DNA of 64,000 nucleotides, from assembly GCA_964464035.1 (NCBI GenBank), contig CAYXEN010000002.1, positions 26,003 to 90,002 on the forward strand. The letters are read 5' to 3'. This stretch comes from an uncultured bacterium. GTDB lineage: Bacteria; Krumholzibacteriota; Krumholzibacteriia; WVZY01. How positions within the stretch are numbered: the stretch's first letter is position 1; every line of letters begins with the position of its first letter. This document shows, piece after piece, positions 1 through 64,000 of this stretch. The notes below the pieces were generated by a model. It was not told the DNA's origin. It did not search any database and was given only the letters and a program-made list of their open reading frames with translations. The position numbers were made by a program, and so were the translations under genes.

Positions 1-612
1 GAGAACGTTGCAGAAGACTCCGTATTCGCTCAAGATCCGCCAGAAACTCTTGCTCCTGCGGAGGAACCGCATGTTGCCTTTCTCGAGAGGTATGCGGGCG
101 GGTCCGAGCTTGAGGAATCTCTTGGGGCCGGTGACGCTGCTCGAAGAGAGGATGGGGGCGTAGCTTCGCGGGTCCCTCGAGAGGAAATCGAATATGGCAT
201 GGCGCGAGGCATCGACCCCGGTGCTGAAGGACGACCATGCGACGGGAGACATGGCGGGCACTGAAGTGCCGAGCCGCCTGAAGACACCCTGCTCCGCGAG
301 CCGCGAGAAGTTGGGCATCTCGCCCGCGGCCATGAGCCGCTCGCATATCGAGGGATCGAGACCGTCGAGCCCCAGGATGACGACTTTCTTCGCGCGCGGT
401 CTGCCGGGGATTTTCTTGTGCCTTATCTTGCGGATCAGCATCCGCAGGGGAAAAGTGAGGATGGCGAAGAAGGCGGCGAAAAACGCCATTATGAAAGTGA
501 GAAAGGACGAGACGAGGGCGAACCCGGCTCCCGGCCCGATGTAGGCCGAAGCGGGTCGCGCGAAGAAGAGGACCGCGATCGAAAGGGCGGCGGCCAGAGC
601 GGATCTTTCCAT
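1..612 (-). CDS. Alkaline-phosphatase-superfamily protein (type I phosphodiesterase/nucleotide pyrophosphatase-like), membrane-anchored; partial, C-terminal part lies beyond the window start
   Basis: Minus-strand ATG at 612, 7 nt downstream of the previous gene's stop. Own translation: MERSALAAALSIAVLFF...KKVVILGLDGLDPSICERLMAAGEMPNFSRL...GTSVPAMSPVAWSSFSTG. The GLDG and (S/T)VP motifs parallel the two downstream paralogs. Open to position 1; not in the ORF track because no stop lies in the window. Confidence 0.55.
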   Translation of the reverse strand, partial: MERSALAAALSIAVLFFARPASAYIGPGAGFALVSSFLTFIMAFFAAFFAILTFPLRMLIRKIRHKKIPGRPRAKKVVILGLDGLDPSICERLMAAGEMPNFSRLAEQGVFRRLGTSVPAMSPVAWSSFSTGVDASRHAIFDFLSRDPRSYAPILSSSSVTGPKRFLKLGPARIPLEKGNMRFLRRSKSFWRILSEYGVFCNVL

Positions 613-619
613 CGTCTGC

Positions 620-1936
620 CTAGATTTCAACACCCAAGCTCCTCATTATGATTCGCGGCACGTCCACTATATTCAGTTCGCCGGTGTCCTCCAGGAGAGC
701 GGGATCCAGGGAGCAGAAGAAAGCATTCTCCCACGTGTGCATCCCCTGAAGCCTTCGTTCGCCGCTCAGGTCACTGGAGCCCACCTTGCCCTTGAGGTCG
801 AAACCGTCGTGGGGCACCAGTACGAGATCCGGGCCCTCGTCCCGCAGCGGGCCCCGATAGGCTTCCTCGTTCGTGAAAGTGTATTTCACGACTTTTTCGC
901 CTTCCACGGTAAGGCCTTCGAAAACCTTCTTCATCTCGGCGACGAGAGCTCCGGCCTCGTCCGGTTCGACGGATCCGCGGGGAAACTTGCCCTTGCGGTT
1001 CAAATAGATCCGTGCCGGGTCGAGGGCGAAGGCTCGCGTGGCTTCGTCGATTTCGCCGAGATTGTTCTTGCCCGAAGGGAGCTTGAGGAGCCCCGCCTCG
1101 GCCAGGACGGTGTTCACGTAGACTTCGCGCCGCGTGCGGCAGAAACCGTGATCAGATAGGATGAAGAATCCTCCGTCCGGGTACTGCGAATTAAAGCGGT
1201 CGAAGATCCTGCCTATGAGCGCGTCGACGTTGGCGTAATATGCGAGGAAATCCGCATGGTGGGGATTGTCCTCGAACTCCCAGGCGTCCCACATGAAATG
1301 GTGGAGCCTGTCGGTGCCGGTTATGACGAACTCCATGAGGTTCCAGCTCTCCTTTTCCCAGAAGTAGTCGAGCGCCTTCTCTCTCTTCGCGAGGAGATCG
1401 TCGAGCGCCAGGAAGAGCTTTTCCGGGTCCCGCGCACACTCGTTCGTGTCGATGTCTATCTGGTAGCCCGCTTCGTTCAGGTAGGGAAGATGCATCGGCG
1501 GAGTGACCGACCGGCCGAGATCGATCGCCACGAAGCCCGATACGAGAACACCCGGTATCCGCCTGGCGGGATAGGTGGACGGCTGGTTTATGACGACGCT
1601 CTTCATCCCTTTCCCGCCGAGAACGTCCCATATCGTAGGCGTCCGCAGGTCGGAGAAGGAAGGGAAGCGGAGCGCGTAGGAACCCTTCTTGAGATCTGTG
1701 AAGCCGAAGATGCCGTGCTCGCCGGGATTCTTTCCCGTCATGAACGTGGACCAGCTCACCGACGATATCTCGGGCAACGTGACCGTCATGGCGGTTAGCT
1801 TCCCCTTGGATACGATCTCCCCGGTCCTTGGCATGACGCCGGCCTTGATCATCCACTCGAGAAGCGTGCATGGAACACCGTCCAGGCCGATGACGCAGGC
1901 GTGCTTGTCTTTTCGTTTGAATAATCTCAAGCCCAT
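620..1936 (-). CDS. Alkaline-phosphatase-superfamily protein (type I phosphodiesterase/nucleotide pyrophosphatase family)
   Basis: ORF 620..2026. Internal start MGLRLFKRKDKHACVIGLDG chosen to avoid overlap with cysC. Motifs: VIGLDG (metal Asp), TVTLPEIS (Ser/Thr nucleophile region), DRLHHFMW, ILSDHGF (metal His/Asp), typical of the NPP/AlkP core. Confidence 0.65.
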   Translation of the reverse strand: MGLRLFKRKDKHACVIGLDGVPCTLLEWMIKAGVMPRTGEIVSKGKLTAMTVTLPEISSVSWSTFMTGKNPGEHGIFGFTDLKKGSYALRFPSFSDLRTPTIWDVLGGKGMKSVVINQPSTYPARRIPGVLVSGFVAIDLGRSVTPPMHLPYLNEAGYQIDIDTNECARDPEKLFLALDDLLAKREKALDYFWEKESWNLMEFVITGTDRLHHFMWDAWEFEDNPHHADFLAYYANVDALIGRIFDRFNSQYPDGGFFILSDHGFCRTRREVYVNTVLAEAGLLKLPSGKNNLGEIDEATRAFALDPARIYLNRKGKFPRGSVEPDEAGALVAEMKKVFEGLTVEGEKVVKYTFTNEEAYRGPLRDEGPDLVLVPHDGFDLKGKVGSSDLSGERRLQGMHTWENAFFCSLDPALLEDTGELNIVDVPRIIMRSLGVEI

Positions 1937-1946
1937 GATTTGCGGA

Positions 1947-2549
1947 TTACAGGTATCCCAAGTCCTTGAGACGCGCCTTGATCTTCTCCTCTTCTTCCTG
2001 GGAGTACTCGCTCTCCGCCGAAGCACCGGGAACGAGCCCCATCAGTTCGAGCGTGCGGATGATCTTGGAAGTGCTCTCCTCGACGGACTCCTTGTCGGAC
2101 TCGATGAGGATCTCGGGGTTATCGGGTTCCTCGTAGGGATCGTCGACCCCGGTGAAGTTCTTGATCTCCCCCGCCAGCGCCTTCTTGTACATTCCTTTGA
2201 CGTCGCGCTCCTTCAAGACGTCGACGGGAGCCTTTACGTAGACTTCGACGAAGTTGTCGATCGAGTTGCGCACTTCGTCCCTAACCGCCTTGTAAGGGGA
2301 TATGGCGGCGGCTATAGCCGCGACGCCGTTGCGGCTGAGAAGCTTACAGACGTAGCCGATACGCTTTATGTTCGTATCCCTGTCTTCCTTGGAGAAGCCC
2401 AAGCCCTTCGATAGATTGGTCCTGACCTCGTCACCGTCGAGCAGCTCCACCTTCACCCCGCGTTCGAGAAGGATTTCCTCCACCTTCTTGGCGAGGGTGG
2501 ACTTGCCTGAACAGGGTAGCCCGGTGAACCACAATGTGAAGCCTTTCAT
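1947..2549 (-). CDS. cysC: Adenylyl-sulfate (APS) kinase
   Basis: 200 aa. P-loop GLPCSGKST. Whole-protein pattern of APS kinase (FTGVDDPYE, ISPYKAVRDEVR). Confidence 0.9.
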   Translation of the reverse strand: MKGFTLWFTGLPCSGKSTLAKKVEEILLERGVKVELLDGDEVRTNLSKGLGFSKEDRDTNIKRIGYVCKLLSRNGVAAIAAAISPYKAVRDEVRNSIDNFVEVYVKAPVDVLKERDVKGMYKKALAGEIKNFTGVDDPYEEPDNPEILIESDKESVEESTSKIIRTLELMGLVPGASAESEYSQEEEEKIKARLKDLGYL

Positions 2550-2595
2550 TTATCGATCCTCCTTGGTGGTTTGTCTCCGATCAGTTCGTCTGGTG

Positions 2596-3984
2596 CTACA
2601 AAACCCTTCCGATCATGTCCTCGGGGACGTCGATCGAGAAGAAATCCAGAATCGAGGGGGCGACGTCGTATATCGAAACCTTGAAATTCTCGTCCCTGCC
2701 GCCTTGGGCTTCCTTGCCCCGACCGCTCCATACGAAGATCCCTTCCTGTGCGTGATTGGCGTCGTCGGGACCTGTGTCGTTTTCGAATATGTGGATTCTC
2801 TTTTGCCCCACTGTTCCCGCGCTCCTCCAGTCCAGGTCGCCCAGGTAGACGATGAGGTCGGGAGCGATATTGTTCACTTCACGGTAGACTTCCGCGGGGC
2901 GGAAGACCTTGGTGCCGATACACTCGCCTTTCTCGTCGGTGATCGCCTCGAGCTTCTCCTGAAGCTCGTCGAGAAAAGCGGGGAACTCTCCGGAGGGAAT
3001 GACACCTTCAGGCTCGCGCCCCTGCACGTTGCAGAATATCCTCGCGTAGTAGCCTCCCTCTCCCCACACGCGCGTCTTCTTCCAGTCGATCATGCGGGGT
3101 TTGAGAGACTTGGGCTCGCCCGGATACTCCTTGAGCGCGAGCAGCCCTTGTTCGATGAAGAATTCGTTTATGCAGATCCCCCCGTGCATGGGCTTGGCTC
3201 CGTGGTCGGAGACGACGATCACGGACGTTGAGGGAGGCAGCACGTCCAGCGTCCTGCCGACTTCTTCGTCGAGGTAGAGGTAGTAATCGTGTATCACGTT
3301 CTCGAATTCGTTGCCTTTCTCGTAGAGACGGTGCGTGGGATCGCAGAAGCGCCAGAAAGCATGGTGAATGCGGTCGGGCCCCATTTCGACCATCATGGCG
3401 AAATCCCAGTCTTCGTTCTTGATGAGGTGTCGGTATACCTTGAAACGCCTCGCGGTCATCGTGTAAATCTGCTCGAGGAGCTCTTTCTTGGCGTTCGTGC
3501 GGAAGTTCTCAACGTCTATTATATAATCTCCGTCGGCCACGCGGTCGATCTCCCCGGCGAGCTCGGGCGGATACGTATACGTAACGTCCTTGTTGGGGGT
3601 GAGGAAGCTCGATACCATGAGCCCGTTCAAAGGCTTCGGCGGGTAAGTCTGCGGGACGCCCAGGAGGATCGAGCGCAGGCGGTTGCGCGAGAGATGGTTC
3701 CAGACGGTCTTGGCCTTGACCGCGTTGGCGTTTGCAAAGTACAGTTCCTCGTATTCGTGGCTCTTGCGGTTCCTGAAGCCGTAGAAGCCGAGCATCCCGG
3801 GATCCTTCGAGGTCATCATCGCCGTCCAAGCTGGAACCGTGATGGGAGGAACCGTGGAGACGAGGTTGCCCTTGATAGAGCCTTCCATCAGGCGCTTGAG
3901 ATTGGGCATCTCGTCGAGCCATTCACCGTAGAGCAACTGGGGGGTCAAGCAGTCGAGGCCGATTACGGCTAATTTGTCGGGCAC
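2596..3984 (-). CDS. Alkaline-phosphatase-superfamily protein (type I phosphodiesterase/nucleotide pyrophosphatase family), paralog
   Basis: 462 aa. AVIGLDCLTP, STVPPITVPAWTAMMTSKDPG, DRIHHAFW, VVSDHGA. Same architecture as 620..1936. Confidence 0.75.
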   Translation of the reverse strand: MPDKLAVIGLDCLTPQLLYGEWLDEMPNLKRLMEGSIKGNLVSTVPPITVPAWTAMMTSKDPGMLGFYGFRNRKSHEYEELYFANANAVKAKTVWNHLSRNRLRSILLGVPQTYPPKPLNGLMVSSFLTPNKDVTYTYPPELAGEIDRVADGDYIIDVENFRTNAKKELLEQIYTMTARRFKVYRHLIKNEDWDFAMMVEMGPDRIHHAFWRFCDPTHRLYEKGNEFENVIHDYYLYLDEEVGRTLDVLPPSTSVIVVSDHGAKPMHGGICINEFFIEQGLLALKEYPGEPKSLKPRMIDWKKTRVWGEGGYYARIFCNVQGREPEGVIPSGEFPAFLDELQEKLEAITDEKGECIGTKVFRPAEVYREVNNIAPDLIVYLGDLDWRSAGTVGQKRIHIFENDTGPDDANHAQEGIFVWSGRGKEAQGGRDENFKVSIYDVAPSILDFFSIDVPEDMIGRVL

Positions 3985-4007
3985 TTTTCCGTCCTTTGCG
4001 ATTCAAA

Positions 4008-5168
4008 TCACTTATTTGACAACGAAAAATAATAATCTTCCAGTTTCTTCGCAACCTCTTCCCTCGTGAACTCGGGCGGGAGTTTCTCGCCGCTGACGAG
4101 CATCTCGCGGACCTTCGTGCCGCTCAGGAACACCCTCTCCTCCTTGCCGTGCGGGCACGTCTTGAGCGAGCACATGCCTGCGCATTTGCGACAGTAGAAG
4201 GCATGTTCGAACATCATGGGAGTGATCTCCAGCTCGCCCGGTTCGAACTCGAGAAAGATCTTCTGGGCGTCATAGGTCCCGTAGTACGAGCCGACGCCGG
4301 CGTGATCGCGCCCGACTATGAAGTGAGTGCAACCGAAATTCTTGCGCAGGATCGCGTGGAAGATAGCCTCCCTGGGTCCGGCGTAACGCATGGCGGCGGG
4401 GAAGATGGACATGGTCACCCTTTCGCGGGGGAAGTAGTGTTTCATGACGGCGAGATAGCATTCCATCCTCACTTCGGCGGGAATGTCGTCAGACTTCGTC
4501 TCGCCCATGATCGGGTGAATGAGGAGTCCGTCGACGACCTCGAGCGCACACTTGATGAGGTACTCGTGGGCTCTGTGAATGGGATTCCTCGTCTGGAAAG
4601 CCACCACCCGGTCCCATCCCTTCGTCTTGAAGAGTATCCTCGTCTCCTTGGGATCCAGGTGATAGTTGGCGAAACGCTCGTCGACGTAGCGCTCGAACAG
4701 GGTTATCCTGCCGCCGACGTAGTGATCCCCGATGCTCTTAAGGTACTTGACTCCGGGGTGCGCGTCTTCCGTCGTGCGCAGGACCTTCTCGGCTTCACGC
4801 TCCTTGTCGAAGGCGTAGATCTCCTCCACTTCGATTAGGCCTCTTTGCACGCCGCGATCGTCCCTCAGCACGGCCTCGAAGGGAGGTTTCGGGTAGGACG
4901 ACGGATCCTTCTTCAAGGACAGGGTCACGGGAAGGGACCAGGGAAGGCCCTTGGGTAGGCGCATGCGCTCGACGACGCTTTCGTACTCGTCTCTCGTCAT
5001 GAAACCCTCGAGAGGGCTCATCGCGCCGTTGGCGATCAGAGTGAGATCGGAGAACTCGCGGTTGTTGAGCTCGATGACGGGGAGATCCTTGGCCTTGTTC
5101 GCGAGCTCGGATCTCAGCGTTTCATCCGCGGTCCTGTTGACGAGTCTTCCTCCGTGGGCCCTTATCAT
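4008..5168 (-). CDS. sat: Sulfate adenylyltransferase (ATP sulfurylase), homo-oligomeric type
   Basis: 386 aa. QTRNPIHRAHE and GRDHAGVG motifs. N-terminal PUA-like region. Confidence 0.9.
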   Translation of the reverse strand: MIRAHGGRLVNRTADETLRSELANKAKDLPVIELNNREFSDLTLIANGAMSPLEGFMTRDEYESVVERMRLPKGLPWSLPVTLSLKKDPSSYPKPPFEAVLRDDRGVQRGLIEVEEIYAFDKEREAEKVLRTTEDAHPGVKYLKSIGDHYVGGRITLFERYVDERFANYHLDPKETRILFKTKGWDRVVAFQTRNPIHRAHEYLIKCALEVVDGLLIHPIMGETKSDDIPAEVRMECYLAVMKHYFPRERVTMSIFPAAMRYAGPREAIFHAILRKNFGCTHFIVGRDHAGVGSYYGTYDAQKIFLEFEPGELEITPMMFEHAFYCRKCAGMCSLKTCPHGKEERVFLSGTKVREMLVSGEKLPPEFTREEVAKKLEDYYFSLSNK

Positions 5169-5518
5169 CTCAACCTCCCGGGATTATTTCGAAAACGCCC
5201 CGCTCCGGCGGGAATCCTGCATGAGCGGTTTTGCAGTCCCGTTCACTGGAAACTTGTTGATCTACGGGGACTTAAAACCAGGTCACCGATGGGATCCAGA
5301 ACTTCCTGAGGGGCGATTGGACTATCACTTCAGGCATTCTCTGCAATAGGTGATCTTGAAAGTAAAATGATATTCCAGAATGACTTGATTTGCAAGGACT
5401 TTATTAGTCCGCGATCTTTCGCCGGGGCCCGGCGGGGGAAATCTCTTTAAGCATGCGTATGATTTATGCTAGTTTCCAGTCTCGCACGCGACATCGGGTA
5501 CGAGCGGAGAGAAACCCT

Positions 5519-6484
5519 ATGAGAAAGATCGTCTCTTTCATCCTTCCTTTCATAGGATTGGCCATATTCGCATACATCATCCACGCGACGGGGTGGGGCA
5601 GGATAATCGACGCCTTCAAGCGCATGCGTCCCGCCAAGCTGTACCTGATGCCTCTCTTCGTGGCTTTCATAATCCTGATCCGGGGCTATCGCTGGCAGTA
5701 CCTGATGCGCATGCTTGGCATAGACTACTCGCTGTGGCGAAGCAATGTGGTCTGGACCATCGGATTCTTCGCCGCCGCGGTGACCCCGGGCAAGGTCGGT
5801 GACGCGCTCCGGGCCTTCTACGTCAGCAACGAGACCGGCAGGAACTTCGGGGAGTGTTTTCTGAGCGTCTTCATGGACAGGCTGCTCGACCTGATCGTAG
5901 TCGTTCTCTTCGGCGTCGTCACGATAATCGTTTTCTCCCATTACTACATGCAGCTTCCTTCGCTGTGGATAATCTTCGCTTGTGTAGCGGGGTTGCTCGC
6001 TCTCATCGTCGCGGCCCTCTACCGCGACCTGATGAAAAAGCTGCTCAAACCTGTTTTCAACGTCCTCGTTCCCAAGAAATACAAGGAGAGCGCCTCACTG
6101 AATTTCAACGCCTTCTACGATGCCCTGGCGTCCTACGTCAAGAATTGGAAAGGCGTGATGAAGGCCTTTCTCTTGACCGTGGTCTACTGGGTGGTGGTGT
6201 TCGTTCTGGCCTATTATACGGCCTATGTCATGGATACCGGCGTCTCCTTCTCGTATCTCTTCATCATCATGCCGGTCGTCACCCTGGTCGAACTCATTCC
6301 GATATCGCTTTCCGGGCTTGGAACCAGGGAGGCCACGGTGATAAAATTCTTCCAGGTGGTGGGAATTTCGCAGGCCGGCGCCGTCGGTTTTTCCATAGCC
6401 TATCTTCTCCTCGGGACGTATCTGACAGCGCTCATAGGTTTCTTTCTCTGGCTGAAGTACCCTGCGAAATTGACCGGCGATTAG
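5519..6484 (+). CDS. Flippase-like / lysylphosphatidylglycerol-synthase-TM-like (UPF0104) integral membrane protein
   Basis: Multi-TM ORF. N-terminal KIVSFILPFIGLAIFAYII...GWGRII. Conserved charged motifs in loops (RGYRWQYL, GKVGDALRAFY). GGAGAG RBS before ATG 5519. Confidence 0.55.
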   Translation: MRKIVSFILPFIGLAIFAYIIHATGWGRIIDAFKRMRPAKLYLMPLFVAFIILIRGYRWQYLMRMLGIDYSLWRSNVVWTIGFFAAAVTPGKVGDALRAFYVSNETGRNFGECFLSVFMDRLLDLIVVVLFGVVTIIVFSHYYMQLPSLWIIFACVAGLLALIVAALYRDLMKKLLKPVFNVLVPKKYKESASLNFNAFYDALASYVKNWKGVMKAFLLTVVYWVVVFVLAYYTAYVMDTGVSFSYLFIIMPVVTLVELIPISLSGLGTREATVIKFFQVVGISQAGAVGFSIAYLLLGTYLTALIGFFLWLKYPAKLTGD

Positions 6485-6575
6485 GGACGGCCCGACGGAG
6501 CGCCTAAGTCGTGGAAACGGCGCGGCGGCTACGCGGGAACGGTGCGCGGTATCGAAGGATCCCGGCAGCACGACC

Positions 6576-7979
6576 ATGACGACGTTTGCAGGAGCCACGG
6601 GCATGGGCGAGAGACCCCAATGGCAGAATGAGATCCTCGAGGAAGGCGAACTGTACCTGGTCGGCGGGGTGGTGAGGGACGGCGTGATGGGAGGCAGGGG
6701 AGGGAGCGAGGACTACGACTACGTCGTGACGGGAATCGATCCGCGGAGGCTCGAGGATATCCTGGGAAGACACGGCGAAGTGCGCTTCGTCGGCAGGTCG
6801 TTCGGCGTATACAAGTTCACGCCGGCGGGCGAGTCGGCCTCGCTGGACGTGGCTTTTCCGCGCCGGGAAACCTCCACCGGGCCCGGTCACAAGGATTTCG
6901 AAGTCGATTGGGACTGGAGGCTCCCGATAGAGGCGGATCTGGAGAGGCGCGATTTCACGATGAACGCGATGGCGCTCAGCATTAGAGACGGGAAGTTGAT
7001 CGATCCCCTGGGGGGAAGGGATGATATCGAGCGCCGGCTCGTGAAGATGGTTTTCCCCGAAGCCTTCAAGGAGGATTCCCTCCGGATCCTTCGCGGAATC
7101 CGGTTCGCCGCGCGCTTCGAATTCGACATCGATGCGGCCACGAGAGGGGCGATGATCGAAGCGGCTCGGCTGATCCGTTTCTTGAGCCCGGAAAGGATAC
7201 AGGAAGAACTGTCCCGCTTGCTCACGCAATGCGCCAAGCCGAGCGTCGGCTTCATGGAGATGCACGAGATCGGTGTATTGAAGATCATCCTTCCCGAGCT
7301 CGACAGGTGCGCCGGCGTCGCCCAGAACGAGTTTCACCCCGACGACGTGTTCATGCACAGCCTCAAGACGTGCGACTGTGCGCCGCGGGACAACCTCGCG
7401 GTGAGATGGGCGGCCCTGCTTCACGACGTGGGCAAGGTGGACAAGAAACAAAAAATAAGAGACGAGCATACGGGGGAAGAACGTATCGTCTTCTACCAGC
7501 ACGAAAAACTGAGCGCCGAAGCCACGGAGACGGTCCTCAAGCGGCTGCGCTACGGCAAGGCTCTTGTCGAGAAGTGTCGGAACCTCGTACTCAATCACAT
7601 GTTCAATTATGAGAGCGAATGGGGAGAGAGCGCCGTCCTGAGATTCATCCGGCGGGTCGGCGAAGACGGGATCGGCGATCTCATGGCCCTACGCAGGGCG
7701 GATTGCGGATCGCGCAACCTTGCGGGGGAAGCGGAGAAACTCGCGGAATTCGAAAAGCGTATAGACGAAGTCCTGGAAGAACAGCGGGCGTTTTCGCTGG
7801 AGGACCTCGCGATAGACGGGCGGACGGTCATGAATGTCCTCGGGATCGAAGAGGGCCCCGAAGTCGGCAGGATCCTGGAAGAGATCCTCGAGGAAGTCAT
7901 CGGGAACCCCGCTTTGAACACGAGACGAAAACTCAAGGCGCTGATGAAGAAGAAGTACGCAAAAAGAAAGCCCCTGTAA
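6576..7979 (+). CDS. cca: CCA-adding tRNA nucleotidyltransferase with HD domain
   Basis: GGVVRD...DYD polymerase-beta head motif. RRDFTMNAMA. HD domain HDVGK. Alternative start at 6603 possible. Confidence 0.8.
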   Translation: MTTFAGATGMGERPQWQNEILEEGELYLVGGVVRDGVMGGRGGSEDYDYVVTGIDPRRLEDILGRHGEVRFVGRSFGVYKFTPAGESASLDVAFPRRETSTGPGHKDFEVDWDWRLPIEADLERRDFTMNAMALSIRDGKLIDPLGGRDDIERRLVKMVFPEAFKEDSLRILRGIRFAARFEFDIDAATRGAMIEAARLIRFLSPERIQEELSRLLTQCAKPSVGFMEMHEIGVLKIILPELDRCAGVAQNEFHPDDVFMHSLKTCDCAPRDNLAVRWAALLHDVGKVDKKQKIRDEHTGEERIVFYQHEKLSAEATETVLKRLRYGKALVEKCRNLVLNHMFNYESEWGESAVLRFIRRVGEDGIGDLMALRRADCGSRNLAGEAEKLAEFEKRIDEVLEEQRAFSLEDLAIDGRTVMNVLGIEEGPEVGRILEEILEEVIGNPALNTRRKLKALMKKKYAKRKPL

Positions 7980-8001
7980 GCGGTGTCAGGGGTATTCTTT
8001 T
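7971..8001 (+). terminator. Rho-independent terminator after cca
   Basis: CCCCTG-taagcggtgt-CAGGGG stem-loop followed by TATTCTTTTT. The cca stop codon lies in the loop. Confidence 0.55.
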
Positions 8002-8175
8002 TGGAAAAGTGGTTGAAAGGATTCAACGTTCCAAAAAGTCGAGTAAGTCAATGGGGCAAAACTGACTTACAGAGGCTTTCAATGCAAAGCTACTAATTGA
8101 GTGCTGATCTTGTCAACGATTTTATTGGTTGTTCCGGAGAGGCATTCGTCATAGAGTGCTGCCAGCCGGGCGGCC

Positions 8176-8514
8176 GTGTTTGCCAAAAAGGGGCTCATGC
8201 ATATGGACGACGATGTGTTCATCTCCAAGCTCAACGAGATCACCAGAGAGTACAGGCTCAAGCTCCCGATCCTCGAAGGCGGCAGGGAGCCCAAGGGCAG
8301 TGAACTCGAGGTCTGGGCACGGTTCTTCGAGCTGTGCCTCAAGAAGGGCATATCACTTGGGGACCAGAGGTGGAAGCGCGTGAAGATGGAAACGAGCGGC
8401 TCGAGGGCCGTGTTCTCCCTGGAGGGCGCGAGGGCGGAGGCCGCCGACTCGGATTTCCGAGTAGGGTTGAAGCTGCTCCTGAGCCTTTTCGGCGAGGGCA
8501 GAAGCGGGCAATAA
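8176..8514 (+). CDS. Hypothetical protein
   Basis: 112-aa ORF with strong GC3 codon bias matching neighbouring genes. No recognisable motif. Competing antisense ORF 8079..8351 judged less likely. Confidence 0.35.
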   Translation: MFAKKGLMHMDDDVFISKLNEITREYRLKLPILEGGREPKGSELEVWARFFELCLKKGISLGDQRWKRVKMETSGSRAVFSLEGARAEAADSDFRVGLKLLLSLFGEGRSGQ

Positions 8515-8716
8515 ACACCGCCAAATAGTCGTAATTCCTGCCAATATTACAGCATCAAATGAGGGGGTCAATGCCCCGAAGGTGCATGTGGATTCTTAAC
8601 TTGTTTTGTTTCTTTGGGTTGTATATATATCCCGACTTGGCACGTGCATTGATTAACTCAAGTCGAATAGCATCTGCAAGATGACTGTTTGAAGAATCTA
8701 CAAGAAAGGGTGATGA

Positions 8717-10651
<1,935 letters not shown>

Positions 10652-10725
10652 TCTCGCGGAGGCGCGCAAGAACAGCCTCGGCTGATGCGCCGCGGAACGA
10701 ATGGACGCGGCAAACCGATTTATGC

Positions 10726-10754
10726 TTGACCCTGACGCCTGGAGCTTATTAATC
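10726..10754 (+). promoter_or_regulatory. Candidate sigma-70 promoter for tRNA-Val
   Basis: TTGACC ... TATTAA / TTAATC about 25-50 nt upstream of the tRNA 5-prime end. Spacing is ambiguous (15-17 nt). Confidence 0.3.
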
Positions 10755-10777
10755 TACTCAAAGTAAGCTCGATAGGT

Positions 10778-10854
10778 GGGCGATTAGCTCAGTTGGTTAG
10801 AGTGCCTGCTCGACACGCAGGAGGTCACTGGTTCAAATCCAGTATCGCCCACCA
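10778..10854 (+). tRNA. tRNA-Val (anticodon GAC)
   Basis: Cloverleaf: acceptor GGGCGAT/ATCGCCC, D-arm GCTC/GAGT, anticodon stem CCTGC/GCAGG, loop TCGACAC, T-arm ACTGG-TTCAAAT-CCAGT, encoded CCA. Position 33 is C rather than U. Confidence 0.8.
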
Positions 10855-10856
10855 TT

Positions 10857-10876
10857 TCTATTCGATTCTATTCGAT
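10857..10876 (+). repeat. Perfect 10-nt tandem duplication (TCTATTCGAT x2) immediately 3-prime of tRNA-Val
   Basis: Read directly from the sequence. Confidence 0.5.
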
Positions 10877-10908
10877 GAAGCACAGTCCCAAAGAGGCGCG
10901 CCGCAATC

Positions 10909-12831
10909 ATGACAGTCATAATAATGCCGGACGGCTCGGAGAATGCTTTCGAAGCCGAGAAGGTACCCGTTAGCGAAGTGGTCGCTTCTCTCGGCGAGAG
11001 GTGGAAGCGGGAAGCCGTCGCGGTAAAGTTCGCCGGCGAGGTGTTCGACCTCCACCAGTCGATCACCGGCAGGGGCGAATTCAGGGTTCTCACGGCAAAG
11101 GACCCCGAGAGTCTCCCCGTTCTCCGCCACACTGCTTCGCACCTTCTCGCCTATGCGGTGAAGTCCCTCCACCCGGACGCGAAGCTCGGTATCGGCCCTC
11201 CCATCGAGGATGGATTCTATTACGATTTCGATGTGAGCACACCCTTCACCCCCGATGACCTTGCCGGCATCGAGAAGAAGATGGCGGAATTGCTCGCCGC
11301 CAAGCCCGGGATCCGCCGCGAAGTGTGGGATCGCAAGAAGGCGATCGAGTTCTTCGGTGCCAGGGGTGAGGATTACAAGGTCGAATTGATCGAGGATCTT
11401 CCCGACGAGAGGGTTTCGATCTACTTCCTGGGTGACTTCGTGGATCTTTGCGCGGGGCCGCATCTAGGCGAGGTCAAGTGGCTCAAGGCGCTCAAGATCC
11501 TCTCCTCCGCGGGAGCCTACTGGCGGGGGGATTCCAAGAGGCCGATGCTCCAGCGGATCTATGCCACGGCGTATTTCAAGAAGAAGGATCTCGACGAGTA
11601 TCTGAAGCGCAGGGAAGAAGCGGAGAAACGGGATCACCGCAAGCTGGGAAAACTTCTCGATCTTTTCGACGTGAACGAGGAGGCGGGAGGCGGTCTCGTC
11701 TTCTGGAATCCGAAGGGCGCCGTCGTCAGGGACGTCATCGAGCGTTACTGGAAACGCGAGCACATCGAGCGCGGGTACGAGCTGGTTTTCACGCCGCATA
11801 TCGCCCGCGCGGGACTGTGGCGTACGTCCGGACACTACGACTATTACCGGGAAAACATGTACACGATGGACGTCGACGGGCAGGAGTTCGTGCTGAAGCC
11901 GATGAACTGCCCCGGACACATCCTCATCTACAAGCGAAGACTCTACAGCTACCGGGAACTTCCCGTCCGCTTCGCCGAGATGGGGACGGTCTACAGGCGC
12001 GAGCTGTCGGGGACGTTGCACGGTCTGCTCAGGGTGCGGGGGTTCACGCAGGACGACGCGCATATCTTCTGTACCCACGAACAGGTGCACGAAGAAGTGG
12101 ACGGGACCCTTTCCTTCGCAATGGACATGCTCCGGGCGATGGGATTCGAAGAGTTCAAGATAGAGCTGAGCGTTCGCAGTCCCGGCGACCGGGACAAGTA
12201 CGCGGGGAGCGACGAGGAGTGGGAAATGGCTGAAAGCGCCCTGGAGGCGGCTGTCGAGAGGAAGGGGCTCCAGTACAAGCGGATGGAAGGCGAGGCGGTC
12301 TTCTACGGCCCCAAGATCGACATCAAGGTGATCGATGCAATCGGGCGCTCGTGGCAGCTGAGCACCGTTCAGTTCGATTTCAACCTGCCCAAGCGGTTCG
12401 ACGTCACATACGTATCCCGGAGCGGAGAACGCCTGCAGGTGTACATGGTCCACAGGGCGCTCCTGGGATCCCTGGAGAGGTTCATGGGCATCCTGACCGA
12501 GCACCATGCCGGGGCGTTTCCTCTCTGGCTCGCCCCGGTGCAGTGCATCGTTCTCCCGGTGGGCAAGGCCAGCCATTCGTACGCGCTGTCCACCTTGGAG
12601 GAGCTCCGGAGGGAGGGAATCCGCGCCGATATAGACATGCGCGAGGAGAAGATCGGCTACCGGATAAGAGACGCCGAGATGCAAAAAATCCCCTACATGC
12701 TGGTGGTCGGCGAGCGGGAGGCTGAGAGCCGAGCGGTGGGCGTGCGAAAGAGGGGCGAAGGCGACTTGGGGAGCAGGAGCCTCCAAGAAGTAATGACGGA
12801 AATAGTTGACGCGGCCAAGCCGAAGTATTAA
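10909..12831 (+). CDS. thrS: Threonyl-tRNA synthetase
   Basis: 640 aa. N-terminal TGS domain, class II motifs (FRNE-like, HRALLGS), C-terminal anticodon-binding domain. Confidence 0.95.
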   Translation: MTVIIMPDGSENAFEAEKVPVSEVVASLGERWKREAVAVKFAGEVFDLHQSITGRGEFRVLTAKDPESLPVLRHTASHLLAYAVKSLHPDAKLGIGPPIEDGFYYDFDVSTPFTPDDLAGIEKKMAELLAAKPGIRREVWDRKKAIEFFGARGEDYKVELIEDLPDERVSIYFLGDFVDLCAGPHLGEVKWLKALKILSSAGAYWRGDSKRPMLQRIYATAYFKKKDLDEYLKRREEAEKRDHRKLGKLLDLFDVNEEAGGGLVFWNPKGAVVRDVIERYWKREHIERGYELVFTPHIARAGLWRTSGHYDYYRENMYTMDVDGQEFVLKPMNCPGHILIYKRRLYSYRELPVRFAEMGTVYRRELSGTLHGLLRVRGFTQDDAHIFCTHEQVHEEVDGTLSFAMDMLRAMGFEEFKIELSVRSPGDRDKYAGSDEEWEMAESALEAAVERKGLQYKRMEGEAVFYGPKIDIKVIDAIGRSWQLSTVQFDFNLPKRFDVTYVSRSGERLQVYMVHRALLGSLERFMGILTEHHAGAFPLWLAPVQCIVLPVGKASHSYALSTLEELRREGIRADIDMREEKIGYRIRDAEMQKIPYMLVVGEREAESRAVGVRKRGEGDLGSRSLQEVMTEIVDAAKPKY

Positions 12832-12919
12832 TATAGCGTGCACAAGCAGGGGATTCTCCCCTCACCTGCCGTCGAGTCGATTGGTAAGGTTTCTGTTTGC
12901 CGAAGTGTGTCGTATGCGA

Positions 12920-12946
12920 ACGGATGCCTGCCATCCGTTTTTTTTG
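12920..12946 (+). terminator. Intrinsic terminator / possible infC-leader attenuator
   Basis: CGGATG-cctgc-CATCCG hairpin followed by 8 T. Located between the thrS stop and the infC RBS (AGGAGG at 12955-12960). Confidence 0.5.
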
Positions 12947-12970
12947 TTTCAAACAGGAGGTTTGTGGAAT

Positions 12971-13573
12971 ATCGCTAGAACGTTTCGTATCCGGGTAAAT
13001 CGCCAGATAAGAATCCCGGAAATAAGGCTGATAGACGAAGAAGGGAATCAACTCGGCATCATGCCGACGTCCAAGGCCCTGGAGATGGCGATGGAAAGGG
13101 GTTACGACCTCGTGGAGATTGCCCCGCAATCGCGGCCGCCGGTATGCCGGATCATGGATTTCGGCAAATACAAGTACGAGTTGAAGAAGAAGCTCAAGCA
13201 ATCCAAGAAGAAGCAGCACGTAATTCACGTAAAAGAGATAAAGTTCAGGCCGAAAACCGAGGAACACGATTACCAGTTCAAGAAGCGTCACGCCGAGGAG
13301 TTTCTCGGGAAGAACGACAAGGTCAAGTTCACCGTCATTTTCAGGGGACGGGAACTCAGTCACAAGGAGCTGGGCGAAAGAATTCTCACGAGAATCAAAG
13401 AGGAGCTGAGCGATATCGGGGTGGTTGAGAAAGACGTCTCCTTCGAGGGGCGAATAATGACCCTCATCATGGCCCCCATCGCCGGCAAGGAGAAGCAGGT
13501 CAAGAGCGAGGGCGGGCAAGCCGCGGCCGAAGAGAGCAAGGAAGGTAACGATGCCGAAACTGAAGAGCAATAG
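12971..13573 (+). CDS. infC: Translation initiation factor IF-3, probable non-AUG (AUC/UUG) start
   Basis: Translation (I)[30 protein letters not shown]...[15 protein letters not shown]...VKEIKFRP matches IF3 end to end. No in-frame ATG follows the AGGAGG RBS. In-frame TTG at 12962 and ATC at 12971. Confidence 0.75.
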
Positions 13574-13748
13574 AGGAGCGAGAAAGAGGTTTCGTGTGAC
13601 GGGAACCGGGAAGATCGCCCGCAACCACGCGTACAAGAGTCACATCCTGACCAAGAAAAGCTCCAAACGCAAGCGCAAGCTCGGCAAGAGCGCCCTGGTC
13701 GACGGAGCCAACATGCGCAGCGTCAAGCGCATGCTCCTTTGCAAGTAG
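13551..13748 (+). CDS. rpmI: Ribosomal protein L35
   Basis: [22 protein letters not shown]... 65 aa, AAGGAAGG RBS. Overlaps the infC end. Confidence 0.9.
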
Positions 13749-13820
13749 CGGCGGATCCGAACCGCGACTCGAGACTGGAAATCCGGGAACGAATACTATG
13801 AATACAAGGAGGTAGTCGTC

Positions 13821-14183
13821 ATGCCCCGCACCAAGAACAGCGCCGCCAGCAGGGAGAGGCGAAAGAAATATCTAAAGGCCGCGAAAGGCTTTTACGGCGG
13901 AAGATCGAAGCTCTACCGCACGGCACGCGAGAGCGTCGAGCGGGCGTGGACCTACGCCTACAGGGACAGGAAGCAGCGCAAGAGGGATTTCCGGAAGCTC
14001 TGGATCGCCCGGATCAACGCGGCCGCCAGGCTGAACGGATTGTCGTATAATCGCTTCATCTGCGGGCTCAAGAAAGCCGACGTCGAGATCAACCGCAAGA
14101 TGCTCGCCGAGATGGCGGTCAACGACGAGCAGGGTTTCAAGGAGCTGGCCGAGATGGCCAAGGAGGCCGTGAAGGCATCCTAG
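13821..14183 (+). CDS. rplT: Ribosomal protein L20
   Basis: [26 protein letters not shown]..., AAGGAGG RBS. Confidence 0.95.
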
Positions 14184-14312
14184 GCCGCGGGACATGGCGG
14201 TCCGGCCGGGAGTGTCCGGCGGCGCCGGCTTCGGGATTGACTCCGATATCGGCCCGTGACGAATGATACGGACAAACAGCCGCCGCCGCTCGAGGAGCGC
14301 GGAAAATCGATA

Positions 14313-15326
14313 ATGGACATAGACAGGCTTCGAAAGACCATTCCCCGCGATATTGAGAATTGCCATACCCGAGAAGATCTTCAAACCATCCGCATAAAGT
14401 ACCTGGGGCGAAAGGGCGAGATCACGGGCCTGCTTCGGGCGATAAAGGATCTTCCGCCCGAGGAGCGCCCGGCTGCGGGTGCGGCGTTGCAGAAACTCCG
14501 TGGGGAATGTGAAGCTCTCATCGCCGCCAAAGAGAAGGAGTTCGGCAGCGGCGAAACGTACGACGTATTCGGAGATTATCCGGCCGACCCGACGCTGCCG
14601 GCGCACGACGGCGAAGTGGGGCATCGGCACGTCCTTTCCCAGGTTCTGCGCAGAATAAAGAAGATCTTCTACGGATTGGGGTACTCGCTGGCATCCGGCC
14701 CGGACGTGGAACTCGAGTATTACAATTTCCAGGCCTTGAATTTTCCCCCGGAACACCCTTCCCGGGATCTCCAGGACACCTTCTACGTAACGGACGAGAT
14801 ACTTCTGCGCACTCAAACTTCGCCGGTGCAGGTCCGATACATGGAGAAGCACAAGCCTCCGCTGAAGATAATAGTGCCGGGAAGGGTGTACCGGAACGAG
14901 AGCATCGATCAATCACACGCCGCCGAGTTTCACCAAGTCGAAGGATTGTACGTCGACAGGGACGTTTCCCTGGCCGACTTGAAGAAAGACGTGGAAATAT
15001 TCGTGCGGGAGTTTTTCGGCCCCAAGAGCAGGGTGCGTTTCCGGCCGCATTTCTTCCCCTTCACCGAGCCGAGCGCTGAAGCCGACATGTCATGCTTCGC
15101 ATGCAACGGGGAAGGATGCTCGATCTGCGGCAACGCGGGGTGGATCGAGATCATGGGAGCGGGAATGGTACATCCGAACGTACTGCGCGCCGCCGGTTAC
15201 GATCCGGCCGAGTATTGCGGATTCGCCTTCGGGCTGGGGGTGGACCGGATAGTCATGCTCAAGTATGGAATCAAGGACATAAGGCTCTTCCTGGCGAACG
15301 ACCTTCGTTTTCTCAGACAGTTTTGA
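14313..15326 (+). CDS. pheS: Phenylalanyl-tRNA synthetase alpha subunit
   Basis: Start chosen at MDIDRL..., which places IKYLGRKGEITGLL about 27 aa in, as in known PheS. ORF is open from GTG 14256. Ends ...NDLRFLRQF. Confidence 0.9.
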   Translation: MDIDRLRKTIPRDIENCHTREDLQTIRIKYLGRKGEITGLLRAIKDLPPEERPAAGAALQKLRGECEALIAAKEKEFGSGETYDVFGDYPADPTLPAHDGEVGHRHVLSQVLRRIKKIFYGLGYSLASGPDVELEYYNFQALNFPPEHPSRDLQDTFYVTDEILLRTQTSPVQVRYMEKHKPPLKIIVPGRVYRNESIDQSHAAEFHQVEGLYVDRDVSLADLKKDVEIFVREFFGPKSRVRFRPHFFPFTEPSAEADMSCFACNGEGCSICGNAGWIEIMGAGMVHPNVLRAAGYDPAEYCGFAFGLGVDRIVMLKYGIKDIRLFLANDLRFLRQF

Positions 15327-15341
15327 CGAAACGGTGACGAT

Positions 15342-17738
15342 ATGCTGATCAGCTTGTCATGGTTGAAGAAGTACGTGGATATCCCGGTGCGGATCCAAAC
15401 CCTGGTGGAGGATCTCACCATGGCCGGGCTCAACGTGGAGAAATGCACGTCCGTCGGGATCACGGACGAGAGGATAATAGTTGGTGAAGTGGAAGAAGTG
15501 AGCAGGCATCCCAACGCCGACAAGCTGAAGTTGTGCAGAGTGAGATTGGGGGAGGGCAGGGTTCAGGAGGTAGTATGCGGAGCTCCCAACGTCGAGAAGG
15601 GTCAGAAGGTTGCAGTAGCCTTGGTGGGAGCGTCCCTTCCCGGCGGGATGAAGATAAAGAAGGCCAAGATCAGGGGAGTCGTCTCCGAGGGAATGATATG
15701 CTCGGAAAAGGAACTTGGGCTGGGCGAAGACGCGGCCGGCATCATGGTTCTCGACGACTCGCTCGAAGTCGGCGCCCCTCTCTCGGAGGCGCTGTCGACC
15801 TCGGACACCATACTTGAAATCGAAGTGACTCCCAACCGTCCCGACCTGCTGTCGCACTTCGGCGTGGCGAGGGAAGTAGCCGCCCTGTACAAGCTCGATC
15901 TCGAGTTCCCCGAGGCGGCTTTCGAAGAGACGGATGCGGCGGGGCACATGAAAGTCGTGATCGATGACGAGAACGATTGTCCCCGGTACACGGGCAGGAT
16001 CATAAGGGGGGTAAAGGTGGGTCCTTCGCCCTCCTGGCTGGTCAAGGCGCTTGAATCGGTGGGAATAAACAGCATCAACAACATCGTCGACGCGACAAAC
16101 TTCGTGATGCTGGAGCTCGGACAGCCCCTCCATGCTTTCGATCTTTCCAAACTCAGGGGAGGGGTCGTGAGAGTGAGGAGGGGAGGCAAGGGTGAAAGCT
16201 TGAACGCGCTGGACGGAGAGTCCTACGAGCTCGGCGACGAGCATCTGGTGATCGCGGACGGTGAGGGAGCCGTAGCGCTTGCGGGCATAATAGGCGGTGT
16301 GGAGACCGCCGTCTCGAACGAGACGAGAGACATCTTTCTCGAATCGGCGTGTTTCGATCCGGTCGTCGTGCGCCGGGCGAGAAAGGCTTTGAATACCACC
16401 ACGGAAGCCTCGTATCGCTTCGAGCGCGGAGCCGATCGCGGTATCTGCAAGACTGCGTCCGATCGAGCTTGTTCGCTTATCCTGGAGTTGGCCGGCGGAC
16501 GCGCGGGCGGATTCATCGACGTCTATCCCGCGGGATACGCCCCGGTGAGGATAAGCCTTCGCCGCAAGGAGGTTCAGAGGGTATTGGGCGTCGGAATCCA
16601 CGTCGATGAGATTAAAGCCATACTGGAGAGCCTCGAGTTCAAGTGCGTGGAGAAGACCGAAGAGGAGCTCGTCCTGGAAGTTCCTTCTTTTCGCCCCGAC
16701 GTAGTGGAGGAAGTGGACCTCATAGAAGAGGTGGCAAGGATCTACGGCTACAACCGCATAGGCAAAGGTTGGGATTTTCGCTGCACCACCTATGCCAGGG
16801 AAGACCGTTTCGACGAGTTCGTTGAATCCGTTCTTGATCACCTGTGCGCGCGCGGCTTCGACGAGGTGATCACATCTTCTTTCGGCACGGGCGGGGAAGC
16901 GGGGATCTTCGGTTGGGCCGAGGACGACGCAAGGTCCAACCCCATCAGATTGAGAAATCCTCTCACCTCGCTGCATTCATGCATGCGCACCAGCCTGCTG
17001 CCGGGCATGCTCGACGTCGTGAAGCTGAACATCGACATGGGCGTGAAACGGATGAAAATCTGCCAGGCGGGCAAGGTCTTTCTCCGCAAGCGCGGTGAAG
17101 AGGGCCTGCCGGACGAGCGGATGATCCTGGAGCTCGTCATGACCCGCCCGATGGGAAGCGACTTCTGGTTTGACTCGAAGAAAGAAATGTATTTATTTGA
17201 TACAAAAGCTGTTATAGAAGAGCTGGCCCGGTCTTTCAAGGTTGACCTGTGGCACGACTTTTGTTATGATTTCGACGGGGTATCGGGAGAATTCTTTTAC
17301 AGCAGAGGCGAAAACAGGGTGATCGAGGGTGGGCCGATCGGGCGAAAGGCCGCCGAGAAGTACGATTTCGAGCAGGCGGTGTGGCACGTATCCATCGATC
17401 TGGAGAGGTTTTACAAAGCCATGGAGGTGCGCCCGGCCCACAGGCCTCTTCCCGAGTATCCCGTATCGAAGCGCGACCTCTCCCTCATCGCACCCGAGGG
17501 CGTCGGTTACGATGAGATCGAAAAAACTCTGGTCAAGACGGGAGGCGCCTTGATAGAATCGCTAAAGCTGTTCGACGTGTATTATGGCGAAAACATTCCC
17601 GAGGGGACCAGGGCTTACGGCGTGCGGATCCACTTCAGGTCTCCGGAACGAACGCTCACCGATAAGGAGATCGACAAACTGGTGGACAAGATTCTTCGTA
17701 AGCTCAAGAGCGATTTGAAGGTAAGCATAAGATCTTAG
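15342..17738 (+). CDS. pheT: Phenylalanyl-tRNA synthetase beta subunit
   Basis: 798 aa. N-terminal MLISLSWLKKYVDI, tRNA-binding, B3/4, B5 and FDX-ACB regions. Confidence 0.95.
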   Translation: MLISLSWLKKYVDIPVRIQTLVEDLTMAGLNVEKCTSVGITDERIIVGEVEEVSRHPNADKLKLCRVRLGEGRVQEVVCGAPNVEKGQKVAVALVGASLPGGMKIKKAKIRGVVSEGMICSEKELGLGEDAAGIMVLDDSLEVGAPLSEALSTSDTILEIEVTPNRPDLLSHFGVAREVAALYKLDLEFPEAAFEETDAAGHMKVVIDDENDCPRYTGRIIRGVKVGPSPSWLVKALESVGINSINNIVDATNFVMLELGQPLHAFDLSKLRGGVVRVRRGGKGESLNALDGESYELGDEHLVIADGEGAVALAGIIGGVETAVSNETRDIFLESACFDPVVVRRARKALNTTTEASYRFERGADRGICKTASDRACSLILELAGGRAGGFIDVYPAGYAPVRISLRRKEVQRVLGVGIHVDEIKAILESLEFKCVEKTEEELVLEVPSFRPDVVEEVDLIEEVARIYGYNRIGKGWDFRCTTYAREDRFDEFVESVLDHLCARGFDEVITSSFGTGGEAGIFGWAEDDARSNPIRLRNPLTSLHSCMRTSLLPGMLDVVKLNIDMGVKRMKICQAGKVFLRKRGEEGLPDERMILELVMTRPMGSDFWFDSKKEMYLFDTKAVIEELARSFKVDLWHDFCYDFDGVSGEFFYSRGENRVIEGGPIGRKAAEKYDFEQAVWHVSIDLERFYKAMEVRPAHRPLPEYPVSKRDLSLIAPEGVGYDEIEKTLVKTGGALIESLKLFDVYYGENIPEGTRAYGVRIHFRSPERTLTDKEIDKLVDKILRKLKSDLKVSIRS

Positions 17739-17755
17739 CAGGGAGCCGATAGAAA

Positions 17756-18034
17756 TTGCAAAACCTGAAGAAATTCCACTTGTTGGATGAGAAGGTTGAG
17801 CAGACCATCAAGAAAATCAGCGGCCTACAGGCCAAGTATCAAACGCTCAAAGAAGAGAACATCGGCTTACAGAAAGAAATAAAAAGTTTGAAGGAACGTA
17901 ACCGCGAGCTGACCATGGAGATCGAGGGTCTCCGGGAAACAAACAGCAAGATCGCGGGAAGTTCAATCGACAAGGAGGAGATCAAGAAAAGAATAGATCG
18001 GGTCCTGGAAAAGTTCGGGGAACTTCAACTCTGA
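17756..18034 (+). CDS. Coiled-coil ZapB-like cell-division protein
   Basis: 92 aa, heptad-rich (LQAKYQTLKEENIGLQKEIKSLKERNRELTMEIEGLRE). Immediately upstream of zapA. Confidence 0.5.
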   Translation: MQNLKKFHLLDEKVEQTIKKISGLQAKYQTLKEENIGLQKEIKSLKERNRELTMEIEGLRETNSKIAGSSIDKEEIKKRIDRVLEKFGELQL

Positions 18035-18104
18035 TTTCAGGTGCCTCGATTGCTTCCCGATGCCGGGTTGGTTCGATTGCGGCAAGAAAGGGTATTGAGA
18101 CCAG

Positions 18105-18395
18105 ATGGAAGAATCAAACGTCACTACGGTGGAAATATTCGGACGTGAGTACAAGATAAAAGGTTTCGCCGACGAGAAGTACATACTCAAGGTAGCCAAG
18201 TACGTGGATGCAAGGATGAAAGAGCTTGCCAAGGGTTCTTCGTTTCCTTCCCACGACAAGCTGGCTATCCTGGCCGCGCTGAATATCGCGGATGAGTTGT
18301 TCAAGGGAAAAGAAGAAGCATCAGAAACCTTTTCCATGGTCGAGCAGAAAGCGGAAGAGCTCGTCGAAAAACTCGACCGAAGTTTCCAGGCGTGA
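18105..18395 (+). CDS. zapA: Cell division protein ZapA
   Basis: 96 aa. VTTVEIFGREYKIKG...YILKVAKYVDARMKEL pattern of ZapA. Confidence 0.75.
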   Translation: MEESNVTTVEIFGREYKIKGFADEKYILKVAKYVDARMKELAKGSSFPSHDKLAILAALNIADELFKGKEEASETFSMVEQKAEELVEKLDRSFQA

Positions 18396-18422
18396 ACGTT
18401 TTGATTTTTCCCGCGATTTCTC

Positions 18423-18452
18423 TTGATACGCCCGCCGCGGTGCTGGTAGAAT
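18423..18452 (+). promoter_or_regulatory. Near-consensus sigma-70 promoter driving the 6S RNA candidate
   Basis: TTGATA-18 nt-TAGAAT directly upstream of the predicted RNA 5-prime end. Confidence 0.45.
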
Positions 18453-18458
18453 TATAGA

Positions 18459-18646
18459 AATTCCCTACCATGTTCGTGATGGAGTGGTGATTATTGAGCC
18501 AACACCTGGTACGTAGGAAGCCCAAATCAAGTTTGTGATGTCATGCCCCCGAGCCGGGGAAGACAGAGCTTGCTTTGAGGGCATCCACTTGAAATATCAG
18601 GTTCAACAGTTCCCTACACACGGCATAGAGTGGGGAATTTTCTTTT
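18459..18646 (+). ncRNA. ssrS: 6S RNA (SsrS) candidate, about 188 nt
   Basis: Sits immediately downstream of zapA, the conserved zapA-ssrS arrangement. The 5-prime end AAAUUCCC pairs with the 3-prime end GGGGAAUUU to form a closing stem. It shares blocks with E. coli 6S: 5-prime ...AUGUUCG..., central CUUGAA...GGUUCAA...CGGCAU. Ends in a hairpin plus U-run. Flanking ORFs in this region are implausible Arg/Gly-rich frames. Confidence 0.6.
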
Positions 18647-18753
18647 GCATCCAGTTTCCCCTCATGCGCCCGATCCACGAATTCCCAAGACTTTCAGCAA
18701 AGCGGGGCATATCCCCGATGCAGTGCCATTCAACATAGATAGGGGGACAAGCG

Positions 18754-20319
18754 ATGACAAGTTACTGGATATACATAGTCGTCGGCCTGGCGACGGCTGT
18801 AGTTGGTTTCCTCGTCGGCGCGATCCTCAGCAAGCGTATCGCATCGAGCAGCATCCTCAACTCGAAGAAGCTGGCCGAGAGCATCATCGCCGACGCCCAG
18901 AAATCGGCCGAGAATCTTCGCAAGGAAGCCGAGATCGAGGCCAAGGACAGCTACTTCAAGATGAAGATGCAGTTCGAGGAGGAGACGAAGGCTACCCGCG
19001 AGCGTCTCGAAAAAGTGGAAGAACAGCTCAAGGAGAAGGAGAACAACCTCAACCGCAAGCTCGATTATCTGGACAAGAAAGAGGCGGGCCTCAGCGAGAA
19101 AGCCAAGGCCCTCGAGCACAAACAGGCCGTTCTCGAAGAGCGGCTCGAGGAATCCAAGCGCCTGATCGCGGAAGAGAACGTGCGGCTGGAGAAGATAGCC
19201 GGGATGAGCAAGGAAGAAGCCAAGCGAATCCTCATGAAGAACCTGGAGAGCGAGGCACGGATGGAAGCCGCCAAGAGGATAAAGGAGATCCGGGACGAAG
19301 CGGAGCGCAACGCCCAGAAGGAAAGCAAGAAGATCATCACGCTGGCGATCCAACGATACGCAGCGGAACACAGCGTGGAAACGACCGTGTCGGTGGTGGA
19401 TCTACCCTCCGACGAGATGAAAGGGCGTATTATCGGCCGCGAAGGAAGGAATATCCGAGCCTTCGAGACCGCAACGGGCGTCGACGTTGTCATCGACGAC
19501 ACGCCCGAGGCGGTGATACTGTCCAGTTTCGATCCGATCAGGCGGGAGGTTGCCAGGCTCTCCCTCCAGAAGCTGGTCGAGGACGGAAGGATCCACCCCG
19601 GACGAATCGAGGAAGTGGTGGAAAGGACGCGGCACGAGCTCGAGGAGAGCATTCTGGAAACCGGCGAACAAACCTGCATGGACCTGAACATACACGCCAT
19701 AAACATAGAGTTGGTCAAGCTCCTCGGGCGGCTCAAGTACCGCTCGAGCTACGGGCAGAACTGCCTGAGACATTCGGTGGAGGTGTCGTACATAAGCGGG
19801 ATGATAGCGAGCGAGCTCAAGCTGGACGCCCAGACGGCGAAACGGGCTGGCTTGCTTCATGACATCGGCAAGGCGGTCACACACGAGATGGACGGCACGC
19901 ACACCGAGATCGGAGCCGAGCTCGCACGGCGTTACGGTGAGAGCGACATCGTTGTGAACGCAATAGCGGGCCATCACGAGGACGAGGACGCGATATCCCT
20001 GTACACGCCGATCGTCGGCGCCGCCGATGCGATAAGCGGAGCCCGTCCCGGAGCGCGGCGCGAGACGCTGGAAACCTACGTGAAGAGACTCGAGAAACTC
20101 GAGCAGGTGGCCGACGGGTTCGACGGCGTGGTCAAGTCATACGCCATCCAGGCCGGAAGGGAGATCAGGATAATGGTAAGCCACAAGAAGGTGGACGACT
20201 CGGAGGCCGCCGACCTGGCTTACGAAATCTCGCGCAAGGTCGAGAAGGAGCTCGAGTATCCGGGACAGATCAAGGTGGTCGTGATCAGAGAGACGAGAGC
20301 CGTCGATTACGCCAAGTAA
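18754..20319 (+). CDS. rny: Ribonuclease Y
   Basis: N-terminal TM helix, long coiled-coil, KH domain ([13 protein letters not shown]), HD domain (LLHDIGK). Confidence 0.9.
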
Positions 20320-20346
20320 TTCACCCCCCAACCTGAAGGGATTCAT

Positions 20347-21129
20347 GTGAGAATAGCTTTTTTCGGTGACGTGGTCGGCAGGCCCGGGCGCCGGGCGGTC
20401 GAGAAATTCATTCCTTTGGTGCGAGAAAAATTCGGTTGCGAAATCATGATTGCAAACGTGGAGAACGCGGCCGGGGGCATCGGCATCACGGAGAAAGCCT
20501 ACAGGGAATTGTCCGGAGCCGGGCTTCATTTCATGACTACGGGCAATCACGTCTGGGACAAGAAGGAAGGCGTCGCGATACTGGACAGGATGAGCGACAT
20601 CGTGCGCCCTGCGAATTATCCCCCTTCGGCTCCGGGCCGCGGGTTCGGATTCGTGGAGACGAAGGAATACAGGATAGCGGTTCTCAACATCCAGGGACGG
20701 GTCTTCATGCCGCCGATCGACTGTCCCTTCCGGACGGCGGACGCGTGCCTGGAAAGCATCTCCAAGGAAGCAGACATCATCGTGGTCGATTTCCACGGCG
20801 AGGCCACGAGCGAAAAGATAGCGATGGGCTGGCACCTGGACGGCAAAGTATCCCTTCTCGTGGGAACGCACACGCACGTTCCCACATGCGATCACCGGCT
20901 CCTGCCCGGCGGAACCGGCTACGTCACCGACATCGGAATGACCGGAGCGTACGATTCGGTCCTCGGAGTTCAGAAGGATGCGGTCTTGGACAGGTTCATC
21001 ACCATGCGACCGGTGCGCTTCTCCGTAGCCAGGAAAGACGTCCGTAGCGACATATTGATTGCGGAGATAGACGAGTCGAGCGGCAGAACCGTGAGCTTGA
21101 AGCACACCCAGATGAAAATGGAGGAATGA
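20347..21129 (+). CDS. ymdB: YmdB-like metallophosphoesterase (2',3'-cyclic-nucleotide phosphodiesterase family)
   Basis: MRIAFFGDVVGRPGR...TGNHVWDKKE...VDFHGEATSEK...GTHTHV, the TIGR00282 pattern. Directly follows rny as in Bacillus. Confidence 0.85.
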   Translation: MRIAFFGDVVGRPGRRAVEKFIPLVREKFGCEIMIANVENAAGGIGITEKAYRELSGAGLHFMTTGNHVWDKKEGVAILDRMSDIVRPANYPPSAPGRGFGFVETKEYRIAVLNIQGRVFMPPIDCPFRTADACLESISKEADIIVVDFHGEATSEKIAMGWHLDGKVSLLVGTHTHVPTCDHRLLPGGTGYVTDIGMTGAYDSVLGVQKDAVLDRFITMRPVRFSVARKDVRSDILIAEIDESSGRTVSLKHTQMKMEE

Positions 21130-22020
21130 GTGGAACTGATAGACGGCAAGGCGCTGAGTCTCCAGATCAAGAAGGAAGTAAGGGCAAAGGTCGATTCGCT
21201 CCCGGGAGGGAAGCAACCGTGTTTGACGCTCGTGCAGGTGGGCGACGATCCGGCCTCGAGCGTGTACGTGCGCAACAAGATTCGATCGTGCGAGGAATGC
21301 GGTATCAAGTCGGAATACATGCATCTCGATGCCGGTATCCCGGAGGGCGAACTACTCCACGTTCTTCGAGAGCTCAGCCGGAACGACTCCGTGCACGGGA
21401 TCCTGCTCCAGCTGCCGCTCCCCGGCCATCTCGACGAGGACAAGGTCGTATCCACCATCGATCCCGTCAAGGACGTGGACGGTTTCCATCCCGAGAATAT
21501 CGGATTGCTGGCGTCGGGAAAGCCGAGGTTCATCCCATGCACTCCAGCGGGCATAATCGAGATGCTGAGGCGTTATGGAATAGACACCAGAGGAAAGGAC
21601 GCCGTTGTGCTGGGTCGGAGTCTGATCGTGGGAAAGCCGATGGCAATGCTCCTCTCGCAGAAGAGCGATGCCGGCGATGCGACGGTCACGATCTGCCACA
21701 GCCGCACGCGGGACCTGAAGGCTCACACTTCGTCCGCGGACATTCTGGTCGTCGCCATGGGCAAGGCGCGATTCGTCCGAGGCGACATGGTCAAGGAAGG
21801 CGCCGTCGTAATAGACGTTGGGATCAACCGGGTCGAAGACGAGAGCAGGAAGAAGGGATACCGTCTCGTGGGCGACGTGGACTTCGAGGAAGTGGCGCCG
21901 AAGACATCATACATTACGCCGGTTCCCGGGGGCGTGGGGCCGATGACGGTGGCCATGTTGATGGTGAACACTCTCAAGGCCTACGGCATCCAGGAAGAAG
22001 CAAGCGATGGCGGTCATTGA
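21130..22020 (+). CDS. folD: Bifunctional methylenetetrahydrofolate dehydrogenase/cyclohydrolase
   Basis: GTG start. LIDGKALS, GILLQLPLP, VVLGRSLIVGKP, PVPGGVGPMTVAML. Confidence 0.9.
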   Translation: MELIDGKALSLQIKKEVRAKVDSLPGGKQPCLTLVQVGDDPASSVYVRNKIRSCEECGIKSEYMHLDAGIPEGELLHVLRELSRNDSVHGILLQLPLPGHLDEDKVVSTIDPVKDVDGFHPENIGLLASGKPRFIPCTPAGIIEMLRRYGIDTRGKDAVVLGRSLIVGKPMAMLLSQKSDAGDATVTICHSRTRDLKAHTSSADILVVAMGKARFVRGDMVKEGAVVIDVGINRVEDESRKKGYRLVGDVDFEEVAPKTSYITPVPGGVGPMTVAMLMVNTLKAYGIQEEASDGGH

Positions 22021-23230
22021 TCGGGAGATACTCACGGTTTCAGAGGTCAACGCCGTCGTGGGACGGCTCGTCGAAGAGAATTTCCCCGACGTCGCCGTTC
22101 TCGGCGAGATATCGAATCTCAAGCGGCATACTTCAGGGCATGTCTATTTCACGCTCAAGGATTCGAAAGCGCAGTTGAGCGCCGTCTGCTTCCGAAGCCA
22201 CGCGGAGAATCTTGAGGTGGAGCTCGAGGACGGCATACAGGTGATAGCCTCCGGAAGGCTCTCGATCTATGAGCCGTACGGCAAGTTCCAGCTCGTCGCT
22301 TACAGAATAGAGAGAGCCGGGGTAGGGGAGCTCGAGAGGGCATTCAGGGAATTGAAGGAGAAATTGGAGAAGGAAGGTTTGTTCGATGCCGAGAACAAGA
22401 AACCGCTTCCTTCCTTTCCATTCCGGATAGGCGTGATAACGTCTCCCACGGGGGCGGCGGTCAGGGACATCGTGTCCACGATAAAGCGACGCTGGCCTTG
22501 TGCGGAGATCCTGCTCTTTCCCGTTCACGTCCAGGGGGATCAAGCGGTACCCGAGATAACGTCGGCTCTCAGGCGGGTTTCGGACATGGCCGACGTCGAC
22601 CTCGTGATCGTGGGGAGAGGAGGAGGGAGCCTGGAGGATCTCTGGGCGTTCAACGAGGAGAGCGTGGCGAGGGCCGTTTTCGATTGCACGATTCCGGTGA
22701 TCAGCGCGGTGGGCCATGAAACGGACTTCACGATCACCGATTTCGTTGCGGACGCGAGGGCGGCGACTCCCACGATGGCCGGTGAGATAGCCGTTCCCCG
22801 CAGGGACGAGGTGATAGCCGGCATAGAGGAGATTACGGGCAGGATGACGAGATTCATACAGGGTTTGCTCGCCTTGCACACTTCCAGGCTCAAGGAGTTG
22901 CTGGGCAGTTATGCCTTGGGCAAAGTGCGCGGAAGCGTTGAAAGCGCTCTGCAGAGGCTCGATTACGCCCGCGAAAAACTGCAGGGCGTGATGGCCTCGT
23001 TGCTCGAGGAGAAGCAAGCTTGCTTGAGGCAGAAGCTCGCCGTGCTGCAATCGCTCTCCCCGAAGGCGGTGTTGGCGAGAGGCTTCGCTCTGTGTTCCGA
23101 TTCGGGGACGGGCAAAGTGATAAGGTCTGCCGATGAGGCCTTCCGGGCGGGGGGCATGAGGGTCACTTTTCAAGACGGGAGCGTGAGAGCGGACGTCAAG
23201 GAGAGAGAAAATGGCGGAGAAGAAGGATAG
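22007..23230 (+). CDS. xseA: Exodeoxyribonuclease VII large subunit
   Basis: N-terminal OB-fold (VYFTLKDS...), IGVITSPTGAAVRD, GRGGGS. Confidence 0.9.
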   Translation: MAVIDREILTVSEVNAVVGRLVEENFPDVAVLGEISNLKRHTSGHVYFTLKDSKAQLSAVCFRSHAENLEVELEDGIQVIASGRLSIYEPYGKFQLVAYRIERAGVGELERAFRELKEKLEKEGLFDAENKKPLPSFPFRIGVITSPTGAAVRDIVSTIKRRWPCAEILLFPVHVQGDQAVPEITSALRRVSDMADVDLVIVGRGGGSLEDLWAFNEESVARAVFDCTIPVISAVGHETDFTITDFVADARAATPTMAGEIAVPRRDEVIAGIEEITGRMTRFIQGLLALHTSRLKELLGSYALGKVRGSVESALQRLDYAREKLQGVMASLLEEKQACLRQKLAVLQSLSPKAVLARGFALCSDSGTGKVIRSADEAFRAGGMRVTFQDGSVRADVKERENGGEEG

Positions 23231-23444
23231 TTTCGAAGAATCCATGCGGAAGCTGGAGGCGGTGGTGGAGCAGCTCGAAAAGGGTGACTTCACGCTCGAG
23301 GAATCGCTGGAGAAATTCGAGGAAGGACTCGCTCTGGGAAAGCGATGCAGGGAGATCCTCGAAAAAGCCCGGGCGAGGGTGAAAAAGATCGTGGAAGACA
23401 GCGAAGGTGAAGCGGAGGAAAAGGACGTAAGCGATGAGTTCTGA
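23211..23444 (+). CDS. xseB: Exodeoxyribonuclease VII small subunit
   Basis: 77 aa. SFEESMRKLEAVVEQLEKGDFTLEESLEKFEEG. Confidence 0.85.
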   Translation: MAEKKDSFEESMRKLEAVVEQLEKGDFTLEESLEKFEEGLALGKRCREILEKARARVKKIVEDSEGEAEEKDVSDEF

Positions 23445-24345
23445 AACTTCCGAGGAAGTTCTCCAGTCGGCTTTGAGCAGGGAGAGAGAGTCCATCGAAT
23501 GTAGACTGGGGGAGCTTCTCTCAGACCTCGAGGATGCACCGGATACGCTGAGGGAAGCGATGCGGTACTCGCTTCTCGATGGAGGCAAGCGCCTCCGCCC
23601 GATACTATGTCTGTGGGCGCACGATCTCCTCGAGGGGTCCTCCCGCGAGGCGTGCCTCGACGTGGCGTGTGCCATCGAGGTCTTGCATACGTATACTCTG
23701 ATTCACGACGATCTTCCCTGCATGGACGACGACGACCTGAGAAGGGGCAGGCCGAGCTCGCACAAGCGGTTCGGCGAGGCCGCTGCGATCCTGGCCGGCG
23801 ACGCTCTGCTCACCATGTGTTTCTCGATCATCGCCGGAATAACCGGGCGTTGGGGAGTGAGCGCCGATACGGCGGTGGAGATAGCGGCTATCATCGCGAG
23901 AGCGGGGGGAGCGGAGGGAGTGGTCGGAGGCCAGGTTCTGGATCTGGAAGGAGAGAGACTCCAGGTGGATATCGAGCGCGTGAGAGAGATCCATCTCAAG
24001 AAGACGGCGGCGTTGATCGCCGCTGCGGTGGAGTGCGGCGCGGTTATGGGGGGGGCGGACCGGGCCTTGCGTGAGCGTGCGAGAATGATCGGTCTCCAAG
24101 CCGGCGAGGCGTTTCAGATAATCGATGACCTCTTGGACATCGAGGTGGATACGGCGACCCTGGGCAAGAAGAGCGGCAAGGACGAGGCGCAGGGCAAGCA
24201 GACTTACCCCGCCGCAGTGGGCAGGGAGAGAGCGAGGGAGCGGGCGGGGGAATTGATTCTCGAGGCCAAGCGGGGGCTTCGCTCACTGGGGGACGATCCC
24301 AGGCTGGAGGCGCTTCTGGATTTCATCCTCGCAAGGCGTTCCTAG
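23434..24345 (+). CDS. ispA: Polyprenyl diphosphate synthase (farnesyl/geranylgeranyl diphosphate synthase)
   Basis: GGKRLRP, first DDxxD (IHDDLPCMDDDDLRRG), second DD motif (FQIIDDLLD). Overlaps the xseB stop. Confidence 0.85.
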   Translation: MSSETSEEVLQSALSRERESIECRLGELLSDLEDAPDTLREAMRYSLLDGGKRLRPILCLWAHDLLEGSSREACLDVACAIEVLHTYTLIHDDLPCMDDDDLRRGRPSSHKRFGEAAAILAGDALLTMCFSIIAGITGRWGVSADTAVEIAAIIARAGGAEGVVGGQVLDLEGERLQVDIERVREIHLKKTAALIAAAVECGAVMGGADRALRERARMIGLQAGEAFQIIDDLLDIEVDTATLGKKSGKDEAQGKQTYPAAVGRERARERAGELILEAKRGLRSLGDDPRLEALLDFILARRS

Positions 24346-24363
24346 CCTTGGAAAGCGGGTTTC

Positions 24364-24819
24364 ATGCTGGAAATCATCGGAAACAAGCCTTTTCTCGCTG
24401 CGATCCTCGCGGGGGCGGCCGCGCAGACCATCAAAGTAGTAACTTTCCTGCTGATAGAAAAGAGAGTAAACTATAGGAGGCTGGTACAGACCGAGGGAAG
24501 CCCGAACATGCACAGTGCGGCCATGTCCGCGCTCACGCTGGCTGTCGGCTTCAAGAGCGGTTTCGGCTCGCTGGTCTTCGCGCTCTCGATCTGCCTGAGC
24601 CTTCTGGTGATGGTGGATACCCTGAACGTGAGAAACGCCACATCCAAACAGGCGGCGGTGATATACTTCGTCGTCGAAAGACTGCGGATGAGAAAGCATC
24701 CCGAGCTGGCTGAAGAGGGCCCGTATGTGGCAAGCCCCTCGGCGCAGGTTTCCTATTCACTCGTCGATGTCCTGAGCGGAGTCGTTCTGGGCGTCGTAAT
24801 GACCATGCTTCTGGTTTGA
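24364..24819 (+). CDS. Divergent PAP2-family membrane protein (YuiD-like, DUF212)
   Basis: 151-aa, 4-TM. Resembles the divergent PAP2 family. Confidence 0.6.
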   Translation: MLEIIGNKPFLAAILAGAAAQTIKVVTFLLIEKRVNYRRLVQTEGSPNMHSAAMSALTLAVGFKSGFGSLVFALSICLSLLVMVDTLNVRNATSKQAAVIYFVVERLRMRKHPELAEEGPYVASPSAQVSYSLVDVLSGVVLGVVMTMLLV

Positions 24820-24825
24820 CATCGG

Positions 24826-26748
24826 ATGGAGATACAAATGGCCGGATTGATCGACAAGATAGATTCACCCGCAGATCTCAAGAAGTTTCCCGTCGAGCGA
24901 CTTCCCGATATAGCTGCCGAGTTGCGTGAAAGAATAATCGAGGTCGTGTCCAAGACCGGTGGACATCTGGGGGCAAGCCTGGGCGCCGTGGAGATCACGC
25001 TGGCCTTGCATTATGTCTTCGATGCACCCAGGGACAAGATCATCTGGGACGTCGGTCATCAAGCCTACAGCCACAAGCTTCTCACCGGCAGGAGGGAGGA
25101 GTTCGAGACCCTGCGCCGCAAGGGAGGGATAAGCGGGTTTCCCAAGAGGGACGAGAGCGAATACGACGCTTTCGGCGTCGGGCATGCGAGTACGTCCATT
25201 AGCGCCGCCCTGGGAATGGCGTGCGCGCGGGACCTGGCGGGGGACGACTACAGGGTGGTCGCCGTGGTGGGAGACGGCGCCTTGACCGGGGGAATCTCGT
25301 TCGAGGCCATCAACAATGCGGGAATGATGAAGAGGGATCTCCTGATCATCCTGAACGACAACAAGATGTCCATTTCGCGGAACGTCGGCGCCCTGTCGAA
25401 GTACCTCACGATGATAACGTCGGGCAAGATCTACAACCGCATGGAAGCCGACGTCTGGGAACTCCTGGGACTGATCCCGAAGGTGGGAGGCAAGACGCGG
25501 AAGCTGGCCAAGAGGATAAAGGAGAGCATCAAGAACCTCATCGTTCCCGGCGTAATCTTCGAGGAGCTCGGATTCAAGTACTTCGGACCGGTCGACGGAC
25601 ACAACGTCGAGTTTCTCGTGCAAACGCTCAGAGACATCAAGAAACTCAAGGGCCCGATCATCCTGCATACCTTGACGCGGAAAGGAAAGGGCTACGAGTT
25701 CGCCGAAAAGGACGATCTGTGCTGTCACGGTGTGAGCAGTTTCGACAAGGTTCCCGGCGACAGGAAAGGCGACGACAGGGTGCCGACATACACGAAGGTG
25801 TTCGGCGATACGATGCTGGAAGTCGCCGAAAGGGACGAGTCGGTCGTGGCTATAACCGCCGCGATGCCGGACAACACCGGCCTGAAGCCTTTTGCGGAAA
25901 AGTATCCCGATCGCTTCTTCGACGTCGGGATCGCCGAGCAGCACGCGGTGACGTTCGCGGCGGGGCTCGCGGTGGAAGGATTGAAACCGGTCGTGGCGAT
26001 CTACTCGACTTTTCTCCAGAGGGCCTTCGACCAGGTGATTCACGACGTGGCCTTGCAGAAACTGCCCGTTCGCTTCGTACTCGATCGTGGCGGACTGGTA
26101 GGGGAGGACGGCCCCACGCATCACGGTGCGTTCGATTTGAGCTACATGCGTTTGATCCCCGACATGGTCTTCATGTCCCCGAAAGACGAAAACGAATTGC
26201 GCAACATGATAGCGACTCTCATATCCTACGACGAGGGCCCGATCGCCGTCCGCTTTCCGCGGGGCAAGGGAGCCGGAGTGGAATTGGACGAATCCCCGGC
26301 GGCGATTCCCATCGGTCGAGCCGAGATAGTTAAGGAGGGGCGGGACATGGCTTTCATAGCCGTCGGCAGCGCGGTGGCAACGTGCCTTCAGGCGGCCCGG
26401 AATCTCCAGGAGACGCACAGGGTCGACGCGATGGTCGTGAACGCGCGTTTCATAAAGCCGCTGGATGAAGAATTGATCATTGGTTTGGCCGAGAAGGGCA
26501 TACCGATTCTCACCGTCGAGGAAAACGTTCTCGCCGGGGGATTCGGCGGGGGTGTGCTCGAGCTGCTGATCCGTAACGGGATAGAAAAGGCGAGGGTGAT
26601 GAATGCGGGTATCCCCGACCGTTTCATAGAACACGGCAGCAGGAGCGAGCTCTTGCAAGACATCGGATTGGATGCAGATTCCATCACGGCGACGGCCGAA
26701 GAGCTCTTGGGATTCCACGTCGAGAAGAAGATGTTCAACCGTTCGTGA
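24826..26748 (+). CDS. dxs: 1-deoxy-D-xylulose-5-phosphate synthase
   Basis: 640 aa. TGGHLGASLG, GDGALTGG TPP-binding motifs, transketolase-like C-terminal domains. Confidence 0.95.
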   Translation: MEIQMAGLIDKIDSPADLKKFPVERLPDIAAELRERIIEVVSKTGGHLGASLGAVEITLALHYVFDAPRDKIIWDVGHQAYSHKLLTGRREEFETLRRKGGISGFPKRDESEYDAFGVGHASTSISAALGMACARDLAGDDYRVVAVVGDGALTGGISFEAINNAGMMKRDLLIILNDNKMSISRNVGALSKYLTMITSGKIYNRMEADVWELLGLIPKVGGKTRKLAKRIKESIKNLIVPGVIFEELGFKYFGPVDGHNVEFLVQTLRDIKKLKGPIILHTLTRKGKGYEFAEKDDLCCHGVSSFDKVPGDRKGDDRVPTYTKVFGDTMLEVAERDESVVAITAAMPDNTGLKPFAEKYPDRFFDVGIAEQHAVTFAAGLAVEGLKPVVAIYSTFLQRAFDQVIHDVALQKLPVRFVLDRGGLVGEDGPTHHGAFDLSYMRLIPDMVFMSPKDENELRNMIATLISYDEGPIAVRFPRGKGAGVELDESPAAIPIGRAEIVKEGRDMAFIAVGSAVATCLQAARNLQETHRVDAMVVNARFIKPLDEELIIGLAEKGIPILTVEENVLAGGFGGGVLELLIRNGIEKARVMNAGIPDRFIEHGSRSELLQDIGLDADSITATAEELLGFHVEKKMFNRS

Positions 26749-26767
26749 ATTGAAGGCGGGTGAGGAA

Positions 26768-27595
26768 ATGACGTTCAAGCGCGTGGGGGTTGTCGCCAAC
26801 CTCGAGAAGAAAGAGGCGGTGGATTTCCTGGGAAAACTCGTTCCCGAACTTACGAACGGCGGGTTCGAAGCCTTCCTTGCTCCCGAGATCAAGGACGTTT
26901 ACAAAACGAAAGTCGATTACGAGATTCCATCCGATTGCGACATGATAATCGCTCTCGGGGGCGACGGCACCATTCTGAAAGTAGCGCGGAAATATTCGCA
27001 AGACGAGATACCGATATTCGGCATAAATCTGGGCAGGCTGGGATTTCTGGCGGAGGAGGTCGGCCTCGGCGGTCTCGAGAGGATAATGGAGGGTAGATTC
27101 AAGATCCAGGATCGAATGCGAATATCCGCGCGCGTAATGAAGGACGACGAAGTGCTCGCCAGGCTCGACGCACTGAACGACGTCGTCGTTCACGGAGCCG
27201 GCTTTTCCCGGATGATAACCATACGAACCGAGGTCGACAGCAAGCTGATCCGCGAGTACACGGCGGACGGGATAATACTGGCGACGCCGACGGGTTCGAC
27301 GGCATATTCCCTGTCGGCCGGCGGGCCGTTGCTCACTCCGACGATAGAAGCAATGTTGCTTACGCCTCTTTGCCCGCATTCACTGAGTATCCGCCCGATC
27401 GTGCTGGATGCTTCCGAGAAGATCTTCGTGCGCATCGTTTCCAGCAAGTCGAAGTGTATGATCACGGCGGACGGGCAGGTGAGCTCCGATCTCGAAAAAA
27501 GCTGGTCGGTGGTCGTTGAGAAGAGCAGGCACGTCACGAAACTCGTCATCCCCGACGATTACGATTTCTTTGCATTGCTCCGCGACAAGCTTTGA
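26768..27595 (+). CDS. nadK: NAD kinase
   Basis: Start at MTFKRVGVV, GGUGAGGA RBS. GGDGT, NLGRLGFL, DGIILATPTGSTAYSLSAGGP. Confidence 0.9.
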   Translation: MTFKRVGVVANLEKKEAVDFLGKLVPELTNGGFEAFLAPEIKDVYKTKVDYEIPSDCDMIIALGGDGTILKVARKYSQDEIPIFGINLGRLGFLAEEVGLGGLERIMEGRFKIQDRMRISARVMKDDEVLARLDALNDVVVHGAGFSRMITIRTEVDSKLIREYTADGIILATPTGSTAYSLSAGGPLLTPTIEAMLLTPLCPHSLSIRPIVLDASEKIFVRIVSSKSKCMITADGQVSSDLEKSWSVVVEKSRHVTKLVIPDDYDFFALLRDKL

Positions 27596-27633
27596 TGACG
27601 GCTTGATACGGAGCCGCGACGATTTCTCCTGAC

Positions 27634-29355
27634 ATGCTCAAGTCACTTCACATACGAAACCTTGCAGTCGTTGAGGACATCACGCTCACGTTCGACCGCG
27701 GCCTCAACGTGTTGACGGGATCGACCGGAGCGGGAAAGTCCCTCATCCTGGGCGCGGTCAATCTCCTGCGGGGTTCGAAGATCGACGGCCGGATGCTCAG
27801 GAGGGGTGAGACGAACGCCCTGGTAGAGGCTACGTTCATCACCGAGGAAGGTGCGGGTCTCCCGCTGGAGGGCGGATCGACAAGGGGGGAGATCACTCTC
27901 GCCAGAAAGATCAATGCGGGAGGCAGGAGCAGGGCATACGTAAACGGCAAGCCGGTTCAGCTGAGTACGATGATCGAACTTGCGCGGGACTTGATAGAAC
28001 CCCACGGGCAGAACGAACAGATGAAACTCAAGTCCCAGGAGAACCACATCGCCTACCTCGATGAATACGCGGGCCTGGATGGGATGAAAGAAGACTACGG
28101 ACGGCTGCTCGGGGAATTCGATTCGGCTCGAAGGCGACTCGACGATTTCAACCAAAGGATGATACTGGTTCGGGAGAAGAGGGAGATCCTGGAACACAGG
28201 ATCGAGGATCTCTCTCGCGCCAACTTGTTGGAGGGGGAGAAGGAGGAGTTGGAGAAGAAAGTGGCGATGCTGGAGAACTCCCATCAGATCCTCGAGGGTG
28301 TCGGCATGGCCTGTGACCTGCTCTACGAGAACGAGCAATCCGCATGGAGCCTCGTGAGAAAAAGCTCCGAGGCTCTGGAGCGCATCGCGGGAGTCGACGA
28401 ATTGTTCTCAGATTGCGTGGAGCGGCTGGAGAGCGCCGGGATAGGCATCGCGGAGTGCGTGGACGAGCTTCGGGATTATCTGGACCGCGTGGACTGCGAC
28501 CCTTCCGAACTCGAAAGCATGCAGTCGCGATTGGCATTTCTCCAGCAGGTGGAGAGACGTTACGGCAAGTCGATCGACGAGTTGATCGCCGAAGCGGACA
28601 AGTGGCGTGAAGAACTGGATTCGTTGGAACTCGAAAACGAGCAGAGAACCCGGTTGGAAAAAGAAGTCCGCGACAAGCTGGAGCGCCTGCGAGAAAAGGC
28701 CCTCGAGCTGAGCAGAAAACGAGAGCGGGCCGCCGCGCAATTGGATCGCCGGGTGACCTCGTCGCTCCGAGAGATGCGCATGCCGGACGTGGTGTTCAGG
28801 ACCGATATCGAGTTTGTCGAGTCCCCGGACGGGATAATGGACATCGAAGGAAAGAAGATCAAGATTTTCCAAGACGGGATCGATCGGGTGGAATTCTTCA
28901 TAATCACCAACAAGGGGGAAAAGGAAGGCCGCGTCTGCGAGATTGCTTCGACCGGCGAAACCTCGAGGATAGCTCTGGCACTCAAGGATGTGATAAGCTC
29001 GAGGAGGAAGAGCAGCGTTCTGGTATTCGATGAGTTGGACGCGGGAATAGGCGCCGACATGGGGGAAGCGATTGCGGAAAAATTGTTGTCCTTGAGCGGG
29101 AAGTACCAGATCATAGCGATAACCCACATGCCGCAGATCGCGGCGGCTGCGCACAGGCATCTCGTGGTTTCCAAGCGGGTGGAGGGAGGCAGGACGCGAG
29201 TCGAGGTTGAAGAGGTGCGGGGTGGCAAGAGGGAAGAGGAGTTGGCCAGGATGCTCGGCGGCGGGGGCGACGACATGGAGAAAGTACTTGCCTTGGCTTC
29301 CGAAATGTTGCATGCAAGAAAAGCCCGTCGAGATTACGAAGGCATGCGCCCGTAG
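27634..29355 (+). CDS. recN: DNA repair protein RecN
   Basis: 573 aa. N-terminal Walker A (GSTGAGKS), long coiled-coil, C-terminal signature/Walker B (VLVFDELDAGIG). Confidence 0.9.
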   Translation: MLKSLHIRNLAVVEDITLTFDRGLNVLTGSTGAGKSLILGAVNLLRGSKIDGRMLRRGETNALVEATFITEEGAGLPLEGGSTRGEITLARKINAGGRSRAYVNGKPVQLSTMIELARDLIEPHGQNEQMKLKSQENHIAYLDEYAGLDGMKEDYGRLLGEFDSARRRLDDFNQRMILVREKREILEHRIEDLSRANLLEGEKEELEKKVAMLENSHQILEGVGMACDLLYENEQSAWSLVRKSSEALERIAGVDELFSDCVERLESAGIGIAECVDELRDYLDRVDCDPSELESMQSRLAFLQQVERRYGKSIDELIAEADKWREELDSLELENEQRTRLEKEVRDKLERLREKALELSRKRERAAAQLDRRVTSSLREMRMPDVVFRTDIEFVESPDGIMDIEGKKIKIFQDGIDRVEFFIITNKGEKEGRVCEIASTGETSRIALALKDVISSRRKSSVLVFDELDAGIGADMGEAIAEKLLSLSGKYQIIAITHMPQIAAAAHRHLVVSKRVEGGRTRVEVEEVRGGKREEELARMLGGGGDDMEKVLALASEMLHARKARRDYEGMRP

Positions 29356-29418
29356 CTCAGTGGATAGAGCACCGGCCTCCGGAGCCGGGTGCCGCAGGTT
29401 CGAATCCTGCCGGGCGCA
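29346..29418 (+). tRNA. tRNA-Arg (anticodon CCG)
   Basis: Acceptor GCGCCCG/CGGGCGC, D-arm GCTC-AGTGGATA-GAGC, anticodon stem CCGGC/GCCGG with loop CTCCGGA, T-arm GCAGG-TTCGAAT-CCTGC. CCA not encoded. The 5-prime end overlaps the recN stop. Confidence 0.85.
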
Positions 29419-29505
29419 AATCCACCTTCCGCTCTCAACCCTCGAGACAGGGAACATCATGCCGGAGCGAGGACGTTGGACGCCCAAGCGGAAAGGAAAT
29501 GGACC

Positions 29506-29715
29506 TTGCTGAGCTACTTGTTGCGATTCTTGTTCTTTGTGCTTCTGCTCAGGCTCCTTTCGCCCTTTTTCAGGGGCTTGCGCAAGCTGTTCACTTCTTC
29601 TTCGAACCCCGGATCCACGGGTAAGCCCCCGAAGAAAACCCCCGATTACTCCGACTTGACCCCGTACGAGATCGAGGACGCAGAGTACGAAGAGTTGAAG
29701 GAGAAGCGCCCGTGA
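29506..29715 (+). CDS. Small hypothetical single-TM protein, putative UUG start
   Basis: In-frame TTG 6 nt after GAAAGGAAA. Hydrophobic N-terminus (LSYLLRFLFFVLLLRLL), acidic tail (DYSDLTPYEIEDAEYEELKEKRP). Stop overlaps the next start (GTGA). A competing 41-aa ATG ORF in another frame at 29499. Confidence 0.25.
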   Translation: MLSYLLRFLFFVLLLRLLSPFFRGLRKLFTSSSNPGSTGKPPKKTPDYSDLTPYEIEDAEYEELKEKRP

Positions 29716-30032
29716 TCTTCAAGCAAAAAAAGGTCAGGAGATCCGACAAGTTCAGGTTTCGCTACGTTCGTGCTCGCACCAGTCGAAGGGAAGTATTGGC
29801 TTCCCAGTATTCGATCGCCGTGGTCCAGGCGGCATTGGGCATAGCGCTCCTCGTGGCTTCGTACGAGAGCTTCCGTGTTTTCAGGTTGCGCGGTCCGAGC
29901 CTGCCTTTCCTCGCCAAGTATTCTCTATCCTTCCTTTTCCTCCTGGGGGGAATATTTTCCCTTCGTTCCGGGCTCCGAAGATTCCGCATCCTGCGCCGCG
30001 ACGGCGCGAAAGGGCCGAGCAAGCCGGCATGA
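29712..30032 (+). CDS. Hypothetical two-TM protein
   Basis: 106 aa, GTG start coupled to the upstream small ORF. Basic N-terminus then two hydrophobic segments. Confidence 0.3.
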   Translation: MIFKQKKVRRSDKFRFRYVRARTSRREVLASQYSIAVVQAALGIALLVASYESFRVFRLRGPSLPFLAKYSLSFLFLLGGIFSLRSGLRRFRILRRDGAKGPSKPA

Positions 30033-30070
30033 CAGGCGCCGGCGTATGGATTCCTTCTTAACCCAAACCA

Positions 30071-30086
30071 TGGCATAGGTTTTGCA
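30071..30086 (+). promoter_or_regulatory. Sigma-54 (-24/-12) promoter candidate upstream of the GAF-GGDEF gene
   Basis: TGGCAT-aggtt-TTGCA. GG and GC are separated by exactly 10 nt. About 78 nt upstream of ATG 30164. Confidence 0.45.
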
Positions 30087-30163
30087 CAAAAGCGGGGGAG
30101 CATAGGTCCGGCCTCCATGCGGATTTAATTCATTTTATCAAGTGAACGTCGCAAGCGATTGCA

Positions 30164-31222
30164 ATGAAAAAACTTGAAAAACACAAGGATCTTCTTTTCT
30201 CGACCATCTCCGAGATCACGAGCCTCATAATTGCCGGCAACGACAAGAAAATAATTATCCAGAAGCTCCTTGATTGTTCCCTGAGGATCTTGGAAGCGGA
30301 GAAGGTGTATCTGCTGGAGCTGAGCGGCGAAAGGATAATCAAGTATTCCAAGTCCGAGGACGGTATGGAAGACGGGGAGATGAGCATCGAGATCGTGCCG
30401 GGAAAGACGGGAGTCATGGAGTGGATGATAAAAGAGGGAAAGGACAGCGAGCTGATGCACAAGGGCGAGGAGCTGGCTTTCGACGTCCCGGTGCTGGCGG
30501 ACCATTTCCTCAGCGACGGGGACAAGGCGCGAATAATAATCTCCGCGCCCCTAGTGGCGAAGAAATCGATGTTCGGGTTGCTGGTGGCGTTGCACAAGAG
30601 CGACGGCGGGCTGTACTCCAAGGAGGACATCAAGCTAATAACCGTGTTGGCGAACCAGGCTGCGATCGCGGTTGAAAACACGATCCTCTACCAGAAGCTC
30701 GAAAAGGAGGCGGTCACCGACGGACTCACGGGAGTATTCAACTACCGTTTCCTGATGACTTCGCTGGAGCGGGAGATCAAGCGAGCCGCGAGATTCAACC
30801 AGGTTTTTTCCTTCGTGATGCTCGATGTGGACAATCTGAAGAAATACAACGACACCCTCGGCCACCTCTACGGGAGCCAGGCCCTGAAAGAAATTGCGAT
30901 CATCATCAAGAACAACTGCCGTGAGATCGACTTCGTCAGCAAGTACGGCGGAGACGAGTTCGGGATCATTCTCCCCCAGACCGATCTCGAGGGGGCGGAG
31001 AATGTCACGAAGCGCATAGTCAGCGCGGTGAGCAGCCACAGGTTCGACGGAACCTCCGCGGGGCTTCTCACCTGCAGTGCGGGCATCTCGCTCTTTCCCA
31101 AGGACGGCAAGACGGCTAAAGAGCTGATCGCAAGCGCCGATAAGGCATTGTATCAGGCCAAGCGCTCCGGAAAGAACAAGCTGTCGACGACGATGGATTT
31201 GATCGTCGATGTCAGCGACTGA
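30164..31222 (+). CDS. GAF domain-containing diguanylate cyclase (GGDEF)
   Basis: N-terminal GAF-like region. GGDEF domain with intact site (GLTGVFNYRF...KYGGDEFGIIL). Confidence 0.85.
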   Translation: MKKLEKHKDLLFSTISEITSLIIAGNDKKIIIQKLLDCSLRILEAEKVYLLELSGERIIKYSKSEDGMEDGEMSIEIVPGKTGVMEWMIKEGKDSELMHKGEELAFDVPVLADHFLSDGDKARIIISAPLVAKKSMFGLLVALHKSDGGLYSKEDIKLITVLANQAAIAVENTILYQKLEKEAVTDGLTGVFNYRFLMTSLEREIKRAARFNQVFSFVMLDVDNLKKYNDTLGHLYGSQALKEIAIIIKNNCREIDFVSKYGGDEFGIILPQTDLEGAENVTKRIVSAVSSHRFDGTSAGLLTCSAGISLFPKDGKTAKELIASADKALYQAKRSGKNKLSTTMDLIVDVSD

Positions 31223-31299
31223 TTTCTGGTTTCCACTTCCGGAATATCTCGTGTATGATGGAGCGGAGCCGTAGTCGATTCAAAAAGAAGAGGTATCAT

Positions 31300-32595
31300 A
31301 TGGAGTTATTGGAAAGAATCAGGAACAAGGACGCAAGATTGTGCGTCATAGGGCTCGGGTACGTCGGGCTGCCTCTCCTCGTCGAGTATGCCAAGGCGGG
31401 GTTCAATACGATCGGTATCGACATCCAGGCGGACAAAGTGGAGAGAGTCAACAAGGGTGAGAGTTACATCGCCGACGTTCCGTCTTCGATCCTCAAAGAA
31501 GTCGTGAGCGAGGAGAGGCTGAAAGCAACAACCGATTTCAGCGTGTTGAACTCGGTCGATACCATCAACATATGTGTTCCCACGCCTCTGAGGAAGACCC
31601 GCGATCCGGACATATCTTTCATCGTAAACGTGGTGAAGGAGATCAAGAAATATCTTCACGAGGGACAGCTCGTCATCCTGGAGAGCACGACCTATCCGGG
31701 CACGACCGAGGAAGTGATTCTTCCAATGCTGGAAGAAAGCGGTCTCGAGGTGGGAGAGGATTTCTTCCTGGCCTTTTCTCCGGAAAGGGTGGATCCAGGC
31801 AACAAGAAATACAACACGAAGAACATTCCCAAAGTGGTGGGAGGAATAACCCCCCGCTGCACGGAAGCCGCTTCCGAGCTCTATCGGGCCGCGTTGACGA
31901 GGACGGTTCCGGTCAGTTCGGCGCGAGTAGCGGAGACCGTAAAGCTGCTGGAGAATACTTTCCGGAGCGTCAACATAGGCCTTGTGAACGAGATAGCTCT
32001 GATGTGCAACAAAATGGATATCGACGTATGGGAAGTCATAGAGGCGGCCGCGACCAAGCCTTTCGGCTTCATGGCATTCTATCCCGGGCCGGGTCTGGGC
32101 GGCCATTGCATTCCGATCGACCCGTTCTACTTGTCTTGGAAGGCCAGGCTCAGCGGGTTCGAGGCGCGGTTCATAGAGCTGGCGGGCCAGATAAACGGCT
32201 CCATGCCCGAATACGTGGTCCAGAAGATCACGGACGCGCTCAACAGGCTCCGCAAGAGCGTCAATGGATCGCGCGTGCTCATCCTCGGCGTCTCCTACAA
32301 GGAAGACATAGACGATACGCGGGAATCGCCCGCTCTCGACGTGATAAGGCTCCTCCAGCAGAAAGGAGCGGAGGTGGTCTATCACGATCCCTTCGTTTCG
32401 CCCGGCGCCAAGGACCTCGAGGACATCGTCGGCATAGAGCTCACGCCCGATAGAGTCAAGAGCTGCGACTGCGCGGCCATCATCACGGGGCACTCCGGCG
32501 TCGATTATGGAATGGTGTTGGAGCATATTCCCGTGCTTGTGGATACACGGAATGTCCTCAAGGATTTTTCATCGGACAAGATCGTGAAGTTGTAG
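31300..32595 (+). CDS. Nucleotide-sugar (UDP-N-acetyl-hexosamine) dehydrogenase, TviB/WbpA/WecC family
   Basis: Start MELLERIRN with AAGAGG RBS. Rossmann VIGLGYVGLP, catalytic region ...GGHCIPIDP..., C-terminal UDP-binding domain. Confidence 0.85.
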   Translation: MELLERIRNKDARLCVIGLGYVGLPLLVEYAKAGFNTIGIDIQADKVERVNKGESYIADVPSSILKEVVSEERLKATTDFSVLNSVDTINICVPTPLRKTRDPDISFIVNVVKEIKKYLHEGQLVILESTTYPGTTEEVILPMLEESGLEVGEDFFLAFSPERVDPGNKKYNTKNIPKVVGGITPRCTEAASELYRAALTRTVPVSSARVAETVKLLENTFRSVNIGLVNEIALMCNKMDIDVWEVIEAAATKPFGFMAFYPGPGLGGHCIPIDPFYLSWKARLSGFEARFIELAGQINGSMPEYVVQKITDALNRLRKSVNGSRVLILGVSYKEDIDDTRESPALDVIRLLQQKGAEVVYHDPFVSPGAKDLEDIVGIELTPDRVKSCDCAAIITGHSGVDYGMVLEHIPVLVDTRNVLKDFSSDKIVKL

Positions 32596-32630
32596 ACAAG
32601 CATGGCCTGTGGAAACAGGAAGGAGTCCAG

Positions 32631-33578
32631 ATGTCCAGATATCTCGTGACCGGTGGAGCGGGGTTCATAGGCTCCAATATAGTGGCGGAACTCTTGCGCA
32701 GGGGCGAGCAAGTCAGAGTGATAGACGATTTCTCGACCGGCCGGCGGGAAAATATCGAGGAGTTCGCCGGCAAGATAGAGCTCATAGAAGGCGACATCCG
32801 CGACATGAAACTGGTCCGCGAAGTGATGAAAGGAGTGGATTTCGTCCTCCATCAAGCAGCGCTGGCCTCGGTTCAGAGAAGCATAGACGATCCCACGAGC
32901 TCGAACGAAGTCAACATCCAGGGCACTCTCAATCTGTTGGAGGCGGCCAGGCATGCGAAAGTGAAGAAGTTCGTTTACGCCTCTTCCTCCTCGGTGTACG
33001 GCGACAGCGAGGAGTTGCCCAAACACGAAGGTATGCCTACGAATCCGAAGTCGCCGTACGCGCTGACCAAGCTCACCGGCGAGTGGTACGCCCGCATCTA
33101 TGGGAACATCTTCGATGTGGCGACCGTGGGCTTGAGATACTTCAACGTTTTCGGACCCAAGCAGGACCCCAATTCGCAGTACAGTGCGGTCATCCCCATT
33201 TTCGTCAAGGCTCTCATGGAAGGCCGGCGAGCCACCATCTTCGGTGACGGGGAGCAATCACGCGATTTCACGTACGTCGAGAACGTCGTCAGCGCCAACC
33301 TCCTGGCCTGCTCCGCCGTTGCTCCCTCGGGGCGGGTGTACAACGTGGCCTGCGGAAAAAGATTTACATTGAATTTCCTGTATGAGAGACTTAGAGAAAT
33401 AATAGGCTCCGATATCGATCCCGAGTACGGACCGGAACGAATCGGAGACGTCAGACACTCGATGGCGTCGATCGATGCCGTGAAACGTGATCTCGGCTTC
33501 GAAGTGCTGGTTGATTTCGAAACCGGTCTCGAAAAGACGGTCGAGTGGTACAGGAAAGTCGAGTTCGCAGGCAGTTGA
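32631..33578 (+). CDS. NAD-dependent epimerase/dehydratase (UDP-sugar 4-epimerase, TviC/WbpP-like)
   Basis: VTGGAGFIGSN, YASSSSVYG...YALTK (SYK triad), about 315 aa. Confidence 0.85.
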   Translation: MSRYLVTGGAGFIGSNIVAELLRRGEQVRVIDDFSTGRRENIEEFAGKIELIEGDIRDMKLVREVMKGVDFVLHQAALASVQRSIDDPTSSNEVNIQGTLNLLEAARHAKVKKFVYASSSSVYGDSEELPKHEGMPTNPKSPYALTKLTGEWYARIYGNIFDVATVGLRYFNVFGPKQDPNSQYSAVIPIFVKALMEGRRATIFGDGEQSRDFTYVENVVSANLLACSAVAPSGRVYNVACGKRFTLNFLYERLREIIGSDIDPEYGPERIGDVRHSMASIDAVKRDLGFEVLVDFETGLEKTVEWYRKVEFAGS

Positions 33579-33614
33579 ACTCGACCGGATCCCGTTCCGG
33601 ATCGAGAGGAAGCA

Positions 33615-34589
33615 ATGAACAAAGCAGGTCTTCTGGGTTTTTCCCTTTTCGTTGCGGCGCTGAGCATGTCCGCCCCGTCCCGCCTCGGGGCGCAACAAGT
33701 CAATCTGCCGGATGATTACAGAGTGGGGACCGGGGACGTGATCTACATCCTGGTCCCGCAGCGTCCCGACCTGAGCCGCGAAGCGAAGATCGACAAGAAC
33801 GGGGATATCACCCTGCCGCTCGTGGGCAACGTCCGTGTCTCCGGGTTGACCGCGCGCGAGATGGAAGCCAGGCTCCTGCAGGCGATGCGCGAGTACTACC
33901 CGAGTCTGAGCGGTCTATCGGTGAGAATCCAGGAGGCGGTGAGCCAGATAATTTACGTGCTCGGCCAGGTGGGGAAACCCGGAAAGTACGCATTTCCCGC
34001 ATCTCCCAACCTGTGGGAAGCGATCCGGGAAGCGGGTGGCCCTACGGCCAACGCCTCTCTCGACAACGTGCGGATCGTGAAGGACAAGAGCAAGGGAGGA
34101 ACCAGCGAGGTGGTCAACGTCATGGAAGCCCTCGAGATGGCGTCGATAGACGATCTGCCCGAACTGGAGGGCGGCGATACGGTCGTCATTCCGGAAAGGG
34201 AGACGACTTATGCCGGGAGCTTCGGCGTGAACGTGTTCGGCTCCGTTCAACATCCCGGCATATACAGGCTGCAGGGGAGGCACGATCTCTTGAGCGCGGT
34301 TCTCCTGGCCGGCGGGCCGGCGGGCGGAGCCGCCCTGAATCACATAAAGATAATAAGGCCCGGGAGTGATGGGAACGTCGAGACGATCGAAGTGGATCTG
34401 GAAAAGTATCTCAAGGAAGGTGACCCGCTGTCCAATCCCAAGCTTCAGCCGGGGGATACGGTGCATATCCCGGCGCAAAACCGCATAGCGTTCCTGTTCA
34501 AGAACGACCTCGGATTCATCATGAACATCGTCACGACTGGTGTCACGGTCGCCGCTTTGATTGTAAGCGTAAAGTATTACCAGAGGTGA
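33615..34589 (+). CDS. Polysaccharide export protein (Wza-like periplasmic/OM component with SLBB domains)
   Basis: Signal peptide. YRVGTGDVIYI..P (Poly_export motif). Repeated soluble-ligand-binding beta-grasp-like segments. C-terminal hydrophobic helix. Confidence 0.8.
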   Translation: MNKAGLLGFSLFVAALSMSAPSRLGAQQVNLPDDYRVGTGDVIYILVPQRPDLSREAKIDKNGDITLPLVGNVRVSGLTAREMEARLLQAMREYYPSLSGLSVRIQEAVSQIIYVLGQVGKPGKYAFPASPNLWEAIREAGGPTANASLDNVRIVKDKSKGGTSEVVNVMEALEMASIDDLPELEGGDTVVIPERETTYAGSFGVNVFGSVQHPGIYRLQGRHDLLSAVLLAGGPAGGAALNHIKIIRPGSDGNVETIEVDLEKYLKEGDPLSNPKLQPGDTVHIPAQNRIAFLFKNDLGFIMNIVTTGVTVAALIVSVKYYQR

Positions 34590-34602
34590 TCACAGCACCG
34601 GC

Positions 34603-36282
34603 ATGAGAAAACTCACCGATGATACACAAGATAACTCCTCCAAGCTGAACCTCACCGAGATCTGGAGGGTCGCTTGGCGCAAGAAATACCTCCTCCTCGT
34701 TCCGCTCCTCATCCCTCTCGTGGTTACGCTGATCGGGGTTCGTTTCCTCGTACCCGTGTTCGAAGCGTCGAGCATCATCAGAATGGAGGACAAGAATCTC
34801 CTTACGCGGGAGATGGAAAGGTACATCCAGTTCCAGGACAGGCGCAGGATGCACGACAGGGAAGCGGAAGCCAGGATAAAGTCGGAGCTTGCCACGAGCA
34901 AGTTCCTCGACGAGCTCATCGACAGGTTGGGCATGGACAAGGATCCCAAGATTCTCAAGTGGGCGGAGAGGCAGAGAGCGAACCGCTTCCCGGATCTGTC
35001 GGTCAGGGAACTGGTTCACAGGAAGTTGCGCGGCAGGGTGAAGAAGACCATCAGCGTCGAAAGGGTCGGCCCCGGGATGTTCAAGATTTCGGCGTTCCAC
35101 TTCGATCCCGAAATCTGCTACGTAATCGCGAACGCCGTGACGGAGCTTTTCATACAGAACCAGAAGAAGAAGCAAATAGAGGGCCTTCAAGAGGCGAGCG
35201 ATTTCAGCGACGAACACCTCGTGCTATACAAGGAGAGGCTGGAGAAATCCGAGCAGGAACTCGACCGCTTCAAGAAGAAGATGAATCGTTTGAAGATGAA
35301 GGTGATCCCGGTCGGCGAGAGAAACCTTGGCTACGCCGAGACCCTGCTCAAGCAGATCGAGATCAAGATAAACGACGGCAGGGGGATCCTCGGCAAGATC
35401 GAATCCAATCTCGTCGCCCTCTTCGGTTCGGTGCCCAAGAGTTCAGTGCTCGACGGCGACGGGGAGCTTCGGAAAATACGCACCCAGTTGCTGGCCCAGT
35501 TCGAAACCCAGCTGCTCCTGGAGCTGGGAGCGAGAGGCGAGAAAACCGACGAACTTCGCGAGAGCGTAAGCGACATAACTTCGACCGGCGAAGCTCTTCA
35601 GAAGCGCCTGGCCGAGGTCGTTCCCCGTGCTTTTCCCGACATCTACAAGGATTACTATCCTCTGATCGTCGAGTTCTACTACCAGAAAACGATGGTTGAA
35701 GGCTACGAGAAGAAGAAGACGTCGCTCAAAGGCTACATAAACGATTACAAGCAGAAACTCGAATTGGAACCGCAGTGGGAAAGGCAACTCGCCAAGCTCA
35801 GGGAAGAAGTTCAGCTCAACAAGGACCTGTACAATTCTTTCCTGAAGGCCAAGACGTCAACGCAGATATCGGAATCGGCGCAGAACACGAATCTCGGGCT
35901 GACCATCGAAGTGGTTGAAAAGGCCCGCAAACCGATGTCTCCGGTTCGACCCAACAAACCCAAGATCATCATAATCGCCATCCTCTTCGGCGGTTTTCTC
36001 GGTGTAGGCAGTCTCATCGTTTCCGAGTTCGTCGATACTTCATTCCGGTCCGTCGAAGAAATCCAAAGAGAACTGGGGTTGAAGGTTCTGGGCACGGTTC
36101 CAAGGTTCGAGTTGAACGCCGAATGGGGGGAAAGAGGAGGTTTCCGGCGAGTGCTGGTATGGGTGGCGGCTTCATTGATCATAGGCGGCATAGCGATTCT
36201 GGGGTTCTACTATTACGGAAAATCTTCCACCGGGAATCGCATAGAGATCTACGCATCACAAAGGGTGGAGGATGTGAAATGA
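34603..36282 (+). CDS. Polysaccharide chain-length determinant protein (PCP, Wzz/EpsF-like; no kinase domain)
   Basis: N-terminal TM (KKYLLLVPLLIPLVVTLIGV), long periplasmic coiled-coil, second TM near the C-terminus (IIIIAILFGGFLGVGSLIV). Confidence 0.8.
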   Translation: MRKLTDDTQDNSSKLNLTEIWRVAWRKKYLLLVPLLIPLVVTLIGVRFLVPVFEASSIIRMEDKNLLTREMERYIQFQDRRRMHDREAEARIKSELATSKFLDELIDRLGMDKDPKILKWAERQRANRFPDLSVRELVHRKLRGRVKKTISVERVGPGMFKISAFHFDPEICYVIANAVTELFIQNQKKKQIEGLQEASDFSDEHLVLYKERLEKSEQELDRFKKKMNRLKMKVIPVGERNLGYAETLLKQIEIKINDGRGILGKIESNLVALFGSVPKSSVLDGDGELRKIRTQLLAQFETQLLLELGARGEKTDELRESVSDITSTGEALQKRLAEVVPRAFPDIYKDYYPLIVEFYYQKTMVEGYEKKKTSLKGYINDYKQKLELEPQWERQLAKLREEVQLNKDLYNSFLKAKTSTQISESAQNTNLGLTIEVVEKARKPMSPVRPNKPKIIIIAILFGGFLGVGSLIVSEFVDTSFRSVEEIQRELGLKVLGTVPRFELNAEWGERGGFRRVLVWVAASLIIGGIAILGFYYYGKSSTGNRIEIYASQRVEDVK

Positions 36283-36968
36283 AAGCTTCGGATATATTCG
36301 AATACTACGAGAGCGAATCTCCCATCGCCACGGAATTGCGAAGGCTGTATCACAATCTCACTACGCTCGACGGGGACAAGAAGAACAAGTCCTTTCTCGT
36401 TACGAGTTCCGAGAGAGGAGAGGGAAAGAGTACGATAACGTCCCATTTGGCGCTGACCGTGGCGCAGTTTCCAAGGAAGAAAGTCGTCGTGGTGGATGCC
36501 GATTTCAGGCGTCCGAGAATACACCAACTGTTCGGGTTGACCAATGCGGTGGGTCTCATAAGTTGCTTGCGTGACCTGAAGGACCCGATGAGCGTCGTGC
36601 AGGATACGAGGCTGGACAACTTGAAGGTCGTGACTTCAGGGGGATACAGCGAAACGCCGGCCCAGCTTTTCGAAACGGACGCCTTGACCGAATTCATGGA
36701 AAAGATGAAATTCTACTTCGACGTGGTGATCGTGGACGGCGCTCCCATACTTGCGGTCAGCGATACCTTGTTCTTGTGCAACCGGATCGATGCGGTCCTT
36801 TTCGTGGTCCTCGTGGGCCGCACGCCGAAACAAGTGGTCAAGCGCGCCAAGGAAATCTTGGTCGACTCCAAGGCAAACATCGCCGGCGTCGTCGTCAACA
36901 ACGCTTCGGAGGTTCTGCCGTATTACTACGACTACAAGTATTACGGTTACGGGCCCGACAGGGGTTGA
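36279..36968 (+). CDS. BY-kinase (CpsD/EpsG-like tyrosine autokinase ATPase), separate polypeptide
   Basis: Walker A SSERGEGKST, Walker B VVIVDGAP, C-terminal Tyr cluster YYYDYKYYGYG. Start ATG overlaps the PCP stop (ATGA). Confidence 0.8.
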   Translation: MKASDIFEYYESESPIATELRRLYHNLTTLDGDKKNKSFLVTSSERGEGKSTITSHLALTVAQFPRKKVVVVDADFRRPRIHQLFGLTNAVGLISCLRDLKDPMSVVQDTRLDNLKVVTSGGYSETPAQLFETDALTEFMEKMKFYFDVVIVDGAPILAVSDTLFLCNRIDAVLFVVLVGRTPKQVVKRAKEILVDSKANIAGVVVNNASEVLPYYYDYKYYGYGPDRG

Positions 36969-36995
36969 TTGCAAACGGACAGGTTTGATGATCAA

Positions 36996-38042
36996 ATGCG
37001 TGTTGCGGCCTTTCCTTCCCATCTAGAATCCAATCCCTATTGTGACCTCCTCTACGACAACCTGCGGGATCTCGGTGTGGAGCTCGCCGAAGAAATGGAG
37101 CCTTCTTTCCGCGATTTCTGGAAGCATCGTCGCGAAGTCGACGTTCTGCATTTCCACTGGATCGAAAGATACTACCGGCACTGGAGGGGAGGCTGGTTTT
37201 CACGGATGACGCTGATCAGATTCAAGCTGCTCATACTTTTCGCCCGCTTGCTGGGTTACCGGATAGTCTGGACGATGCACAACCTGAAGCCCCATGAACC
37301 GGCCGCCGGGCGTTTGGACGACGACGCAATAGCGTTCATGGCCGCGCACGCATCCACCGCGGTGCATTGCGAGAGGGCCAGGGAGCTTCTCGAGGAAAAG
37401 GCGGGGCTCGTTCGTACGGCGGTGATACCCCACGGCAACTACATCGGCTATTACCCGGTGCGTCATTCGCGGGAATCGGCGCGCAAGGAGCTCGGCATCG
37501 ACGGGGATAAAACGGTCTTTCTGTTCTTCGGAATGATCAGGATGTACAAGGGAATCGGTGAGCTCTGCGAATCTTTTCGCGCGGTCGGTGCCGGCGACGC
37601 CATGCTCCTGATAGCGGGCAAGCCGTACGAAGAGAGGGAAGAGGATTTCATAGACGCGGTGAGGGAGGAATTCACCGAAAGCGGCATCCGCTTCGTCTGC
37701 GATTTCATCCCGGACGATGAAGTGGCCAAGTATTTCCTCGCATGTGACTTCGCGGTTTTTCCCTATCGCAACGTGTTGACGTCCGGCTCGGTGATACTGG
37801 CCCTGGGATTCGGCAGGTCGATCATAGCTCCTCGTATAGGATGCATAGCCGAGCTCGAGGATGAGGGGGTCGGAATATTCTACGACCCCGAAGAGGAGGG
37901 AGGGCTCGAGCGGGCCATTCGGGCCGCCTTGCGGGTAGAAAGCACCGAAGAGATGGCGAGGAGAGCCCGCGATCTCGCGCGAGGGCTGAGCTGGCGAACG
38001 ATCGCGGAGGAGTATCTCTCACTCTACGGGCAGGGAGGTTGA
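36996..38042 (+). CDS. Glycosyltransferase, group 1 (GT4-like)
   Basis: C-terminal GT-B nucleotide-binding half (FPYRNVLTSGSVILALGFGRSIIAPRIGCIAE). Start uncertain: ATG 36996 vs TTG 36969. Confidence 0.7.
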   Translation: MRVAAFPSHLESNPYCDLLYDNLRDLGVELAEEMEPSFRDFWKHRREVDVLHFHWIERYYRHWRGGWFSRMTLIRFKLLILFARLLGYRIVWTMHNLKPHEPAAGRLDDDAIAFMAAHASTAVHCERARELLEEKAGLVRTAVIPHGNYIGYYPVRHSRESARKELGIDGDKTVFLFFGMIRMYKGIGELCESFRAVGAGDAMLLIAGKPYEEREEDFIDAVREEFTESGIRFVCDFIPDDEVAKYFLACDFAVFPYRNVLTSGSVILALGFGRSIIAPRIGCIAELEDEGVGIFYDPEEEGGLERAIRAALRVESTEEMARRARDLARGLSWRTIAEEYLSLYGQGG

Positions 38043-38084
38043 ACCATTCCCGGCGTTGCGGAACAAGCAAGCAGCAGTGTCGAT

Positions 38085-39377
38085 ATGAAGAGGGTTCTGA
38101 TCGTATCGTATCATTTCCCGCCGATCGTGAGCGCGGGCGTGCCCCGGATCAGATACATAACCAGGCACCTGCTCGCCGAGGGTTGGCGGGTCACTGTCCT
38201 CTCGGTGGAGAAATCCTACTGTGAAAAGAACGATCCGGACACTCTACGATGGATACCGCCGGGCGTCGAGATCGTCAGGACGGGATCCTTCGAGGTCGAT
38301 GTGATCGATCCCGGCAATGCCGCTTCGTCGCAAAACGATCGTGGCGGGTTTCTCGCCCGTCTGGCCTGGTTTCTTCGCAAGGTCGCGTACCGCGTCTTGT
38401 TCAGGTTCCTGGCTTTCCCCGACAGGCAGATCGGCTGGTTCGTGCCTCTTCTGGTGACCGCCGAAAGGCTGCTGCGTTCGAAGAGGTATGACGTAGTCCT
38501 GAGCTCCAGTCCGCCTCATTCGACGCATCTGTCCTTGTGGCTGCTGCGCAAGTTCCGGCACTTCAAATGGGTTGCGGACTTCAGGGATCCCTGGACGACG
38601 CCGTCTTTCTACTATCGCGGCGGGATATCGCGCGCCATCGCCGAGAAGATGGAACGGCTGGTGCTCAAAGGATGCGACGTGGTGATTGCAAACACGCAAG
38701 GCAACAAGAGGGCGCTGCTCGAAAAGTTTCCTTTCCTCGATTCCGAGGCGGTGGCCGTGGTAAACAACGGATTCGACGAAAAAGAGGAGATCGATTACGG
38801 AATAGATCCCGCCGACGTCGCCTGCGATTTTGTCTATACGGGCGAAGTCTATGAGGGCATGCTCGACCTGTACATCGAAGCCGTGGAACACCTGTTGCGA
38901 AATGGACTCGGGCCCGTTCCCAGGCTGTTCGTCTACGGACAAATGGATTCCGAATGCCTGGATCTGCTCGAGCGCTCGCCTGCGCGTCGCTATATCGAAT
39001 GGAAAGGCAGCGTGTCCTATGCACGCAGCTTGGGATTGATGAGAAAAGCCAATGCGCTGCTCCTCATCCTGCCGCATACCGAGAGGGGAAAGACATGGGT
39101 CCCAAGCAAGTTGTACGCCTACCTGTTCGCCGGCCGACCGATCCTGGCCATAGCTCCGGTCGGGGACGCGACGGATATAATAGCCAGAACCGGAACCGGA
39201 GTCGGCTTGACGAATCCCGACCCCGTCGATGTCGCCGGATCATTGGCGCATTTCGTCGATGAAATGCGGCGGGGAAGGCTGGATCTCGCGAGGAACGAGG
39301 AAGCGATAAGCGAATTCTCGGCATCCCGCGTGGCGGGTCGCATCGAGAAAATCCTGGCGAAAGCGAGCGGCCCATGA
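38085..39377 (+). CDS. Glycosyltransferase, GT4 family
   Basis: MKRVLIVSYHFPPIVSAGVPRI N-terminal GT4 signature. C-terminal EG...P region. Confidence 0.75.
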   Translation: MKRVLIVSYHFPPIVSAGVPRIRYITRHLLAEGWRVTVLSVEKSYCEKNDPDTLRWIPPGVEIVRTGSFEVDVIDPGNAASSQNDRGGFLARLAWFLRKVAYRVLFRFLAFPDRQIGWFVPLLVTAERLLRSKRYDVVLSSSPPHSTHLSLWLLRKFRHFKWVADFRDPWTTPSFYYRGGISRAIAEKMERLVLKGCDVVIANTQGNKRALLEKFPFLDSEAVAVVNNGFDEKEEIDYGIDPADVACDFVYTGEVYEGMLDLYIEAVEHLLRNGLGPVPRLFVYGQMDSECLDLLERSPARRYIEWKGSVSYARSLGLMRKANALLLILPHTERGKTWVPSKLYAYLFAGRPILAIAPVGDATDIIARTGTGVGLTNPDPVDVAGSLAHFVDEMRRGRLDLARNEEAISEFSASRVAGRIEKILAKASGP

Positions 39378-40774
39378 TGGAAAGACGCACGAAATCCATC
39401 GCTCTCATCACGATCGCTGCATCGACCCTGGCTGCGGCGTTCGCCCTGTTGTTGTTGCATTCGGTCAAGATAGGCGTCGCCGCCTATATCGTTGGAGTGG
39501 GAGTGGTGATGCTTCTCATGGAGCCGTTCGTCGGTCTGATAAACTACCTCATATTCCTGTACATTCGACCGCAGGAATTTCTGCCCGGCTTCGTGGGACT
39601 CCCGGTGATGCTCATGATCGGCGGTGCGACTTTCGTGGTCATGCTCATCAATCATGCGATGATGAAAAAAACGCTCGCCATGACGAAGGCGCCGCAGAAC
39701 ATCCTGATGTTGCTTCTCCTGGCCGCCATCGTGATGTCACATCTGAGTCATCTCTATTTGCACGCTGCGATCGATTCCGGACGTGCTTTCCTCAGTACGG
39801 TGGTCATGTATCTGCTAATAGCAAACCTCGCCCTGAGCGAGAGGAACCTGAAGATCACCCTGTACCTGATGACGATACTCACAGTGTTCATGGCTCTTCA
39901 GGGGATAAAACAATACTATACGGGCGTAGGCATAGCCGGCCAAACCCTGATTGAAGGCAGGATAAGGGGAATCGGGATCTTTTCGGACCCGAACGACCTG
40001 GCGCTGACATTCCTCATAGTGCTGCCTTTCGCGTTCTTCACTTTGATCGATTCGAGGAATCTCATGGTGAAGACGACCGCGGTGATCGCGATGGCGGTCC
40101 TCGTCTACGCCCTCTATCTTACCAATTCGCGAGGCGGATTCTTGAGCTTTGGAATGCTCGTGTTCCTGCTCTTCGTGCGTCGATTCGGCCTGATCCCGGG
40201 TCTTGCCGCCGGAGCCGCGATGTTTTTCGTGATGTTCGCGTTCGGTCCGTCCCGGATGTCGGAGCTGTCCCCCGAGGAGGCGTCCGCCTATGGGAGGATA
40301 GAAGCTTGGGGAAGAGGACTGGAAATGCTCCGCGCCAACCCGCTCTTTGGTGTGGGGCAGGGAAGGTTCATGGATTTTCACTTCCGCACCGCGCACAATT
40401 CGTTCGTGCTCTGCGCCAGCGAGTTGGGGCTCTTCGGATTCTACAGCTGGTTGACCTTGTTGTTGATATCGATGAAGAACATGTTCTTCGTCAGCCGCGA
40501 GGCGCGGGCCAACGGAATGCGGGAGAACGCCGTCATAGCGGATTCGATCTTCTTCGCATTCGTGGGATTCCTGACCGCAGCGTTTTTCCTTTCCCGCACC
40601 TACAACGATCTGCTCTATGTGCTCGTGGGATTGAGCGCCGCCGCGACGCAGGTTTTCGTCGCCAGAACCGGCGAGAAATACGTGCTCATGGACAGGAGAG
40701 ACCTGCTGCAGGGATTCGGGCTCATGGTCGGTGTTCTCGTCCTGCTGAAGATCATAGTCATGTTGTACTGGTGA
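39374..40774 (+). CDS. O-antigen ligase / Wzy-like polysaccharide polymerase family membrane protein
   Basis: About 12 TM helices with a large periplasmic loop. Central ...NSRGGFLSFG... and ...AHNSF... motifs resembling the Wzy_C/O-antigen ligase domain. Confidence 0.7.
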   Translation: MMERRTKSIALITIAASTLAAAFALLLLHSVKIGVAAYIVGVGVVMLLMEPFVGLINYLIFLYIRPQEFLPGFVGLPVMLMIGGATFVVMLINHAMMKKTLAMTKAPQNILMLLLLAAIVMSHLSHLYLHAAIDSGRAFLSTVVMYLLIANLALSERNLKITLYLMTILTVFMALQGIKQYYTGVGIAGQTLIEGRIRGIGIFSDPNDLALTFLIVLPFAFFTLIDSRNLMVKTTAVIAMAVLVYALYLTNSRGGFLSFGMLVFLLFVRRFGLIPGLAAGAAMFFVMFAFGPSRMSELSPEEASAYGRIEAWGRGLEMLRANPLFGVGQGRFMDFHFRTAHNSFVLCASELGLFGFYSWLTLLLISMKNMFFVSREARANGMRENAVIADSIFFAFVGFLTAAFFLSRTYNDLLYVLVGLSAAATQVFVARTGEKYVLMDRRDLLQGFGLMVGVLVLLKIIVMLYW

Positions 40775-40778
40775 AGAC

Positions 40779-41927
40779 ATGCATGTAATCATCCTCGTCA
40801 CGTCGGTTCTTGCGCTGGTCTTGCTCGGCGCCCTCGCGCGCAGGAAGAACGTGGACATAATAGTCCTGGGTTCGATCAAGAGACGCCCGCCTCGTTGCGA
40901 CGGGAAGAGGCACGTGTTTTTCTGCTTCGTGGATCACTTCGAACCGATGTGGAAGGGAGCCGATGAGAACTCGGCCCTGGAGAGGGTCCGCATGTGGCTT
41001 TCGAGGTATCCGGTGGTCACGGCGGGGCTCGAGGACGGGGGAGGGCGGCCGCCGCAGCATACCTTTTTCTACCCCGAGGAAGAGTACCACCCGCAATGCC
41101 TGGACATGCTTGCCGAACTCCGGCGCAAGGGCTTGGGCGACGTGGAAATCCACCTTCATCACGACAACGACACTTCGGAATCGCTGCGGGAGAAGCTGCA
41201 GAATTTCAAGGGGGTTCTTCGGCGAAGGCACGGGCTTCTCAGGGAGAATCCCCGAACCGGTGAGATCGAATACGGTTTCATACACGGCAACTGGGCGCTC
41301 GACGACTCCGGGCCGGGTGGAAGGTATTGCGGAGTGCGCGACGAGATCACGATCCTCGAGGAGACCGGTTGTTACGCCGACTTCACTTTTCCGTCGGCGC
41401 CGCATCCGACGCAACCGCCTATGATCAACGTGATCTACTACGCCACCGATGATCCCGTCAAAGCCAAGAGTCATCACCGGGGGCGCGAAGTCGTCTTCGG
41501 CAGGCATACGGGCGGCGATCTCCTCATGATAACCGGCCCGCTCGCCGTGAACTGGAGGCTGCGGAGGCGGGGTATATTTCCCGCCATCGAGAACGGGGAC
41601 GTAACATCGATCAATCCTCCCGTGCCGGCGAGAATCGACCTTTGGGTGAAGACCGCCATCGGCGTGCGCGGTTGGCCCGGTTGGATTTTCATCAAGGTCC
41701 ATACTCACGGAGCCCAGGAAGCGAACTCGAGCTTTCTTCTCGGGGAAGGGATCAAGATGCTGCACGAACATCTAGCGGGGAGGTACAACGACGGTCGGAA
41801 CTACGTGCTCCACTACGTGACCTCGTGGGAAACGGCCAACTGCGTGCGGATCCTGGAAAAAGGGGACAGGGAAGGAATTAGCCTGGTGGAGGCCTTCGAT
41901 TACGACGCGGCCTGGAACCGCATCTGA
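40779..41927 (+). CDS. Hypothetical protein (N-terminal TM; possible divergent carbohydrate-esterase/deacetylase-like fold, unverified)
   Basis: 382-aa ORF translationally coupled to the upstream gene. Conserved-looking Asp/His clusters (FVDHFEP, EIHLHHDND). No confident family assignment from sequence alone. Confidence 0.5.
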   Translation: MHVIILVTSVLALVLLGALARRKNVDIIVLGSIKRRPPRCDGKRHVFFCFVDHFEPMWKGADENSALERVRMWLSRYPVVTAGLEDGGGRPPQHTFFYPEEEYHPQCLDMLAELRRKGLGDVEIHLHHDNDTSESLREKLQNFKGVLRRRHGLLRENPRTGEIEYGFIHGNWALDDSGPGGRYCGVRDEITILEETGCYADFTFPSAPHPTQPPMINVIYYATDDPVKAKSHHRGREVVFGRHTGGDLLMITGPLAVNWRLRRRGIFPAIENGDVTSINPPVPARIDLWVKTAIGVRGWPGWIFIKVHTHGAQEANSSFLLGEGIKMLHEHLAGRYNDGRNYVLHYVTSWETANCVRILEKGDREGISLVEAFDYDAAWNRI

Positions 41928-41999
41928 TTTTTCCCTTGCTTGAACGAGCTCATCCACATAATGTTGCCTTGATCGAACGATCCACTCCACAAGCCCGGC

Positions 42000-42015
42000 G
42001 GATGATTGCTTGCAT
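42000..42015 (+). promoter_or_regulatory. Weak sigma-54-like -24/-12 element upstream of the FN3/CTD gene
   Basis: cGGatg-attgc-TTGCA. GG-N10-GC spacing is correct and the -12 TTGCA is perfect, but the -24 hexamer is poor. Confidence 0.25.
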
Positions 42016-42064
42016 ATTTCTTGCTCTGCATCTGGGAACCCTTCAGAGAGAGGCATTGACTTCA

Positions 42065-43899
42065 TGCGCGGTGCAGCCGAGAAGTTCATCAAGGTTTGTG
42101 GTTTGGGAGCATTGTTCCTTTTGATTGCCCCCGGTTCCTCATCCATCCGCGCCGTCGAGAAAGGGAACGCCAAGGAGGGCGGCTCGGCCGCAGCGGAAAA
42201 CCTTGCATTTTTGGTTTTCGAGGCGAATCCCGACGCATCATACGACATAGGCAAGAACGGTTCGGGCCTCGTTTCAGTGGTTTCCACCACAAACGGCACT
42301 ATCGGGTTTTCCGACCTCGCCAACACGCTCGATACCTATTCGTTCATTATGACGGGCAGCAACCCACAGCCGCCGTCGGCTCCGAGCGGCCTGACCGTGG
42401 TGGGTGGCGACGCCGGATGCGCGCAGTGTGACTGGTTGCACAATCCCGAACCGAATGTAACCGGATACAGGCTCTATTTCGGGGCATCGTCCGTGGCCCA
42501 AGGCGCCGCGGCCTACGACGACTCGGTCGACGTAACCGGGACGGTTCATTTCAATCTCTGCGGCCTGGTGGAGGGGAACTACTATTTCGCGTTGAGAGCT
42601 ATAAACAGCTTCGGTTTGCTCAGCACCTACTCGCAGGAAGTCTCGGCCTACGTCGGAACGGGATCGGCTCAGGGACCTTCTCCTCCTCAGCAGGTGGGTG
42701 TAGTCGAGAGCACTCCCGGCTGCGCGTCTGTTTCATGGAGCCCCAACTCCGAGGTCGACATAGCCGGCTACATGGTTTTCTACGGCACCGAGAGCGTAGC
42801 GGGCGGAGTGGCGGCTCAATATACGGATTCGCTCGACGCCGGGAACGCCACGGCCAAGACAGTGTGCGGGTTGGCGCCGGGAACATACTATTTCGCCGTG
42901 AAGGCGTACAATACGAGCGGGGTATACAGCGCTTACTCGATCGAGAGGGTGTTGGATGTGCAGGGCGCGGACTTGGCTGCGCCGACTTTTTCGAATCTTT
43001 CTCCTGCAGACGGGAGCATCGGGGTTCCCCTCAACACCGCCGTGGCTTTCACGGTGTCGGATGCGATGAGCGGGGTGGATACGAACAGCGTAGCCGTGCT
43101 CATAAACGGCTCGCCGCCCGCCTCGATCGTTTTCAGCGGGGATGCCGCCGCAACGCACGTGAGCTGCAAGCCGGGCTCGGCTCTGCCGGTTCAGAGCCTC
43201 GTCACCGTATCAGTGACGGCGGGTGATCGCGCGGTGCCCTCCAACGTCGATTCGGTCTCATGGAGTTTCACGACGGGCTCGGGGGCGGACGGCACCCCAC
43301 CGGAGTTCTGTTGCCTGAATCCCGGTTCGGGCAGCGCCGACGTTTCCCCTTCGACGAACATAGTGATCGGGATAAGCGATTCGGAATCCGGGGTCGATCC
43401 GGGAAGCCTGAAGCTCTTCGTGAACGACCTGCCGGCGGATTACACGCTGGAAGGGGACGACAACAAGAACCTCCGCCTGGTTTACGTGAACACGGAAGGG
43501 TTCCCTCTCGGCGAAGTGGTAAGGGTTAGAGTGGATGCCTGCGACCTGGCGTTGCCTGCGAATTGCTCGTCGCTTCTCGATTATTCTTTCACCGTTTCCG
43601 CCACGCCGGACGCGGCCGGCGCGGCCGCCATAGTTCCCGACGGATTCTGGGCCGAAGACCCGACGAAACCGCTCCAGGTCAAGAATATTCCGCTGGGATG
43701 GACGGTCCGCATCTTCGATGTGTCGGGACGCAAAGTCAGAACGTTCAAGAACGAGATGCGCGACGGCCTGGACTGGACGTGGGATTTCAAGAATGACGGC
43801 AATCGCCGGGTGGTTAGATCGTTGTATCTGGTGAGAGTGACCGACGCGAGCGGGCGGGTGAGGCAGGCGGGTAGGTTCCTCGTCCAGAGAGTTCCATGA
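42065..43899 (+). CDS. Secreted multi-FN3-like repeat protein with C-terminal T9SS-type / FlgD-Ig-like sorting domain
   Basis: Start MRGAAEKFIKVCGLGALFLLIAPGSSS (signal peptide) with GAGAGAGG RBS. Repeated ...GYRLYFG...NYYFA(L/V)(R/K)A(I/Y)N... FN3 modules. Last ~80 aa (LGWTVRIFDVSGRKVRTFKN...GLDWTWDFKNDGNRRV...SLYLVRVTDASGR...FLVQR) match the T9SS CTD / FlgD Ig-like pattern. Confidence 0.7.
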
Positions 43900-44747
43900 T
43901 GTACGCTGACGCCAGGGCATGGAGAAGCTCCTTGGGCTTGAAGACGGCTCTTTTCGCGTTGCTCATCCTCGGAGCCTATTGGTTCGTCATCCTCGATCTC
44001 CTGAGGCAACTACTCGAAGATCCAAATTACGCTTATGGATTGTTCGTACCCGCCCTTGCGCTCTTGCTGGCGGTGAGGAGACGCGAACGTTTTAGACGGG
44101 CAGAACCCGGCTCCAGCGCCTTGGGTCTGGTTCTCATACTTCTCGGCGGCCTCGTCTATCTCTTCGGTGTCTTGGCGTCGGAACATTTCACGAGCAGGAT
44201 CTCCATGATACCGGTGTTGGAAGGCGCATTCCTGGTATTGCAGGGCAGGGCGAGAACGCGGGTGATGATCTTCCCGATCCTCTTCCTGGCCTTGATGGTG
44301 CCGCTGCCGTATATAATCTACTACAAGATCACGTTCCCCCTCCAGCTCTTGAGCTCCCGGTTGGCGGAATCATTGATAACGGCGATCGGCATTCCGGTGC
44401 AGAGGTGGGGCAACATGCTCAAGCTCGAAGGTTACACGCTGGAGGTCGTGACGGCATGCAGCGGCCTGCGCTCCATGATGACCCTGGGAACGCTGGCCGT
44501 GTTCATGAGCGAATTTCTCGATCTCAAATGGAGGATGAAGCTGCTTTTCGTCGTTCTCTCGGTGCCGGTGGCCGTAACGGCGAATACCTTGAGGTTGACG
44601 TTCACGGCGGCGCTGGCTTCACTGTCCGATGCGGCGGCGGCGGACGAGTTCCTGCACGACTTTTCGGGACTCGTCGTGTTCGTCCTGGGGGCGATTCTGC
44701 TCGCCGCCTTGGGAATGGGATTTGAATGGTTGGAGAAAAGAGCATAG
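43896..44747 (+). CDS. Exosortase (EpsH/Xrt family transpeptidase)
   Basis: 8-TM protein with catalytic Cys motif VTACSGLRSMM, conserved Arg motif ANTLRLT, and N-terminal ...DPNYAYGLFVP... Confidence 0.8.
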   Translation: MMYADARAWRSSLGLKTALFALLILGAYWFVILDLLRQLLEDPNYAYGLFVPALALLLAVRRRERFRRAEPGSSALGLVLILLGGLVYLFGVLASEHFTSRISMIPVLEGAFLVLQGRARTRVMIFPILFLALMVPLPYIIYYKITFPLQLLSSRLAESLITAIGIPVQRWGNMLKLEGYTLEVVTACSGLRSMMTLGTLAVFMSEFLDLKWRMKLLFVVLSVPVAVTANTLRLTFTAALASLSDAAAADEFLHDFSGLVVFVLGAILLAALGMGFEWLEKRA

Positions 44748-45361
44748 TGTTGGCTGCGGGGGTTCTGCTGTCGCTTCTTGCGGGTGCGGGAAACGTTTAC
44801 AGGTTCGAGACTCCGGGTTCGAAAGCCGGGGACGTCCTGCGAATCGCCGATCTCGATTTCGAGAGTTGTTCGCATGAGGACATCGACTTGGACGAGGCTT
44901 TCGAGCGCAGCCTCGGCGCGGACGACTTCGTTTTCAGAGTGTACAGTTGCGGGGATGGGCGCCCCGTTTGGCTCTTCATAGGATATTTCTCGTCACCCGG
45001 CGAGGGGTCCCAGATCCATTCCCCCAAGCATTGTTACCCCGGCAGCGGATGGAACATACTTGGAGAAAGGCCGGTCCCCGCACCTTGGGGAGAGGGCAGC
45101 ATCAGGGCCCTTTCAGTGAGCAACGGCAGGGCCAGGAGGGGTGTTTTCTATTGGTTCTATACCGGCGATGAAGTGATAAGCGATGAGTACGGGCTGAAGA
45201 TTCATCAGGTCGTGAGCGCGCTCCGGCGGAGGGCTCCGAGCGTTTGCTTCGTCAGGATATCCACCCCGGAACTGGATGCGGGCGAGACAGAATCCATACT
45301 TGCTGAATTCGCCCGCAAGGTGCAGGCTTCACTCGAGAAGGCTTTCAAGGAACGTCGATGA
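44726..45361 (+). CDS. Exosortase-associated EpsI family protein
   Basis: Signal/TM N-terminus, about 210 aa periplasmic domain. Adjacent to and overlapping the exosortase gene as in EpsH-EpsI pairs. Confidence 0.65.
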   Translation: MVGEKSIVLAAGVLLSLLAGAGNVYRFETPGSKAGDVLRIADLDFESCSHEDIDLDEAFERSLGADDFVFRVYSCGDGRPVWLFIGYFSSPGEGSQIHSPKHCYPGSGWNILGERPVPAPWGEGSIRALSVSNGRARRGVFYWFYTGDEVISDEYGLKIHQVVSALRRRAPSVCFVRISTPELDAGETESILAEFARKVQASLEKAFKERR

Positions 45362-46194
45362 CCCTCAAGAGGATCATAAGTAAGTACTTCAGGTGCTGGG
45401 AAGAAACGATCTTGCTCACCAAGCGCCCCGTGCTGCTGCTCCCTTTCATCGTTCTCGCCCTGGTCGAGGTTTCGGTCCTCGTAAGCATAGTATGGTTCAT
45501 CCATCCTCCATTCTCGTTTTTCATGCCGGGCCTGGTGAAGATGATAGCGGGCGAACAGGTTTTGCACTATCCCTCTCACCTCGTCCTGCTTCCCGGCTTG
45601 TATCAACTGATTCTGGCACCCATCATGGTAGTCTTCGGTTTCGCCCTCCTGGGTTGGGGCGTCTTCATGATCATGGATCATTACCGGGGATCGTTGCATG
45701 GAGCGCGGTTCTATCTGGAGACAGTGGCCTGGAACATGCCCGGATTCTCCCTCATAGGGTTGCTGTTCATGGGTTTGGTCGTGGGAGCGCCGCTGGGCCT
45801 GTCCCATGCGGCAGGCTCGCTCGACCCCGGGATTCTGCGAAGCATCGTGGGCGAGTTGAGCGGCGTCTGGGGGTTCGTTTGGGAAGTGTTCTTGATCTAT
45901 GCTCTCGTCTTCATGCGGCTGTATCCTGAGAGCGCGGGAAAGGCGATTGCGAAGGGGTTCGGCTTCGCCAAGAGAAGGTTCATCGTAACGGCTCTCGTCG
46001 TTGCCACCGTCGCTCTGATTCACAAGCCCTTCGAGTACTTGATCTCGAGCGCGACGGCCGTCGCAATAAAATTCAAACCGGAACTGCTCGTGAGCGTGAT
46101 CGTTTTCGACATAATAGCTGAAGTGATCACCAATTATTTCTTGTTCGTGTCCATCTCCTATCTGGCTGCGACCTCGTTATGGAAGCGAAGATGA
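45358..46194 (+). CDS. Hypothetical polytopic membrane protein
   Basis: 278 aa, about 7 hydrophobic segments. Coupled to epsI. Confidence 0.5.
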   Translation: MTLKRIISKYFRCWEETILLTKRPVLLLPFIVLALVEVSVLVSIVWFIHPPFSFFMPGLVKMIAGEQVLHYPSHLVLLPGLYQLILAPIMVVFGFALLGWGVFMIMDHYRGSLHGARFYLETVAWNMPGFSLIGLLFMGLVVGAPLGLSHAAGSLDPGILRSIVGELSGVWGFVWEVFLIYALVFMRLYPESAGKAIAKGFGFAKRRFIVTALVVATVALIHKPFEYLISSATAVAIKFKPELLVSVIVFDIIAEVITNYFLFVSISYLAATSLWKRR

Positions 46195-47741
46195 TATCGA
46201 GAAGAAATATGCTCGTTCTCTTGGCGCTGCTGCTCTCCGGGTGTGGCTCCGGAGAAGACCTTCGTGCGCGGTACAGCCTGGAGCGGGATCTGTGGAACGC
46301 CCAAAGGATAGAGAGAAGGATAAACATCGACCTGCAGGGTGCGTCGGAAAGAGAGATAAAGTTCGCGATACGTGCTTTCGAGGGAATCGTCGCCAAAGCC
46401 GATCTCGAGGGCAAGGACTTGAAGGGATGGGATCCGGGCGTAATCAAGGATATAAAGAGGATAGGCGTGCTCTCCAAGATAGCGTTGGCGAATCTTTACT
46501 TCATCACGGATAAGTACTACCTGGCGGAGAGCTACTACAAGAGCTCCCTTGACGACGAAAACCTCCCTTTCATGAGCAGGATGAACGCGCGATTGAATCT
46601 CGCCCGCTCCTTCTACCTCATGGGTTCGCAGGACTCGCTGAGGATCGAGTGCGAGGCGATATTCAGGGACATAGTCGGCGAGGAGGATTTCTGGCGAAGC
46701 CGTGCAAGGATAAACGACAGTTTCCTGAACATTCCGTTGGTGCTTTTGCGGATCTATAGGAGCAGGGGGGACACGGAGAAGGTGGAGGAATTGGGCGAAA
46801 CCGCAGAGAGATTCTACCGGAAGATAACATTGGTCTGGCCGGGCGAGATGATCGCCGAAAAGGCGAGATTGCAAATGGTGAACTTGTATCTCATCGAGGG
46901 CCGGTGGCGGGAGGCCGTCCGGACGATCGACGATCTTATGGACAGCAGCTTCGGGCGGGCGATGCAGCCCAGGCTTCTCTTGATGAAGGCGAAGATCTAC
47001 TTGAACGGAATGGGCGATCGGGCCAAGGCGAAAGCGACGCTCAAGCGGATCCTGAAGGATAGTGAAAGCATGGATGGGTACTACGCGGCCAAATTCGAGC
47101 TTGCGAACATAAGTTTCTTGGAAGGCGGGGAAGCTGAAGCGATCGAGATGCTCAAGGAGATCGAGAAGAGCAGCGACGCATCGCCGGAAGTAAGAACGAA
47201 CGCGATGCTGGTTCGGGCACTCTACCTGGAAAAACACGATAAATGGAATGAAGCCCGATTGATCCTCAAGCGGATCCAGAGCCTGTACCCGGAGACGATG
47301 GCCGCTCTGAAGGCCCCGCTGCTCATGACGATTCATTACGTCAATGGGGGCGATACGGTCTTGGCTCGGAAGAATCTGGAAACGGCCAGGGAGTTCTACC
47401 TGACGCTGTTGGAAAAGAAGTGGGGGCTGGCGCAGAGATCTCTCTTCGTCCAGGACTTTCTGGTAGAGAACTACATCGCGGCCGGATTGCCGGAGGAAGC
47501 CGCGCGGATCCTGGAAGAGAAATCGAGCGGGTGGGGATGGTCGAACGCGGCGGGCGCGATGCTTAAGAGCGCGGGCATCTATGCCGAGTTGCTGGGCGAC
47601 AAGGAGAAAGCGGCCGAACTGCTCAAAAAATGTATTGCACTTTACCCTGAAACAAGGTATGCGAAAGAGGCCGCCGGCTTGCTGGATAGGCTCGCCGGGC
47701 CGGCATCGAGGAGCGTTTCATCCGGCAGGAACGAAAAATAA
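46191..47741 (+). CDS. TPR-repeat lipoprotein (PrsT-like?)
   Basis: Lipobox LLLSGCGS. Repeated TPR-like helical hairpins throughout (…YYKSSLD…, …LYLIEGRWREAV…, …ALYLEKHDKWNEARL…). Alternative start 46179. Confidence 0.65.
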   Translation: MISRRNMLVLLALLLSGCGSGEDLRARYSLERDLWNAQRIERRINIDLQGASEREIKFAIRAFEGIVAKADLEGKDLKGWDPGVIKDIKRIGVLSKIALANLYFITDKYYLAESYYKSSLDDENLPFMSRMNARLNLARSFYLMGSQDSLRIECEAIFRDIVGEEDFWRSRARINDSFLNIPLVLLRIYRSRGDTEKVEELGETAERFYRKITLVWPGEMIAEKARLQMVNLYLIEGRWREAVRTIDDLMDSSFGRAMQPRLLLMKAKIYLNGMGDRAKAKATLKRILKDSESMDGYYAAKFELANISFLEGGEAEAIEMLKEIEKSSDASPEVRTNAMLVRALYLEKHDKWNEARLILKRIQSLYPETMAALKAPLLMTIHYVNGGDTVLARKNLETAREFYLTLLEKKWGLAQRSLFVQDFLVENYIAAGLPEEAARILEEKSSGWGWSNAAGAMLKSAGIYAELLGDKEKAAELLKKCIALYPETRYAKEAAGLLDRLAGPASRSVSSGRNEK

Positions 47742-47743
47742 AT

Positions 47744-48856
47744 ATGAGCGGAAAATCGATCTACACAATTGCGCTCGCGTCACTCCTGGGCGCGCTTGGG
47801 CCCGCTGCGATGTCCGGGGAGGGTGCGAGAAAACAGTGCCTGACGGTCGTTTCGCAGCCTACGCACGCGAAGATCACGTTGAAGGGCTCGAGGGGAGTTG
47901 CGGGAAGGACGCCGTCCACCTTTTGCATGCTCGAGCCGGGTTCCGCCTATTTTCTCAAGATGGAGAAGAGGGGCTACGAAACGAGGGTGGCGGGCCTGAA
48001 GCTCGATGAGAAGGGAAAAGCCGTACTTCATGGAAGGGCACTCTTGGCGATCGGGAAATCCATGGCCGTGCCCGGGTTGGGCCAGTGGAGCGCGGGGAGA
48101 AAAGGACCGGGCATGGAGGCGTTTCTCACCGTCATGGGTACTTCAGCCATGGCGTGGTTGGCCTATGACGCCTTTCGAGACGAGCGGGACGAATATCGTT
48201 TCTATTTCTCGAAAGCTCAGACTGCGGTAACCATGGATGAGAAAAACGTCTATCTTCGCGAAGCGCGCAGATCGGCCTCCGAAACGAACAGGGCGAGAGA
48301 TCGCGCCATCATGACGGCGGGAATAGCAGGATGGGCATATGTCATGAATGTCGCCGACGCACTTCTCCTCAATCTTGCTCCGGGTGTGCGATACAAGGAG
48401 GGGGGGACCGTGGTATTGTCTTCTCCGCAAAAGAGCATGCCCAGGGCACTCTTGAGATCGGCCTTGTCCCCGGGTATGGGGCAGAGTTACATGGGGCACG
48501 GTTTCAGGGGCTTGTTCTTCCAAACGGCGTTCTACGGGGCGGCTCTCTTTGCGGCGCGGTCCTGGTGGAAGTACGGAATCAAACGGGACAGGTACGACAT
48601 GAAAGTCTCGGAGCTCGCCGCCGCTTCCAGCCTGGACGAAGTTACGCGGATCAGGAACGAGATGAACGTCTCGTGGGACGATCTCAGGGAAGCGGAAAAA
48701 TCGAGAAATGCGGCTCTCGTGACTTTGGGTTCGATTTGGCTGCTCAACATGCTGGATGTGGCGACCAGCAGCACGGGCTTGGAACCCGGCAAGCTGAACC
48801 TGAGTGCGGGATGGAAGGGCGAGGATTACGTTGCCGGTATCGTTTGCTCATTCTAG
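47744..48856 (+). CDS. PEGA domain-containing protein
   Basis: Signal peptide, then TVVSQPTHAKITLKGSRGVAGRTPSTFCMLEPGSAYFLKMEKRGYE (PEGA-like beta-sandwich), then hydrophobic/amphipathic C-terminal region. Confidence 0.55.
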   Translation: MSGKSIYTIALASLLGALGPAAMSGEGARKQCLTVVSQPTHAKITLKGSRGVAGRTPSTFCMLEPGSAYFLKMEKRGYETRVAGLKLDEKGKAVLHGRALLAIGKSMAVPGLGQWSAGRKGPGMEAFLTVMGTSAMAWLAYDAFRDERDEYRFYFSKAQTAVTMDEKNVYLREARRSASETNRARDRAIMTAGIAGWAYVMNVADALLLNLAPGVRYKEGGTVVLSSPQKSMPRALLRSALSPGMGQSYMGHGFRGLFFQTAFYGAALFAARSWWKYGIKRDRYDMKVSELAAASSLDEVTRIRNEMNVSWDDLREAEKSRNAALVTLGSIWLLNMLDVATSSTGLEPGKLNLSAGWKGEDYVAGIVCSF

Positions 48857-48872
48857 AGACCGGAGGTTGGAA

Positions 48873-50423
48873 ATGAGAATCAGATTGTCACTCTATGCCG
48901 CGGCGCTGACACTGTTGGCCTTCGGGGCCGCGGGATGTCTCGAGAAACTGCCCGAGGAGCTGAACGAACCGGTCCCTTCGATACCGACCCCCACCGATCT
49001 TTCCGCGGTCTCCAGGGACGGGGGCGCGACGATTTCATGGAGCTTCGATCAAAGTTTCCAATTCGAGAGCTTCAAGATATATAGGAGCGATGACGATCGC
49101 GCGACGTGGCAGAAAGTGGGAACGACGGCGGCCCCACCCTATGACGATTCCAATCTTAGAAACGGCATAATCTATTGGTACCGCGTCAGCGGCGTGAGTG
49201 TCGACGGCTTGGAGGGGCGTCCTTCCGGTGAGCTGCCCGTCATGGCCAATGCATTCGGCGTCGTCATAAACGACGGCGCGGAATTCACGAGCAGCAGGAT
49301 GGTGACCCTTCGATTCGCGGCGCCGACTCAGACGCAATCTGTGGTTTTCTCGGAGGATTCTCTTTTCCAGGGGGCTCTTCGCGAGGCGTACAATCCAACT
49401 TACCCTTTCGAACTGAGCGGCACGGACGGCGTGAAGCGAGTATACGCGGAGTTCAAGGATGCGTTGGGCAACGTGAGCGGAAAAGTATCCGATTCGATCG
49501 TGCTCGACACGCACGCGGCCATAGACAGCCTCTCGTTCAGTCCCGCCGGCCCGTTCGCGCCCGGGGCCTCGATTCACTTCCGGGTGGTGAGCAAGGGGAG
49601 GGAGGCCGACGGATATGCCTTGATTACGATAGGAGGCGTCGCCGGGCCGATCTACGCGATGGACGACGGCGGTAACGGCGATTCGCAGGCGGGCGACGGC
49701 GTCTGCGAGAGGGATTACGTGTTCATGCAGTCTTTCCGTGGCACCGGCATCAGGGCCAGCGCGGTGTTCATCGACGCCGCCGGCAACGAGAGCGATGCCA
49801 TGGAGTTCCCGGGAGAAATCGATTTCACGGACCCGCCGCAGGCGGTATATCTGTTCCCGGCGGTGGACTCCACGACTTCCAGCATCACTCTGAGGTGGTC
49901 ACAGTCCCAGGATCAACATTTCTCCGATTACGCGGTCTATCGAAGCGAATCCGCCCAGGTGTCGGAGGATTCCTCCCTCAGGGTGGGGCTCGTCTACGAC
50001 AAGGCCACTCAGGAATGGACGGACACCGGTCTCGACGAAGCCAAGACTTACTACTACCGCGTGTACGTGGAAAACGACCTGGGAGAGACGCAGGGGAGCA
50101 ATGTACGTGCGGCTCGAACGCTTGATCTTCCACCCGAACCGGTCGTATGCGATCCTCTCAGTTCCGTGGGCAATGGAAGGGCGACCGTCACATGGAGCGT
50201 CAACAACGATTCGGATTTCCTTGCATACTACGTTTACCGGGATACTATTCCCGGCGTCACCGAAACGACGGGGACCATGGTGTCGCCCGTGATAACGGAC
50301 AGGTACACGACCTTTTTCGACGACAGCGGGCTGGATCTCTTGAACCACACGTATTACTACCGGGTCTACGTGTACGACAAGGGTGGAAACAAGGCGCGAA
50401 GCAACGAGGTGGCTACTCAGTAG
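48873..50423 (+). CDS. FN3-like repeat lipoprotein
   Basis: Start MRIRLSLYAAALTLLAFGAAGC (lipobox) with GGAGG RBS. Several FN3-like modules (FKIYRSDDDRATWQKVGTT...YWYRVSGV; YAVYRSES...YYYRVYVEN; YYVYRDT...YYYRVYVYD). Confidence 0.65.
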   Translation: MRIRLSLYAAALTLLAFGAAGCLEKLPEELNEPVPSIPTPTDLSAVSRDGGATISWSFDQSFQFESFKIYRSDDDRATWQKVGTTAAPPYDDSNLRNGIIYWYRVSGVSVDGLEGRPSGELPVMANAFGVVINDGAEFTSSRMVTLRFAAPTQTQSVVFSEDSLFQGALREAYNPTYPFELSGTDGVKRVYAEFKDALGNVSGKVSDSIVLDTHAAIDSLSFSPAGPFAPGASIHFRVVSKGREADGYALITIGGVAGPIYAMDDGGNGDSQAGDGVCERDYVFMQSFRGTGIRASAVFIDAAGNESDAMEFPGEIDFTDPPQAVYLFPAVDSTTSSITLRWSQSQDQHFSDYAVYRSESAQVSEDSSLRVGLVYDKATQEWTDTGLDEAKTYYYRVYVENDLGETQGSNVRAARTLDLPPEPVVCDPLSSVGNGRATVTWSVNNDSDFLAYYVYRDTIPGVTETTGTMVSPVITDRYTTFFDDSGLDLLNHTYYYRVYVYDKGGNKARSNEVATQ

Positions 50424-50438
50424 CCGGAGACGTTTTTT
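50407..50438 (+). terminator. Possible intrinsic terminator
   Basis: GGCTAC-tca-GTAGCC hairpin spanning the stop codon, followed 7 nt later by TTTTTT. Confidence 0.3.
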
Positions 50439-50541
50439 GCAACACTGCGTCCAGCTCGAAGACGGGGGTCGAGAGGGAATCGTATAATGTTTGTGATTGC
50501 AAGAGGTTACGCTGGCATGCTGAAGTAAATTGGTAAAGACT

Positions 50542-50557
50542 TGGCCTTATAATTGCA
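50542..50557 (+). promoter_or_regulatory. Sigma-54 (-24/-12) promoter candidate upstream of the PorV-like gene
   Basis: TGGCCT-tataa-TTGCA. GG-N10-GC spacing exact. About 60 nt upstream of ATG 50618. Confidence 0.5.
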
Positions 50558-50617
50558 AACACACCAAAGGCCAAGGCAAGGTTTCCCGGTGGTTGACGAC
50601 ATCCAGAGGTTTGCATC

Positions 50618-51943
50618 ATGTTGCTCGAGAGGAAAACCATCAAGGGACTCTTTCTCATAGTCCTCGTCCTCTACCTCTCTCTTCGATCCGGCCCACTGTC
50701 GGCTTCATCTTCTGAAGACGGAACCAGAGCGGCGTCTTTCCTTTTCATTCCCGTGGGAGCCCGGTTGTTGAGCGGGCCGTCCATCCTGGCTCAGATGGGG
50801 CCCGACGCCTCATTGGTGTTCTCCAACCCGTCGGCACTGGCCAAGGTGGAAGGGGGGAACATGTTCCTGACGGGTTCGAACTGGCTGGACGACGTGTCCT
50901 TCAGCGCTTTCGGCATGGTCGTTCCCGGGATTCCGTACGGGTTCAAAGTGGGCATCGGAGCGCGTTTCCTATATTCCGGCGACCTCCAAGGCTACGACGA
51001 TGCTCTATCGGTGGTGAAGAGGAGCAGCTACTACGATCTGGCATTGAATCTGGCCGTAGGGCGCAGCATACCCTGGGCTAACGTAGATCTGGGGCTGGGG
51101 ACGACGCTTCTTCGTGAAAACCTCGCAGGATGGAAGGGCGACGGGTATGCACTCACATTCGGCGCCACGTACCGGCTTCGGGGCAACATAGTGGATCTAT
51201 GGCTGGAAAACATCGGCGGCAAGCTGAATTACAGGGACGTCGGATTCAAGCTCGACCGCAGGCTGAGGCTTGGATACGGCAGACTGCTGACAGTGAAGGG
51301 CGGAAACGTCAGAGTGGGCGGGGAGATGAGCGTATTTTCGTCCGGCACGAAGGAACTCGCTGTCGGCGTGGATTATCTTCTGAGCAGGCATTTCTCCCTT
51401 CGAGCGGGAATGGATCATTCGTTGACTGGATCCGAATCCAGCGGTTTTCCGCTCAAGGCCGGCTTCGGATTCCACACCAGCGGAGTTTCGGTCGACTACG
51501 CCTTCATCTCCCGAAAGTATTTCGCAGGCACGCATACCTTCTCGCTTTCCTTTCCACTCCAGCGCTTCGATGCTTCGGGCGAAAAGCGGGGCGGAGCCGT
51601 CCCGGCCGGTGTTTCGAAGAGTGCCCGTTCGGGCCCCGAAAGGGTCATGCCGGCGGGTCCGGAAAGAACAGCCCTCGAGGATCGACCGCCGCTCTCGCGT
51701 CGGGGCGAGACATCACAGGGGAGCTATTTGATCATCGGCGGCATGCACTCCCGTAAGGAGAGCGCCCAAGCCGAGGTGCAAGCGTTGCGCCGTGAAAACC
51801 TAGCTGCCGTTATAAGGGAAGTCGATGGAAGCTACCTCGTCTCTCTCGGCGAGTATACGGACAAACGCGATGCCAAGAAGGCGCTCGAGCGATTGCGGAG
51901 CGCCGGCTACGACTTCACTCTCTTCGAATTGCCCAGGCACTGA
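50618..51943 (+). CDS. PorV/PorQ-like (UPF0164/FadL-like) outer-membrane beta-barrel with C-terminal SPOR domain
   Basis: Signal peptide. N-terminal motif AASFLFIPVGARLLSGPSILAQMGPDASLVFSNPSAL, characteristic of PorV/LptO-family barrels. Alternating beta-strand pattern. C-terminal SYLIIGGMHSRKESAQAEVQALRREN...VSLGEYTDKRDAKKALERLRSAGY matches the SPOR fold. Confidence 0.55.
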   Translation: MLLERKTIKGLFLIVLVLYLSLRSGPLSASSSEDGTRAASFLFIPVGARLLSGPSILAQMGPDASLVFSNPSALAKVEGGNMFLTGSNWLDDVSFSAFGMVVPGIPYGFKVGIGARFLYSGDLQGYDDALSVVKRSSYYDLALNLAVGRSIPWANVDLGLGTTLLRENLAGWKGDGYALTFGATYRLRGNIVDLWLENIGGKLNYRDVGFKLDRRLRLGYGRLLTVKGGNVRVGGEMSVFSSGTKELAVGVDYLLSRHFSLRAGMDHSLTGSESSGFPLKAGFGFHTSGVSVDYAFISRKYFAGTHTFSLSFPLQRFDASGEKRGGAVPAGVSKSARSGPERVMPAGPERTALEDRPPLSRRGETSQGSYLIIGGMHSRKESAQAEVQALRRENLAAVIREVDGSYLVSLGEYTDKRDAKKALERLRSAGYDFTLFELPRH

Positions 51944-52279
51944 TCCTGGTGAAATCCGCACAACGCTTCCGATTCTTGACCCACTCATAAGTGCTTGATG
52001 AACAAGGCTATGCCTGCTGTCACGTTGCCGGGGCGCGGGTATTTTACCAGGCTTGAGATTACGCAAGTAGGGGATTGCCGCAAGTCAAACTTCCATGCCT
52101 GGATGGATGGGAGTAACGCACCTAGCCATAACGTGTTATGTTATTGCCGCTCAAAGTTGCGGTTTCTCGACGCGGCGGTTCCGGTGGAATCATAATTGCG
52201 TAATGCAAAATGAACAGGCTCTATCCATTAATCACATTAATTCAGTCATCGGCAACACCCAGCAAGTATCGGGGATAAT

Positions 52280-53068
52280 ATGACATATCAAACAATCAGA
52301 AAATCTCTGGGTTCCCTGCAGGTCAGATGGATCGGTCCCGGGGTCCTGGAGAGGAACAGATTCGTCGTTACGAAACGCGAATTCGACAGGACGTATTTCG
52401 CCCTGTGGAAGAGGTTCATAGATATTGCTTTTAGCCTGGCTGCAATCATCCTTCTATCTCCCTTGATGGTTATCACCGGGGCGTTGATCCGGTTGACGTC
52501 CCCCGGACCGGTCATATACAAGCAAGAGCGGATAGGGATCAATCGCAGGGTCGGTGAACGCCGCAGACGGTACGGGGGAAAGACGATCGGAGAGCGGAGA
52601 AGAAGGAAGGACAGGAGAGTACTGGCTAACTACGGGAAGCCGTTCTTCATCTACAAGTTCAGAACCATGTACGAGTCGTCGGAGGGCGGCAAGCCCCAAT
52701 GGGCCATAAAGGACGATCCCAGGATCACTCCTCTGGGGAAGATTCTCAGAAAGACCAGGATCGACGAATTGCCGCAGTTTTTCAACGTTCTCAAGGGTGA
52801 CATGAGTCTGGTCGGTCCCCGACCGGAGAGGGCGTTCTTCATCGGAAAAGTCGAACATGAAATCCCCGAGTTCCAGCTCCGCCTGCGGGCGAAGCCTGGC
52901 ATAACCGGGCTGGCGCAAGTCCGTCTGGGATACACCAACAACACCGAGGGGCTAAAGAAGAAACTCCGCTTCGATCTCGAGTACATAAGCAGGCTCAGTT
53001 TCTGGTCCGATTTCAAGATCATGCTCAAGACGATCGGTGTGGTCTTGACCGGCAAAGGCGCATGTTGA
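52280..53068 (+). CDS. Polyprenyl-phosphate sugar phosphotransferase (bacterial sugar transferase, WbaP/EpsB C-terminal domain type) with Arg-rich insertion
   Basis: TM anchor, KQERIG...GKPFFIYKFRTM...DELPQFFNVLKGDMSLVGPRP signature. A roughly 28-aa insertion NRRVGERRRRYGGKTIGERRRRKDRRVLANY splits RIG and GKPF. Confidence 0.85.
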   Translation: MTYQTIRKSLGSLQVRWIGPGVLERNRFVVTKREFDRTYFALWKRFIDIAFSLAAIILLSPLMVITGALIRLTSPGPVIYKQERIGINRRVGERRRRYGGKTIGERRRRKDRRVLANYGKPFFIYKFRTMYESSEGGKPQWAIKDDPRITPLGKILRKTRIDELPQFFNVLKGDMSLVGPRPERAFFIGKVEHEIPEFQLRLRAKPGITGLAQVRLGYTNNTEGLKKKLRFDLEYISRLSFWSDFKIMLKTIGVVLTGKGAC

Positions 53069-53104
53069 TCGCCTGCAGGACCCTCCTCCGCATCCTCTAA
53101 TGCC

Positions 53105-53133
53105 TTGACAGCACCAAGGGCGGTTGCTAGTTT
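53105..53133 (+). promoter_or_regulatory. Sigma-70 promoter candidate for the HK-RR operon
   Basis: TTGACA-17 nt-TAGTTT, about 30 nt upstream of ATG 53161. Confidence 0.35.
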
Positions 53134-53160
53134 CCTTACGAGCTAGCCGGACCATTGGAC

Positions 53161-55218
53161 ATGCCTAGATTCTACACTATCATCCATTATGCCGCCTATG
53201 GCGCGTTCCTGGCGATCATCGCCGCCCTCGTTCCATGGTACGCTTTTCTCGTCATCGCCGTGGCTTTTTCCGTTCTCCATGCGGTCTTCGTGTACAGAGG
53301 GAAGAAAAAGCGTTTCGATGAGCTTTTGCAGCACTTGAAAAACCTTCCGGGTGAAGCCGCACCGCCTCTCGATCTAAGCACGAAATCCAAGGACATCGAT
53401 CAGCAGATTTTCCACCACTTCAGGGAAGTGGCGTCCGAGCTCGAGAAAAAATGCTATCAGCTCGTTGAAAAGAACATTCAACTCTTGAGCATGAAGGAGT
53501 TGGGGTTGACCATCATATCCTCGGTGAATGAGGAGAAAGTGGTGGAGTCGGTCGAGAATTTTCTGTCGAAGGGCCTGGGGTTCAAAGAGCTGATCATTGC
53601 CATCTTCGACAACAACGAGAAGGCGTTCAACATGCATTTCTACAGGGACGCCCTGGGCAGGATAGATCAAAGGAGCGAGCTTGTAAGGCTTGGATCCCTG
53701 GAGTACATGCTTGCCAGGGCGATCATTTCCAGAAGGGCCCTTCTCATAAGGGATCCGGAGACGCATCCTCTCGGATCGATCGACGGCAGGATGATATTCG
53801 GTGACAGCACCATGAGTTCGTTCGTGCTGGTTCCTATGGTGAGGAGCACTATCGCCCTCGATTGTTGGAAAGACGAGAAATGCCTTCGCTCCGGAGAAGA
53901 AGTGGGGTTCGACACCGAGCTGGATCCCGAGATTTGTCCGGAGTGCATCAACTTCCCGATACTGGGAGTCATCGGTGTGACCGACGGGTTCAGGGCCGAG
54001 GGTTTGAGTAACGTCGATCTCGTGTCGGTGGAGACTCTCGCCCTGCAGGTCAGCACGATCCTCGAGAACACGCACCTCTACAACGATCTCAAGAAGGAAG
54101 AAACGTTTCGTGACGACGTCATCAACGGCATGACGAACGGACTCATAAGCGCCGACGTGGACGGAGAGATCGTGCTCGTGAACCAGGCGGCGGAGAACCT
54201 GTCCGGATTCACGGCCGACGAGTTGAGGGGCAGATCCTTGGACGAGATCATCATAAACGGGGGAAGGGAGAACGGAAAGGGGCCCATAGAACGCAACTTG
54301 AAAAGCGGAAGACGAAGTTTCCAGGAAGAAGCATGGCTGGTTAGAAAAGACGGGGACAGGATACCCATCATATTGAATACTTCTTTTCTGCTCGATAGTG
54401 ACGGCAATATCAACGGGATATTGGCATTGTTCTACGATCTGACCCAGATCAAGTTGATGGAGAAGAAGATTGCGCACCTCGACAAGTTGGCTGCGCTGGG
54501 GCGCTTCTCTTCGAGCATCGCGCACGAGATACGCAACCCGCTGGCGGGAATAGCGGCGGGGATACAATACATAAAACGAACGAGCGAATTGAGCGATGAA
54601 CAGAATGAGAACATATCATTCATCCTGAAGGAAGTCAGCAGGATAGATAGATTGATCGGCGATCTCATGAACGTGGTCAAAGAGGGCGATCTGATTTATC
54701 AGAAATCAAGCATTGAAAAGATCGTAGAAGATTGCATAAAGAGCCTCGATGAGCTCATAAGATGCAAGAGGGTCCGTATCAACCGGGCGTTCCCCGAGAA
54801 GAGCATGGAGGTGGACATCGACCGGGACCGGATCACACAGGTGTTCATGAACCTCATCAAGAACGCCGTAGAGGCCAGCGCAGACGGCGGGGAAGTGGAC
54901 ATCGAGGTTTCTTTCCCCAAGTTCGGCGGGGAGGTTTTGTTTGACCGCATAGGGGATTATGTTATGATAAAAATCAGGGATAGAGGGGTGGGGTTGTCGC
55001 GCGAGGAAAAGGAAAGACTATTCGAGCCCTTCTTCTCAACCAAACAAAACGGCGTCGGATTGGGTCTCTATGTCACCCACAGCTTCGTGGAGCGGCATGG
55101 AGGCTCGATCTTCGTGGAGAGTGAAAAAGGGAAGGGAACCACGTTTTCCGTCTATATACCCACAGAGAGGGCCGAGCATGGAACAGCAGGTAAAATCCGT
55201 CATCCTCTTGGTGGATGA
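53161..55218 (+). CDS. Sensor histidine kinase (2 TM, GAF, PAS, HisKA, HATPase_c); PrsK-like
   Basis: HisKA H-box RFSSSIAHEIRNPLAGI. N, G1 and G2 boxes (NLIKNAVEAS, DRGVGL, GVGLGLYV). PAS (NGMTNGLISADVDGEIVLVNQAA). GAF with Cys-rich insert. ORF is open from TTG 53155. Confidence 0.85.
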   Translation: MPRFYTIIHYAAYGAFLAIIAALVPWYAFLVIAVAFSVLHAVFVYRGKKKRFDELLQHLKNLPGEAAPPLDLSTKSKDIDQQIFHHFREVASELEKKCYQLVEKNIQLLSMKELGLTIISSVNEEKVVESVENFLSKGLGFKELIIAIFDNNEKAFNMHFYRDALGRIDQRSELVRLGSLEYMLARAIISRRALLIRDPETHPLGSIDGRMIFGDSTMSSFVLVPMVRSTIALDCWKDEKCLRSGEEVGFDTELDPEICPECINFPILGVIGVTDGFRAEGLSNVDLVSVETLALQVSTILENTHLYNDLKKEETFRDDVINGMTNGLISADVDGEIVLVNQAAENLSGFTADELRGRSLDEIIINGGRENGKGPIERNLKSGRRSFQEEAWLVRKDGDRIPIILNTSFLLDSDGNINGILALFYDLTQIKLMEKKIAHLDKLAALGRFSSSIAHEIRNPLAGIAAGIQYIKRTSELSDEQNENISFILKEVSRIDRLIGDLMNVVKEGDLIYQKSSIEKIVEDCIKSLDELIRCKRVRINRAFPEKSMEVDIDRDRITQVFMNLIKNAVEASADGGEVDIEVSFPKFGGEVLFDRIGDYVMIKIRDRGVGLSREEKERLFEPFFSTKQNGVGLGLYVTHSFVERHGGSIFVESEKGKGTTFSVYIPTERAEHGTAGKIRHPLGG

Positions 55219-56599
55219 TCAGGATACGATCAGATTCTTTCTGGAGAAGACCCTGAACCAGGAGAATTACGAGGCGATCTCGGCAAAGACGGGCGCAGAG
55301 GCCCTCGAAATGGTCCAGAAACATCTGCCTGATCTGGTATTACTCGACCTCAAGCTCCCCGACATAGACGGAATCGAGGTATTGAAACGCGTCAAGGAAC
55401 AATTCCCTGAGATATGCGTGGTGATGATCACCGCCTTCGGAGATATCGAAACGGCGGTGGATGCGATGCGCAACGGCGCGTACGATTTCGTAACCAAGCC
55501 GATCAACCTGGAACAGCTGCTCATTGTCATAAAGAAAGGCCTGGAGAGCAAGCGGCTCAGCCGCGAGATCCTGCAGCTGAAACGCTGGATGGATCTCGAG
55601 ACGGGCTTCGAATACATCATGGGGGAGAGTCCGGCGATGAAGAAGGTCTACGACGTGGTCAAGCAGGTCGCGAAGAGCGACACGACCACCGTGCTCATCG
55701 AGGGCGAGAGCGGCGTGGGCAAGGAAATGATCGCCAGGCTCATCCACCGTTACAGCAAGAGGGCGGAAAAGGCGTTTCTCGATATCAATTGCGCTTCCTT
55801 GCCGGAGCAGCTTCTGGAGAGCGAGCTCTTCGGGCATGAGAGGGGAGCGTTCACGGATGCAAAGACCCAAAAGCAAGGCCTGCTCGAACTTGCCAATCGA
55901 GGGACTCTCTTCCTGGACGAAATAGGCGAAATGAGCATGAAGATGCAGGTGAAACTGCTTCGCGTCCTGGAGAGGATGGTATTCAGGAGGGTGGGAGGCA
56001 CGACCGACATCCACGTGAGTGTGCGGATCATAAGCGCCACCAACAGGGACCTCAAGCAGGAGGTGGACGAGGGCAGATTCAGGACGGATCTCTACTACCG
56101 GCTCAAGGTCGTTCCCGTGCGGATCCCTCCCTTGCGGGAACGCAAGGAAGATCTCATGTTGTTTGCAAAGTATTTCCTCAATCATTTCAGCAAGAAATTC
56201 AACAAGCACTTCGAGGAGATAAGCAGCGAAGCCGAGGCGATTATGCTCGGCTACGATTGGCCTGGGAACATCAGAGAACTAAAGAATACCCTGGAGAGAA
56301 TCGTCCTGCTCGAGGACGATTCCGTGTTGAGGGCCGAGCACCTTCCCTTCGCCGAGCACAGGGCGGAAGATCACAGCCTCGGCAGGAAGATCGACAGGAT
56401 TCTCTCGCAACCGTTCGGGGAAGGCGGCATCGATTTCGACGGCATAGTATCCGAGCTGGAGAAGGCTCTCATCCTGAAGGCATCGGAGGAGAGCAAATGG
56501 GTGCAGAGCAGAACGGCGAGATTGCTCAACATGAAACGAGACAAGCTTCGCTACCGCCTCAAGAATCTCAAGCTGGACGATGAAAGGGAAGTGAATTAG
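55178..56599 (+). CDS. Sigma-54-dependent response regulator (REC, AAA+ sigma-54 activator, Fis HTH); PrsR-like
   Basis: REC domain (DD...DLKLPD). Walker A GESGVGKE, GAFTDA motif, ESELFGHE, C-terminal HTH. Overlaps the HK 3-prime end by 41 nt. Confidence 0.9.
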   Translation: MEQQVKSVILLVDDQDTIRFFLEKTLNQENYEAISAKTGAEALEMVQKHLPDLVLLDLKLPDIDGIEVLKRVKEQFPEICVVMITAFGDIETAVDAMRNGAYDFVTKPINLEQLLIVIKKGLESKRLSREILQLKRWMDLETGFEYIMGESPAMKKVYDVVKQVAKSDTTTVLIEGESGVGKEMIARLIHRYSKRAEKAFLDINCASLPEQLLESELFGHERGAFTDAKTQKQGLLELANRGTLFLDEIGEMSMKMQVKLLRVLERMVFRRVGGTTDIHVSVRIISATNRDLKQEVDEGRFRTDLYYRLKVVPVRIPPLRERKEDLMLFAKYFLNHFSKKFNKHFEEISSEAEAIMLGYDWPGNIRELKNTLERIVLLEDDSVLRAEHLPFAEHRAEDHSLGRKIDRILSQPFGEGGIDFDGIVSELEKALILKASEESKWVQSRTARLLNMKRDKLRYRLKNLKLDDEREVN

Positions 56600-56601
56600 A
56601 T

Positions 56602-57096
56602 TTGAAGTTCGCAGGCCGGCTTGCAATCCTCCTCTTGATACTGCCATCATGCTATTACAGCACCACGTCGCGAACCGCCAAGGGGATAAAGTCCCTCGCG
56701 GTGCCTTTCTTCAAGAACGAGACGGCCGAGCCCAATCTCGAGATCAACGTGACGGAAAGGATAATCGACAACCTCGTCGAGGACAACACCCTGGACGTGG
56801 TCGACGAGGACCGCGCGGACGCCGTGCTCGAGGGCGTAATCGTGCAATTCAGCAACGCGCCGTTCTCCTTCAATCTCGACCTGAATGCCGAGGAATACCA
56901 CGTGGTGATAACGGTCGAGATGACGCTTTTCAACCGGAGGCTGAACGAACCTATTTGGGAGAAGAAGAGGATCAAGGGCGACGGGGCCTACTTCCAGGGA
57001 ATTTCGGACGAAGGTTTCACGTACGACGACGCGCTCGAGGAAGCGATAAAGGAGATAACGGACCAGGTTCTGAACATGACGGTCCAGGATTGGTGA
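56602..57096 (+). CDS. LptE-like lipoprotein (LPS-assembly), UUG start
   Basis: Lipobox ILPSC. About 165 aa, secondary-structure pattern like LptE. Conserved position leuS-lptE-holA as in proteobacteria. Confidence 0.45.
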   Translation: MKFAGRLAILLLILPSCYYSTTSRTAKGIKSLAVPFFKNETAEPNLEINVTERIIDNLVEDNTLDVVDEDRADAVLEGVIVQFSNAPFSFNLDLNAEEYHVVITVEMTLFNRRLNEPIWEKKRIKGDGAYFQGISDEGFTYDDALEEAIKEITDQVLNMTVQDW

Positions 57097-57100
57097 CGAC

Positions 57101-58150
57101 ATGAGCGGCACGCTGCAAGGTTACAAGAAGCTCTTCGAGGGTCTCTCGCGGAGGAAGTTTCATCGCCTCTATCTCCTCTACGGTGACGAGGAATTCATGA
57201 AGAAGGAATTTCTCTCAGGCCTCATCAGGGCGGTTCTTCCCGGCGAGAATCGCGTTTTCAACCTGGATATCTTCTATGGTGACGAGTTCGATCGTGACGC
57301 CTTCGACGACAGGATGAACTCGTTTCCGCTTTTTGCGGACAACCGGATGGTGATCGTCAAGAAGTTCGACGCCCTCTCGGTTGCGAACAAGGATCATCTG
57401 ATCGAAACGACCGGCCGGATTCCGGACAGCCTCACGCTCGTCGTCGAGAGTTCTGCTTCGAAGCCCGACAACGCCCGGCTCAAGAAACTGAAAACGATAG
57501 CCGATTCGAAGGGCCTTTCGTTCCGCTTCCAGGAGCTTTCCGAAAAGGAGACCATCGACAGGGTGCGGAGCAGGATCGAAAAAGAGGGATGCAGGATCGA
57601 CGAAGACGCACTGGCGCTTCTGGTGGAGTCGGTCGGTACGGGGCTCATGGACCTCTCGAACGAAGTGGAGAAGATCCTGATGACGGTTGCGAAGGGGGAG
57701 ACGATCGACAAGGAGAAGGTGGAAGCCGTGGTCGGCAAGTATCGCGTGGAAAGCGTTTTCGCCTTCCTGGACTCCATGAAGGCGGAGTCCTTGGGCCGAA
57801 CCGTGAAGTCCATATCGAGACTGATCGACGCGGGCGAGGAACCGGTCTTCCTTATGGCGATGCTGATAAGGAGGGTCCTTCTCCTCATGCAAATGAAGGC
57901 TTTGTCGCAGGAAAGAAGAGAGGGTTCGCGCGGAACGGGGCGGCCGGAGACCGAGATCAACCCGTATATCTTCAGGATCGTCGAGCGACAGGCCGGTTTT
58001 TTCGAATACGAAGAACTTGACCTGCTCCTGGAAAATCTGATCTGGGCGGATGCATTGCTCAAGTCCTCCAAGATCGAACCGAGGATAGTTCTCGAGGAAG
58101 CGTTTCTCGCTTTCTCCTTGCGAAAAAGACTTGCCTGGCGGGCCGGTTGA
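57101..58150 (+). CDS. holA: DNA polymerase III delta subunit
   Basis: 349 aa. N-terminal YLLYGDEEFMKKEF. Delta-subunit domain organisation. Confidence 0.8.
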   Translation: MSGTLQGYKKLFEGLSRRKFHRLYLLYGDEEFMKKEFLSGLIRAVLPGENRVFNLDIFYGDEFDRDAFDDRMNSFPLFADNRMVIVKKFDALSVANKDHLIETTGRIPDSLTLVVESSASKPDNARLKKLKTIADSKGLSFRFQELSEKETIDRVRSRIEKEGCRIDEDALALLVESVGTGLMDLSNEVEKILMTVAKGETIDKEKVEAVVGKYRVESVFAFLDSMKAESLGRTVKSISRLIDAGEEPVFLMAMLIRRVLLLMQMKALSQERREGSRGTGRPETEINPYIFRIVERQAGFFEYEELDLLLENLIWADALLKSSKIEPRIVLEEAFLAFSLRKRLAWRAG

Positions 58151-58237
58151 TATTATAAGGAGTAATTGCGTTCCCTGATCGAAATCTATCTGGCAGTCTC
58201 ACCGTTTCCAGCAAAGACTATAGGGGGTTGTAAGGTC

Positions 58238-58567
58238 ATGTCACACAATGACATAAAAGAAGTCACCGACGGGAATTTCGACGAAGAAGTGAAGCGGTCC
58301 CGGGTTCCGGTGGTGATCGATTTCTGGGCCCCGTGGTGCGGGCCTTGCAAGATGGTCACGCCGATCCTCGAGAAATTGGCCGTGAAATACAAGGATTCGA
58401 TAAAGTTTCTGTCGATGAATGTTGATGAGCAGCGTTCGAAGCCAGCCGAATACGCAATCAGGAGTATTCCCACCCTCCTGTTCTTCAAGGACGGCGAAAT
58501 CAAGAACCAGATGATCGGCGCGCAGAGCGAAGAGAAGATCGAGGAAGCCGTCAAGCAATTGCTCTGA
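58238..58567 (+). CDS. trxA: Thioredoxin
   Basis: WCGPCK active site, 109 aa. GGGGG/AAGG RBS. Confidence 0.9.
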   Translation: MSHNDIKEVTDGNFDEEVKRSRVPVVIDFWAPWCGPCKMVTPILEKLAVKYKDSIKFLSMNVDEQRSKPAEYAIRSIPTLLFFKDGEIKNQMIGAQSEEKIEEAVKQLL

Positions 58568-58610
58568 GAGATCGTTCCCCCGAAGCAGTACGGTGAAAGC
58601 AGGATGATGC

Positions 58611-61106
58611 GTGATGAGCAAGTATCCGCACGAGAGCATAGAGAAGAAGTGGCAGCAGCGCTGGAAAGAATCCGGTTTCATGCGGGCCGACCTCCAAGAC
58701 TCGAAGAGGAAATACTACTGCCTGATGATGTATCCATACCCGTCGGGGGACCTGCACGTCGGGCATGGGCGCAACTACATCATAGGCGACGCCCTGGCGC
58801 GCTACAAGTTGATGGAAGGATACAACGTTCTTGCGCCGATGGGATGGGACGCGTTCGGTCTGCCCGCTGAAAACGCGGCCATCCAGAAAGACATCCACCC
58901 CTCCCGATGGACCCGCGATAATATCGCCAAGATGAAGAAGCAGTTCGAAGAATGGGGCGTGGTATACGACTGGTCCAAGGAGATCGCGTCTTGCGATCCC
59001 GAGTACTACAAGTGGACGCAGTGGCTTTTCATAGAGTTGTACAAGAGCGGACTGGCTTACCGCAAGGCGGCCTCGGTGAATTGGTGCCCATCCTGCAAGA
59101 CGGTTCTTGCGAATGAGCAGGTGGTCGGAGGAATGTGCGAACGGTGCGGGAACCCGATAACGGATAGATATCTCGAGCAATGGTTCTTCAAGATAACCGC
59201 TTTCGCGGACGAACTACTCGACGATCTCGATCTCCTTGAAGAGTGGCCCGAGAGGGTCGTTACCATGCAGCGCAATTGGATCGATCGCAGCGAAGGACTG
59301 GAAATAAGTTTCAAAGTCAGGGACATGGACATGAACCTCCCATGCTTCACCACGAGGCCCGATACCGTCTTCGGTGCCACCTTCCTCGTGGTGGCTCCGG
59401 ACCATCCCGCTCTGCCCGACCTGGTTCGCGGAACCGCCTCCGAAGGCGAAGTGGCGGCTTTCGCGGCCAGGGAGAGAGCGACTCGCCTGGCGGGAAGAGC
59501 CTCGGGTGAAACCGAGAAACGCGGGATTTTCACGGGGCGCTATGCCATAAATCCCATGACCCGCGAGGAGATACCGATCTACAGTGCATCATACGTTCTC
59601 ATGGATTACGGAACGGGCATGATCATGGGTGTGCCTGCGCATGACCAGAGGGATTTCGAGTTCGCCAAGGCATACGGGCTCGAGATTCGGGAAGTCATAA
59701 GGCCGGAAAAGGGCGAATCGCCGTTTCCCGAGAACGCGTACGAGGGCAAGGGAAGAATGATGAACAGCGGCGAATACGACGGCCTCTCGAGCGAAGAAGG
59801 CTTCCAGAGGATCGCGGATGAGCTCGAGAAACGCTCGTGCGGTCGACGGACGGTGAATTTCAGGCTCAGGGACTGGCTGATTTCCCGGCAGCGATACTGG
59901 GGGGCGCCGATACCGATGATCCATTGTCCGTCCTGCGGCGTCATACCCGTGCCTGAGAAGGATCTGCCCGTACTCCTGCCGGACGACGTGGATTTCCATC
60001 CCCGAGGCGACGGGAAGAGCCCGCTGGCAAGCAGTGAATCCTTCGTTGAGGTTGAATGCCCCTCGTGCGGAGCCGATGCACAAAGGGATACCGACACGAT
60101 GGACACCTTCGTGGATTCAAGCTGGTATTTCCTCCGCTATCTGAGCCCCAAGGATGTCGAAAAGCCGTTCGACAGGGAACTGGCCGACAAATGGCTCCCG
60201 GTGGACCAGTACATCGGGGGAGTGGAGCATGCCATCCTTCACCTCCTCTATTCGCGTTTCATCACGAAGTTTCTCCACGGCAAGGGATACATAGGCTTCA
60301 AGGAACCGTTCAAACGACTCTTCACGCAGGGAATGATTTGCAAGGACGGGGCTAAGATGTCGAAGAGCAAGGGCAACGTAGTCAATCCCTCTCCGATAAT
60401 CGAGAAGATGGGCGCCGATACGATGCGGCTGTACATACTGTTCTCGGGCCCGCCCGAAAAGGACGCCGAGTGGCAGGACGACAGCGTCGAAGGCTGCCAT
60501 CGTTTCCTGAATCGACTCTACAGGCTATACACAAAACACGAGAATATCCTCAAGAGTGGATGGAGCGAAGCGGATCTAAAACCGGACTCCATGAGTCCCG
60601 AATTGCGCGAAGTGTTTCGCAAGATCCACTGGACGATCAAGCGCGTCAGGAGCGATATCGAGGACGATTTCCATTTCAACACGGCGATAAGCGCTGTAAT
60701 GGAGCTCAACAATCGCTTGATGTCGTACTCGGAATCGAATGAAATAGCTGCAAATAGTATTGATGCATCAGTTTTCTGCTTCGGATACGAAAGCATGTTG
60801 CGGCTGCTGGCGCCCATAACACCTCACATAACGGAGGAATTGTGGGAGCGGATGGGACACGGCGAAAGCATATTCAGCCTTCCCATGCCGCAGTTCAAGG
60901 CGGATTATGCCAGGAGCGAGAGCGTAACCCTCGTGGTCCAGGTGAACAGCCGCATCCGGGCCAGGATCGAGATAGACGCCGATACGTCCGAAGAGAAAGT
61001 CCGAGAGATCGCGCTGGGCAACGAGCGCATAAGGGACCTCATAGAAGGCAAGACCCCCAAGAAGATCATCGTAATCAAGAACAAGCTGGTGAACATCGTC
61101 ATCTAG
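58611..61106 (+). CDS. leuS: Leucyl-tRNA synthetase
   Basis: 831 aa. HVGH (HIGH-type) motif PYPSGDLHVGHGRNY, KMSKS motif, CP1 editing domain. Confidence 0.95.
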   Translation: MMSKYPHESIEKKWQQRWKESGFMRADLQDSKRKYYCLMMYPYPSGDLHVGHGRNYIIGDALARYKLMEGYNVLAPMGWDAFGLPAENAAIQKDIHPSRWTRDNIAKMKKQFEEWGVVYDWSKEIASCDPEYYKWTQWLFIELYKSGLAYRKAASVNWCPSCKTVLANEQVVGGMCERCGNPITDRYLEQWFFKITAFADELLDDLDLLEEWPERVVTMQRNWIDRSEGLEISFKVRDMDMNLPCFTTRPDTVFGATFLVVAPDHPALPDLVRGTASEGEVAAFAARERATRLAGRASGETEKRGIFTGRYAINPMTREEIPIYSASYVLMDYGTGMIMGVPAHDQRDFEFAKAYGLEIREVIRPEKGESPFPENAYEGKGRMMNSGEYDGLSSEEGFQRIADELEKRSCGRRTVNFRLRDWLISRQRYWGAPIPMIHCPSCGVIPVPEKDLPVLLPDDVDFHPRGDGKSPLASSESFVEVECPSCGADAQRDTDTMDTFVDSSWYFLRYLSPKDVEKPFDRELADKWLPVDQYIGGVEHAILHLLYSRFITKFLHGKGYIGFKEPFKRLFTQGMICKDGAKMSKSKGNVVNPSPIIEKMGADTMRLYILFSGPPEKDAEWQDDSVEGCHRFLNRLYRLYTKHENILKSGWSEADLKPDSMSPELREVFRKIHWTIKRVRSDIEDDFHFNTAISAVMELNNRLMSYSESNEIAANSIDASVFCFGYESMLRLLAPITPHITEELWERMGHGESIFSLPMPQFKADYARSESVTLVVQVNSRIRARIEIDADTSEEKVREIALGNERIRDLIEGKTPKKIIVIKNKLVNIVI

Positions 61107-61247
61107 GCGTGAGCTTAGGATGAAAGTAAAAACGCATCTTTCAACCCGCAGGTTATCATAATATATCTTATGCGACACATTATCGTGATGGATTCATGCT
61201 CCCGGCAATGGAAAAAGCTGCTCCCTCTCTCCGGGTAGGCCTCTATG

Positions 61248-61673
61248 TCAGATCAGCGGGACGCGGTCGCTGTGGTGTCCGAAGAAAGGCATCTCCCATC
61301 GCTCGCCGAAAAGCGCTTTCACGAAGCCCATCACGGAGAGAAAGAGGCTGAGGAGGTAAACGAAGATCTGGCAGAGGATGACGATTAGGAGCCCGAGAAA
61401 AGGAAGGCGCCCGACTGTCCTGTCGATGATCACGAGCAGGATGAATGCTACGCATTCGGCAAGGAAAAGGAGAAAAGCCTGTCTGGCGTGATAACGGACG
61501 AAGGCGCTCTCCTTCCCTTTCCACATGCTGAAGAAGCAGAGAAAGAAAATGTATCCTATTGCGGCATACCACCTTTCATGGTCTGCCAAGTAGGTTTCGG
61601 CGGGATATTCCTGGGTTTCCTTGGCTTTCACGTAACAGCTTTTATTTGAGCCCCTTGAGAATGGCTGCGGCAA
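61248..61673 (-). CDS. DUF4870-like small membrane protein
   Basis: 3-4 TM. Conserved YHARQA motif. Confidence 0.45.
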   Translation of the reverse strand: MPQPFSRGSNKSCYVKAKETQEYPAETYLADHERWYAAIGYIFFLCFFSMWKGKESAFVRYHARQAFLLFLAECVAFILLVIIDRTVGRLPFLGLLIVILCQIFVYLLSLFLSVMGFVKALFGERWEMPFFGHHSDRVPLI

Positions 61674-62322
61674 CGCGAGCCTGTTCCTTCGTGCGGCCGC
61701 TCGCCTTCTCCGCGACCTCGGAGAAGTACTTCTCCGCCTTTTGCTGGTAGCCGCTGAGCTTGCTGTAGAAAATAGCGGTGCGGTACATGACGTCTATGTA
61801 GCGGGGGTCCTTTTCGTCCATTTCTTTCAAGAGATGCTCGAGGAGCGTCGCTGCGGCAAGGTAGTTTCCCGTGCCCTCGAGGGCCAGCGCCTTGCCGATG
61901 ATGGCTGCCTCCTTGAAGAGCGGATATTTCTTGGACTTCCGGATGTAGGCTTCGAAGGCAGGAAGGGACTCGGAGTAATTCGACAACCTGAGATCACACT
62001 CCCCCTTGAAGTACAAGGCTATTATACCGGGTTGGACGCGCGAGTATTGATCGGCTATCTGGGTGAAGGCCTTCTTGGCTTGCTCGATGTCGCCTTGATT
62101 GAACAACTGGATGGCGTTTCCGAGAAGCTTGTCGGCGGTGAGTGAGGCCTGGCGCCTCGCGTGGGCCGTGAACATGAAGAACGCGACCGCGATTACGACC
62201 GCCGCGATGCCGATGATGATCTGGTTGAAGTAGCGTTTGATGATAGTGGACGCCTTGACGGAGAGCGTCACCAGCGTATCTTGCTTGAGCTGCTTCTTTC
62301 TCAATCTGCGCTTCTTGGCCAA
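61642..62322 (-). CDS. Membrane-anchored TPR-like protein (YfgM-like architecture)
   Basis: Basic N-terminus, one TM (IIIGIAAVVIAVAFFMF), then TPR-like helical repeats. Confidence 0.5.
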   Translation of the reverse strand: MAKKRRLRKKQLKQDTLVTLSVKASTIIKRYFNQIIIGIAAVVIAVAFFMFTAHARRQASLTADKLLGNAIQLFNQGDIEQAKKAFTQIADQYSRVQPGIIALYFKGECDLRLSNYSESLPAFEAYIRKSKKYPLFKEAAIIGKALALEGTGNYLAAATLLEHLLKEMDEKDPRYIDVMYRTAIFYSKLSGYQQKAEKYFSEVAEKASGRTKEQARVAAAILKGLK

Positions 62323-62547
62323 TTCTCAAACCCCCATTGTGGTGCCGAACCCTGAATGATTTATAACGCTAGAAGATAGCACTATCAGGCGCATGCAGGC
62401 AAGCATTATCCTCGGGCGTTCCACCGGCCGCTCGGCCGGATCCAGGGCGAATTATATTGACATGAGCCGCAGGGATTAACCAAGCTTGTAGGCATCTCAA
62501 TCCGCGGCGAGCGTTTCAGGAGCCTCTAGGAACACGGAGGATCCGCT

Positions 62548-64000
62548 GTGAAATCGCATTTCTTCCGGACCGCCTTCTTCGTTTTTACGGTTTCCATAAT
62601 CCTGCGCGAGTTTCCGGGCATAAAAGACCTCATCGAGACGCCGTATTCCGGCATAGAGACGCGAAATCTTTCAGTACAGAACATAGACGCATCCGGCCCA
62701 AACGCAGGCAAAGGGATATTGCGTGGAGACGAGATAGTCTCCGTTGCGGGCCACAAGGTTAGAAACTACAACCACTTCCGGTACCTCGTGCGCTCGAACC
62801 GCTCTTTCGAGGCGCAACAATACGTCTTCCGTCGCGACGGCGAAACGATCAGGGTCAGCGTTGATTACACCAGGATTCCCAACCGTCTCTTGCAGAGGCG
62901 GTTCAAGTTCCTTCTCGTCGCCTTCACCTTCCTTCTGATGGCCGTATTCGTCTATTTGAAGCGCAGGGACCTGATGGGGGGCCTGTTCTCCCTTACGTGC
63001 ATCCTCATAGCCTTTCTCTTGACCGACCGGCCGGTGGTGTCCGTCGCCGCTTTTCAGCTCTTCGGGGAGCTTTTTCACGACGCGGCGATGCTGGCCTTCC
63101 CCGCGATTTTCCTGGCCTTTTTCATGGTGTTCCCCGATCGCTACAAGAGCGACGGGACCCCTAAACGCCTCGGCGATATGTCCTGGCTGTTCATTGTGCC
63201 CGGCCTGCTGTTCCTCTTCGATTGCTACCTCGTGTGCAGTCATTTCTTCTATTCCCCCGCTCCGGCGATGGTCACCAGGGTCCTGCTTGTTCTGTCGACT
63301 GTCTATGTGCCCACTTACATGATCGCTTCTCTCGTGATCTTCGTGAGGAATTACCTCGTCTCGCCCGTAGCCCAGAAGCTAAGGCTCAGGATAGTCATAG
63401 CGGGGACGATAGTCGGCACGGTCCCCTTCCTCTTCACGCTCGTTCTCAGGCAGATTTCCCCCGGCGCAACGAGCAACACGCTCGACCTCGTTTCCGCGGT
63501 CAGTCTTGGTTTCATCTCCGTATCCTTCGCCTACGCCATCCTGAAGCACGGGGCGATAGAACTCCACGTCGTAGCGAGGAAAAGCCTGGTATACGCGATC
63601 CTAACCGGCGTGATCATCGCGCTGTATTACATGCTGGTGAACGTGCTCGGCGACTATTTCACCCGTGAATTCAGGCTCAGCCGTTCGGTATTCACATTCC
63701 TTTCCGTGCTGGTGATCGCAATAGTCTTCGCGCCGGCCCGCGGATTCCTCCAGCATATCATCGACAGGATCTTCTTCATGGAAGAATACGTGTACAAGAA
63801 AGAGGTCGTGGATTTCAGCCGCCGATTGTCGAAGAAACTGGCCCGGCGCGAGCTCGTCGAGTGTTTCTTCGAAAAAGTGGAAAACCTGCTCAAGCCGTCC
63901 CACATCGCCGTCTATTGGAAGGGCTCGAGCGGGTCTCTCGAGCTTGCGGAAACCATGGGCGAAGCGGGCGATCTGCCCGCTTCCCTCTCCGCCGGTTGTT
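62548..64000 (+). CDS. PDZ domain-containing polytopic membrane sensor protein, partial (continues beyond the window end)
   Basis: Own translation from GTG 62548 (GGAGG RBS 7 nt upstream) is open for about 484 codons to the window edge. N-terminal TM, PDZ-like segment (NIDASGPNAGKGILRGDEIVSVAGHKV), then about 8 TM helices and the start of a cytoplasmic domain. Absent from the ORF track because no stop lies in the window. Confidence 0.5.
   Translation, partial: MKSHFFRTAFFVFTVSIILREFPGIKDLIETPYSGIETRNLSVQNIDASGPNAGKGILRGDEIVSVAGHKVRNYNHFRYLVRSNRSFEAQQYVFRRDGETIRVSVDYTRIPNRLLQRRFKFLLVAFTFLLMAVFVYLKRRDLMGGLFSLTCILIAFLLTDRPVVSVAAFQLFGELFHDAAMLAFPAIFLAFFMVFPDRYKSDGTPKRLGDMSWLFIVPGLLFLFDCYLVCSHFFYSPAPAMVTRVLLVLSTVYVPTYMIASLVIFVRNYLVSPVAQKLRLRIVIAGTIVGTVPFLFTLVLRQISPGATSNTLDLVSAVSLGFISVSFAYAILKHGAIELHVVARKSLVYAILTGVIIALYYMLVNVLGDYFTREFRLSRSVFTFLSVLVIAIVFAPARGFLQHIIDRIFFMEEYVYKKEVVDFSRRLSKKLARRELVECFFEKVENLLKPSHIAVYWKGSSGSLELAETMGEAGDLPASLSAGC

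Follow-up and report, generated by a model that had tools for sequence, protein, structure and literature searches.

Our results identify a bacterial operon, conserved in well over a dozen phyla, that couples the sulfate-activation enzymes Sat (ATP sulfurylase) and CysC (APS kinase) to four paralogous enzymes of the alkaline phosphatase (AlkP) superfamily, AlkA to AlkD. The operon looks like an undescribed route for envelope sulfation, and we tentatively favor a model in which a dedicated PAPS supply feeds a membrane-spanning envelope-sulfation pathway with AlkA as its PAPS-handling hub. We found no literature on this operon or system.

Results

The window, i.e., the whole stretch of 64,000 nucleotides that was analyzed, begins with five co-directional minus-strand genes, sat, alkA, cysC, alkB, and alkC, situated where a first-pass annotation of the DNA had described a tightly spaced operon; the intergenic gaps of 23, 46, 10, and 7 nt from sat to alkC confirm that this observation is real. 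The features are as follows.

1..612, minus strand: alkC, membrane-anchored paralog of 689 aa, of which only the N-terminal 204 aa fall within the window
385..612, minus strand: alkC anchor region, kept in homologs of several phyla
620..1936, minus strand: alkB, cytosolic NPP-like paralog, 438 aa, ATG start at 1936, PF01663
1947..2549, minus strand: cysC, APS kinase with C-terminal extension, 200 aa, PF01583
1950..2015, minus strand: shared C-terminal tail of CysC, ESEYSQEEEEKIKARLKDLGYL
2596..3984, minus strand: alkA, cytosolic NPP-like AlkP-fold enzyme, 462 aa, GTG start, PF01663
4008..5168, minus strand: sat, ATP sulfurylase, 386 aa, first gene of the operon, PF14306 and PF01747
5169..5452, no strand: divergent intergenic region with a sigma70-like promoter on the minus strand at 5395-5367
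5453..6484, plus strand: divergent gene for a flippase-like membrane protein (LPG_synthase_TM), PF03706 (E 3e-43), JGI start at 5519

The sigma70-like site is the candidate promoter of the operon; no terminator-like site lies within the operon on the minus strand, and no riboswitch or other Rfam match lies upstream of sat. A sister contig (L081, 99.9% identical) shows that the operon runs on beyond the window edge with alkD, encoding an exported fourth paralog, a gene for a 64-aa ribbon–helix–helix (RHH) protein, and c4, encoding a 274-aa DUF106/EMC3-like membrane protein. The three paralogs originally described are thus those within the window, while their actual number is four. Besides alkD, points that go beyond the first-pass annotation are the DUF106-like protein, the predicted placement of AlkC and AlkD on opposite membrane faces, and a shared C-terminal tail.

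Sat belongs to the ATP sulfurylase family by its PF14306 (PUA_2) and PF01747 domains and by its scores against NF003166 (536 bits, cutoff 387) and TIGR00339 (418 bits, cutoff 323), and CysC is an APS kinase (PF01583, E 1e-61; NF002059, 265.5 bits, cutoff 244). When CysC was compared with 24 solved APS kinases, the best-matching stretch stopped at or before query residue 179, and none of the 24 matched its extra tail of ~22–28 aa.

Profile searches, which the first-pass annotation had proposed as a means of choosing among PF01663, PF00884, and PglZ, place the paralogs in PF01663 (cutoff 23) and in its NPP-like branch, with 154 bits for AlkA (E 8e-45), 125 for AlkB (E 5e-36), 50 for the AlkC N-terminus (E 5e-13 for the part in the window), and 118 for AlkD. 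Scores against PF00884 (21.3 and 17.4 bits) fall under the cutoff of 25, and no paralog matches PglZ (PF08665) at E<=0.01. None has the C/S-x-P-x-R motif of formylglycine (type I) sulfatases, the nucleophile position being occupied by Thr/Ser. AlkC and AlkD lack the combination of a multi-span N-terminal domain and PF00884 typical of LtaS and EptA, and the AlkP fold of the Alk proteins separates them from PAP phosphatases of the CysQ or PHP type. No operon protein matched a Pfam or NCBIfam sulfotransferase model. Searches of the PDB with the paralog sequences gave no significant match, and the match to a well-characterized family that would have explained the paralogs otherwise was found for none of the four.

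In AlkA, the candidate metal ligands are D11, D204, H208, D260, H261, and H411 and the candidate nucleophile is T49. This two-metal set (Asp; Asp-x3-His; Asp-His; His) with a Ser/Thr nucleophile is invariant across 19 AlkA homologs and present in all four paralogs, as had been noted for the first three, the C-terminal ligands of AlkC being visible on L081 only. The nucleophile aligns with the Ser of ENPP6, the Thr of PhnA, and the Cys of sulfatases, and the paralogs look catalytically competent. AlkA is unusually conserved for a protein with listed homologs from many phyla (62–82% identity among them) and has many invariant Arg residues. Its AF2 model is poor at residues 45–50 and 61–90, around the nucleophile loop; its nearest structural relatives are hydrolases of phosphoanhydride or phosphoester bonds (NPPs, PafA, and PhoK). 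AlkB, 28% identical to AlkA, carries the motifs GLDG, SSVSW, DRLHH, SDHG, and GMH and has relatives in 1163 representative clusters at E<=1e-30.

AlkC and AlkD are 40% identical, have in common an insertion of ~200 aa, and combine the PF01663-type domain with a hairpin anchor or signal anchor. The AlkC anchor runs from a signal-like segment ending in ASA through an invariant transmembrane helix (YIGPGAGFA...SSF) and a K/R-rich stretch to the catalytic LGLDG, a conserved N-out/C-in type that by the positive-inside rule predicts a cytoplasmic catalytic domain. AlkD bears a lipobox, Tat, or Sec signal, so that the two proteins probably sit on opposite membrane faces, the AlkC side by this topology prediction.

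Among the 63 species-level alkA loci with usable flanks, sat and/or cysC adjoin alkA in 37, and both do so in 21; AlkB is confined to loci that also hold cysC (21/21). This adjacency is far above chance, a random gene pair being expected in ~0.3% by our estimate. The full order sat-alkA-cysC-alkB-alkC-alkD-RHH-c4 recurs in genomes labeled Latescibacterota, Krumholzibacteriia, Eisenbacteria, Armatimonadota, Schekmanbacteria, and others. The gene-neighborhood comparison suggested at first pass therefore shows the sat-AlkP-cysC adjacency to be kept in related genomes and across many phyla. The possibility that unrelated genes are juxtaposed here by chance can be practically dismissed given the same gene order and shared tail in these 37 independent loci.

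The C-terminal extension of CysC ends in a consensus, ...EEEExxIKxRLxxLGYI, that we refer to as the LGY tail. It ends CysC in 39 of 41 alkA loci with CysC and ends AlkA instead in 8 loci lacking a tailed CysC; in no locus is it on both, and it is never on Sat. The tail also terminates small partner proteins and other AlkP-fold proteins, and it was observed at C-termini 115 times where 1.4 were expected. It is docking-like and system-specific, and we infer that it docks CysC to the AlkP machinery. Its presence on CysC, and never on Sat, suggests that CysC and its product PAPS, rather than the PPi made by Sat, are tied to the AlkP proteins. We know of no counterpart to the combination of this tail with genomic coupling to sat and cysC.

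Among the neighboring genes, those for polyprenyl-phosphate glycosyltransferases, sugar kinases, and flippase-like proteins are overrepresented. The PF03706 protein (TIGR00374, 104 bits, cutoff 43) is a divergent neighbor in 13 fetched loci, comprising 7 of 80 genome loci plus annotated sister contigs. In some loci, the operon starts with a PpgS/AglJ-like polyprenyl-phosphate GT2 plus DUF2304, while in the window itself no GT2 adjoins it; other envelope-glycan neighbors are a GT-C PMT_2 gene, HddA-like GHMP kinases, GT4, Wzx, and Bac_transf genes. A PHP-domain protein adjoins alkA or cysC in 6 loci, and its best solved match is 2yb1 (E 2e-38), the pAp phosphatase Cv1693. This neighbor points to turnover of PAPS to PAP and to removal of PAP by a protein other than AlkA. 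c4, with 85 homologs found, falls in the DUF106/EMC3 group of the Oxa1 superfamily by profile and fold similarity to Ylp1, EMC3, or TMCO1.

In line with the first-pass annotation, no cysH, cysDN, or sulfite reductase gene, and no sulfotransferase gene, was matched among ~35 of the ~60 large window ORFs or in the Pfam tables of loci L081–L088. Sulfotransferase families were likewise absent from the 25 commonest Pfam families in a census of 122 nearest neighbors; these genomes may carry a canonical sulfotransferase gene at another site. The accompanying proposal that the PAPS made here serves a purpose other than assimilation is plausible given the lack of cysH and sulfite reductase, the glycan and lipid-carrier neighbors, and the CysC tail.

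Discussion

What our model takes directly from the sequences is a conserved gene order, a fold with its active-site residues, signals for export, and a common C-terminal tail; from these we infer a cytoplasmic position for the catalytic domain of AlkC, a docking interaction, a substrate, a sulfuryl-transfer chemistry, and a role for each paralog. Sat would make APS and CysC would make PAPS, a dedicated supply hard-wired to NPP-like AlkP-fold enzymes, of which AlkA and AlkB would be cytosolic, AlkC tethered at the inner membrane face, and AlkD exported as a lipoprotein or by Tat or Sec, in the company of c4 and the flippase-like protein. The LGY tail would dock CysC onto the AlkP machinery, with AlkA as the simplest partner and the direct handler of PAPS. 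The Thr/Ser nucleophile at the two-metal center would accept a sulfuryl (or phospho-sulfuryl) group and transfer it to an acceptor, which may be the phosphate of the carrier or else a precursor, either a sugar or one linked to polyprenyl phosphate. AlkC would work on the lipid-linked form in the inner leaflet, the intermediate would be flipped, and AlkD would finish or trim the transfer outside, the end product most likely being a sulfated envelope lipid or lipid-linked glycan.

The tight operon with its conserved order, the kept active sites, the tail on CysC, the export signals, the envelope-glycan and PHP neighbors, and the fusion of an AlkB homolog to a PF01507 PAPS-reductase-family domain all suggest envelope sulfation, as do the lack of sulfotransferase families in the scanned loci and of a riboswitch upstream of sat. 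Also in favor, extra PAPS genes within a glycan cluster have been described as a hallmark of sulfated polysaccharide synthesis (PMC11641403). The likeness extends to clusters that join PAPS supply to a sulfotransferase, such as cysDNC in sulfated capsule loci, where a sulfate-activation pair likewise lies amid envelope or glycan tailoring genes. Accessory clusters of this kind include nodPQ-nodH and raxPQ-raxST. The present loci differ in having, where examined, no canonical sulfotransferase, the position of the expected consumer being taken by AlkP-fold enzymes. Against envelope sulfation count the hydrolytic nature of the nearest structural relatives, the high conservation of AlkA, which suits a universal small substrate (PPi, PAP, or PAPS) no less than a glycan acceptor, and the ~40% of alkA loci without sat or cysC nearby, including a variant (L046, L071, and L077) that keeps alkA-alkC-alkD-c4. 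Moreover, we know of no Ser/Thr-nucleophile enzyme of the AlkP superfamily that acts as a PAPS-dependent sulfotransferase and of no sulfated product from these mostly uncultured lineages.

In its most specific form, which we regard as doubtful, the model makes the AlkP paralogs sulfuryl-transferring enzymes of a new class, which act via a covalent sulfo-Ser/Thr intermediate at the two-metal center and generate a lipid-linked sulfate donor. Tail-docked CysC would hand PAPS to AlkA, AlkC would charge a polyprenyl-phosphate carrier in the inner leaflet with sulfate or with a sulfated sugar, the PF03706 protein or the DUF106-like protein would flip the carrier, and exported AlkD would move the group to an envelope acceptor. 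With such a donor, molecules could be sulfated beyond the cytoplasm, in compartments devoid of PAPS.

The chief rival, which we consider somewhat unlikely, is that cytosolic AlkA and/or AlkB remove PPi, pulling the unfavorable sulfurylase step, and/or PAP, substituting for CysQ, such that sat-alkA-cysC-alkB would form a self-sufficient PAPS cassette for CysH or sulfotransferases encoded elsewhere. Cleavage of phosphoanhydride and phosphoester bonds by NPPs, PafA, and PhoK supports this idea, as do the positions of alkA directly after sat and of alkB directly after cysC, the suitability of a universal small substrate to a protein as conserved as AlkA, and its invariant Arg residues, which could bind polyanions. 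Many loci consist of sat-alkA-cysC only, with no obvious acceptor genes, and the PF01507 domain of the AlkB fusion scores best against FAD synthase, an enzyme class that releases PPi. However, Sat never bears the docking-like tail that CysC has, so that channeling of PPi from Sat is not what is organized, and the pAp-phosphatase-like PHP protein beside alkA in 6 loci would make AlkA redundant as a PAP phosphatase. AlkA also persists without sat, without cysC, or without both, always with glycan or lipid genes, and two membrane-associated paralogs on predicted opposite faces, together with flippase-like and DUF106-like proteins, would be left unexplained. The relation to NPPs and their relatives (Xac NPP, ENPP4/6/7, PafA, PhoK, and PhnA; PF01663) is itself distant, at only 14–17% identity to the paralogs; classical NPPs are secreted or ecto-enzymes, whereas AlkA and AlkB are cytosolic, and further differences lie in the ~200-aa insertion of AlkC and AlkD, the LGY tail, and the linkage of the genes to sat and cysC.

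It is distinctly unlikely, in our view, that the paralogs are instead phosphotransferases or phosphatases whose substrates are sugar phosphates or glycans linked to polyprenyl-(pyro)phosphate, with a mode of action like that of LtaS, EptA, or GmhB, with Sat and CysC merely co-regulated and an unlinked canonical sulfotransferase sulfating the same glycan. Several arrangements fit this alternative: an AlkP–kinase–AlkP order in which the kinase is CysC or a GHMP sugar kinase; sulfatase-fold proteins of the Thr type with transmembrane anchors, similar to LtaS/EptA, which stand in for cysC-alkB in some loci and bear the LGY tail; an alkB-like gene just after a Bac_transf priming transferase in Desulfovibrio inopinatus; and two PF01663 genes within a NeuB/CMP-sugar cluster. 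To our knowledge, all membrane-associated AlkP-fold transferases move phospho-groups. LtaS, EptA/MCR-1, OpgB, and BcsG resemble the paralogs in their Thr/Ser nucleophile, metal center, covalent intermediate, and membrane action on envelope polymers; they belong to the PF00884 type, have N-terminal domains that span the membrane several times, and draw on phospholipid donors outside the cell, whereas AlkC and AlkD are of the PF01663 type, each with a single anchor and probably on opposite faces. A direct coupling to PAPS is favored instead by the specific association with sat and cysC across phyla and by the tail that CysC has in common with AlkP proteins, and no sulfotransferase is near the loci with Pfam tables or among the commonest neighbor families. 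That exported AlkD, and possibly AlkC, frees sulfate from environmental esters for import and activation by Sat and CysC is very improbable, as the formylglycine motif and a PF00884 score above threshold are absent from the paralogs, the operon holds no sulfate transporter, and cytosolic AlkA and AlkB and the CysC tail would be left unexplained. Of the activities put forward at first pass, namely hydrolysis of PPi or PAP, processing of APS or PAPS, and action on a sulfated product, our computation narrows to no single one.

The neighboring genes offer a further parallel. In the three-component systems for periplasmic glycosylation (ArnC/ArnEF/ArnT and PpgS/Rv3779), the constituents are of the kinds that also flank the operon in this lineage (GT2 with DUF2304, PF03706, and PMT_2 GT-C), although GT2, flippase, and GT-C genes are not in every alkA locus; we know of no such system with sat, cysC, or AlkP-fold enzymes. 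Within the Oxa1 superfamily (DUF106/Ylp1 MJ0480, EMC3, TMCO1, and YidC), DUF106 has been described as archaeal and eukaryotic (PMC5868721), whereas c4 is bacterial, carries an inserted beta-rich domain of ~110 aa, and lies within an enzyme operon.

How bacteria sulfate their envelope molecules is poorly charted. The PAPS-dependent sulfotransferases known to us all share one fold, while here gene order across phyla and the shared tail couple a dedicated PAPS supply to enzymes of another superfamily. If the Alk proteins turn out to be only clean-up hydrolases, they would still represent non-orthologous substitutes for CysQ or pyrophosphatase in phyla that are largely uncultured. If they move sulfate, they would define a new enzyme class, give a function to thousands of genes named "alkaline phosphatase family protein", and provide a possible answer to how extracytoplasmic molecules get sulfated.

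Operon architecture

Five co-directional genes occupy the minus strand at window positions 1–5168 in the order sat, alkA, cysC, alkB and alkC, where alkA to alkC, together with alkD beyond the window, denote four paralogs of the AlkP fold (PF01663). From sat to alkC, the gaps between them are 23, 46, 10 and 7 nt, and no terminator-like site was found on the minus strand within this block. A sigma70-like promoter lies at 5395–5367 upstream of sat, where a search for riboswitches and leader RNAs gave none. The first-pass annotation had described a sat–cysC operon interleaved with three AlkP-like paralogs, and the gene layout, the spacing, the NCBIfam scores of Sat and CysC and the PF01663 matches confirm this description.

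Features of the operon and its surroundings (window positions unless contig L081 is named)
5453–6484, divergent, upstream of sat: flippase-like LPG_synthase_TM protein (PF03706, E 3e-43)
4008–5168, minus: sat (NCBIfam score 536, cutoff 387)
2596–3984, minus: alkA, AlkP-fold, GTG start, PF01663
1947–2549, minus: cysC (NCBIfam score 265, cutoff 244)
1950–2015, minus: LGY tail on CysC, C-terminal, ESEYSQEEEEKIKARLKDLGYL
620–1936, minus: alkB, second AlkP-fold gene, PF01663, start at the ATG at 1936
1–612, minus: alkC, first 204 codons, cut by the window edge, PF01663
385–612, minus: AlkC anchor, a signal-like segment ending AxA, then the YIGPGAGFA...SSF transmembrane helix, a K/R-rich stretch and the catalytic domain
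L081, after alkC: alkD, fourth paralog, 660 aa
L081 17403–17597, after alkD: RHH-like protein, 64 aa, weak ribbon-helix-helix match
L081 17611–18435, beyond the window's left edge: c4, 274-aa membrane protein, operon end
L081, after c4, convergent: PMT_2 (GT-C) glycosyltransferase

The rest of the operon is carried by the JGI sister contig L081, which is 99.9% identical to window 1–13948. The sole structural difference is a 20-nt indel within the alkC membrane anchor (window 412–448, L081 13501–13517), explained by strain variation or by an assembly error; it shifts the frame of the anchor in L081, for which the JGI call gives an alkC product of 596 aa. Joining the L081 remainder to the window's intact N-terminus gives a full alkC of 689 aa. 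The public gene call for alkA, of 450 aa, begins too late to include the conserved Asp ligand of GLDC, while the GTG at 3984 (region 3949–3984) yields a 462-aa AlkA, the form common to homologues.

Conservation of the module

AlkA homologues number in the thousands, the best 120 being 62–82% identical and labelled as several candidate phyla. A scan with one genome per species gave 591 relatives, from which 80 loci were kept; these were compared by tblastn with the window proteins. Among the 63 loci with usable flanks, sat and/or cysC adjoin alkA in 37, and both do so in 21. Going by record title, such loci carry more than a dozen labels, including Latescibacterota, Krumholzibacteriia, Eisenbacteria, Poribacteria, Acidobacteriota, Armatimonadota, Thermodesulfobacteriota, Chloroflexota (Anaerolineae, Ktedonobacteraceae), Verrucomicrobiota, Zixibacteria, Schekmanbacteria, Planctomycetota and Hydrogenedentota. 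AlkB is present in 21 loci, all 21 of which have cysC. The genes alkC and alkD travel together with those for the small RHH protein and c4; one arrangement places this set behind sat–alkA–cysC–alkB, and in three loci (L046, L071, L077), which lack sat and cysC, it follows alkA and a sulfatase-fold protein with a transmembrane anchor. AlkA is the sole universal member of the module. The complete gene order recurs on annotated sister contigs. That the operon is real and conserved is firmly established, and we reject chance adjacency as an unlikely explanation.

Family and active sites of the AlkP-fold paralogs

AlkA and AlkB are 28% identical, and AlkC and AlkD, both with an insertion of ~200 residues, are 40% identical. 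The three Alk products in the window score well over the threshold for PF01663 and under that for PF00884 (sulfatase). All four paralogs retain the GLDG/GLDC Asp, a Thr/Ser at the nucleophile position, D-x3-H, SDHG and a late His, so that four NPP-like paralogs with intact active sites in one operon are firmly established. In a profile of the alkA family, T49 falls in the same column as the nucleophilic Ser of ENPP6, the nucleophilic Thr of PhnA and a sulfatase's formylglycine Cys. This profile gave marginal matches only against the PDB, where a sequence search with alkA returned no match and one with alkB returned PhnA only (E 0.006, at the N-terminus). No NCBIfam family scored over cutoff for any Alk protein, and confidence in the AF2 model is low for residues 45–50 and 61–90. 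Judged by sequence, the Alk proteins are NPP-like AlkP-superfamily members without a characterised close relative.

Three other assignments were rejected: formylglycine sulfatases, because the C/S-x-P-x-R signature is absent from all four paralogs; PglZ proteins, because the Alk products gave no Pfam match to that family; and periplasmic phosphate-scavenging phosphatases, because no signal sequence was found in AlkA or AlkB.

A shared C-terminal tail

CysC of the window extends past every solved APS kinase, and past the family models, by a C-terminal LGY tail with the consensus (Y/F)(S/T)xEEEExx(I/V)(K/R)x(R/K)LxxLGY(I/L/M/V). Altogether, 115 ORFs end in this tail where 1.4 are expected, and tailed ORFs occur in 70 of 90 loci. 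Among alkA loci the tail ends CysC in 39 of 41 cases, and it ends 32 of 35 small proteins, namely the 64-aa RHH-like protein and a 72–80-aa ORF upstream of sat in relatives. It also ends a verrucomicrobial AlkA-like protein of 571 aa, Thr-type LtaS-like proteins, an AlkB–PF01507 fusion and a tandem AlkP protein; it was never found on Sat, AlkB, AlkC, AlkD, c4 or the flippase-like protein. Among alkA orthologues its distribution is exclusive: loci combining an untailed alkA with cysC have a tailed CysC in 37 of 38 cases, the eight loci with a tailed alkA have no cysC (seven) or an untailed one (one), and both proteins are never tailed in one locus.

That CysC and AlkP-family proteins have a common, system-specific tail is firmly established. 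We infer a putative docking peptide or membrane-targeting helix that would physically integrate CysC into the AlkP system, and the two small tailed proteins may be regulators or adaptors using the same docking tail. The 72–80-aa ORF (L084 8602–8820; L087 8577–8795) had no counterpart on the minus strand of the window.

Placement at the inner membrane

The YIGPGAGFA...SSF helix of the AlkC anchor is nearly invariant, its pattern is kept from Latescibacterota to Dadabacteria, and we know of no described sorting motif that resembles it. The positive-inside rule would put the catalytic domain of AlkC in the cytoplasm. The N-terminus of AlkD differs between lineages: many have a lipobox, one has a twin-arginine signal, and that of the window has a signal of the Sec type. 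Taken together, these patterns suggest that AlkC and AlkD, the most similar paralogs, lie on either side of the inner membrane, which the Alk paralogs would straddle.

The operon-end protein c4 is a bacterial DUF106/EMC3/TMCO1-like protein (Oxa1 superfamily) with an inserted beta-rich domain, and only 85 homologues were found in a collection of 5.8 billion proteins. The literature places DUF106 in archaea and eukaryotes (PMC5868721), and YidC has been described as both an insertase and a lipid scramblase (PMC11997395).

Neighbouring genes

Counted by Pfam family, the 122 nearest neighbours outside the core are headed by GT2 glycosyltransferases (9), proteins of the sulfatase fold (8), additional PF01663 genes (7), GHMP kinases (5), epimerases (4) and GT4 glycosyltransferases (4), and no sulfotransferase family was among the 25 families listed. 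Because their nucleophile motif is W-T-L-P-A, the sulfatase-fold neighbours examined are not formylglycine enzymes. At the operon head, close relatives have DUF2304 plus a GT2 gene, whose best match is to polyprenyl-phospho-sugar synthases (PpgS, AglJ), and in cultured Desulfovibrio inopinatus an alkB-like gene follows a Bac_transf priming transferase. A PHP-domain protein adjoins alkA or cysC in six loci (L010, L022, L030, L040, L047, L051); among solved structures it matches 2yb1 best (E 2e-38), the pAp phosphatase Cv1693.

An HddA-like GHMP kinase stands beside alkA in Verrucomicrobia and Ktedonobacteraceae (L033, L041, L042, L050, L078 and related loci): immediately 3' of alkA in the former and near the alkA–cysC–sat block in the latter. 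The verrucomicrobial AlkP–kinase–AlkP layout mirrors alkA–cysC–alkB. Locus L050 has the order fused sat/cysC, alkA, GHMP kinase and acetyltransferase, with HlyD, OEP and Wzx farther on.

Among the best 150 AlkB representatives there was no CysC–AlkB fusion, and the single informative fusion joins AlkB to PF01507, a PAPS-reductase-family domain. In this protein (P0225, L089 10001–12124) the PF01507 part scores best against FAD synthase, and the gene belongs to a NeuB/CMP-sugar/radical-SAM glycan cluster, where another PF01663 gene is also found.

Other features of the window

An exosortase/PEP-CTERM-type exopolysaccharide locus, in which no sulfotransferase was matched (30–53 kb), encodes GGDEF, UDP-glucose dehydrogenase, epimerase, Poly_export, Wzz/GNVR, two GT4, Wzy_C, exosortase EpsH, DUF3485, TPR and Bac_transf proteins. 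Five large ORFs have no Pfam match, some of which may be wrong-strand artefacts of high G+C.

Features outside the operon
10778–10851 and 29346–29418: two tRNA genes
18459–18640: 6S RNA, 80 bits
30164–53068: exopolysaccharide locus, with EpsH at 43896–44747
53155–55218: PAS histidine kinase, after the exopolysaccharide locus
21126–22178 (plus), 22133–23539 (minus), 24865–26892 (minus), 40779–41927 (plus), 55340–56209 (minus): large ORFs without Pfam match

Discussion

The LGY tail is on CysC and not on Sat, some loci have a separate pAp-phosphatase-like gene, the surrounding genes concern glycans and lipid carriers, and close by we saw neither a sulfotransferase nor cysH nor a sulfite reductase. 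We therefore suggest that the sat–cysC–Alk module makes PAPS for its own use and consumes it internally, and that its end product is sulfated, either an envelope lipid or a lipid-linked glycan. As the only universal member, and one that is tailed in eight loci where CysC is not, AlkA is the most promising candidate for handling PAPS. Sulfuryl transfer via a Ser/Thr–metal centre is chemically plausible in the AlkP superfamily; to our knowledge, PAPS-dependent transfer by such a centre has no precedent. The overall model, in which AlkA handles the module's own PAPS for envelope sulfation, is one that we put forward tentatively.

The main rival, in which AlkA and AlkB do no more than hydrolyse PPi or PAP, suits both the usual chemistry of the fold and the strong conservation of AlkA, but leaves the membrane paralogs, the tail pattern and the alkA loci without sat and cysC unexplained, and we consider it less likely. 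Less probable still is a phosphoester or lipid-carrier role of the Alk proteins with sulfation taking place elsewhere. Sulfate scavenging is unlikely for a module whose paralogs are free of the sulfatase signature.

Known clusters such as nodPQ–nodH and raxPQ–raxST combine PAPS supply with a sulfotransferase. The operon logic of the sat–cysC–Alk module resembles theirs and that of cysDNC in sulfated-capsule loci, with the difference that AlkP-fold enzymes here hold the place of the sulfotransferase. The co-location seen in such known loci has been called a hallmark of sulfated polysaccharide synthesis (PMC11641403). In membrane placement the module is like LtaS/EptA-type transferases and GT2/flippase/GT-C systems, but it lacks the features that define either group. 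A full-text literature search found no publication describing a sat–AlkP–cysC cluster, nor did a search of the literature on bacterial DUF106 proteins. We regard the cluster as a dedicated PAPS-supply and tailoring operon that, as far as this search shows, was previously undescribed, and it may hide a categorically new class of sulfotransferase.

Follow-up and report, generated by a model that had tools for sequence, protein, structure and literature searches.

A very probable 6S RNA gene between zapA and rny in the genome of an uncultured bacterium

6S RNA is a widespread small RNA. It folds into a rod with an open bubble, resembles a melted promoter, and by binding the RNA polymerase holoenzyme that carries the housekeeping sigma factor sequesters it as growth slows (PMC7641849, PMC8414754). 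In beta- and gammaproteobacteria, its gene, ssrS, belongs to the conserved gene array ZapB-ZapA-SsrS-(FAU1)-EVE, and in E. coli the RNA is processed from a dicistronic ssrS-ygfA transcript (PMC7641849). A passage of PMC7641849 that points to a further reference ascribes the 3' end of the E. coli RNA to Rho-dependent termination and trimming. In B. subtilis, the gene for 6S-1 RNA lies near rarA (PMC8414754). In this study, we analyzed an element in a 64-kb stretch of DNA from an uncultured bacterium; this whole stretch is referred to as the window, and its coordinates are used throughout, on the + strand unless stated otherwise. An earlier note on this DNA had proposed a probable 6S RNA between zapA and rny, and the proposal was borne out by a full-length match to the Rfam model of the 6S/SsrS family, RF00013 (80.5 bits, E = 2.9e-14). 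The evidence as a whole is best explained if positions 18459-18640 (+) are an ssrS gene for a canonical 6S RNA with its own sigma-70-type promoter and a rod fold, and we put the probability of this reading at about 0.95. The element is an ordinary representative of a well-known RNA family and occurs in the known zapB-zapA-ssrS arrangement. Its membership in the family rests on sequence, structure, and covariation.

The entire 64-kb window was scanned against all 4227 Rfam families at their gathering thresholds. Three matches reached the gathering score, two tRNAs and the 6S/SsrS RNA, and no further family did so in the window. The tRNAs are tRNA-Val(GAC) at 10778-10854 and tRNA-Arg(CCG) at 29345-29419, both on the + strand. 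For RF00013, the Infernal/Rfam search that the earlier note had put forward as a check gave an end-to-end match at 18459-18640 (+) that spans the whole model (positions 1-187 of 187), with a score almost double the gathering score of 46.4. The match begins at 18459 (AATTCCC), one nucleotide after position 18458, where AAATTCCC, the 5' end proposed earlier, starts. By the model, the gene body is 182 nt long; with the U-rich tract TTTTCTTTT included, it reaches 188 nt, and the family size of ~180 to 200 nt fits. The earlier figure of about 188 nt thus holds only when the tract is counted. A covariance model built from 21 sequences of the lineage, R1, had this gene body as its sole match, and no second 6S copy was found with it in the 64-kb window. 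R1 is specific to the lineage: it does not recover E. coli ssrS at E ≤ 0.01 and is uninformative on the wider family.

We also considered that the match might have arisen by chance or might mark a structured RNA of another kind, such as Ms1, 6S-Flavo, or an unrelated small RNA. In a permissive Rfam scan of positions 18000-19000 (E ≤ 1), RF00013 was the sole significant family. The sole other match, to ctRNA_p42d at 18608-18648, is at chance level (18.3 bits, gathering score 50; E = 0.66) and probably reflects the shape of a hairpin followed by a U-tract; nothing of substance speaks for a non-6S identity. The E value of 2.9e-14 obtained against 4227 families, no other of which came in at E ≤ 0.6, argues against it, as do covariation that fits the 6S architecture and sequence blocks that are positioned as in E. 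coli ssrS. We give such an identity practically no chance of being correct.

The annotated locus of E. coli K-12, in which zapA is followed by ssrS (b2911, 183 nt) and then by fau, served as the reference for comparison. The two RNAs are alike in length (182 nt in the window and 183 nt in E. coli), share the architecture of closing stem, central bubble, and apical stem, and are each encoded immediately after zapA, on the zapA strand, behind a sigma-70-type promoter. The block ATGTTCG is at position 12 of both RNAs, and the positions in the window RNA and in E. coli ssrS are 37 and 36 for TGAGCC, 130 and 133 for CTTGAA, 142 and 144 for GGTTCAA, and 163 and 167 for CGGCAT. The blocks AUGUUCG, CUUGAA...GGUUCAA, and CGGCAU had been claimed as common to E. 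coli 6S RNA, and all four do occur at matching positions. The RNAs differ in the 5' side of the bubble, which reads CCAACACCU in the window and CCGAUAUUU in E. coli, and in the U-rich tract after the 3' arm, which is a feature of the window. They differ also in the genes downstream, which are rny and then ymdB in the window but fau/ygfA in E. coli. To our knowledge, E. coli is without RNase Y, the product of rny. B. subtilis, like the bacterium studied here, has RNase Y. Its 6S-1 RNA (bsrB) is one that we take to resemble the window RNA in its rod shape, in a 5' bubble with a ...CC(G)AAC motif, and in a product RNA that starts with G, whereas the genomic context differs, near rarA in B. subtilis and between zapA and rny in the window.

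The fold of the RNA was derived both from the single sequence and from relatives. The minimum free energy (MFE) of the 182 nt is -65.6 kcal/mol, with a z score of -3.7 against dinucleotide shuffles. The MFE fold contains a long closing stem and an apical stem, and local pairs partly fill the central bubble, so that the open bubble rests on comparative structure and not on thermodynamics. For the comparison, 21 elements that follow zapA in metagenomic loci and a related genome were aligned with MAFFT by sequence alone and folded with RNAalifold, with no input from Rfam. The consensus comprises a closing stem, a large central bubble, and an apical stem, with 42 pairs in seven helices; the earlier note had suggested a fold check of the central bubble and terminal stems, and RNAalifold recovered both from the 21 sequences. 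At least one compensatory double change was seen in 26 of the 42 consensus pairs. Standard pairs fill 89% of the cells, compared with 34 to 46% when the 3' partners are slid by 1 to 3 columns, and there are 126 double-change cells, compared with 29 to 44 in the slid controls. None of 500 column shuffles equalled any of the observed covariation measures. The rod-like 6S architecture is kept by compensatory changes.

Mapped onto the window, the 5' arm of the closing stem (18460-18478) pairs with the 3' arm (18619-18638) through 17 pairs with small bulges. The two helices of this stem, helices 1 and 2, are 90 to 93% paired, with a compensatory change in 8 of the 17 pairs. The pairing of the 5' end, AAATTCCC from 18458, with the 3' end, GGGGAATTT at 18632-18640, as a closing stem had been predicted and is what the consensus contains. 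A short internal helix (18484-18487 with 18612-18615) follows, in which all four pairs covary across the relatives; it is weak in the window sequence, with one G-U pair and one U-C mismatch. The bubble is flanked by a helix that pairs UGAGCC at 18495-18500 with GGUUCA at 18600-18605 in the Rfam alignment and that appears in the RNAalifold consensus as 18497-18500 with 18600-18603, 93% paired. The two sides of the central bubble, AACACCUGGUACGUA at 18501-18515 and ACUUGAAAUAUCAG at 18586-18599, roughly 15 and 14 nt long, take part in no pairs in either the Rfam or the RNAalifold consensus, and C41, A43, A44, and C45 of the RNA (18499 and 18501-18503) are invariant in 21 of 21 sequences. Beyond the bubble, the apical stem joins 18516-18542 to 18562-18585; internal loops interrupt it, and a hairpin at 18547-18559 caps it. 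Its helices, 5 to 7, are 86 to 91% paired and carry a compensatory change in 14 of 17 pairs.

The genes around the element are arranged in the order pheT-zapB-zapA-[6S]-rny-ymdB-folD, with pheS-pheT preceding the array. The zapB-like coiled-coil gene (17756-18034, +) is the first of the zapB-zapA-6S unit and matches the Pfam family ZapB (PF06005; E = 6.5e-10, 39.8 bits against a cut-off of 31.5). The genes that the earlier note had named as flanking the element were confirmed by their domains: zapA (18105-18395, +), directly upstream of the 6S RNA, carries ZapA (PF05164; E = 6.3e-22), and rny (18754-20319, +), the next gene downstream, carries the RNase_Y_N, KH, and HD domains of RNase Y. The zapA stop codon ends 63 nt before the start of the 6S RNA, and a gap of 113 nt separates the 6S RNA from rny. 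This gap contains a small G+C hairpin, GGGGcatatCCCC, at 18699-18712, with no T-run after it, and, 7 nt upstream of the rny ATG, the purine-rich AGGGGGA occupies the place of a ribosome-binding site. The order and strand of zapB, zapA, and 6S are those of the ZapB-ZapA-SsrS array of beta- and gammaproteobacteria. The window differs from that array in having pheS-pheT before and rny-ymdB-folD after this core instead of FAU1/EVE; the fau/ygfA gene (5-formyl-THF cyclo-ligase), frequent but not obligatory in the array, is absent downstream of ssrS in the window. The third gene after the 6S RNA is folD (21130-22020), for a folate one-carbon enzyme, and the proteobacterial gene after ssrS, fau/ygfA, also encodes a folate enzyme; the parallel may be a coincidence. 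The remainder of the window has the look of an ordinary, densely packed chromosome with genes mostly on the + strand, and the composition profile around the 6S site revealed nothing unusual.

Three open reading frames overlap the element, 18535-18738 (+), 18301-18525 (-), and 18541-18678 (-), and the region might thus encode a small protein. These frames exist mechanically, and that is all that favors a coding function. None of the three has a Pfam match, even at E ≤ 0.1, in agreement with the earlier judgment that the frames are implausible. In the relatives, sequence changes are compensatory across the helices, and gene calling in the source assemblies predicted no gene at this site. The overlapping frames were rejected as genes on these grounds, and a coding function for the region is almost certainly wrong. 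The main importance of the element is for annotation: the 358 nt that separate zapA from rny are neither empty nor the site of a protein gene but hold ssrS, a label that any Rfam-based pipeline would apply.

Upstream of the 6S gene body, the promoter scan found a -35-like hexamer TTGATA at 18423-18428 and an extended -10 element TGgTAGAAT at 18444-18452, with the -10 hexamer TAGAAT at 18447-18452. The site has 10 of 12 consensus matches, an 18-nt spacer, and, two bases ahead of the -10 hexamer, a TG; 0.5 such sites would be expected by chance in a 1-kb stretch. It is the near-consensus TTGATA-18-TAGAAT promoter that the earlier note had read after zapA, and it recurs among relatives. The criteria of the scan were applied to the window and 37 related loci with an RF00013 match, with the condition that the -10 element end 4 to 12 nt before the RNA start. 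A promoter-like site was present at the equivalent place in 16 of these 38 loci, compared with 0.5% of 7308 anchors placed at random in those loci. The remaining loci may use another promoter type, or their RNA may be processed from the zapA transcript. In the window, the Rfam match begins 6 nt after the end of the -10 hexamer, which fits a start at about A18459. The RNA would begin at about A18459 and would end in, or just after, the U-rich tract at 18638-18646. The promoter-like site, together with the U-rich tract at the 3' end, is an indirect sign that the element may be expressed as a discrete, abundant small RNA.

The U-rich tract TTTTCTTTT (18638-18646) directly follows the closing stem. 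Of 37 loci with a complete RF00013 match, 23 have at least six T residues in the corresponding 9 nt, a density reached at 1% of random positions. The terminator scan called no canonical short-loop hairpin with a T-run at the 3' end of the RNA. An alternative local hairpin can form at 18608-18639, in which AGUUCCCUAC (18608-18617) pairs with GUGGGGAAUU (18630-18639) around a 12-nt loop region at -12.4 kcal/mol (RNAfold, last 36 nt). It escapes the terminator scan because its loop exceeds 8 nt. The hairpin draws its 3' strand from the 3' arm of the closing stem, and the U-rich tract follows immediately. Comparable 3' hairpins of -7.6 to -12.4 kcal/mol occur in the nearest relatives, L001, the closest related genome, and the metagenomic loci L009-L016. 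Either the closing stem or the local hairpin could act as a terminator hairpin. The earlier statement that the RNA ends in a hairpin and U-tract is upheld for the U-tract, which is present and conserved; for the hairpin, the only candidates are the long-range closing stem and the local hairpin with the 12-nt loop region. The wording is defensible, though this is no textbook terminator. Within 18608-18646, and in the equivalent stretches of L001 and L009-L016, (A)GUUCCCUAC repeats the 5' end of the RNA, AAUUCCCUAC, which gives the 3' arm GUGGGGAAUU two possible partners, the 5' end or the local copy. In the window, L001, and L009-L016, the arrangement looks like a dual-use terminator and closing stem, in which covariation cannot separate the two pairings because the 3' arm is invariant in this group.

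The same region bears on how rny is expressed. The promoter scan found no promoter-like site on the + strand within 18641-18753, and rny follows the 6S element in 29 of 37 related 6S-bearing loci, which makes read-through plausible: transcription from the 6S or zapA promoters may continue into rny. With no canonical terminator and no separate rny promoter, the 6S RNA might also be cut out of a longer zapBA-ssrS-rny transcript instead of being a self-contained unit. A stronger version of this idea is that the element is a long structured 5' leader of the rny mRNA, which acts in cis and gives rise to no discrete small RNA. The lack of a called intrinsic terminator after the element, the lack of a promoter-like site on the + strand from 18641 up to the rny start at 18754, and the frequency with which rny comes next are all in keeping with a leader. 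However, the element matches the model of a trans-acting family from end to end, and it also occurs after zapA without rny as the next gene, being followed by ymdB in L015 and L086, by other genes in L023, and by fau in E. coli. In addition, a defined 3' end is suggested by the conserved U-rich tract, which 23 of 37 loci have after the 3' arm. Read-through into rny would in any case not make the element a mere leader, since E. coli 6S RNA is also processed from a dicistronic transcript, ssrS-ygfA (PMC7641849). We therefore consider it highly improbable that the region is only a leader, and an ssrS gene remains the preferred reading.

A more speculative extension of the ssrS reading, which we regard as rather unlikely, places the 6S RNA in a widely conserved zapB-zapA-ssrS-rny-ymdB unit in which partial termination sets the output of RNase Y and YmdB and RNase Y in turn matures or degrades the 6S RNA. 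The candidate terminators would be the closing stem with its U-tract or the alternative hairpin at 18608-18639. It is compatible with the findings: neither an rny promoter nor a strong terminator was found, and rny follows 6S in 29 of 37 loci. If it is true, the unit couples a global brake on transcription to the main endonuclease of RNA decay. The zapA-6S-rny synteny flags such a possible link between the expression of 6S RNA and that of RNase Y.

By homology with the 6S RNAs of E. coli and B. subtilis, the rod would mimic an open promoter and would occupy the active-site cleft of the RNA polymerase holoenzyme with the housekeeping sigma factor, dampening transcription as growth slows. Upon nutrient upshift, the polymerase would use the 5' strand of the bubble as a template for a short product RNA (pRNA), predicted to start opposite C18503 or nearby with a sequence of approximately 5'-GUUGGCUCAAUAAU. 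Synthesis of the pRNA would unzip the bubble-flanking helix, and the freed 3' strand would refold by pairing UUGAA at 18589-18593 (within CUUGAA at 18588-18593) with UUCAA at 18602-18606, as in E. coli 6S RNA, which would release the polymerase. The pRNA start near C18503 and the UUGAA/UUCAA hairpin are predictions by position; the invariant C41, A43, A44, and C45 would be consistent with a template role of the 5' side of the bubble. Polymerase binding, pRNA synthesis, growth-phase regulation, and the exact ends of the RNA are features that we infer by analogy with these described systems.

The occurrence of the element was followed in related genomes and metagenomes. A search of GTDB genomes with RNase Y yielded three loci, one in a Chitinivibrionia (Fibrobacterota) metagenome-assembled genome (L001) and two in Bacteroidales (L002 and L003). 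L001 is the closest genome, with an RNase Y that is 83% identical and a 6S RNA of 75.3 bits; in the two Bacteroidales loci, neither the Rfam model nor the lineage model found a 6S RNA within 3 kb upstream of rny, and these two loci did not help the comparison. By its closest hit, the host would be a Chitinivibrionia-like member of Fibrobacterota. The same 6S element, again at 80.5 bits, is present in three other assemblies with an identical ZapA (L004-L006). Eighty metagenomic loci that encode ZapA relatives of 38 to 64% identity were also collected, and 36 of them have an RF00013 match directly downstream of zapA and on its strand. With R1, the element is found after zapA in 49 of the 80, and in 51 of 83 loci when the window, L001, and the two Bacteroidales loci are added. 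The conservation of the zapA-ssrS linkage, which the earlier note had stated, is thus attested by the E. coli annotation, by the published array (PMC7641849), and by the 36 metagenomic loci with RF00013 matches. In L015 and L086, 6S is followed directly by ymdB, with no rny, and a Fau relative lies downstream only in L023, L034, L038, and L039 among the related loci. The order pheT-(zapB)-zapA-6S-rny-ymdB recurs in many metagenomic loci, for example, in L009 (1289-4073) and L014 (2501-4953).

The zapB-zapA-6S arrangement, described for beta- and gammaproteobacteria, is therefore also present in a Fibrobacterota-like lineage and in many uncultured bacteria, in whose arrays RNase Y and YmdB usually come after 6S in place of fau. 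This distribution suggests that the linkage between zapA and 6S is old or has been selected repeatedly. The frequency with which zapA, 6S, and rny occur together is the only mildly new point, and it amounts to a minor comparative note. A text search of the literature that did not extend to the two main surveys of 6S distribution and synteny (Barrick et al. 2005; Wehner et al. 2014) gave no account specific to the 6S RNA of this lineage. In nine metagenomic loci (L018, L025, L029-L031, L058, L075, L080, and L087), rny starts only 89 to 224 nt after zapA and no 6S element was detected; in some lineages, 6S has apparently been lost from the position after zapA or has moved elsewhere. Seven other loci have an element after zapA that falls below the gathering score of RF00013: L040 (2168-2345), L042 (1736-1911), L050 (2816-2991), L060 (1984-2154), L062 (1662-1831), L076 (2824-3000), and L077 (2825-3002). 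Their R1 scores are 76 to 104 bits, with L040, L042, L050, L076, and L077 at 90 to 104. It follows that a subgroup of the 6S RNAs of these uncultured bacteria goes undetected at the Rfam threshold. A tRNA lies just upstream of zapA in several of the seven loci.

Follow-up and report, generated by a model that had tools for sequence, protein, structure and literature searches.

Control of polysaccharide genes by sigma-54 is an already known style of regulation. Polysaccharide systems of the PEP-CTERM/exosortase type that operate with PrsK/PrsR and RpoN have been described (Haft 2006, PMC1569441), among others in the floc formation of Aquincola and Zoogloea (PMC9850573). On a broader scale, sigma-54 has been presented as a general controller of the cell exterior, whose promoters and activators associate with genes for polysaccharide biosynthesis and export (Francke et al. 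2011, PMC3162934). Together, these three studies provide the precedent for placing polysaccharide and PEP-CTERM genes under sigma-54.

A second group of circuits adds a second messenger. In Pseudomonas, FleQ joins sigma-54, c-di-GMP and polysaccharide synthesis. Other RpoN/c-di-GMP circuits for biofilm polysaccharides are known from Burkholderia (BerA/BerB and the bep cluster, PMC9684580) and from Vibrio alginolyticus, in which RpoN, vps and c-di-GMP genes are linked (PMC11722192). In these organisms sigma-54 or its activators, c-di-GMP metabolism and polysaccharide clusters belong to one circuit, as they would in the locus described here. However, c-di-GMP stands upstream there and acts on the regulator, whereas here the cyclase is the first product of a predicted sigma-54 promoter.

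The locus lies in a stretch of 64,000 nt (hereafter the window) from an uncultured Krumholzibacteriota bacterium (WVZY01; GCA_964464035.1, CAYXEN010000002.1:26,003-90,002, forward strand). Domain and family profile scans of the window identify positions 30071-56599 as a polysaccharide and surface-protein locus. With the PEP-CTERM/PrsK-PrsR systems it shares an exosortase and EpsI polysaccharide locus, a two-component system with a sigma-54 activator as its response regulator, -24/-12 promoters before the locus genes and an upstream enhancer-type site, here a candidate. Unlike those systems, which belong to Proteobacteria, it is found in Krumholzibacteriota; its predicted targets are a cyclase operon, a PorV/SPOR gene and a priming transferase gene, with no PEP-CTERM genes seen in the window, and the surface proteins encoded nearby have T9SS-type C-terminal domains. 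Compared with the survey of Francke et al., the association is here fixed phylum-wide at one syntenic site (recN ... lptE-holA), with the cyclase as leading gene.

Gene content and two-component system

The family scans agree with the gene content of the initial annotation, namely GAF-GGDEF, polysaccharide genes, exosortase and EpsI, a PorV-like protein, a histidine kinase and a REC/sigma-54-AAA+/HTH regulator, all on the plus strand. The first gene (30164..31222) encodes a diguanylate cyclase with Pfam GAF and GGDEF domains, which scores 162.9 bits against TIGR00254 (cut-off 37.4). Its orthologs are 59-81% identical, and both the YGGDEF active-site motif and the RxxD inhibitory site (REID), five residues upstream of the GGDEF motif, are invariant in their alignment. 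The rest of the putative operon (31255..41927) encodes a TviB-like NDP-sugar dehydrogenase, a TviC-like epimerase, a Wza-like exporter, a chain-length determinant, a tyrosine autokinase, two glycosyltransferases, a Wzy_C/O-ligase-like protein and an uncharacterised 382-aa protein. Intergenic gaps do not exceed 42 nt, and no convincing terminator was seen within this stretch. The order GGDEF, dehydrogenase, epimerase, Wza, chain-length determinant and tyrosine kinase is kept phylum-wide.

The second gene block (42064..50423), delimited from family scans, translation and the gene calls for the near-identical contig L001, comprises genes for an FN3/Big_5 protein, an exosortase, EpsI, an uncharacterised membrane protein of 278 aa, and proteins of the TPR, PEGA/DUF5683 and FN3 types. 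The exosortase (TIGR02602, 170.1 bits, cut-off 105.55) and EpsI (TIGR02914, 96.7 bits, cut-off 42.8) are clear family members, while the exosortase falls short of the XrtA subtype (168.3 bits against 208). A regular-expression scan of all ORFs of the window found no tail with a PEP-CTERM sorting signal; such substrates may sit elsewhere in the genome, outside the window. The FN3/Big_5 protein beside the exosortase ends in a T9SS-type C-terminal domain. For annotation, the exosortase thus stands among T9SS-type components and not among PEP-CTERM substrates. Two further genes follow, one for a PorV/PorQ-like outer-membrane protein with a C-terminal SPOR domain (50618..51943; PF05036, and 75.9 bits against NF033709, under the cut-off of 90), the other for a polyprenyl-phosphate sugar transferase of the Bac_transf family (52280..53068; PF02397, 216.9 bits; TIGR03025, 291.8 bits), which primes polysaccharide synthesis.

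As initially annotated, the locus ends with a histidine kinase and a sigma-54 activator response regulator, and this pair closes the locus across the phylum. The PAS-containing sensor kinase (53161..55218; PAS, HisKA, HATPase_c) is conserved in place, followed by the activator gene and lptE. The activator (55178..56599) has the NtrC-class architecture of REC (PF00072, 106 bits), AAA+ (PF00158, 240.8 bits) and HTH_8 (PF02954, 32.6 bits). Its nearest solved structure is Aquifex aeolicus NtrC1 (1NY5), to which the REC and AAA+ region aligns over residues 9-382 (E = 1e-110). In contrast to NtrC1, the sigma-54-contacting loop reads GAFTDA instead of GAFTGA, in all ten activator copies detected (nine distinct loci and L001). 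The same loop is known from DVU2106, a functional activator (PMC4641369), and from VfmH, where no interaction with sigma-54 was detected (PMC10714721).

The pair, which lies 8-9 kb downstream of the exosortase and EpsI genes, had been called PrsK/PrsR-like. This holds for the architecture only, as an analogy, and not for family membership: the kinase scores 112.3 bits against PrsK (TIGR02916, cut-off 300), matched in the kinase core only, and the regulator 393.6 bits against PrsR (TIGR02915, cut-off 502.6). Since both stay under the cut-offs, neither is a member of these families, and they should not be annotated as PrsK and PrsR. Their best matches are AtoS for the PAS kinase and AtoC for the NtrC1-type regulator, again under the cut-offs of those families.

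Predicted sigma-54 promoters and a related element

Both strands of the window (128,000 positions) were scored with an approximate weight matrix based on the published sigma-54 consensus. The two strong -24/-12 sites of the initial annotation are present at 30071 and 50542, where they rank first and third. The best match, P1 (TGGCATAGGTTTTGCA, 30071..30086, plus strand, 17.8 bits), has GG at 30072-73 and GC at 30084-85 and lies 78 nt ahead of the GAF-GGDEF start codon at 30164, with a predicted transcription start at about 30096-30098. An element of this kind is found 29-86 nt upstream of the GAF-GGDEF ortholog in 74 of 76 related loci, at protein identities down to 39%. Across the 74 distinct sequences T-26, G-25, G-24, A-22, T-14, G-13 and C-12 are invariant, the N5 spacer varies at fixed spacing and the flanks carry about 0 bits.

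P2 (TGGCCTTATAATTGCA, 50542..50557, plus strand, 13.9 bits) lies 61 nt ahead of the PorV/SPOR gene (ATG at 50618). In 10 of 10 loci its counterpart, TTGG[CT]C[CT]-N5-TTGC[AT], stands upstream of the orthologous gene, despite protein identities of just 31-37%. P3 (TGGAATCATAATTGCG, 52185..52200, plus strand), predicted from the matrix and conservation as the promoter of the priming sugar transferase, was overlooked in the initial annotation. The window copy reaches 8.5 bits and that of L001, in which the final G is an A, 11.7 bits. GG-N10-GC stands upstream of the transferase ortholog in about 24 of 29 loci, mostly at 70-115 nt and up to about 190 nt, and the median best score at this position is 9.5 bits, against 2.8-4.8 bits for the intra-operon genes used as negative controls. 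P1, P2 and P3 all match TGGCAC-N5-TTGCW with exactly 10 nt between GG and GC; all three are intergenic and on the gene strand, with 79, 62 and 81 nt, respectively, from the -12 C to the ATG.

These comparisons strongly support the claim that sigma-54 promoters are common to the GAF-GGDEF cyclase and the polysaccharide and surface-protein genes. In 1.17 Mb of related loci, matches of at least 12 bits number 114 on the coding strand versus 7 on the opposite strand; 74 of the 114 lie upstream of a GGDEF gene, and more elements precede other polysaccharide genes in the relatives. Two candidates were set aside: TGGCACGTGCATTGAT (8638, upstream of dnaK) is without the GC doublet, and a promoter of the kinase gene is no general feature (median best score 6.5 bits, good sites in L003 and L088 only).

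The weaker match noted at 42000, before the FN3/Big_5 gene, is to be replaced by a neighbouring element. GG-N10-GC at 42000-42013 scores less than 2 bits and is not conserved, but a conserved element, Px (TTGCATATTTCTTGCT, 42010..42025, plus strand), lies 38 nt upstream of the ATG at 42064. G[TC][GT]CAC-N5-TTGCA occupies this position in 15 of 19 orthologous loci (family consensus cGTGCAC-N5-TTGCA) and canonical TGGCAC in none. Px lacks the GG doublet and therefore falls outside the canonical -24/-12 definition. That it nevertheless works as a sigma-54 promoter without this supposedly near-invariant doublet, and is kept so in the 15 loci, seems unlikely; if true, it would define a natural 'GG-less' promoter class with unusually strong dependence on the activator.

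Candidate enhancer and proposed circuit

About 150 nt upstream of P3, a 17-bp palindrome, TGGGTAA-N3-TTACCCA (7-N3-7), is conserved in position. Strong copies lie at -149 to -157 of P3 in L005, L006, L087 and L089, and in 19 of 19 clade-2 loci the palindrome occurs in tandem, with a spacing of 31 +/- 1 nt in 18 of them and 41 nt in the other. The window copy, CGCGGGTATTTTACCAG (52034..52050, no strand), is weak (5.3 bits, at -150). Palindromic sites in tandem, three helical turns apart and about 120-150 nt upstream of a promoter, resemble NtrC-type enhancers and match what is expected of a candidate enhancer site, although the half-site TGGGTAA is unrelated to that of NtrC.

The inverted repeats that were to accompany the promoters are present at P3, as palindromes in the related loci, but P1 and P2 have no conserved site. 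In the window, the sequences upstream of the four promoter elements contain just two short palindromes. One of these, GGGGGAATATTTTCCC (29946-29961, about 115 nt upstream of P1), resembles the P3 motif (11.1 bits) and was rejected as a P1 enhancer, as the other loci hold no conserved equivalent; the exception is a sub-clade (L009, L010, L013, L014) with an equivalent site at -178. TTCACC-N8-GGTGAA, at -289 of P1 in nine close loci, was also discarded, as it lies inside the upstream coding sequence and is inseparable from shared ancestry; enumeration over the loci gave no other perfect 6-mer inverted repeat upstream of P1. Separately, GTTAA/TTAAC pentamers are 13-fold enriched just upstream of the P1 -24 box in about one third of the loci. 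They are clade-specific and confounded with stop codons, and could be an IHF-like site.

The most probable reading, to which we assign a probability of roughly 0.75, is that the locus is transcribed mainly from P1-P3 and switched by the local kinase and activator. On sensing its signal, the PAS kinase would bring about phosphorylation of the activator, which would assemble on the TGGGTAA-N3-TTACCCA sites upstream of P3 and spend ATP to open the sigma-54 holoenzyme complex, presumably also at P1 and P2. P1 would drive the cyclase-led operon, followed by the UDP-sugar dehydrogenase, epimerase, export, chain-length and glycosyltransferase genes, and P2 the PorV/SPOR outer-membrane protein. P3 would drive the priming transferase, with read-through extending to the genes of the PAS kinase and the NtrC1-type activator; this would close a self-activating loop. 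The polysaccharide genes and the cyclase would be induced together, so that c-di-GMP would rise only upon induction of the locus. FleQ and VfmH sense c-di-GMP; that the GAFTDA activator might also respond to the product of the P1-encoded cyclase, in a feedback loop, is a further possibility, independent of Px and likewise rather unlikely. The locus yielded no identifiable c-di-GMP receptor.

A distinctly less probable arrangement would have genuine sigma-54 promoters, but with P1 and P2 answering to at least one activator from another part of the genome and the local pair controlling P3 and itself only; separate signals would then act on the cyclase and on the polysaccharide genes. This would fit the restriction of the palindromic motif to P3, as no conserved copy was found upstream of P1, P2 or Px in the related loci and no enhancer motif is common to P1, P2 and P3. 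Furthermore, in L076 and L085, which retain P1, neither a kinase nor an activator gene stands between the sugar transferase and lptE, and P3 is absent from the same loci. Against it, activator genes and GGDEF operon are tightly linked phylum-wide, to the point that in the minimal loci L008, L011 and L012 the pair directly follows the GGDEF, dehydrogenase and epimerase genes, and none of the loci examined showed a second activator gene. Enhancers can also be degenerate, lie in the upstream coding region or act over kilobases.

Identity of the elements and implications

It is very improbable that the conserved TGGCA-N6-TTGC elements are operators of a protein other than sigma-54, or transcript-level signals that mimic a -24/-12 promoter. 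Px, a related motif conserved without the GG doublet, would be in line with such mimicry, as would the lack of an rpoN gene in the window and the related loci (tblastn with an RpoN C-terminal probe). However, the invariant positions of P1 are exactly those of the sigma-54 consensus, and at least three unrelated promoters of the locus have only these positions in common. The conserved gene for a sigma-54-specific activator indirectly implies that rpoN is present in the genome. Neither is a transcript-level signal apparent, as the locus has no Rfam matches and its leaders fold no better than shuffled sequence, which leaves no sign of a riboswitch or structured leader.

Chance matches in AT-richer intergenic DNA are already refuted: a relaxed search with two mismatches allowed gave a non-significant 25 matches against 17.8 expected, but TGGC-N7-TTGCW occurs 4 times in the window against 0.6 expected (0 of 100 shuffles reached 4), intergenic matches of at least 13.9 bits exceed the background, with 2 against 0.10 in Markov-1 simulations of intergenic DNA (P ~0.003), and the conservation across related loci is incompatible with chance. 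On account of this conservation across the phylum, the sigma-54 signature, and with it the predicted phylum-wide regulon on the polysaccharide locus, is regarded as real.

To our knowledge, Krumholzibacteriota have no cultured, genetically tractable member, and gene regulation in this phylum is therefore almost undescribed. The locus offers a phylum-wide promoter set of clear consensus ([AG]TGGCAT-N5-TTGC), a candidate enhancer sequence and a defined kinase/activator pair, and hence a compact circuit that could be rebuilt in a heterologous host. A highly conserved diguanylate cyclase placed first behind the sigma-54 promoter of a polysaccharide operon is a wiring not emphasised in model organisms; with the cyclase in this position, c-di-GMP would be an output, and not an input, of the two-component signal.

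Gene order and sigma-54-type elements of the locus

According to the family scans from which gene assignments were made, the locus is flanked by housekeeping genes. A tRNA-Arg gene and two small membrane-protein ORFs precede the first sigma-54-type element, P1 (30071-30086, TGGCATAGGTTTTGCA), which lies in the 131-nt gap ahead of the ATG at 30164 of a GAF-GGDEF gene (30164-31222). This gene is followed by those for a TviB-like NDP-sugar dehydrogenase and a TviC-like epimerase, then a Wza-like exporter, a chain-length determinant and a tyrosine autokinase, and then two glycosyltransferases, a Wzy_C/O-ligase-like protein and an unknown 382-aa protein. After a 137-nt gap come an FN3/Big_5 protein (true start 42064), exosortase, EpsI, an unknown 278-aa protein, a TPR protein, a PEGA/DUF5683 protein and an FN3 protein. 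The second element, P2 (50542-50557, TGGCCTTATAATTGCA), is located in the 194-nt gap ahead of the ATG at 50618 of the PorV/SPOR gene (50618-51943). A 336-nt gap separates the latter from a Bac_transf priming transferase (52280-53068), a PAS histidine kinase (53161-55218) and a REC/sigma-54-AAA+/HTH_8 regulator (55178-56599), with lptE, holA, trx and leuS downstream. No convincing terminator was found within 30164-41927 or 42064-50423, Rfam revealed no riboswitch in the locus, and the leaders show no unusual structure.

The two strong sites reported in the initial annotation were recovered exactly in position and sequence, each intergenic before the gene named. The published sigma-54 consensus is mrNrYTGGCACGrNNNTTGCWNNw, and a 17-column weight matrix with approximate frequencies was built on it. 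With this approximate matrix, P1 (17.8 bits) and P2 (13.9 bits) rank first and third among about 128,000 window positions. The proposed comparison of such scores with background came out in favor of the sites: two intergenic matches reach at least 13.9 bits, against 0.10 expected when the 6.8 kb of non-coding DNA is simulated with a Markov-1 model (P ~0.003). Likewise, TGGC-N7-TTGCW occurs four times in the window versus 0.6 expected, a count reached in 0 of 100 shuffles. A search of the window allowing two mismatches gave 25 matches versus 17.8 expected, which is not significant. rpoN is absent from the window in family scans. Two further matches are probably due to chance: a good-looking one upstream of dnaK that lacks the GC doublet (8638-8653, plus strand, TGGCACGTGCATTGAT) and one of 14.3 bits antisense inside pheT (16782-16798, minus strand, CTGGCATAGGTGGTGCA).

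Several RNA genes were noted on the plus strand. A 6S (SsrS) RNA gene (18459-18640; RF00013, 80.5 bits versus a gathering score of 46.4) occupies the 1-kb gap before rny, and tRNA-Val(GAC) (10778-10854) lies between dnaK and thrS. tRNA-Arg(CCG) (29345-29419), directly 3' of recN, overlaps the start of a 108-aa ORF at 29389, which therefore starts later or is not real. Throughout the phylum, the gene directly before P1 codes for a small two-helix membrane protein (29712-30032; about 9570-9899 in the related locus L038). The 3' coding end of this gene is unusually AT-rich, shows nucleotide-level conservation in one clade (..TATCATATCTATAAAAATATCAAGGAGATA..) and may double as regulatory DNA.

Conservation of the elements among relatives

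A scan of representative genomes yielded 79 loci from Krumholzibacteriota, 'Latescibacteria'-labelled genomes and a few more distant ones. By tblastn, the phylum-wide frame begins with dxs, nadK, recN, the tRNA and small ORFs, GGDEF, dehydrogenase and epimerase; it continues with Wza, chain-length determinant, tyrosine kinase, variable genes, Bac_transf, kinase, activator, lptE, holA, trx and leuS. The size of the locus between these conserved ends varies greatly among relatives, and the minimal loci L008, L011 and L012 consist of GGDEF, dehydrogenase, epimerase, kinase and activator with no genes between. More than 100 orthologs share 59-81% identity with the GAF-GGDEF protein and retain the GGDEF motif and the RxxD inhibitory site in the alignment. 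For the PorV/SPOR protein, only distant homologs (31-37% identity) were found, in Candidatus Krumholzibacteria metagenome-assembled genomes.

Across these relatives the sigma-54 interpretation is supported in its core, with P1 present in 74 of 76 loci, P2 in 10 of 10 and a third element, P3, in about 24 of 29. P1 was scored as present where the best match in the 330 nt ahead of the GGDEF ortholog reached at least 12 bits, and its distance to the start is 29-86 nt. Of the two exceptions, one is a truncated match and the other a non-orthologous Bacillota protein of 34% identity. In the 74 distinct sequences (family consensus [AG]TGGCAT-N5-TTGC[ATG]), T-26, G-25, G-24, A-22, T-14, G-13 and C-12 are invariant, and information content is about 0-0.7 bits in the N5 spacer and on either flank. 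Within 1.17 Mb of related loci, matches of at least 12 bits number 114 on the gene strand versus 7 on the opposite strand, and 74 of the matches are those upstream of GGDEF. As negative controls, the 400 nt upstream of operon-internal genes gave median best scores of 2.8 (PEGA/DUF5683), 3.5 (dehydrogenase) and 4.3-4.8 (Wza/epimerase). In roughly one third of loci, a TTAAC/GTTAAC-type motif is found about 8-12 nt upstream of the P1 -24 box (30055-30069 in the window; same place in L016-L029, L063 and L069). GTTAA is enriched 13-fold near P1, in some loci as part of a TAAC-N17-GTTAA inverted repeat, and the motif may be an IHF-like bending site.

P2 takes the form TTGG[CT]C[CT]-N5-TTGC[AT] before the PorV/SPOR ortholog (window, L003-L007 and L087-L090), in most cases 57-110 nt upstream of the start. 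P3 (52184-52200, GTGGAATCATAATTGCG), overlooked in the initial annotation, precedes the priming transferase gene by 80 nt and scores 8.5 bits. The near-identical contig L001 (Ga0434945_000032) has a final A instead and reaches 11.7 bits; this single-base difference at -11 (TTGCG at window position 52200, TTGCA at L001 position 11583) is a strain-level polymorphism. Where present, the GG-N10-GC element of P3 lies mostly 70-115 nt upstream of the transferase ortholog, at most about 190 nt (L003), with a median of 9.5 bits. Additional sigma-54 elements precede other glycosyltransferase genes in relatives. One distant clade (L070, L071, L077 and L080) has a second element between the GGDEF and epimerase genes (e.g., L071 11149-11165, CTGGAATGTGG-TTGC), and its cyclase may be transcribed alone.

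The weaker match reported near 42000, before the FN3/Big_5 gene, stood only in part. A GG-N10-GC fitting the description is present at 42000-42013 but scores below 2 bits and is not conserved. Eleven bases downstream, a conserved sigma-54-like element, Px, is found (42010-42025, TTGCATATTTCTTGCT). G[TC][GT]CAC-N5-TTGCA, mostly cGTGCACGGTTCTTGCAgcccc, occupies this place in 15 of 19 orthologous loci. Its spacing is that of sigma-54 sites and its -12 box is perfect, with GG replaced by TG, CG, CT or TT; none of the 19 loci has TGGCAC. Px may be a sigma-54 promoter in degenerate form, or another factor may act there.

The activator and its candidate targets

Domain scans bear out that the locus ends with a histidine kinase and a sigma-54 activator response regulator. 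The regulator comprises REC, PF00158, AAA lid and HTH_8 domains, and among solved structures Aquifex NtrC1 (1NY5) is the nearest, with E = 1e-110 across residues 9-382. In each of the 10 copies detected (from 9 distinct loci and L001), the loop that contacts sigma-54 has the sequence GAFTDA. This variant is listed for the functional sigma-54 activator DVU2106 (PMC4641369) and is shared by VfmH, a regulator that binds c-di-GMP and for which no sigma-54 interaction was detected (PMC10714721). The description of the pair as PrsK/PrsR-like does not hold as a family assignment, the kinase (112 versus 300) and the regulator (394 versus 503) both falling below the curated cut-offs.

Each of the 19 loci in the clade with about 50% GGDEF-protein identity to the window has two 17-bp palindromes (TGGG[TG]AA-N3-TT[AC]CCCA) upstream of P3. 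The palindromes are spaced 30-32 nt apart in 18 loci and 41 nt in L046, at -185/-154 or -176/-145 relative to P3. Their geometry, tandem layout and distance match NtrC-class enhancer sites. In the window's own clade, sites at -149 to -157 score 13.7 (L005), 12.4 (L006), 11.5 (L087) and 12.8 (L089), and the window copy (52034-52050, CGCGGGTATTTTACCAG) only 5.3 bits. Of the elements searched for upstream inverted repeats, P3 has this motif, about 150 nt away, and it was not found upstream of P1, P2 and Px. A similar palindrome occurs about 115 nt upstream of P1 in the window (29946-29961, GGGGGAATATTTTCCC), and TGAGGGAATTCTCCCAA is found at -178 from P1 in a small sub-clade; as these are the only occurrences, it was rejected as a general P1 feature.

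A connection of the local activator with P3 is well supported. For P1 and P2, the link is suggested by gene neighborhood only, because the palindrome was not found there and because L076 and L085 keep P1 without kinase and activator genes between transferase and lptE, and without P3. The kinase gene generally has no sigma-54 element of its own (median best score 6.5 bits). Since the transferase, kinase and activator genes abut in the ~50%-identical clade and the 86-nt transferase-kinase gap of the window contains no terminator, P3 probably reads through into the kinase and activator genes, which would result in positive autoregulation. The same gap holds a weak sigma-70-like pair, TTGACA-N17-TAGTTT (53105-53133, plus strand), unlisted by the consensus scanner, which could give basal kinase and activator expression.

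Sorting systems and relation to known circuits

Exosortase (170 versus a cut-off of 105.6) and EpsI (96.7 versus 42.8) are present, and a search of the window for PEP-CTERM tails gave none. Both adjoin proteins of the type IX secretion (T9SS) kind (42064-45361 and 50618-51943). The neighboring FN3/Big_5 protein bears a T9SS-type C-terminal domain, and the PorV/PorQ-like barrel fused to a SPOR domain is the second such protein of the locus. This mixture of two sorting systems is kept in relatives.

That sigma-54 governs the cell exterior, polysaccharides among other things, is well established (PMC3162934). A sigma-54 activator accompanying PEP-CTERM/exosortase loci was predicted in 2006 (PMC1569441), and experiments have shown that a PEP-CTERM gene depends on RpoN (PMC9850573). 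Circuits combining RpoN, c-di-GMP and polysaccharides are known from Burkholderia and Vibrio (PMC9684580, PMC11722192). Among the papers searched, none dealt with sigma-54 or with the regulation of polysaccharides in Krumholzibacteriota. Unlike in PrsR systems, the activator at the end of the Krumholzibacteriota locus is of the NtrC1 type. This locus is headed by the gene of a conserved diguanylate cyclase and has the activator gene at its end, and the comparative evidence argues for a phylum-wide sigma-54 regulon on a polysaccharide/exosortase/T9SS-like locus.

Follow-up and report, generated by a model that had tools for sequence, protein, structure and literature searches.

A candidate tag–anchor pair, formed by a T9SS-like C-terminal domain and a SPOR-fused PorV/PorQ-family barrel, in an exosortase-encoding EPS locus

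In the T9SS of Porphyromonas gingivalis, the C-terminal domain (CTD) of PorZ docks on the outer-membrane barrel PorQ, and the CTD of PorU docks on PorV. The outer membrane is linked to peptidoglycan by OmpA-type barrels and by the T9SS protein PorE. A precedent for tag/shuttle pairs comes from Flavobacterium johnsoniae, in which type-B CTDs are genetically linked to cognate PorP-SprF shuttle genes (PMC12618676). Another of the closest described counterparts of the locus analyzed here is the XrtA/PEP-CTERM EPS system (Haft et al. 2006, PMC1569441).

The locus lies in a stretch of 64,000 nucleotides, hereafter the window, of an uncultivated bacterium with affinity to Krumholzibacteriota/Latescibacterota, and its features are collected in Table 1. 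It shares with the XrtA/PEP-CTERM EPS system (PMC1569441) an exosortase, EpsI, a TPR lipoprotein and a PrsK/PrsR-like sigma-54 two-component system, as well as a Wza-like exporter, a chain-length determinant, a Wzy_C-like ligase and a priming transferase. The best matches of the shared components are all XrtA-system models, but no component reaches an equivalog cut-off, and neither the window nor any related locus yielded a PEP-CTERM protein. As a whole, the locus is best explained, with about even confidence, as a Wzx/Wzy-type EPS cluster under sigma-54 control whose ancestry is that of a divergent XrtA/PEP-CTERM system. Every element listed in an earlier note on this DNA was recovered, positions included, and the location of the exosortase and EpsI between two FN3 proteins was borne out by coordinates and domain matches.

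Table 1. Features of the locus, with positions in the window; scores are in bits, and figures after "vs" are cut-offs.
Feature	Position	Strand	Matches and remarks
Wza-like OPX export protein	33615-34589	+	Poly_export and SLBB domains; best NCBIfam match TIGR03027 (XrtA/PEP-CTERM-system), below cut-off
Chain-length determinant	34603-36282	+	best NCBIfam match TIGR03007 (XrtA/PEP-CTERM-system), below cut-off
Two glycosyltransferases	within 36969-41927	+	
Wzy_C/O-antigen-ligase-like polymerase	39374-40774	+	
Conserved 382-aa protein	40779-41927	+	no match in Pfam or NCBIfam
Secreted FN3/Big_5 protein with variant C-terminal tag	42064-43899 (611 aa, ATG) or 42010-43899 (629 aa, TTG)	+	fn3 36.9; Big_5 47.7
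Variant T9SS-like C-terminal domain, IVPDGFW...GRFLVQRVP	43624-43896	+	residues 539-628 of the 629-aa ORF
Exosortase, XrtA/XrtD-like	43896-44747	+	PF09721 214; TIGR02602 170 vs 105.6; ACSGLR motif
EpsI, exosortase-associated periplasmic protein	44726-45361	+	TIGR02914 96.7 vs 42.8; PF11984 119
Conserved polytopic membrane protein, 278 aa	45358-46194	+	C-terminal end is a transmembrane helix plus WKRR
TPR lipoprotein	46179-47741	+	lipobox LLSGC; TPR families; position conserved
PEGA and DUF5683 membrane protein	47744-48856	+	DUF5683 48.6; PEGA 20.4 vs 20.8
FN3 lipoprotein, 516 aa	48873-50423 (alternative start 48804)	+	fn3 47.2; lipobox AAGC
Sigma-54 -24/-12 promoter element TGGCCTTATAATTGC	50542-50556	+	77 nt upstream of barrel start codon
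PorV/PorQ-family outer-membrane barrel plus SPOR	50618-51943	+	14-strand barrel at about residues 36-314; SPOR at about 368-441
Priming polyprenyl-phosphate sugar transferase (Bac_transf)	52280-53068	+	PF02397 217; TIGR03025 292 vs 295.6
PAS histidine kinase, PrsK-like	53161-55218	+	TIGR02916 (PrsK) 112 vs 300
Sigma-54-dependent response regulator, PrsR-like	55178-56599	+	TIGR02915 (PrsR) 394 vs 502.6

The N-terminus of the FN3/Big_5 protein resembles a signal peptide, and orthologues of the protein are encoded upstream of the barrel gene in related loci. Its C-terminus had been proposed to be a T9SS- or FlgD-Ig-like domain. As a single sequence this tag misses the curated cut-offs (17.6 against 23 for TIGR04183, and 14.6 against 27 for FlgD_ig, PF13860), and a search with PF18962 gave no match. 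Its sub-threshold matches converge on TIGR04183, the CTDs of PorU and PorZ, and FlgD_ig, and PF13860 is matched by 9 of the 35 members of the tag family. Alignment by hhalign with canonical NxPNPF T9SS CTDs gave 97.2% (E = 3e-11), with the IVPDGYW motif of the tag placed on the NxPNPF motif and not on a PEP motif. The AlphaFold2 model of the tag (pLDDT 94.7) finds its best PDB fold match in the PorZ CTD; FlgD, a T9SS substrate CTD, PorU and RgpB rank next. The proposed assignment thus holds at the level of profile and fold, at which the tag is homologous to T9SS type-A/FlgD-Ig CTDs, whereas the single sequence stays below the curated thresholds. The tag was found in 50 clusters (E < 1e-30), nearly always full-length and at the extreme C-terminus, in proteins of 88 to 1749 aa. 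Its passengers vary: an FN3/Big_5 stalk in the window, and beta-helix lyase-like, FG-GAP or heparinase-like domains elsewhere. A clear score gap divides the family from other FlgD-Ig domains, and IVPDGYW...GRFLVQ defines a distinct, tightly conserved tag subfamily within the T9SS type-A/FlgD-Ig CTDs. A 1924-aa PF18962 protein adjoins one related locus (L005), pointing to canonical T9SS cargo in the lineage.

The barrel scores 75.9–77.3 bits against NF033709 (PorV_fam; cut-off 90), covering profile positions 1–324 of 326, and 60.7 bits against the PorQ model. Its SPOR domain, which scores 32.9 bits against 21, is joined to the barrel by a linker of some 50 residues, disordered and, in most homologues, rich in Pro. 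All 22 aligned homologues match both PorV_fam (best E 1e-30) and PorQ, and all retain SPOR. The top PDB matches of the AlphaFold2 model are the PorV chains 8gl6_F and 6h3i_F, with FadL-type barrels next. The barrel is a member of the PorV/PorQ family fused to SPOR; the earlier description as PorV-like stands for the family and for the fusion, but the protein scores nearer to PorQ than to PorV and lies below the PorV_fam cut-off. As in OmpA-type barrels and PorE, an outer-membrane component is combined with a periplasmic peptidoglycan-binding domain, which is SPOR here instead of OmpA_C and is carried by a 14-strander of the PorV/PorQ type.

A synteny comparison covered about 45 related loci. 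Of the 20 that could be evaluated, 19 have a tag gene together with the barrel gene; it lies upstream of the barrel gene in L027, in five metagenome loci and in 13 of the 14 loci derived from GTDB. L027 retains the pairing with a different passenger, a Pel9A-like beta-helix; L006 has the barrel, with no tag gene found within 10 kb. By gene neighborhood, tag protein and barrel form a conserved pair.

The reading that we favor, although we hold it with no more than even confidence, is a cognate tag–anchor pair that is similar to PorZ–PorQ, is bound to peptidoglycan and is encoded within a divergent XrtA-type EPS locus, where the exosortase would be an optional, separately acting module. As a lineage-specific system for surface display, the pair would comprise secreted proteins ending in the IVPDGYW...GRFLVQ CTD subfamily, and a dedicated PorQ/PorV-family 14-strand barrel whose periplasmic C-terminus bears a flexible linker and SPOR. 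A tagged protein would cross the inner membrane via Sec and the outer membrane through a putative T9SS-type translocon encoded elsewhere. We infer from the synteny, and by analogy with the PorZ–PorQ and PorU–PorV pairs, that the retained tag may then dock on its cognate barrel, and SPOR would hold the complex on the peptidoglycan, making it an immobile anchor within the EPS layer. The earlier note had envisaged a PorV-type shuttle route. The conserved pairing agrees with that proposal, but a fixed anchor would fit better than a mobile shuttle because the barrel is tethered to peptidoglycan.

The P. gingivalis PorQ–PorZ and PorV–PorU pairs have in common with this arrangement a PorV/PorQ-family 14-strand barrel and a partner protein proposed to keep its C-terminal beta-sandwich CTD and to dock on the barrel through it; the PorZ CTD is also the best fold match of the tag, and PorU is among the matches. 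By contrast, the barrel described here has a C-terminal SPOR that is absent from all solved PorV/PorQ-family chains matched, the passengers are FN3/Big_5 or lyase-like instead of PorZ or PorU, and the genes reside within an EPS/exosortase locus of a lineage outside Bacteroidota. Neither partner reaches an equivalog cut-off, and as single sequences both tag and barrel fall under the curated family cut-offs, which counts against the favored reading. With the type-B CTD/PorP-SprF systems of F. johnsoniae (PMC12618676) the locus shares a specialized CTD subfamily whose dedicated, genetically linked outer-membrane partner sets the final location of the protein; the tag here is related to type-A/FlgD-Ig domains, however, and the partner is a peptidoglycan-tethered protein of the PorV/PorQ family.

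Alternatively, the barrel may belong to the polysaccharide pathway, for instance conducting EPS or a lipid-linked intermediate through the outer membrane or anchoring it there, with no specific tie to the tag. The barrel gene is equally tightly linked to the priming Bac_transf gene, which follows it in every locus with downstream DNA, and the barrel could therefore function in EPS itself. Moreover, a single lineage contributed all the loci compared, and co-occurrence with the tag could therefore reflect a shared, vertically inherited EPS cluster; the barrel of L006, without a nearby tag gene, and the FadL-type fold matches are in line with this view. We nevertheless consider it unlikely, given that the window already contains a gene for a Wza-like OPX protein that has a hydrophobic C-terminal segment, that the HMM and fold matches are specific to PorV/PorQ and not to known EPS porins, that the pairing follows the tag and not the passenger (L027), and that the tag is structurally closest to the CTD of PorZ, the ligand of PorQ.

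The exosortase, recognized earlier with its ACSGLR active site, and EpsI are confirmed by their PF09721, TIGR02602 and TIGR02914 scores; TIGR02602 had been mislabeled as PEP-CTERM and is the exosortase model. The exosortase scores 168 against 208 for the XrtA model and reaches no named subtype cut-off. Its catalytic triad (C188, R233, H254) is intact and invariant in 8 aligned orthologues. In the window the exosortase start codon and the stop codon of the tag gene overlap within ATGA, and the two genes overlap or abut in all 25 loci of the exosortase clade (ATGA 18, GTGA 4, CTGATG 3). In the sister exosortase clade the same slot holds a canonical PEP-CTERM protein (8 loci), and an outgroup has a PEP-CTERM gene directly after EpsI. 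A regular-expression scan of all window ORFs of at least 50 aa found no PEP-CTERM tail, in agreement with the earlier note. Nor did about 560 kb of sequence from loci of this clade, together with the window, yield one, whereas an expression of the same kind recovers 24 genuine tails at exosortase loci elsewhere.

The gene junction and the PEP-CTERM gene in the sister-clade slot argue that the exosortase is more than a bystander, and all of these observations, the invariant triad included, speak for a hybrid arrangement in which exosortase and EpsI would act on or with the tag protein, for instance joining it to EPS or a lipid-linked glycan or passing it to the barrel, the T9SS-like tag having replaced PEP-CTERM as cognate signal. 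Exosortase substrates are thought to be held in the inner membrane by a transmembrane helix and a basic tail. The tag has neither, its N-terminal motif aligns with NxPNPF and not with PEP, and its passenger is unrelated to the sister-clade PEP-CTERM protein (hhalign probability 0.2%). Furthermore, exosortase and EpsI are absent from 7 barrel loci (L005, L006, L012, L013, L017, L025 and L027), and the tag in such loci is nearly identical to that of close relatives with an exosortase. The hybrid arrangement is likewise unlikely, and the earlier view of the FN3 protein as apparent exosortase cargo is upheld in gene position but not in the features of the tag. Also unlikely are three independent, ordinary systems side by side (a tag protein relying on the general-purpose PorV of a conventional T9SS, an exosortase serving PEP-CTERM proteins elsewhere in the genome and a barrel–SPOR protein that is a generic OmpA-like tether), which would suit the sub-threshold single-sequence scores and the typically dispersed substrates of XrtA-type systems (PMC1569441), but conflict with the distinctness of the tag subfamily, its linkage to the barrel across passengers and in loci with or without exosortase, and its universal translational coupling to the exosortase where one is present.

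Under the favored tag–anchor reading, exosortase, EpsI, the 278-aa membrane protein and the TPR lipoprotein would constitute an inherited XrtA-type module whose catalytic residues are intact and whose translation is coupled to that of the tag gene, yet which is dispensable for the tag–barrel pair; its most likely substrates would be other proteins or EPS-linked acceptors. The locus does combine exosortase-type EPS machinery with a tag–barrel pair, and a search of a literature library for this combination found nothing, in line with the earlier note, which knew of no description of it.

The remaining genes differ in their conservation. Gene order across 36969–41927 is kept in related loci. The 278-aa membrane protein, for which family-model searches gave no match, is kept after EpsI and also occurs in several loci without exosortase and EpsI. 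The PEGA/DUF5683 gene is an optional module found in some loci only, as is the gene for the 516-aa FN3 lipoprotein, which co-occurs with DUF5683 and, searched with the tag HMM, gave no match and hence carries no C-terminal tag. The sigma-54 promoter reported ahead of the barrel gene was found, and a TGGCC-N6-TTGC element lies 64–86 nt upstream of this gene in 27 of 33 locus entries scored; the barrel start was included in 31 of the 33, and some entries represent contigs counted in duplicate. The conserved sigma-54 promoter and a sigma-54 response regulator are both contained within the locus.

The genes at 30164–56599, all on the plus strand, constitute a single EPS cluster in which the exosortase is embedded. 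The closest functional relatives of most of its components are models of the XrtA/PEP-CTERM system, each matched below its equivalog cut-off: PrsK (TIGR02916, 112 bits against 300), PrsR (TIGR02915, 394 against 502.6) and EpsB_2 (TIGR03013, 226 against 393), together with the top model matches of the exporter (TIGR03027, 116 against 180), the chain-length protein (TIGR03007, 136 against 279) and the ligase (TIGR03097, 82 against 188). The exosortase module descends from an XrtA-type ancestor.

Gene content of the EPS cluster, in order along the window
Feature	Position	Strand	Remark
GGDEF diguanylate cyclase	30164–31222	+	first gene of the cluster
Nucleotide-sugar dehydrogenase and epimerase		+	after the GGDEF gene
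Wza-like OPX exporter	33615–34589	+	nearest XrtA-system model TIGR03027
Chain-length determinant	34603–36282	+	nearest XrtA-system model TIGR03007
Two glycosyltransferases, then Wzy_C protein		+
382-aa protein	40779–41927	+	no family match
FN3/Big_5 protein with C-terminal tag	42064–43899	+
Exosortase	43896–44747	+
EpsI	44726–45361	+
278-aa membrane protein	45358–46194	+	follows EpsI
TPR lipoprotein, PEGA/DUF5683 protein, FN3 lipoprotein		+	between the 278-aa protein and the barrel
Barrel plus SPOR	50618–51943	+
Priming sugar transferase, PAS histidine kinase, sigma-54 response regulator		+	after the barrel; cluster ends at 56599

The exosortase recognized by the earlier note passes the family model TIGR02602 (170 bits, cut-off 105.6) and scores 214 bits with PF09721. 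Its catalytic residues C188, R233 and H254 are invariant in eight aligned orthologues, which is consistent with an enzyme that is functional where it is retained. No subtype cut-off is reached: the XrtA model TIGR03109 gives 168 bits against 208, the XrtD model gives 184 against 400 over the N-terminal half only, and 20 other subtype models all score far under their cut-offs. The claim that no ORF in the window bears a PEP-CTERM tail was also borne out, in a screen of the window and related loci by regular expressions, not by model TIGR02595. No such tail was found on window ORFs of at least 50 aa, in the 27 loci L001–L027 (approximately 360 kb) or in 18 loci (135 kb) of the exosortase clade to which the window belongs, and the same kind of expression retrieved 24 genuine tails in related exosortase clades as a positive control.

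Neither the 382-aa nor the 278-aa protein has a family match even at E ≤ 1. The former adjoins the Wzy_C protein in all related loci, has a relative in a distant soil exosortase locus (L103, 15600–16718; 282 bits), and looks like a widespread, uncharacterised EPS-locus protein. The latter, which ends in a transmembrane helix and WKRR, was rejected as a cryptic exosortase substrate because it is polytopic and is kept in several loci that have no exosortase or EpsI; weak homologues occupy the same gene position in the sister exosortase clade. At the end of the cluster, the histidine kinase ORF (end 55218) overlaps that of the response regulator by approximately 40 nt counted from ATG 55178, or by more if counted from ATG 55070, and related loci are arranged alike.

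The FN3/Big_5 protein upstream of the exosortase ends in a variant domain, here called the tag, that had been assigned to the T9SS/FlgD-Ig type. This assignment misses the curated cut-offs but holds in profile homology and predicted fold. Searched on their own, the C-terminal 91 residues score 17.6 bits with TIGR04183 (cut-off 23) and 14.6 bits with FlgD_ig PF13860 (cut-off 27), with sub-threshold matches also to the CTDs of PorU and PorZ and no match to PF18962. The tag lies below the cut-off of every NCBIfam and Pfam model, and a search of PDB sequences with the tag profile gave nothing significant. Nine of 35 tag-family members match PF13860 at E ≤ 1e-3, and the canonical CTD found in a related locus (L005) matches the tag HMM at E = 1e-3. 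An alignment of the tag family to NxPNPF-type CTDs with hhalign gave a probability of 97.2% (E = 3e-11, 71 columns) and placed IVPDGFW of the tag opposite NYPNPF of the canonical domains; the test is partly circular, because four of the six template CTDs had been found with the tag profile. The AlphaFold2 model of the tag is a seven-strand β-sandwich (pLDDT 94.7) whose best PDB match in Foldseek is the PorZ CTD (5m11; E = 1e-4, TMq 0.66), with further matches to FlgD, a translocon-bound T9SS substrate CTD (8gl8_D), PorU (6za2) and the RgpB CTD (5ag8). Because structure and profile comparison agree, the tag forms a subfamily of its own among T9SS type-A/FlgD-Ig tags.

Very strong conservation is seen in the orthologues, with the consensus IVPDGYWAxDPxRPLEVRNLPxGWTVRIFD...WTWDFxND...ALYLVRV...GRFLVQ. 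The IVPDG motif was rejected as an exosortase-type (VPEP-like) signal, since it aligns with NxPNPF of canonical CTDs and is equally conserved in loci without exosortase. Searched against 1.84 billion representative proteins, the tag profile identified 50 clusters at E < 1e-30, two of which are giant proteins with repeated partial matches; in the others, a full-length match lies at the extreme C-terminus of proteins of 88–1749 aa. A clear score gap follows, below which giant proteins with repeated FlgD-Ig-like domains appear. The passengers include Big_5, fn3, right-handed β-helix/Pel9A-like, NosD, FG-GAP, heparinase II/III, PKD and laminin-G domains, and across these sequences the tag behaves as a modular signal for sorting or anchoring. 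Its sister group (P0100, P0110 and P0113; 418–1301 aa) carries the N-terminal motif IWPPGVL and terminates in (Y/K)YLRR instead of GRFLVQ, also at the extreme C-terminus, and may be a second specialised tag family.

The outer-membrane protein encoded downstream had been described as a PorV/PorQ-like barrel fused to SPOR. The SPOR domain (residues 378–432) exceeds the PF05036 cut-off with 32.9 bits against 21, is kept in 22 of 22 aligned homologues and is modelled with the expected β-α-β-β-α-β order. The barrel stays under the cut-offs of the PorV/PorQ models: it reaches 75.9–77.3 bits with PorV_fam NF033709 (cut-off 90), matching profile positions 1–324 of 326, 60.7 bits with PorQ NF033711 (220) and 13.5 bits with PorV NF033710 (250). 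All 22 homologues tested match PorV_fam (best E = 1e-30) and PorQ (best E = 4e-24), and fewer of them match PorV proper. The predicted fold is PorV-like, with 14 strands in the AlphaFold2 model (pLDDT 75.7 overall, mostly 80–95 in the barrel), and the top PDB matches are the PorV chains of the F. johnsoniae translocon (8gl6_F, E = 4e-10; 6h3i_F, E = 3e-9; TMt 0.61–0.64), with FadL ranking behind. The even strand number would place the C-terminus of the barrel in the periplasm, from where SPOR could reach the peptidoglycan. Approximately 25 homologues with 31–37% identity, two of them named as Candidatus Krumholzibacteria, all consist of a barrel, a disordered linker (Pro-rich in most) and SPOR.

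The sigma-54 promoter placed before the barrel by the earlier note is well supported. Of 33 locus entries scored, including two without a barrel start and some duplicate copies of one contig, 27 have the element TGGCC-N6-TTGC 64–86 nt before the start of the barrel gene. Identity between the orthologues compared is only ~30–37%, and a sigma-54 activator is encoded in the locus. A second good sigma-54 −24/−12 match, TGGCATAGGTTTTGC, is found at 30071–30085, approximately 90 nt upstream of the GGDEF gene; given this position, c-di-GMP synthesis and the EPS genes may share sigma-54 control.

A metagenome scan with an alignment of exosortase orthologues yielded 80 loci, which fall into three groups in a midpoint-rooted neighbour-joining tree calculated without bootstrap. 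In the window's clade, G1, all 17 metagenome loci that could be evaluated have a tag gene as the immediate upstream neighbour of the exosortase, and the barrel follows downstream wherever the downstream DNA is long enough. The TGA stop of the tag gene overlaps or abuts the exosortase start in 25 of 25 exosortase-positive loci (ATGA in 18, GTGA in four, CTGATG in three). The sister clade, G2, has the order exosortase, EpsI, membrane protein, TPR protein, histidine kinase and sigma-54 response regulator, and the scan found neither barrel nor tag in its loci. Directly upstream of the exosortase, eight G2 loci encode a protein of approximately 240 aa with a textbook PEP-CTERM tail that reads ATPEPGTLSLLGLGLLG..PLLRKKK, and judged by its gene content G2 looks like a one-to-one exosortase/substrate system. 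In the outgroup, G3, mostly from soil, a PEP-CTERM protein comes just after EpsI in approximately 16 loci. An origin of the FN3 protein from a PEP-CTERM protein by tail replacement was dismissed, as the FN3/Big_5 passenger is unrelated to the G2 protein (hhalign 0.2%). The mature N-terminus of the G2 protein reads AVPRLQTYIVGS, and the family occurs in L046–L055, L062, L063, L068 and L088 (e.g., L052 at 6984–7757 and L055 at 7135–7821).

Among GTDB species, each represented by one genome, a scan identified 21 barrel loci, all in Krumholzibacteriia or Latescibacterota MAGs, and further contigs were added to the comparison by exact look-ups. The tag gene is upstream of the barrel in 13 of the 14 loci with enough upstream DNA, L006 being the exception, and exosortase and EpsI are present in only eight of these 14; all compared loci belong to one broad lineage, and part of the synteny reflects shared ancestry. 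L006, from CP070677.1, also has no exosortase near its barrel, and the exosortase-positive L014 is from OY970173.1; L033 and L042 come from contigs of 986 kb and 419 kb. Among the loci without exosortase, L012, L013 and L017 keep the tag gene, membrane protein, TPR protein and barrel, L005 and L025 keep the tag gene and barrel, and in L027 the barrel is paired with a Pel9A-like β-helix protein that bears the same tag. Where the exosortase is missing, the tag sequence hardly differs from that of close relatives with the enzyme. In L005 (1–4854), the gene directly upstream of the tag gene encodes a protein of 1924 aa that combines Flg_new_2 repeats with a canonical Por_Secre_tail/FlgD_ig (PF18962) CTD; both tag types therefore occur in one locus, and this gene indicates that ordinary T9SS cargo occurs in the lineage.

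The associations of the tag with the barrel and with the exosortase are both real, and the former is the more constant. The CTD is retained in PorZ and PorU, which sit on PorQ and PorV, respectively. Because the tag–barrel pair survives both exosortase loss and passenger exchange, and matches this biology, the favoured interpretation is that tag and barrel would form a cognate anchor pair that SPOR would fix to the peptidoglycan. The tag would dock on the barrel, as the conserved gene pairing suggests. Regulated by sigma-54, such a pair would present Ig-like stalks or enzymes acting on polysaccharides within the EPS layer. Alternatively, the G1 exosortase could have exchanged its PEP-CTERM partner for a T9SS-like-tagged protein, with exosortase/EpsI, tag and barrel forming one pathway that links exosortase reactions at the inner membrane, for instance joining to EPS or a glycolipid, with T9SS-style display on the outer membrane. 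The tight co-translation of the exosortase with the tag gene speaks for such a pathway, as does the lack of a canonical substrate in the window and loci screened, but we consider it improbable: direct chemistry between exosortase and tag is the less likely option because the tag has no membrane anchor and the tag–barrel pair persists without the enzyme. Two further rivals remain, namely that the barrel, encoded within the EPS cluster, serves EPS export itself, and that tag, exosortase and barrel represent three systems that merely lie side by side.

Protein sorting by exosortase/PEP-CTERM and by T9SS/CTD is viewed as the work of two separate systems, and to our knowledge it is not known how exosortase products pass the outer membrane. 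A pathway joining exosortase and tag, if true, would for the first time link the two major C-terminal sorting systems of Gram-negative bacteria in function. The lineage also offers a natural experiment, in which sister clades encode different proteins at the same operon position, one of PEP-CTERM type and the other T9SS-like-tagged, and which includes repeated loss of the exosortase. Genetically linked tag/shuttle pairs are known in Flavobacterium (PMC12618676), where type-B CTDs occur with PorP/SprF proteins, whereas the partner here belongs to the PorV/PorQ family; the cognate anchor pair would extend the idea of a dedicated outer-membrane partner to this family and to phyla outside Bacteroidota, and the SPOR fusion would be a new way to fix a tag partner to the cell wall. 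A conceptual link of T9SS attachment chemistry with exosortase loci has been speculated on earlier (PMC7468200). A literature search returned nothing relevant on exosortase together with T9SS components in these phyla, on PorV/PorQ–SPOR fusions or on the tag subfamily, in keeping with the initial impression that the combination is undescribed. Being compact and well defined, the tag and barrel–SPOR families could become annotation models.

An enlarged EPS locus is found on a 117.7-kb contig of JGI 3300042731, which encodes a second confirmed tag protein (P0035, 1014 aa, FG-GAP passenger) and two nearby β-helix proteins (1202 and 504 aa) that may carry the tag. A single barrel can thus have several tagged proteins encoded around it. 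The contig further encodes a polysaccharide deacetylase and an Asn-synthase-like protein. Set against L001 and L108, the window bridges two separate contigs of JGI sample 3300038380 (Ga0434945_001451 and Ga0434945_000032), and it matches a 92-kb NCBI contig; it therefore derives from another assembly of this population, one with greater contiguity. Near the EPS locus of the window, the minus strand at 620–5168 encodes ATP sulfurylase, APS kinase and three Phosphodiest (alkaline-phosphatase superfamily) proteins, and L108 (1–6449) is listed with the same cluster. This cluster and a sulfotransferase encoded inside the EPS cluster of L027 hint at a sulfated polysaccharide.
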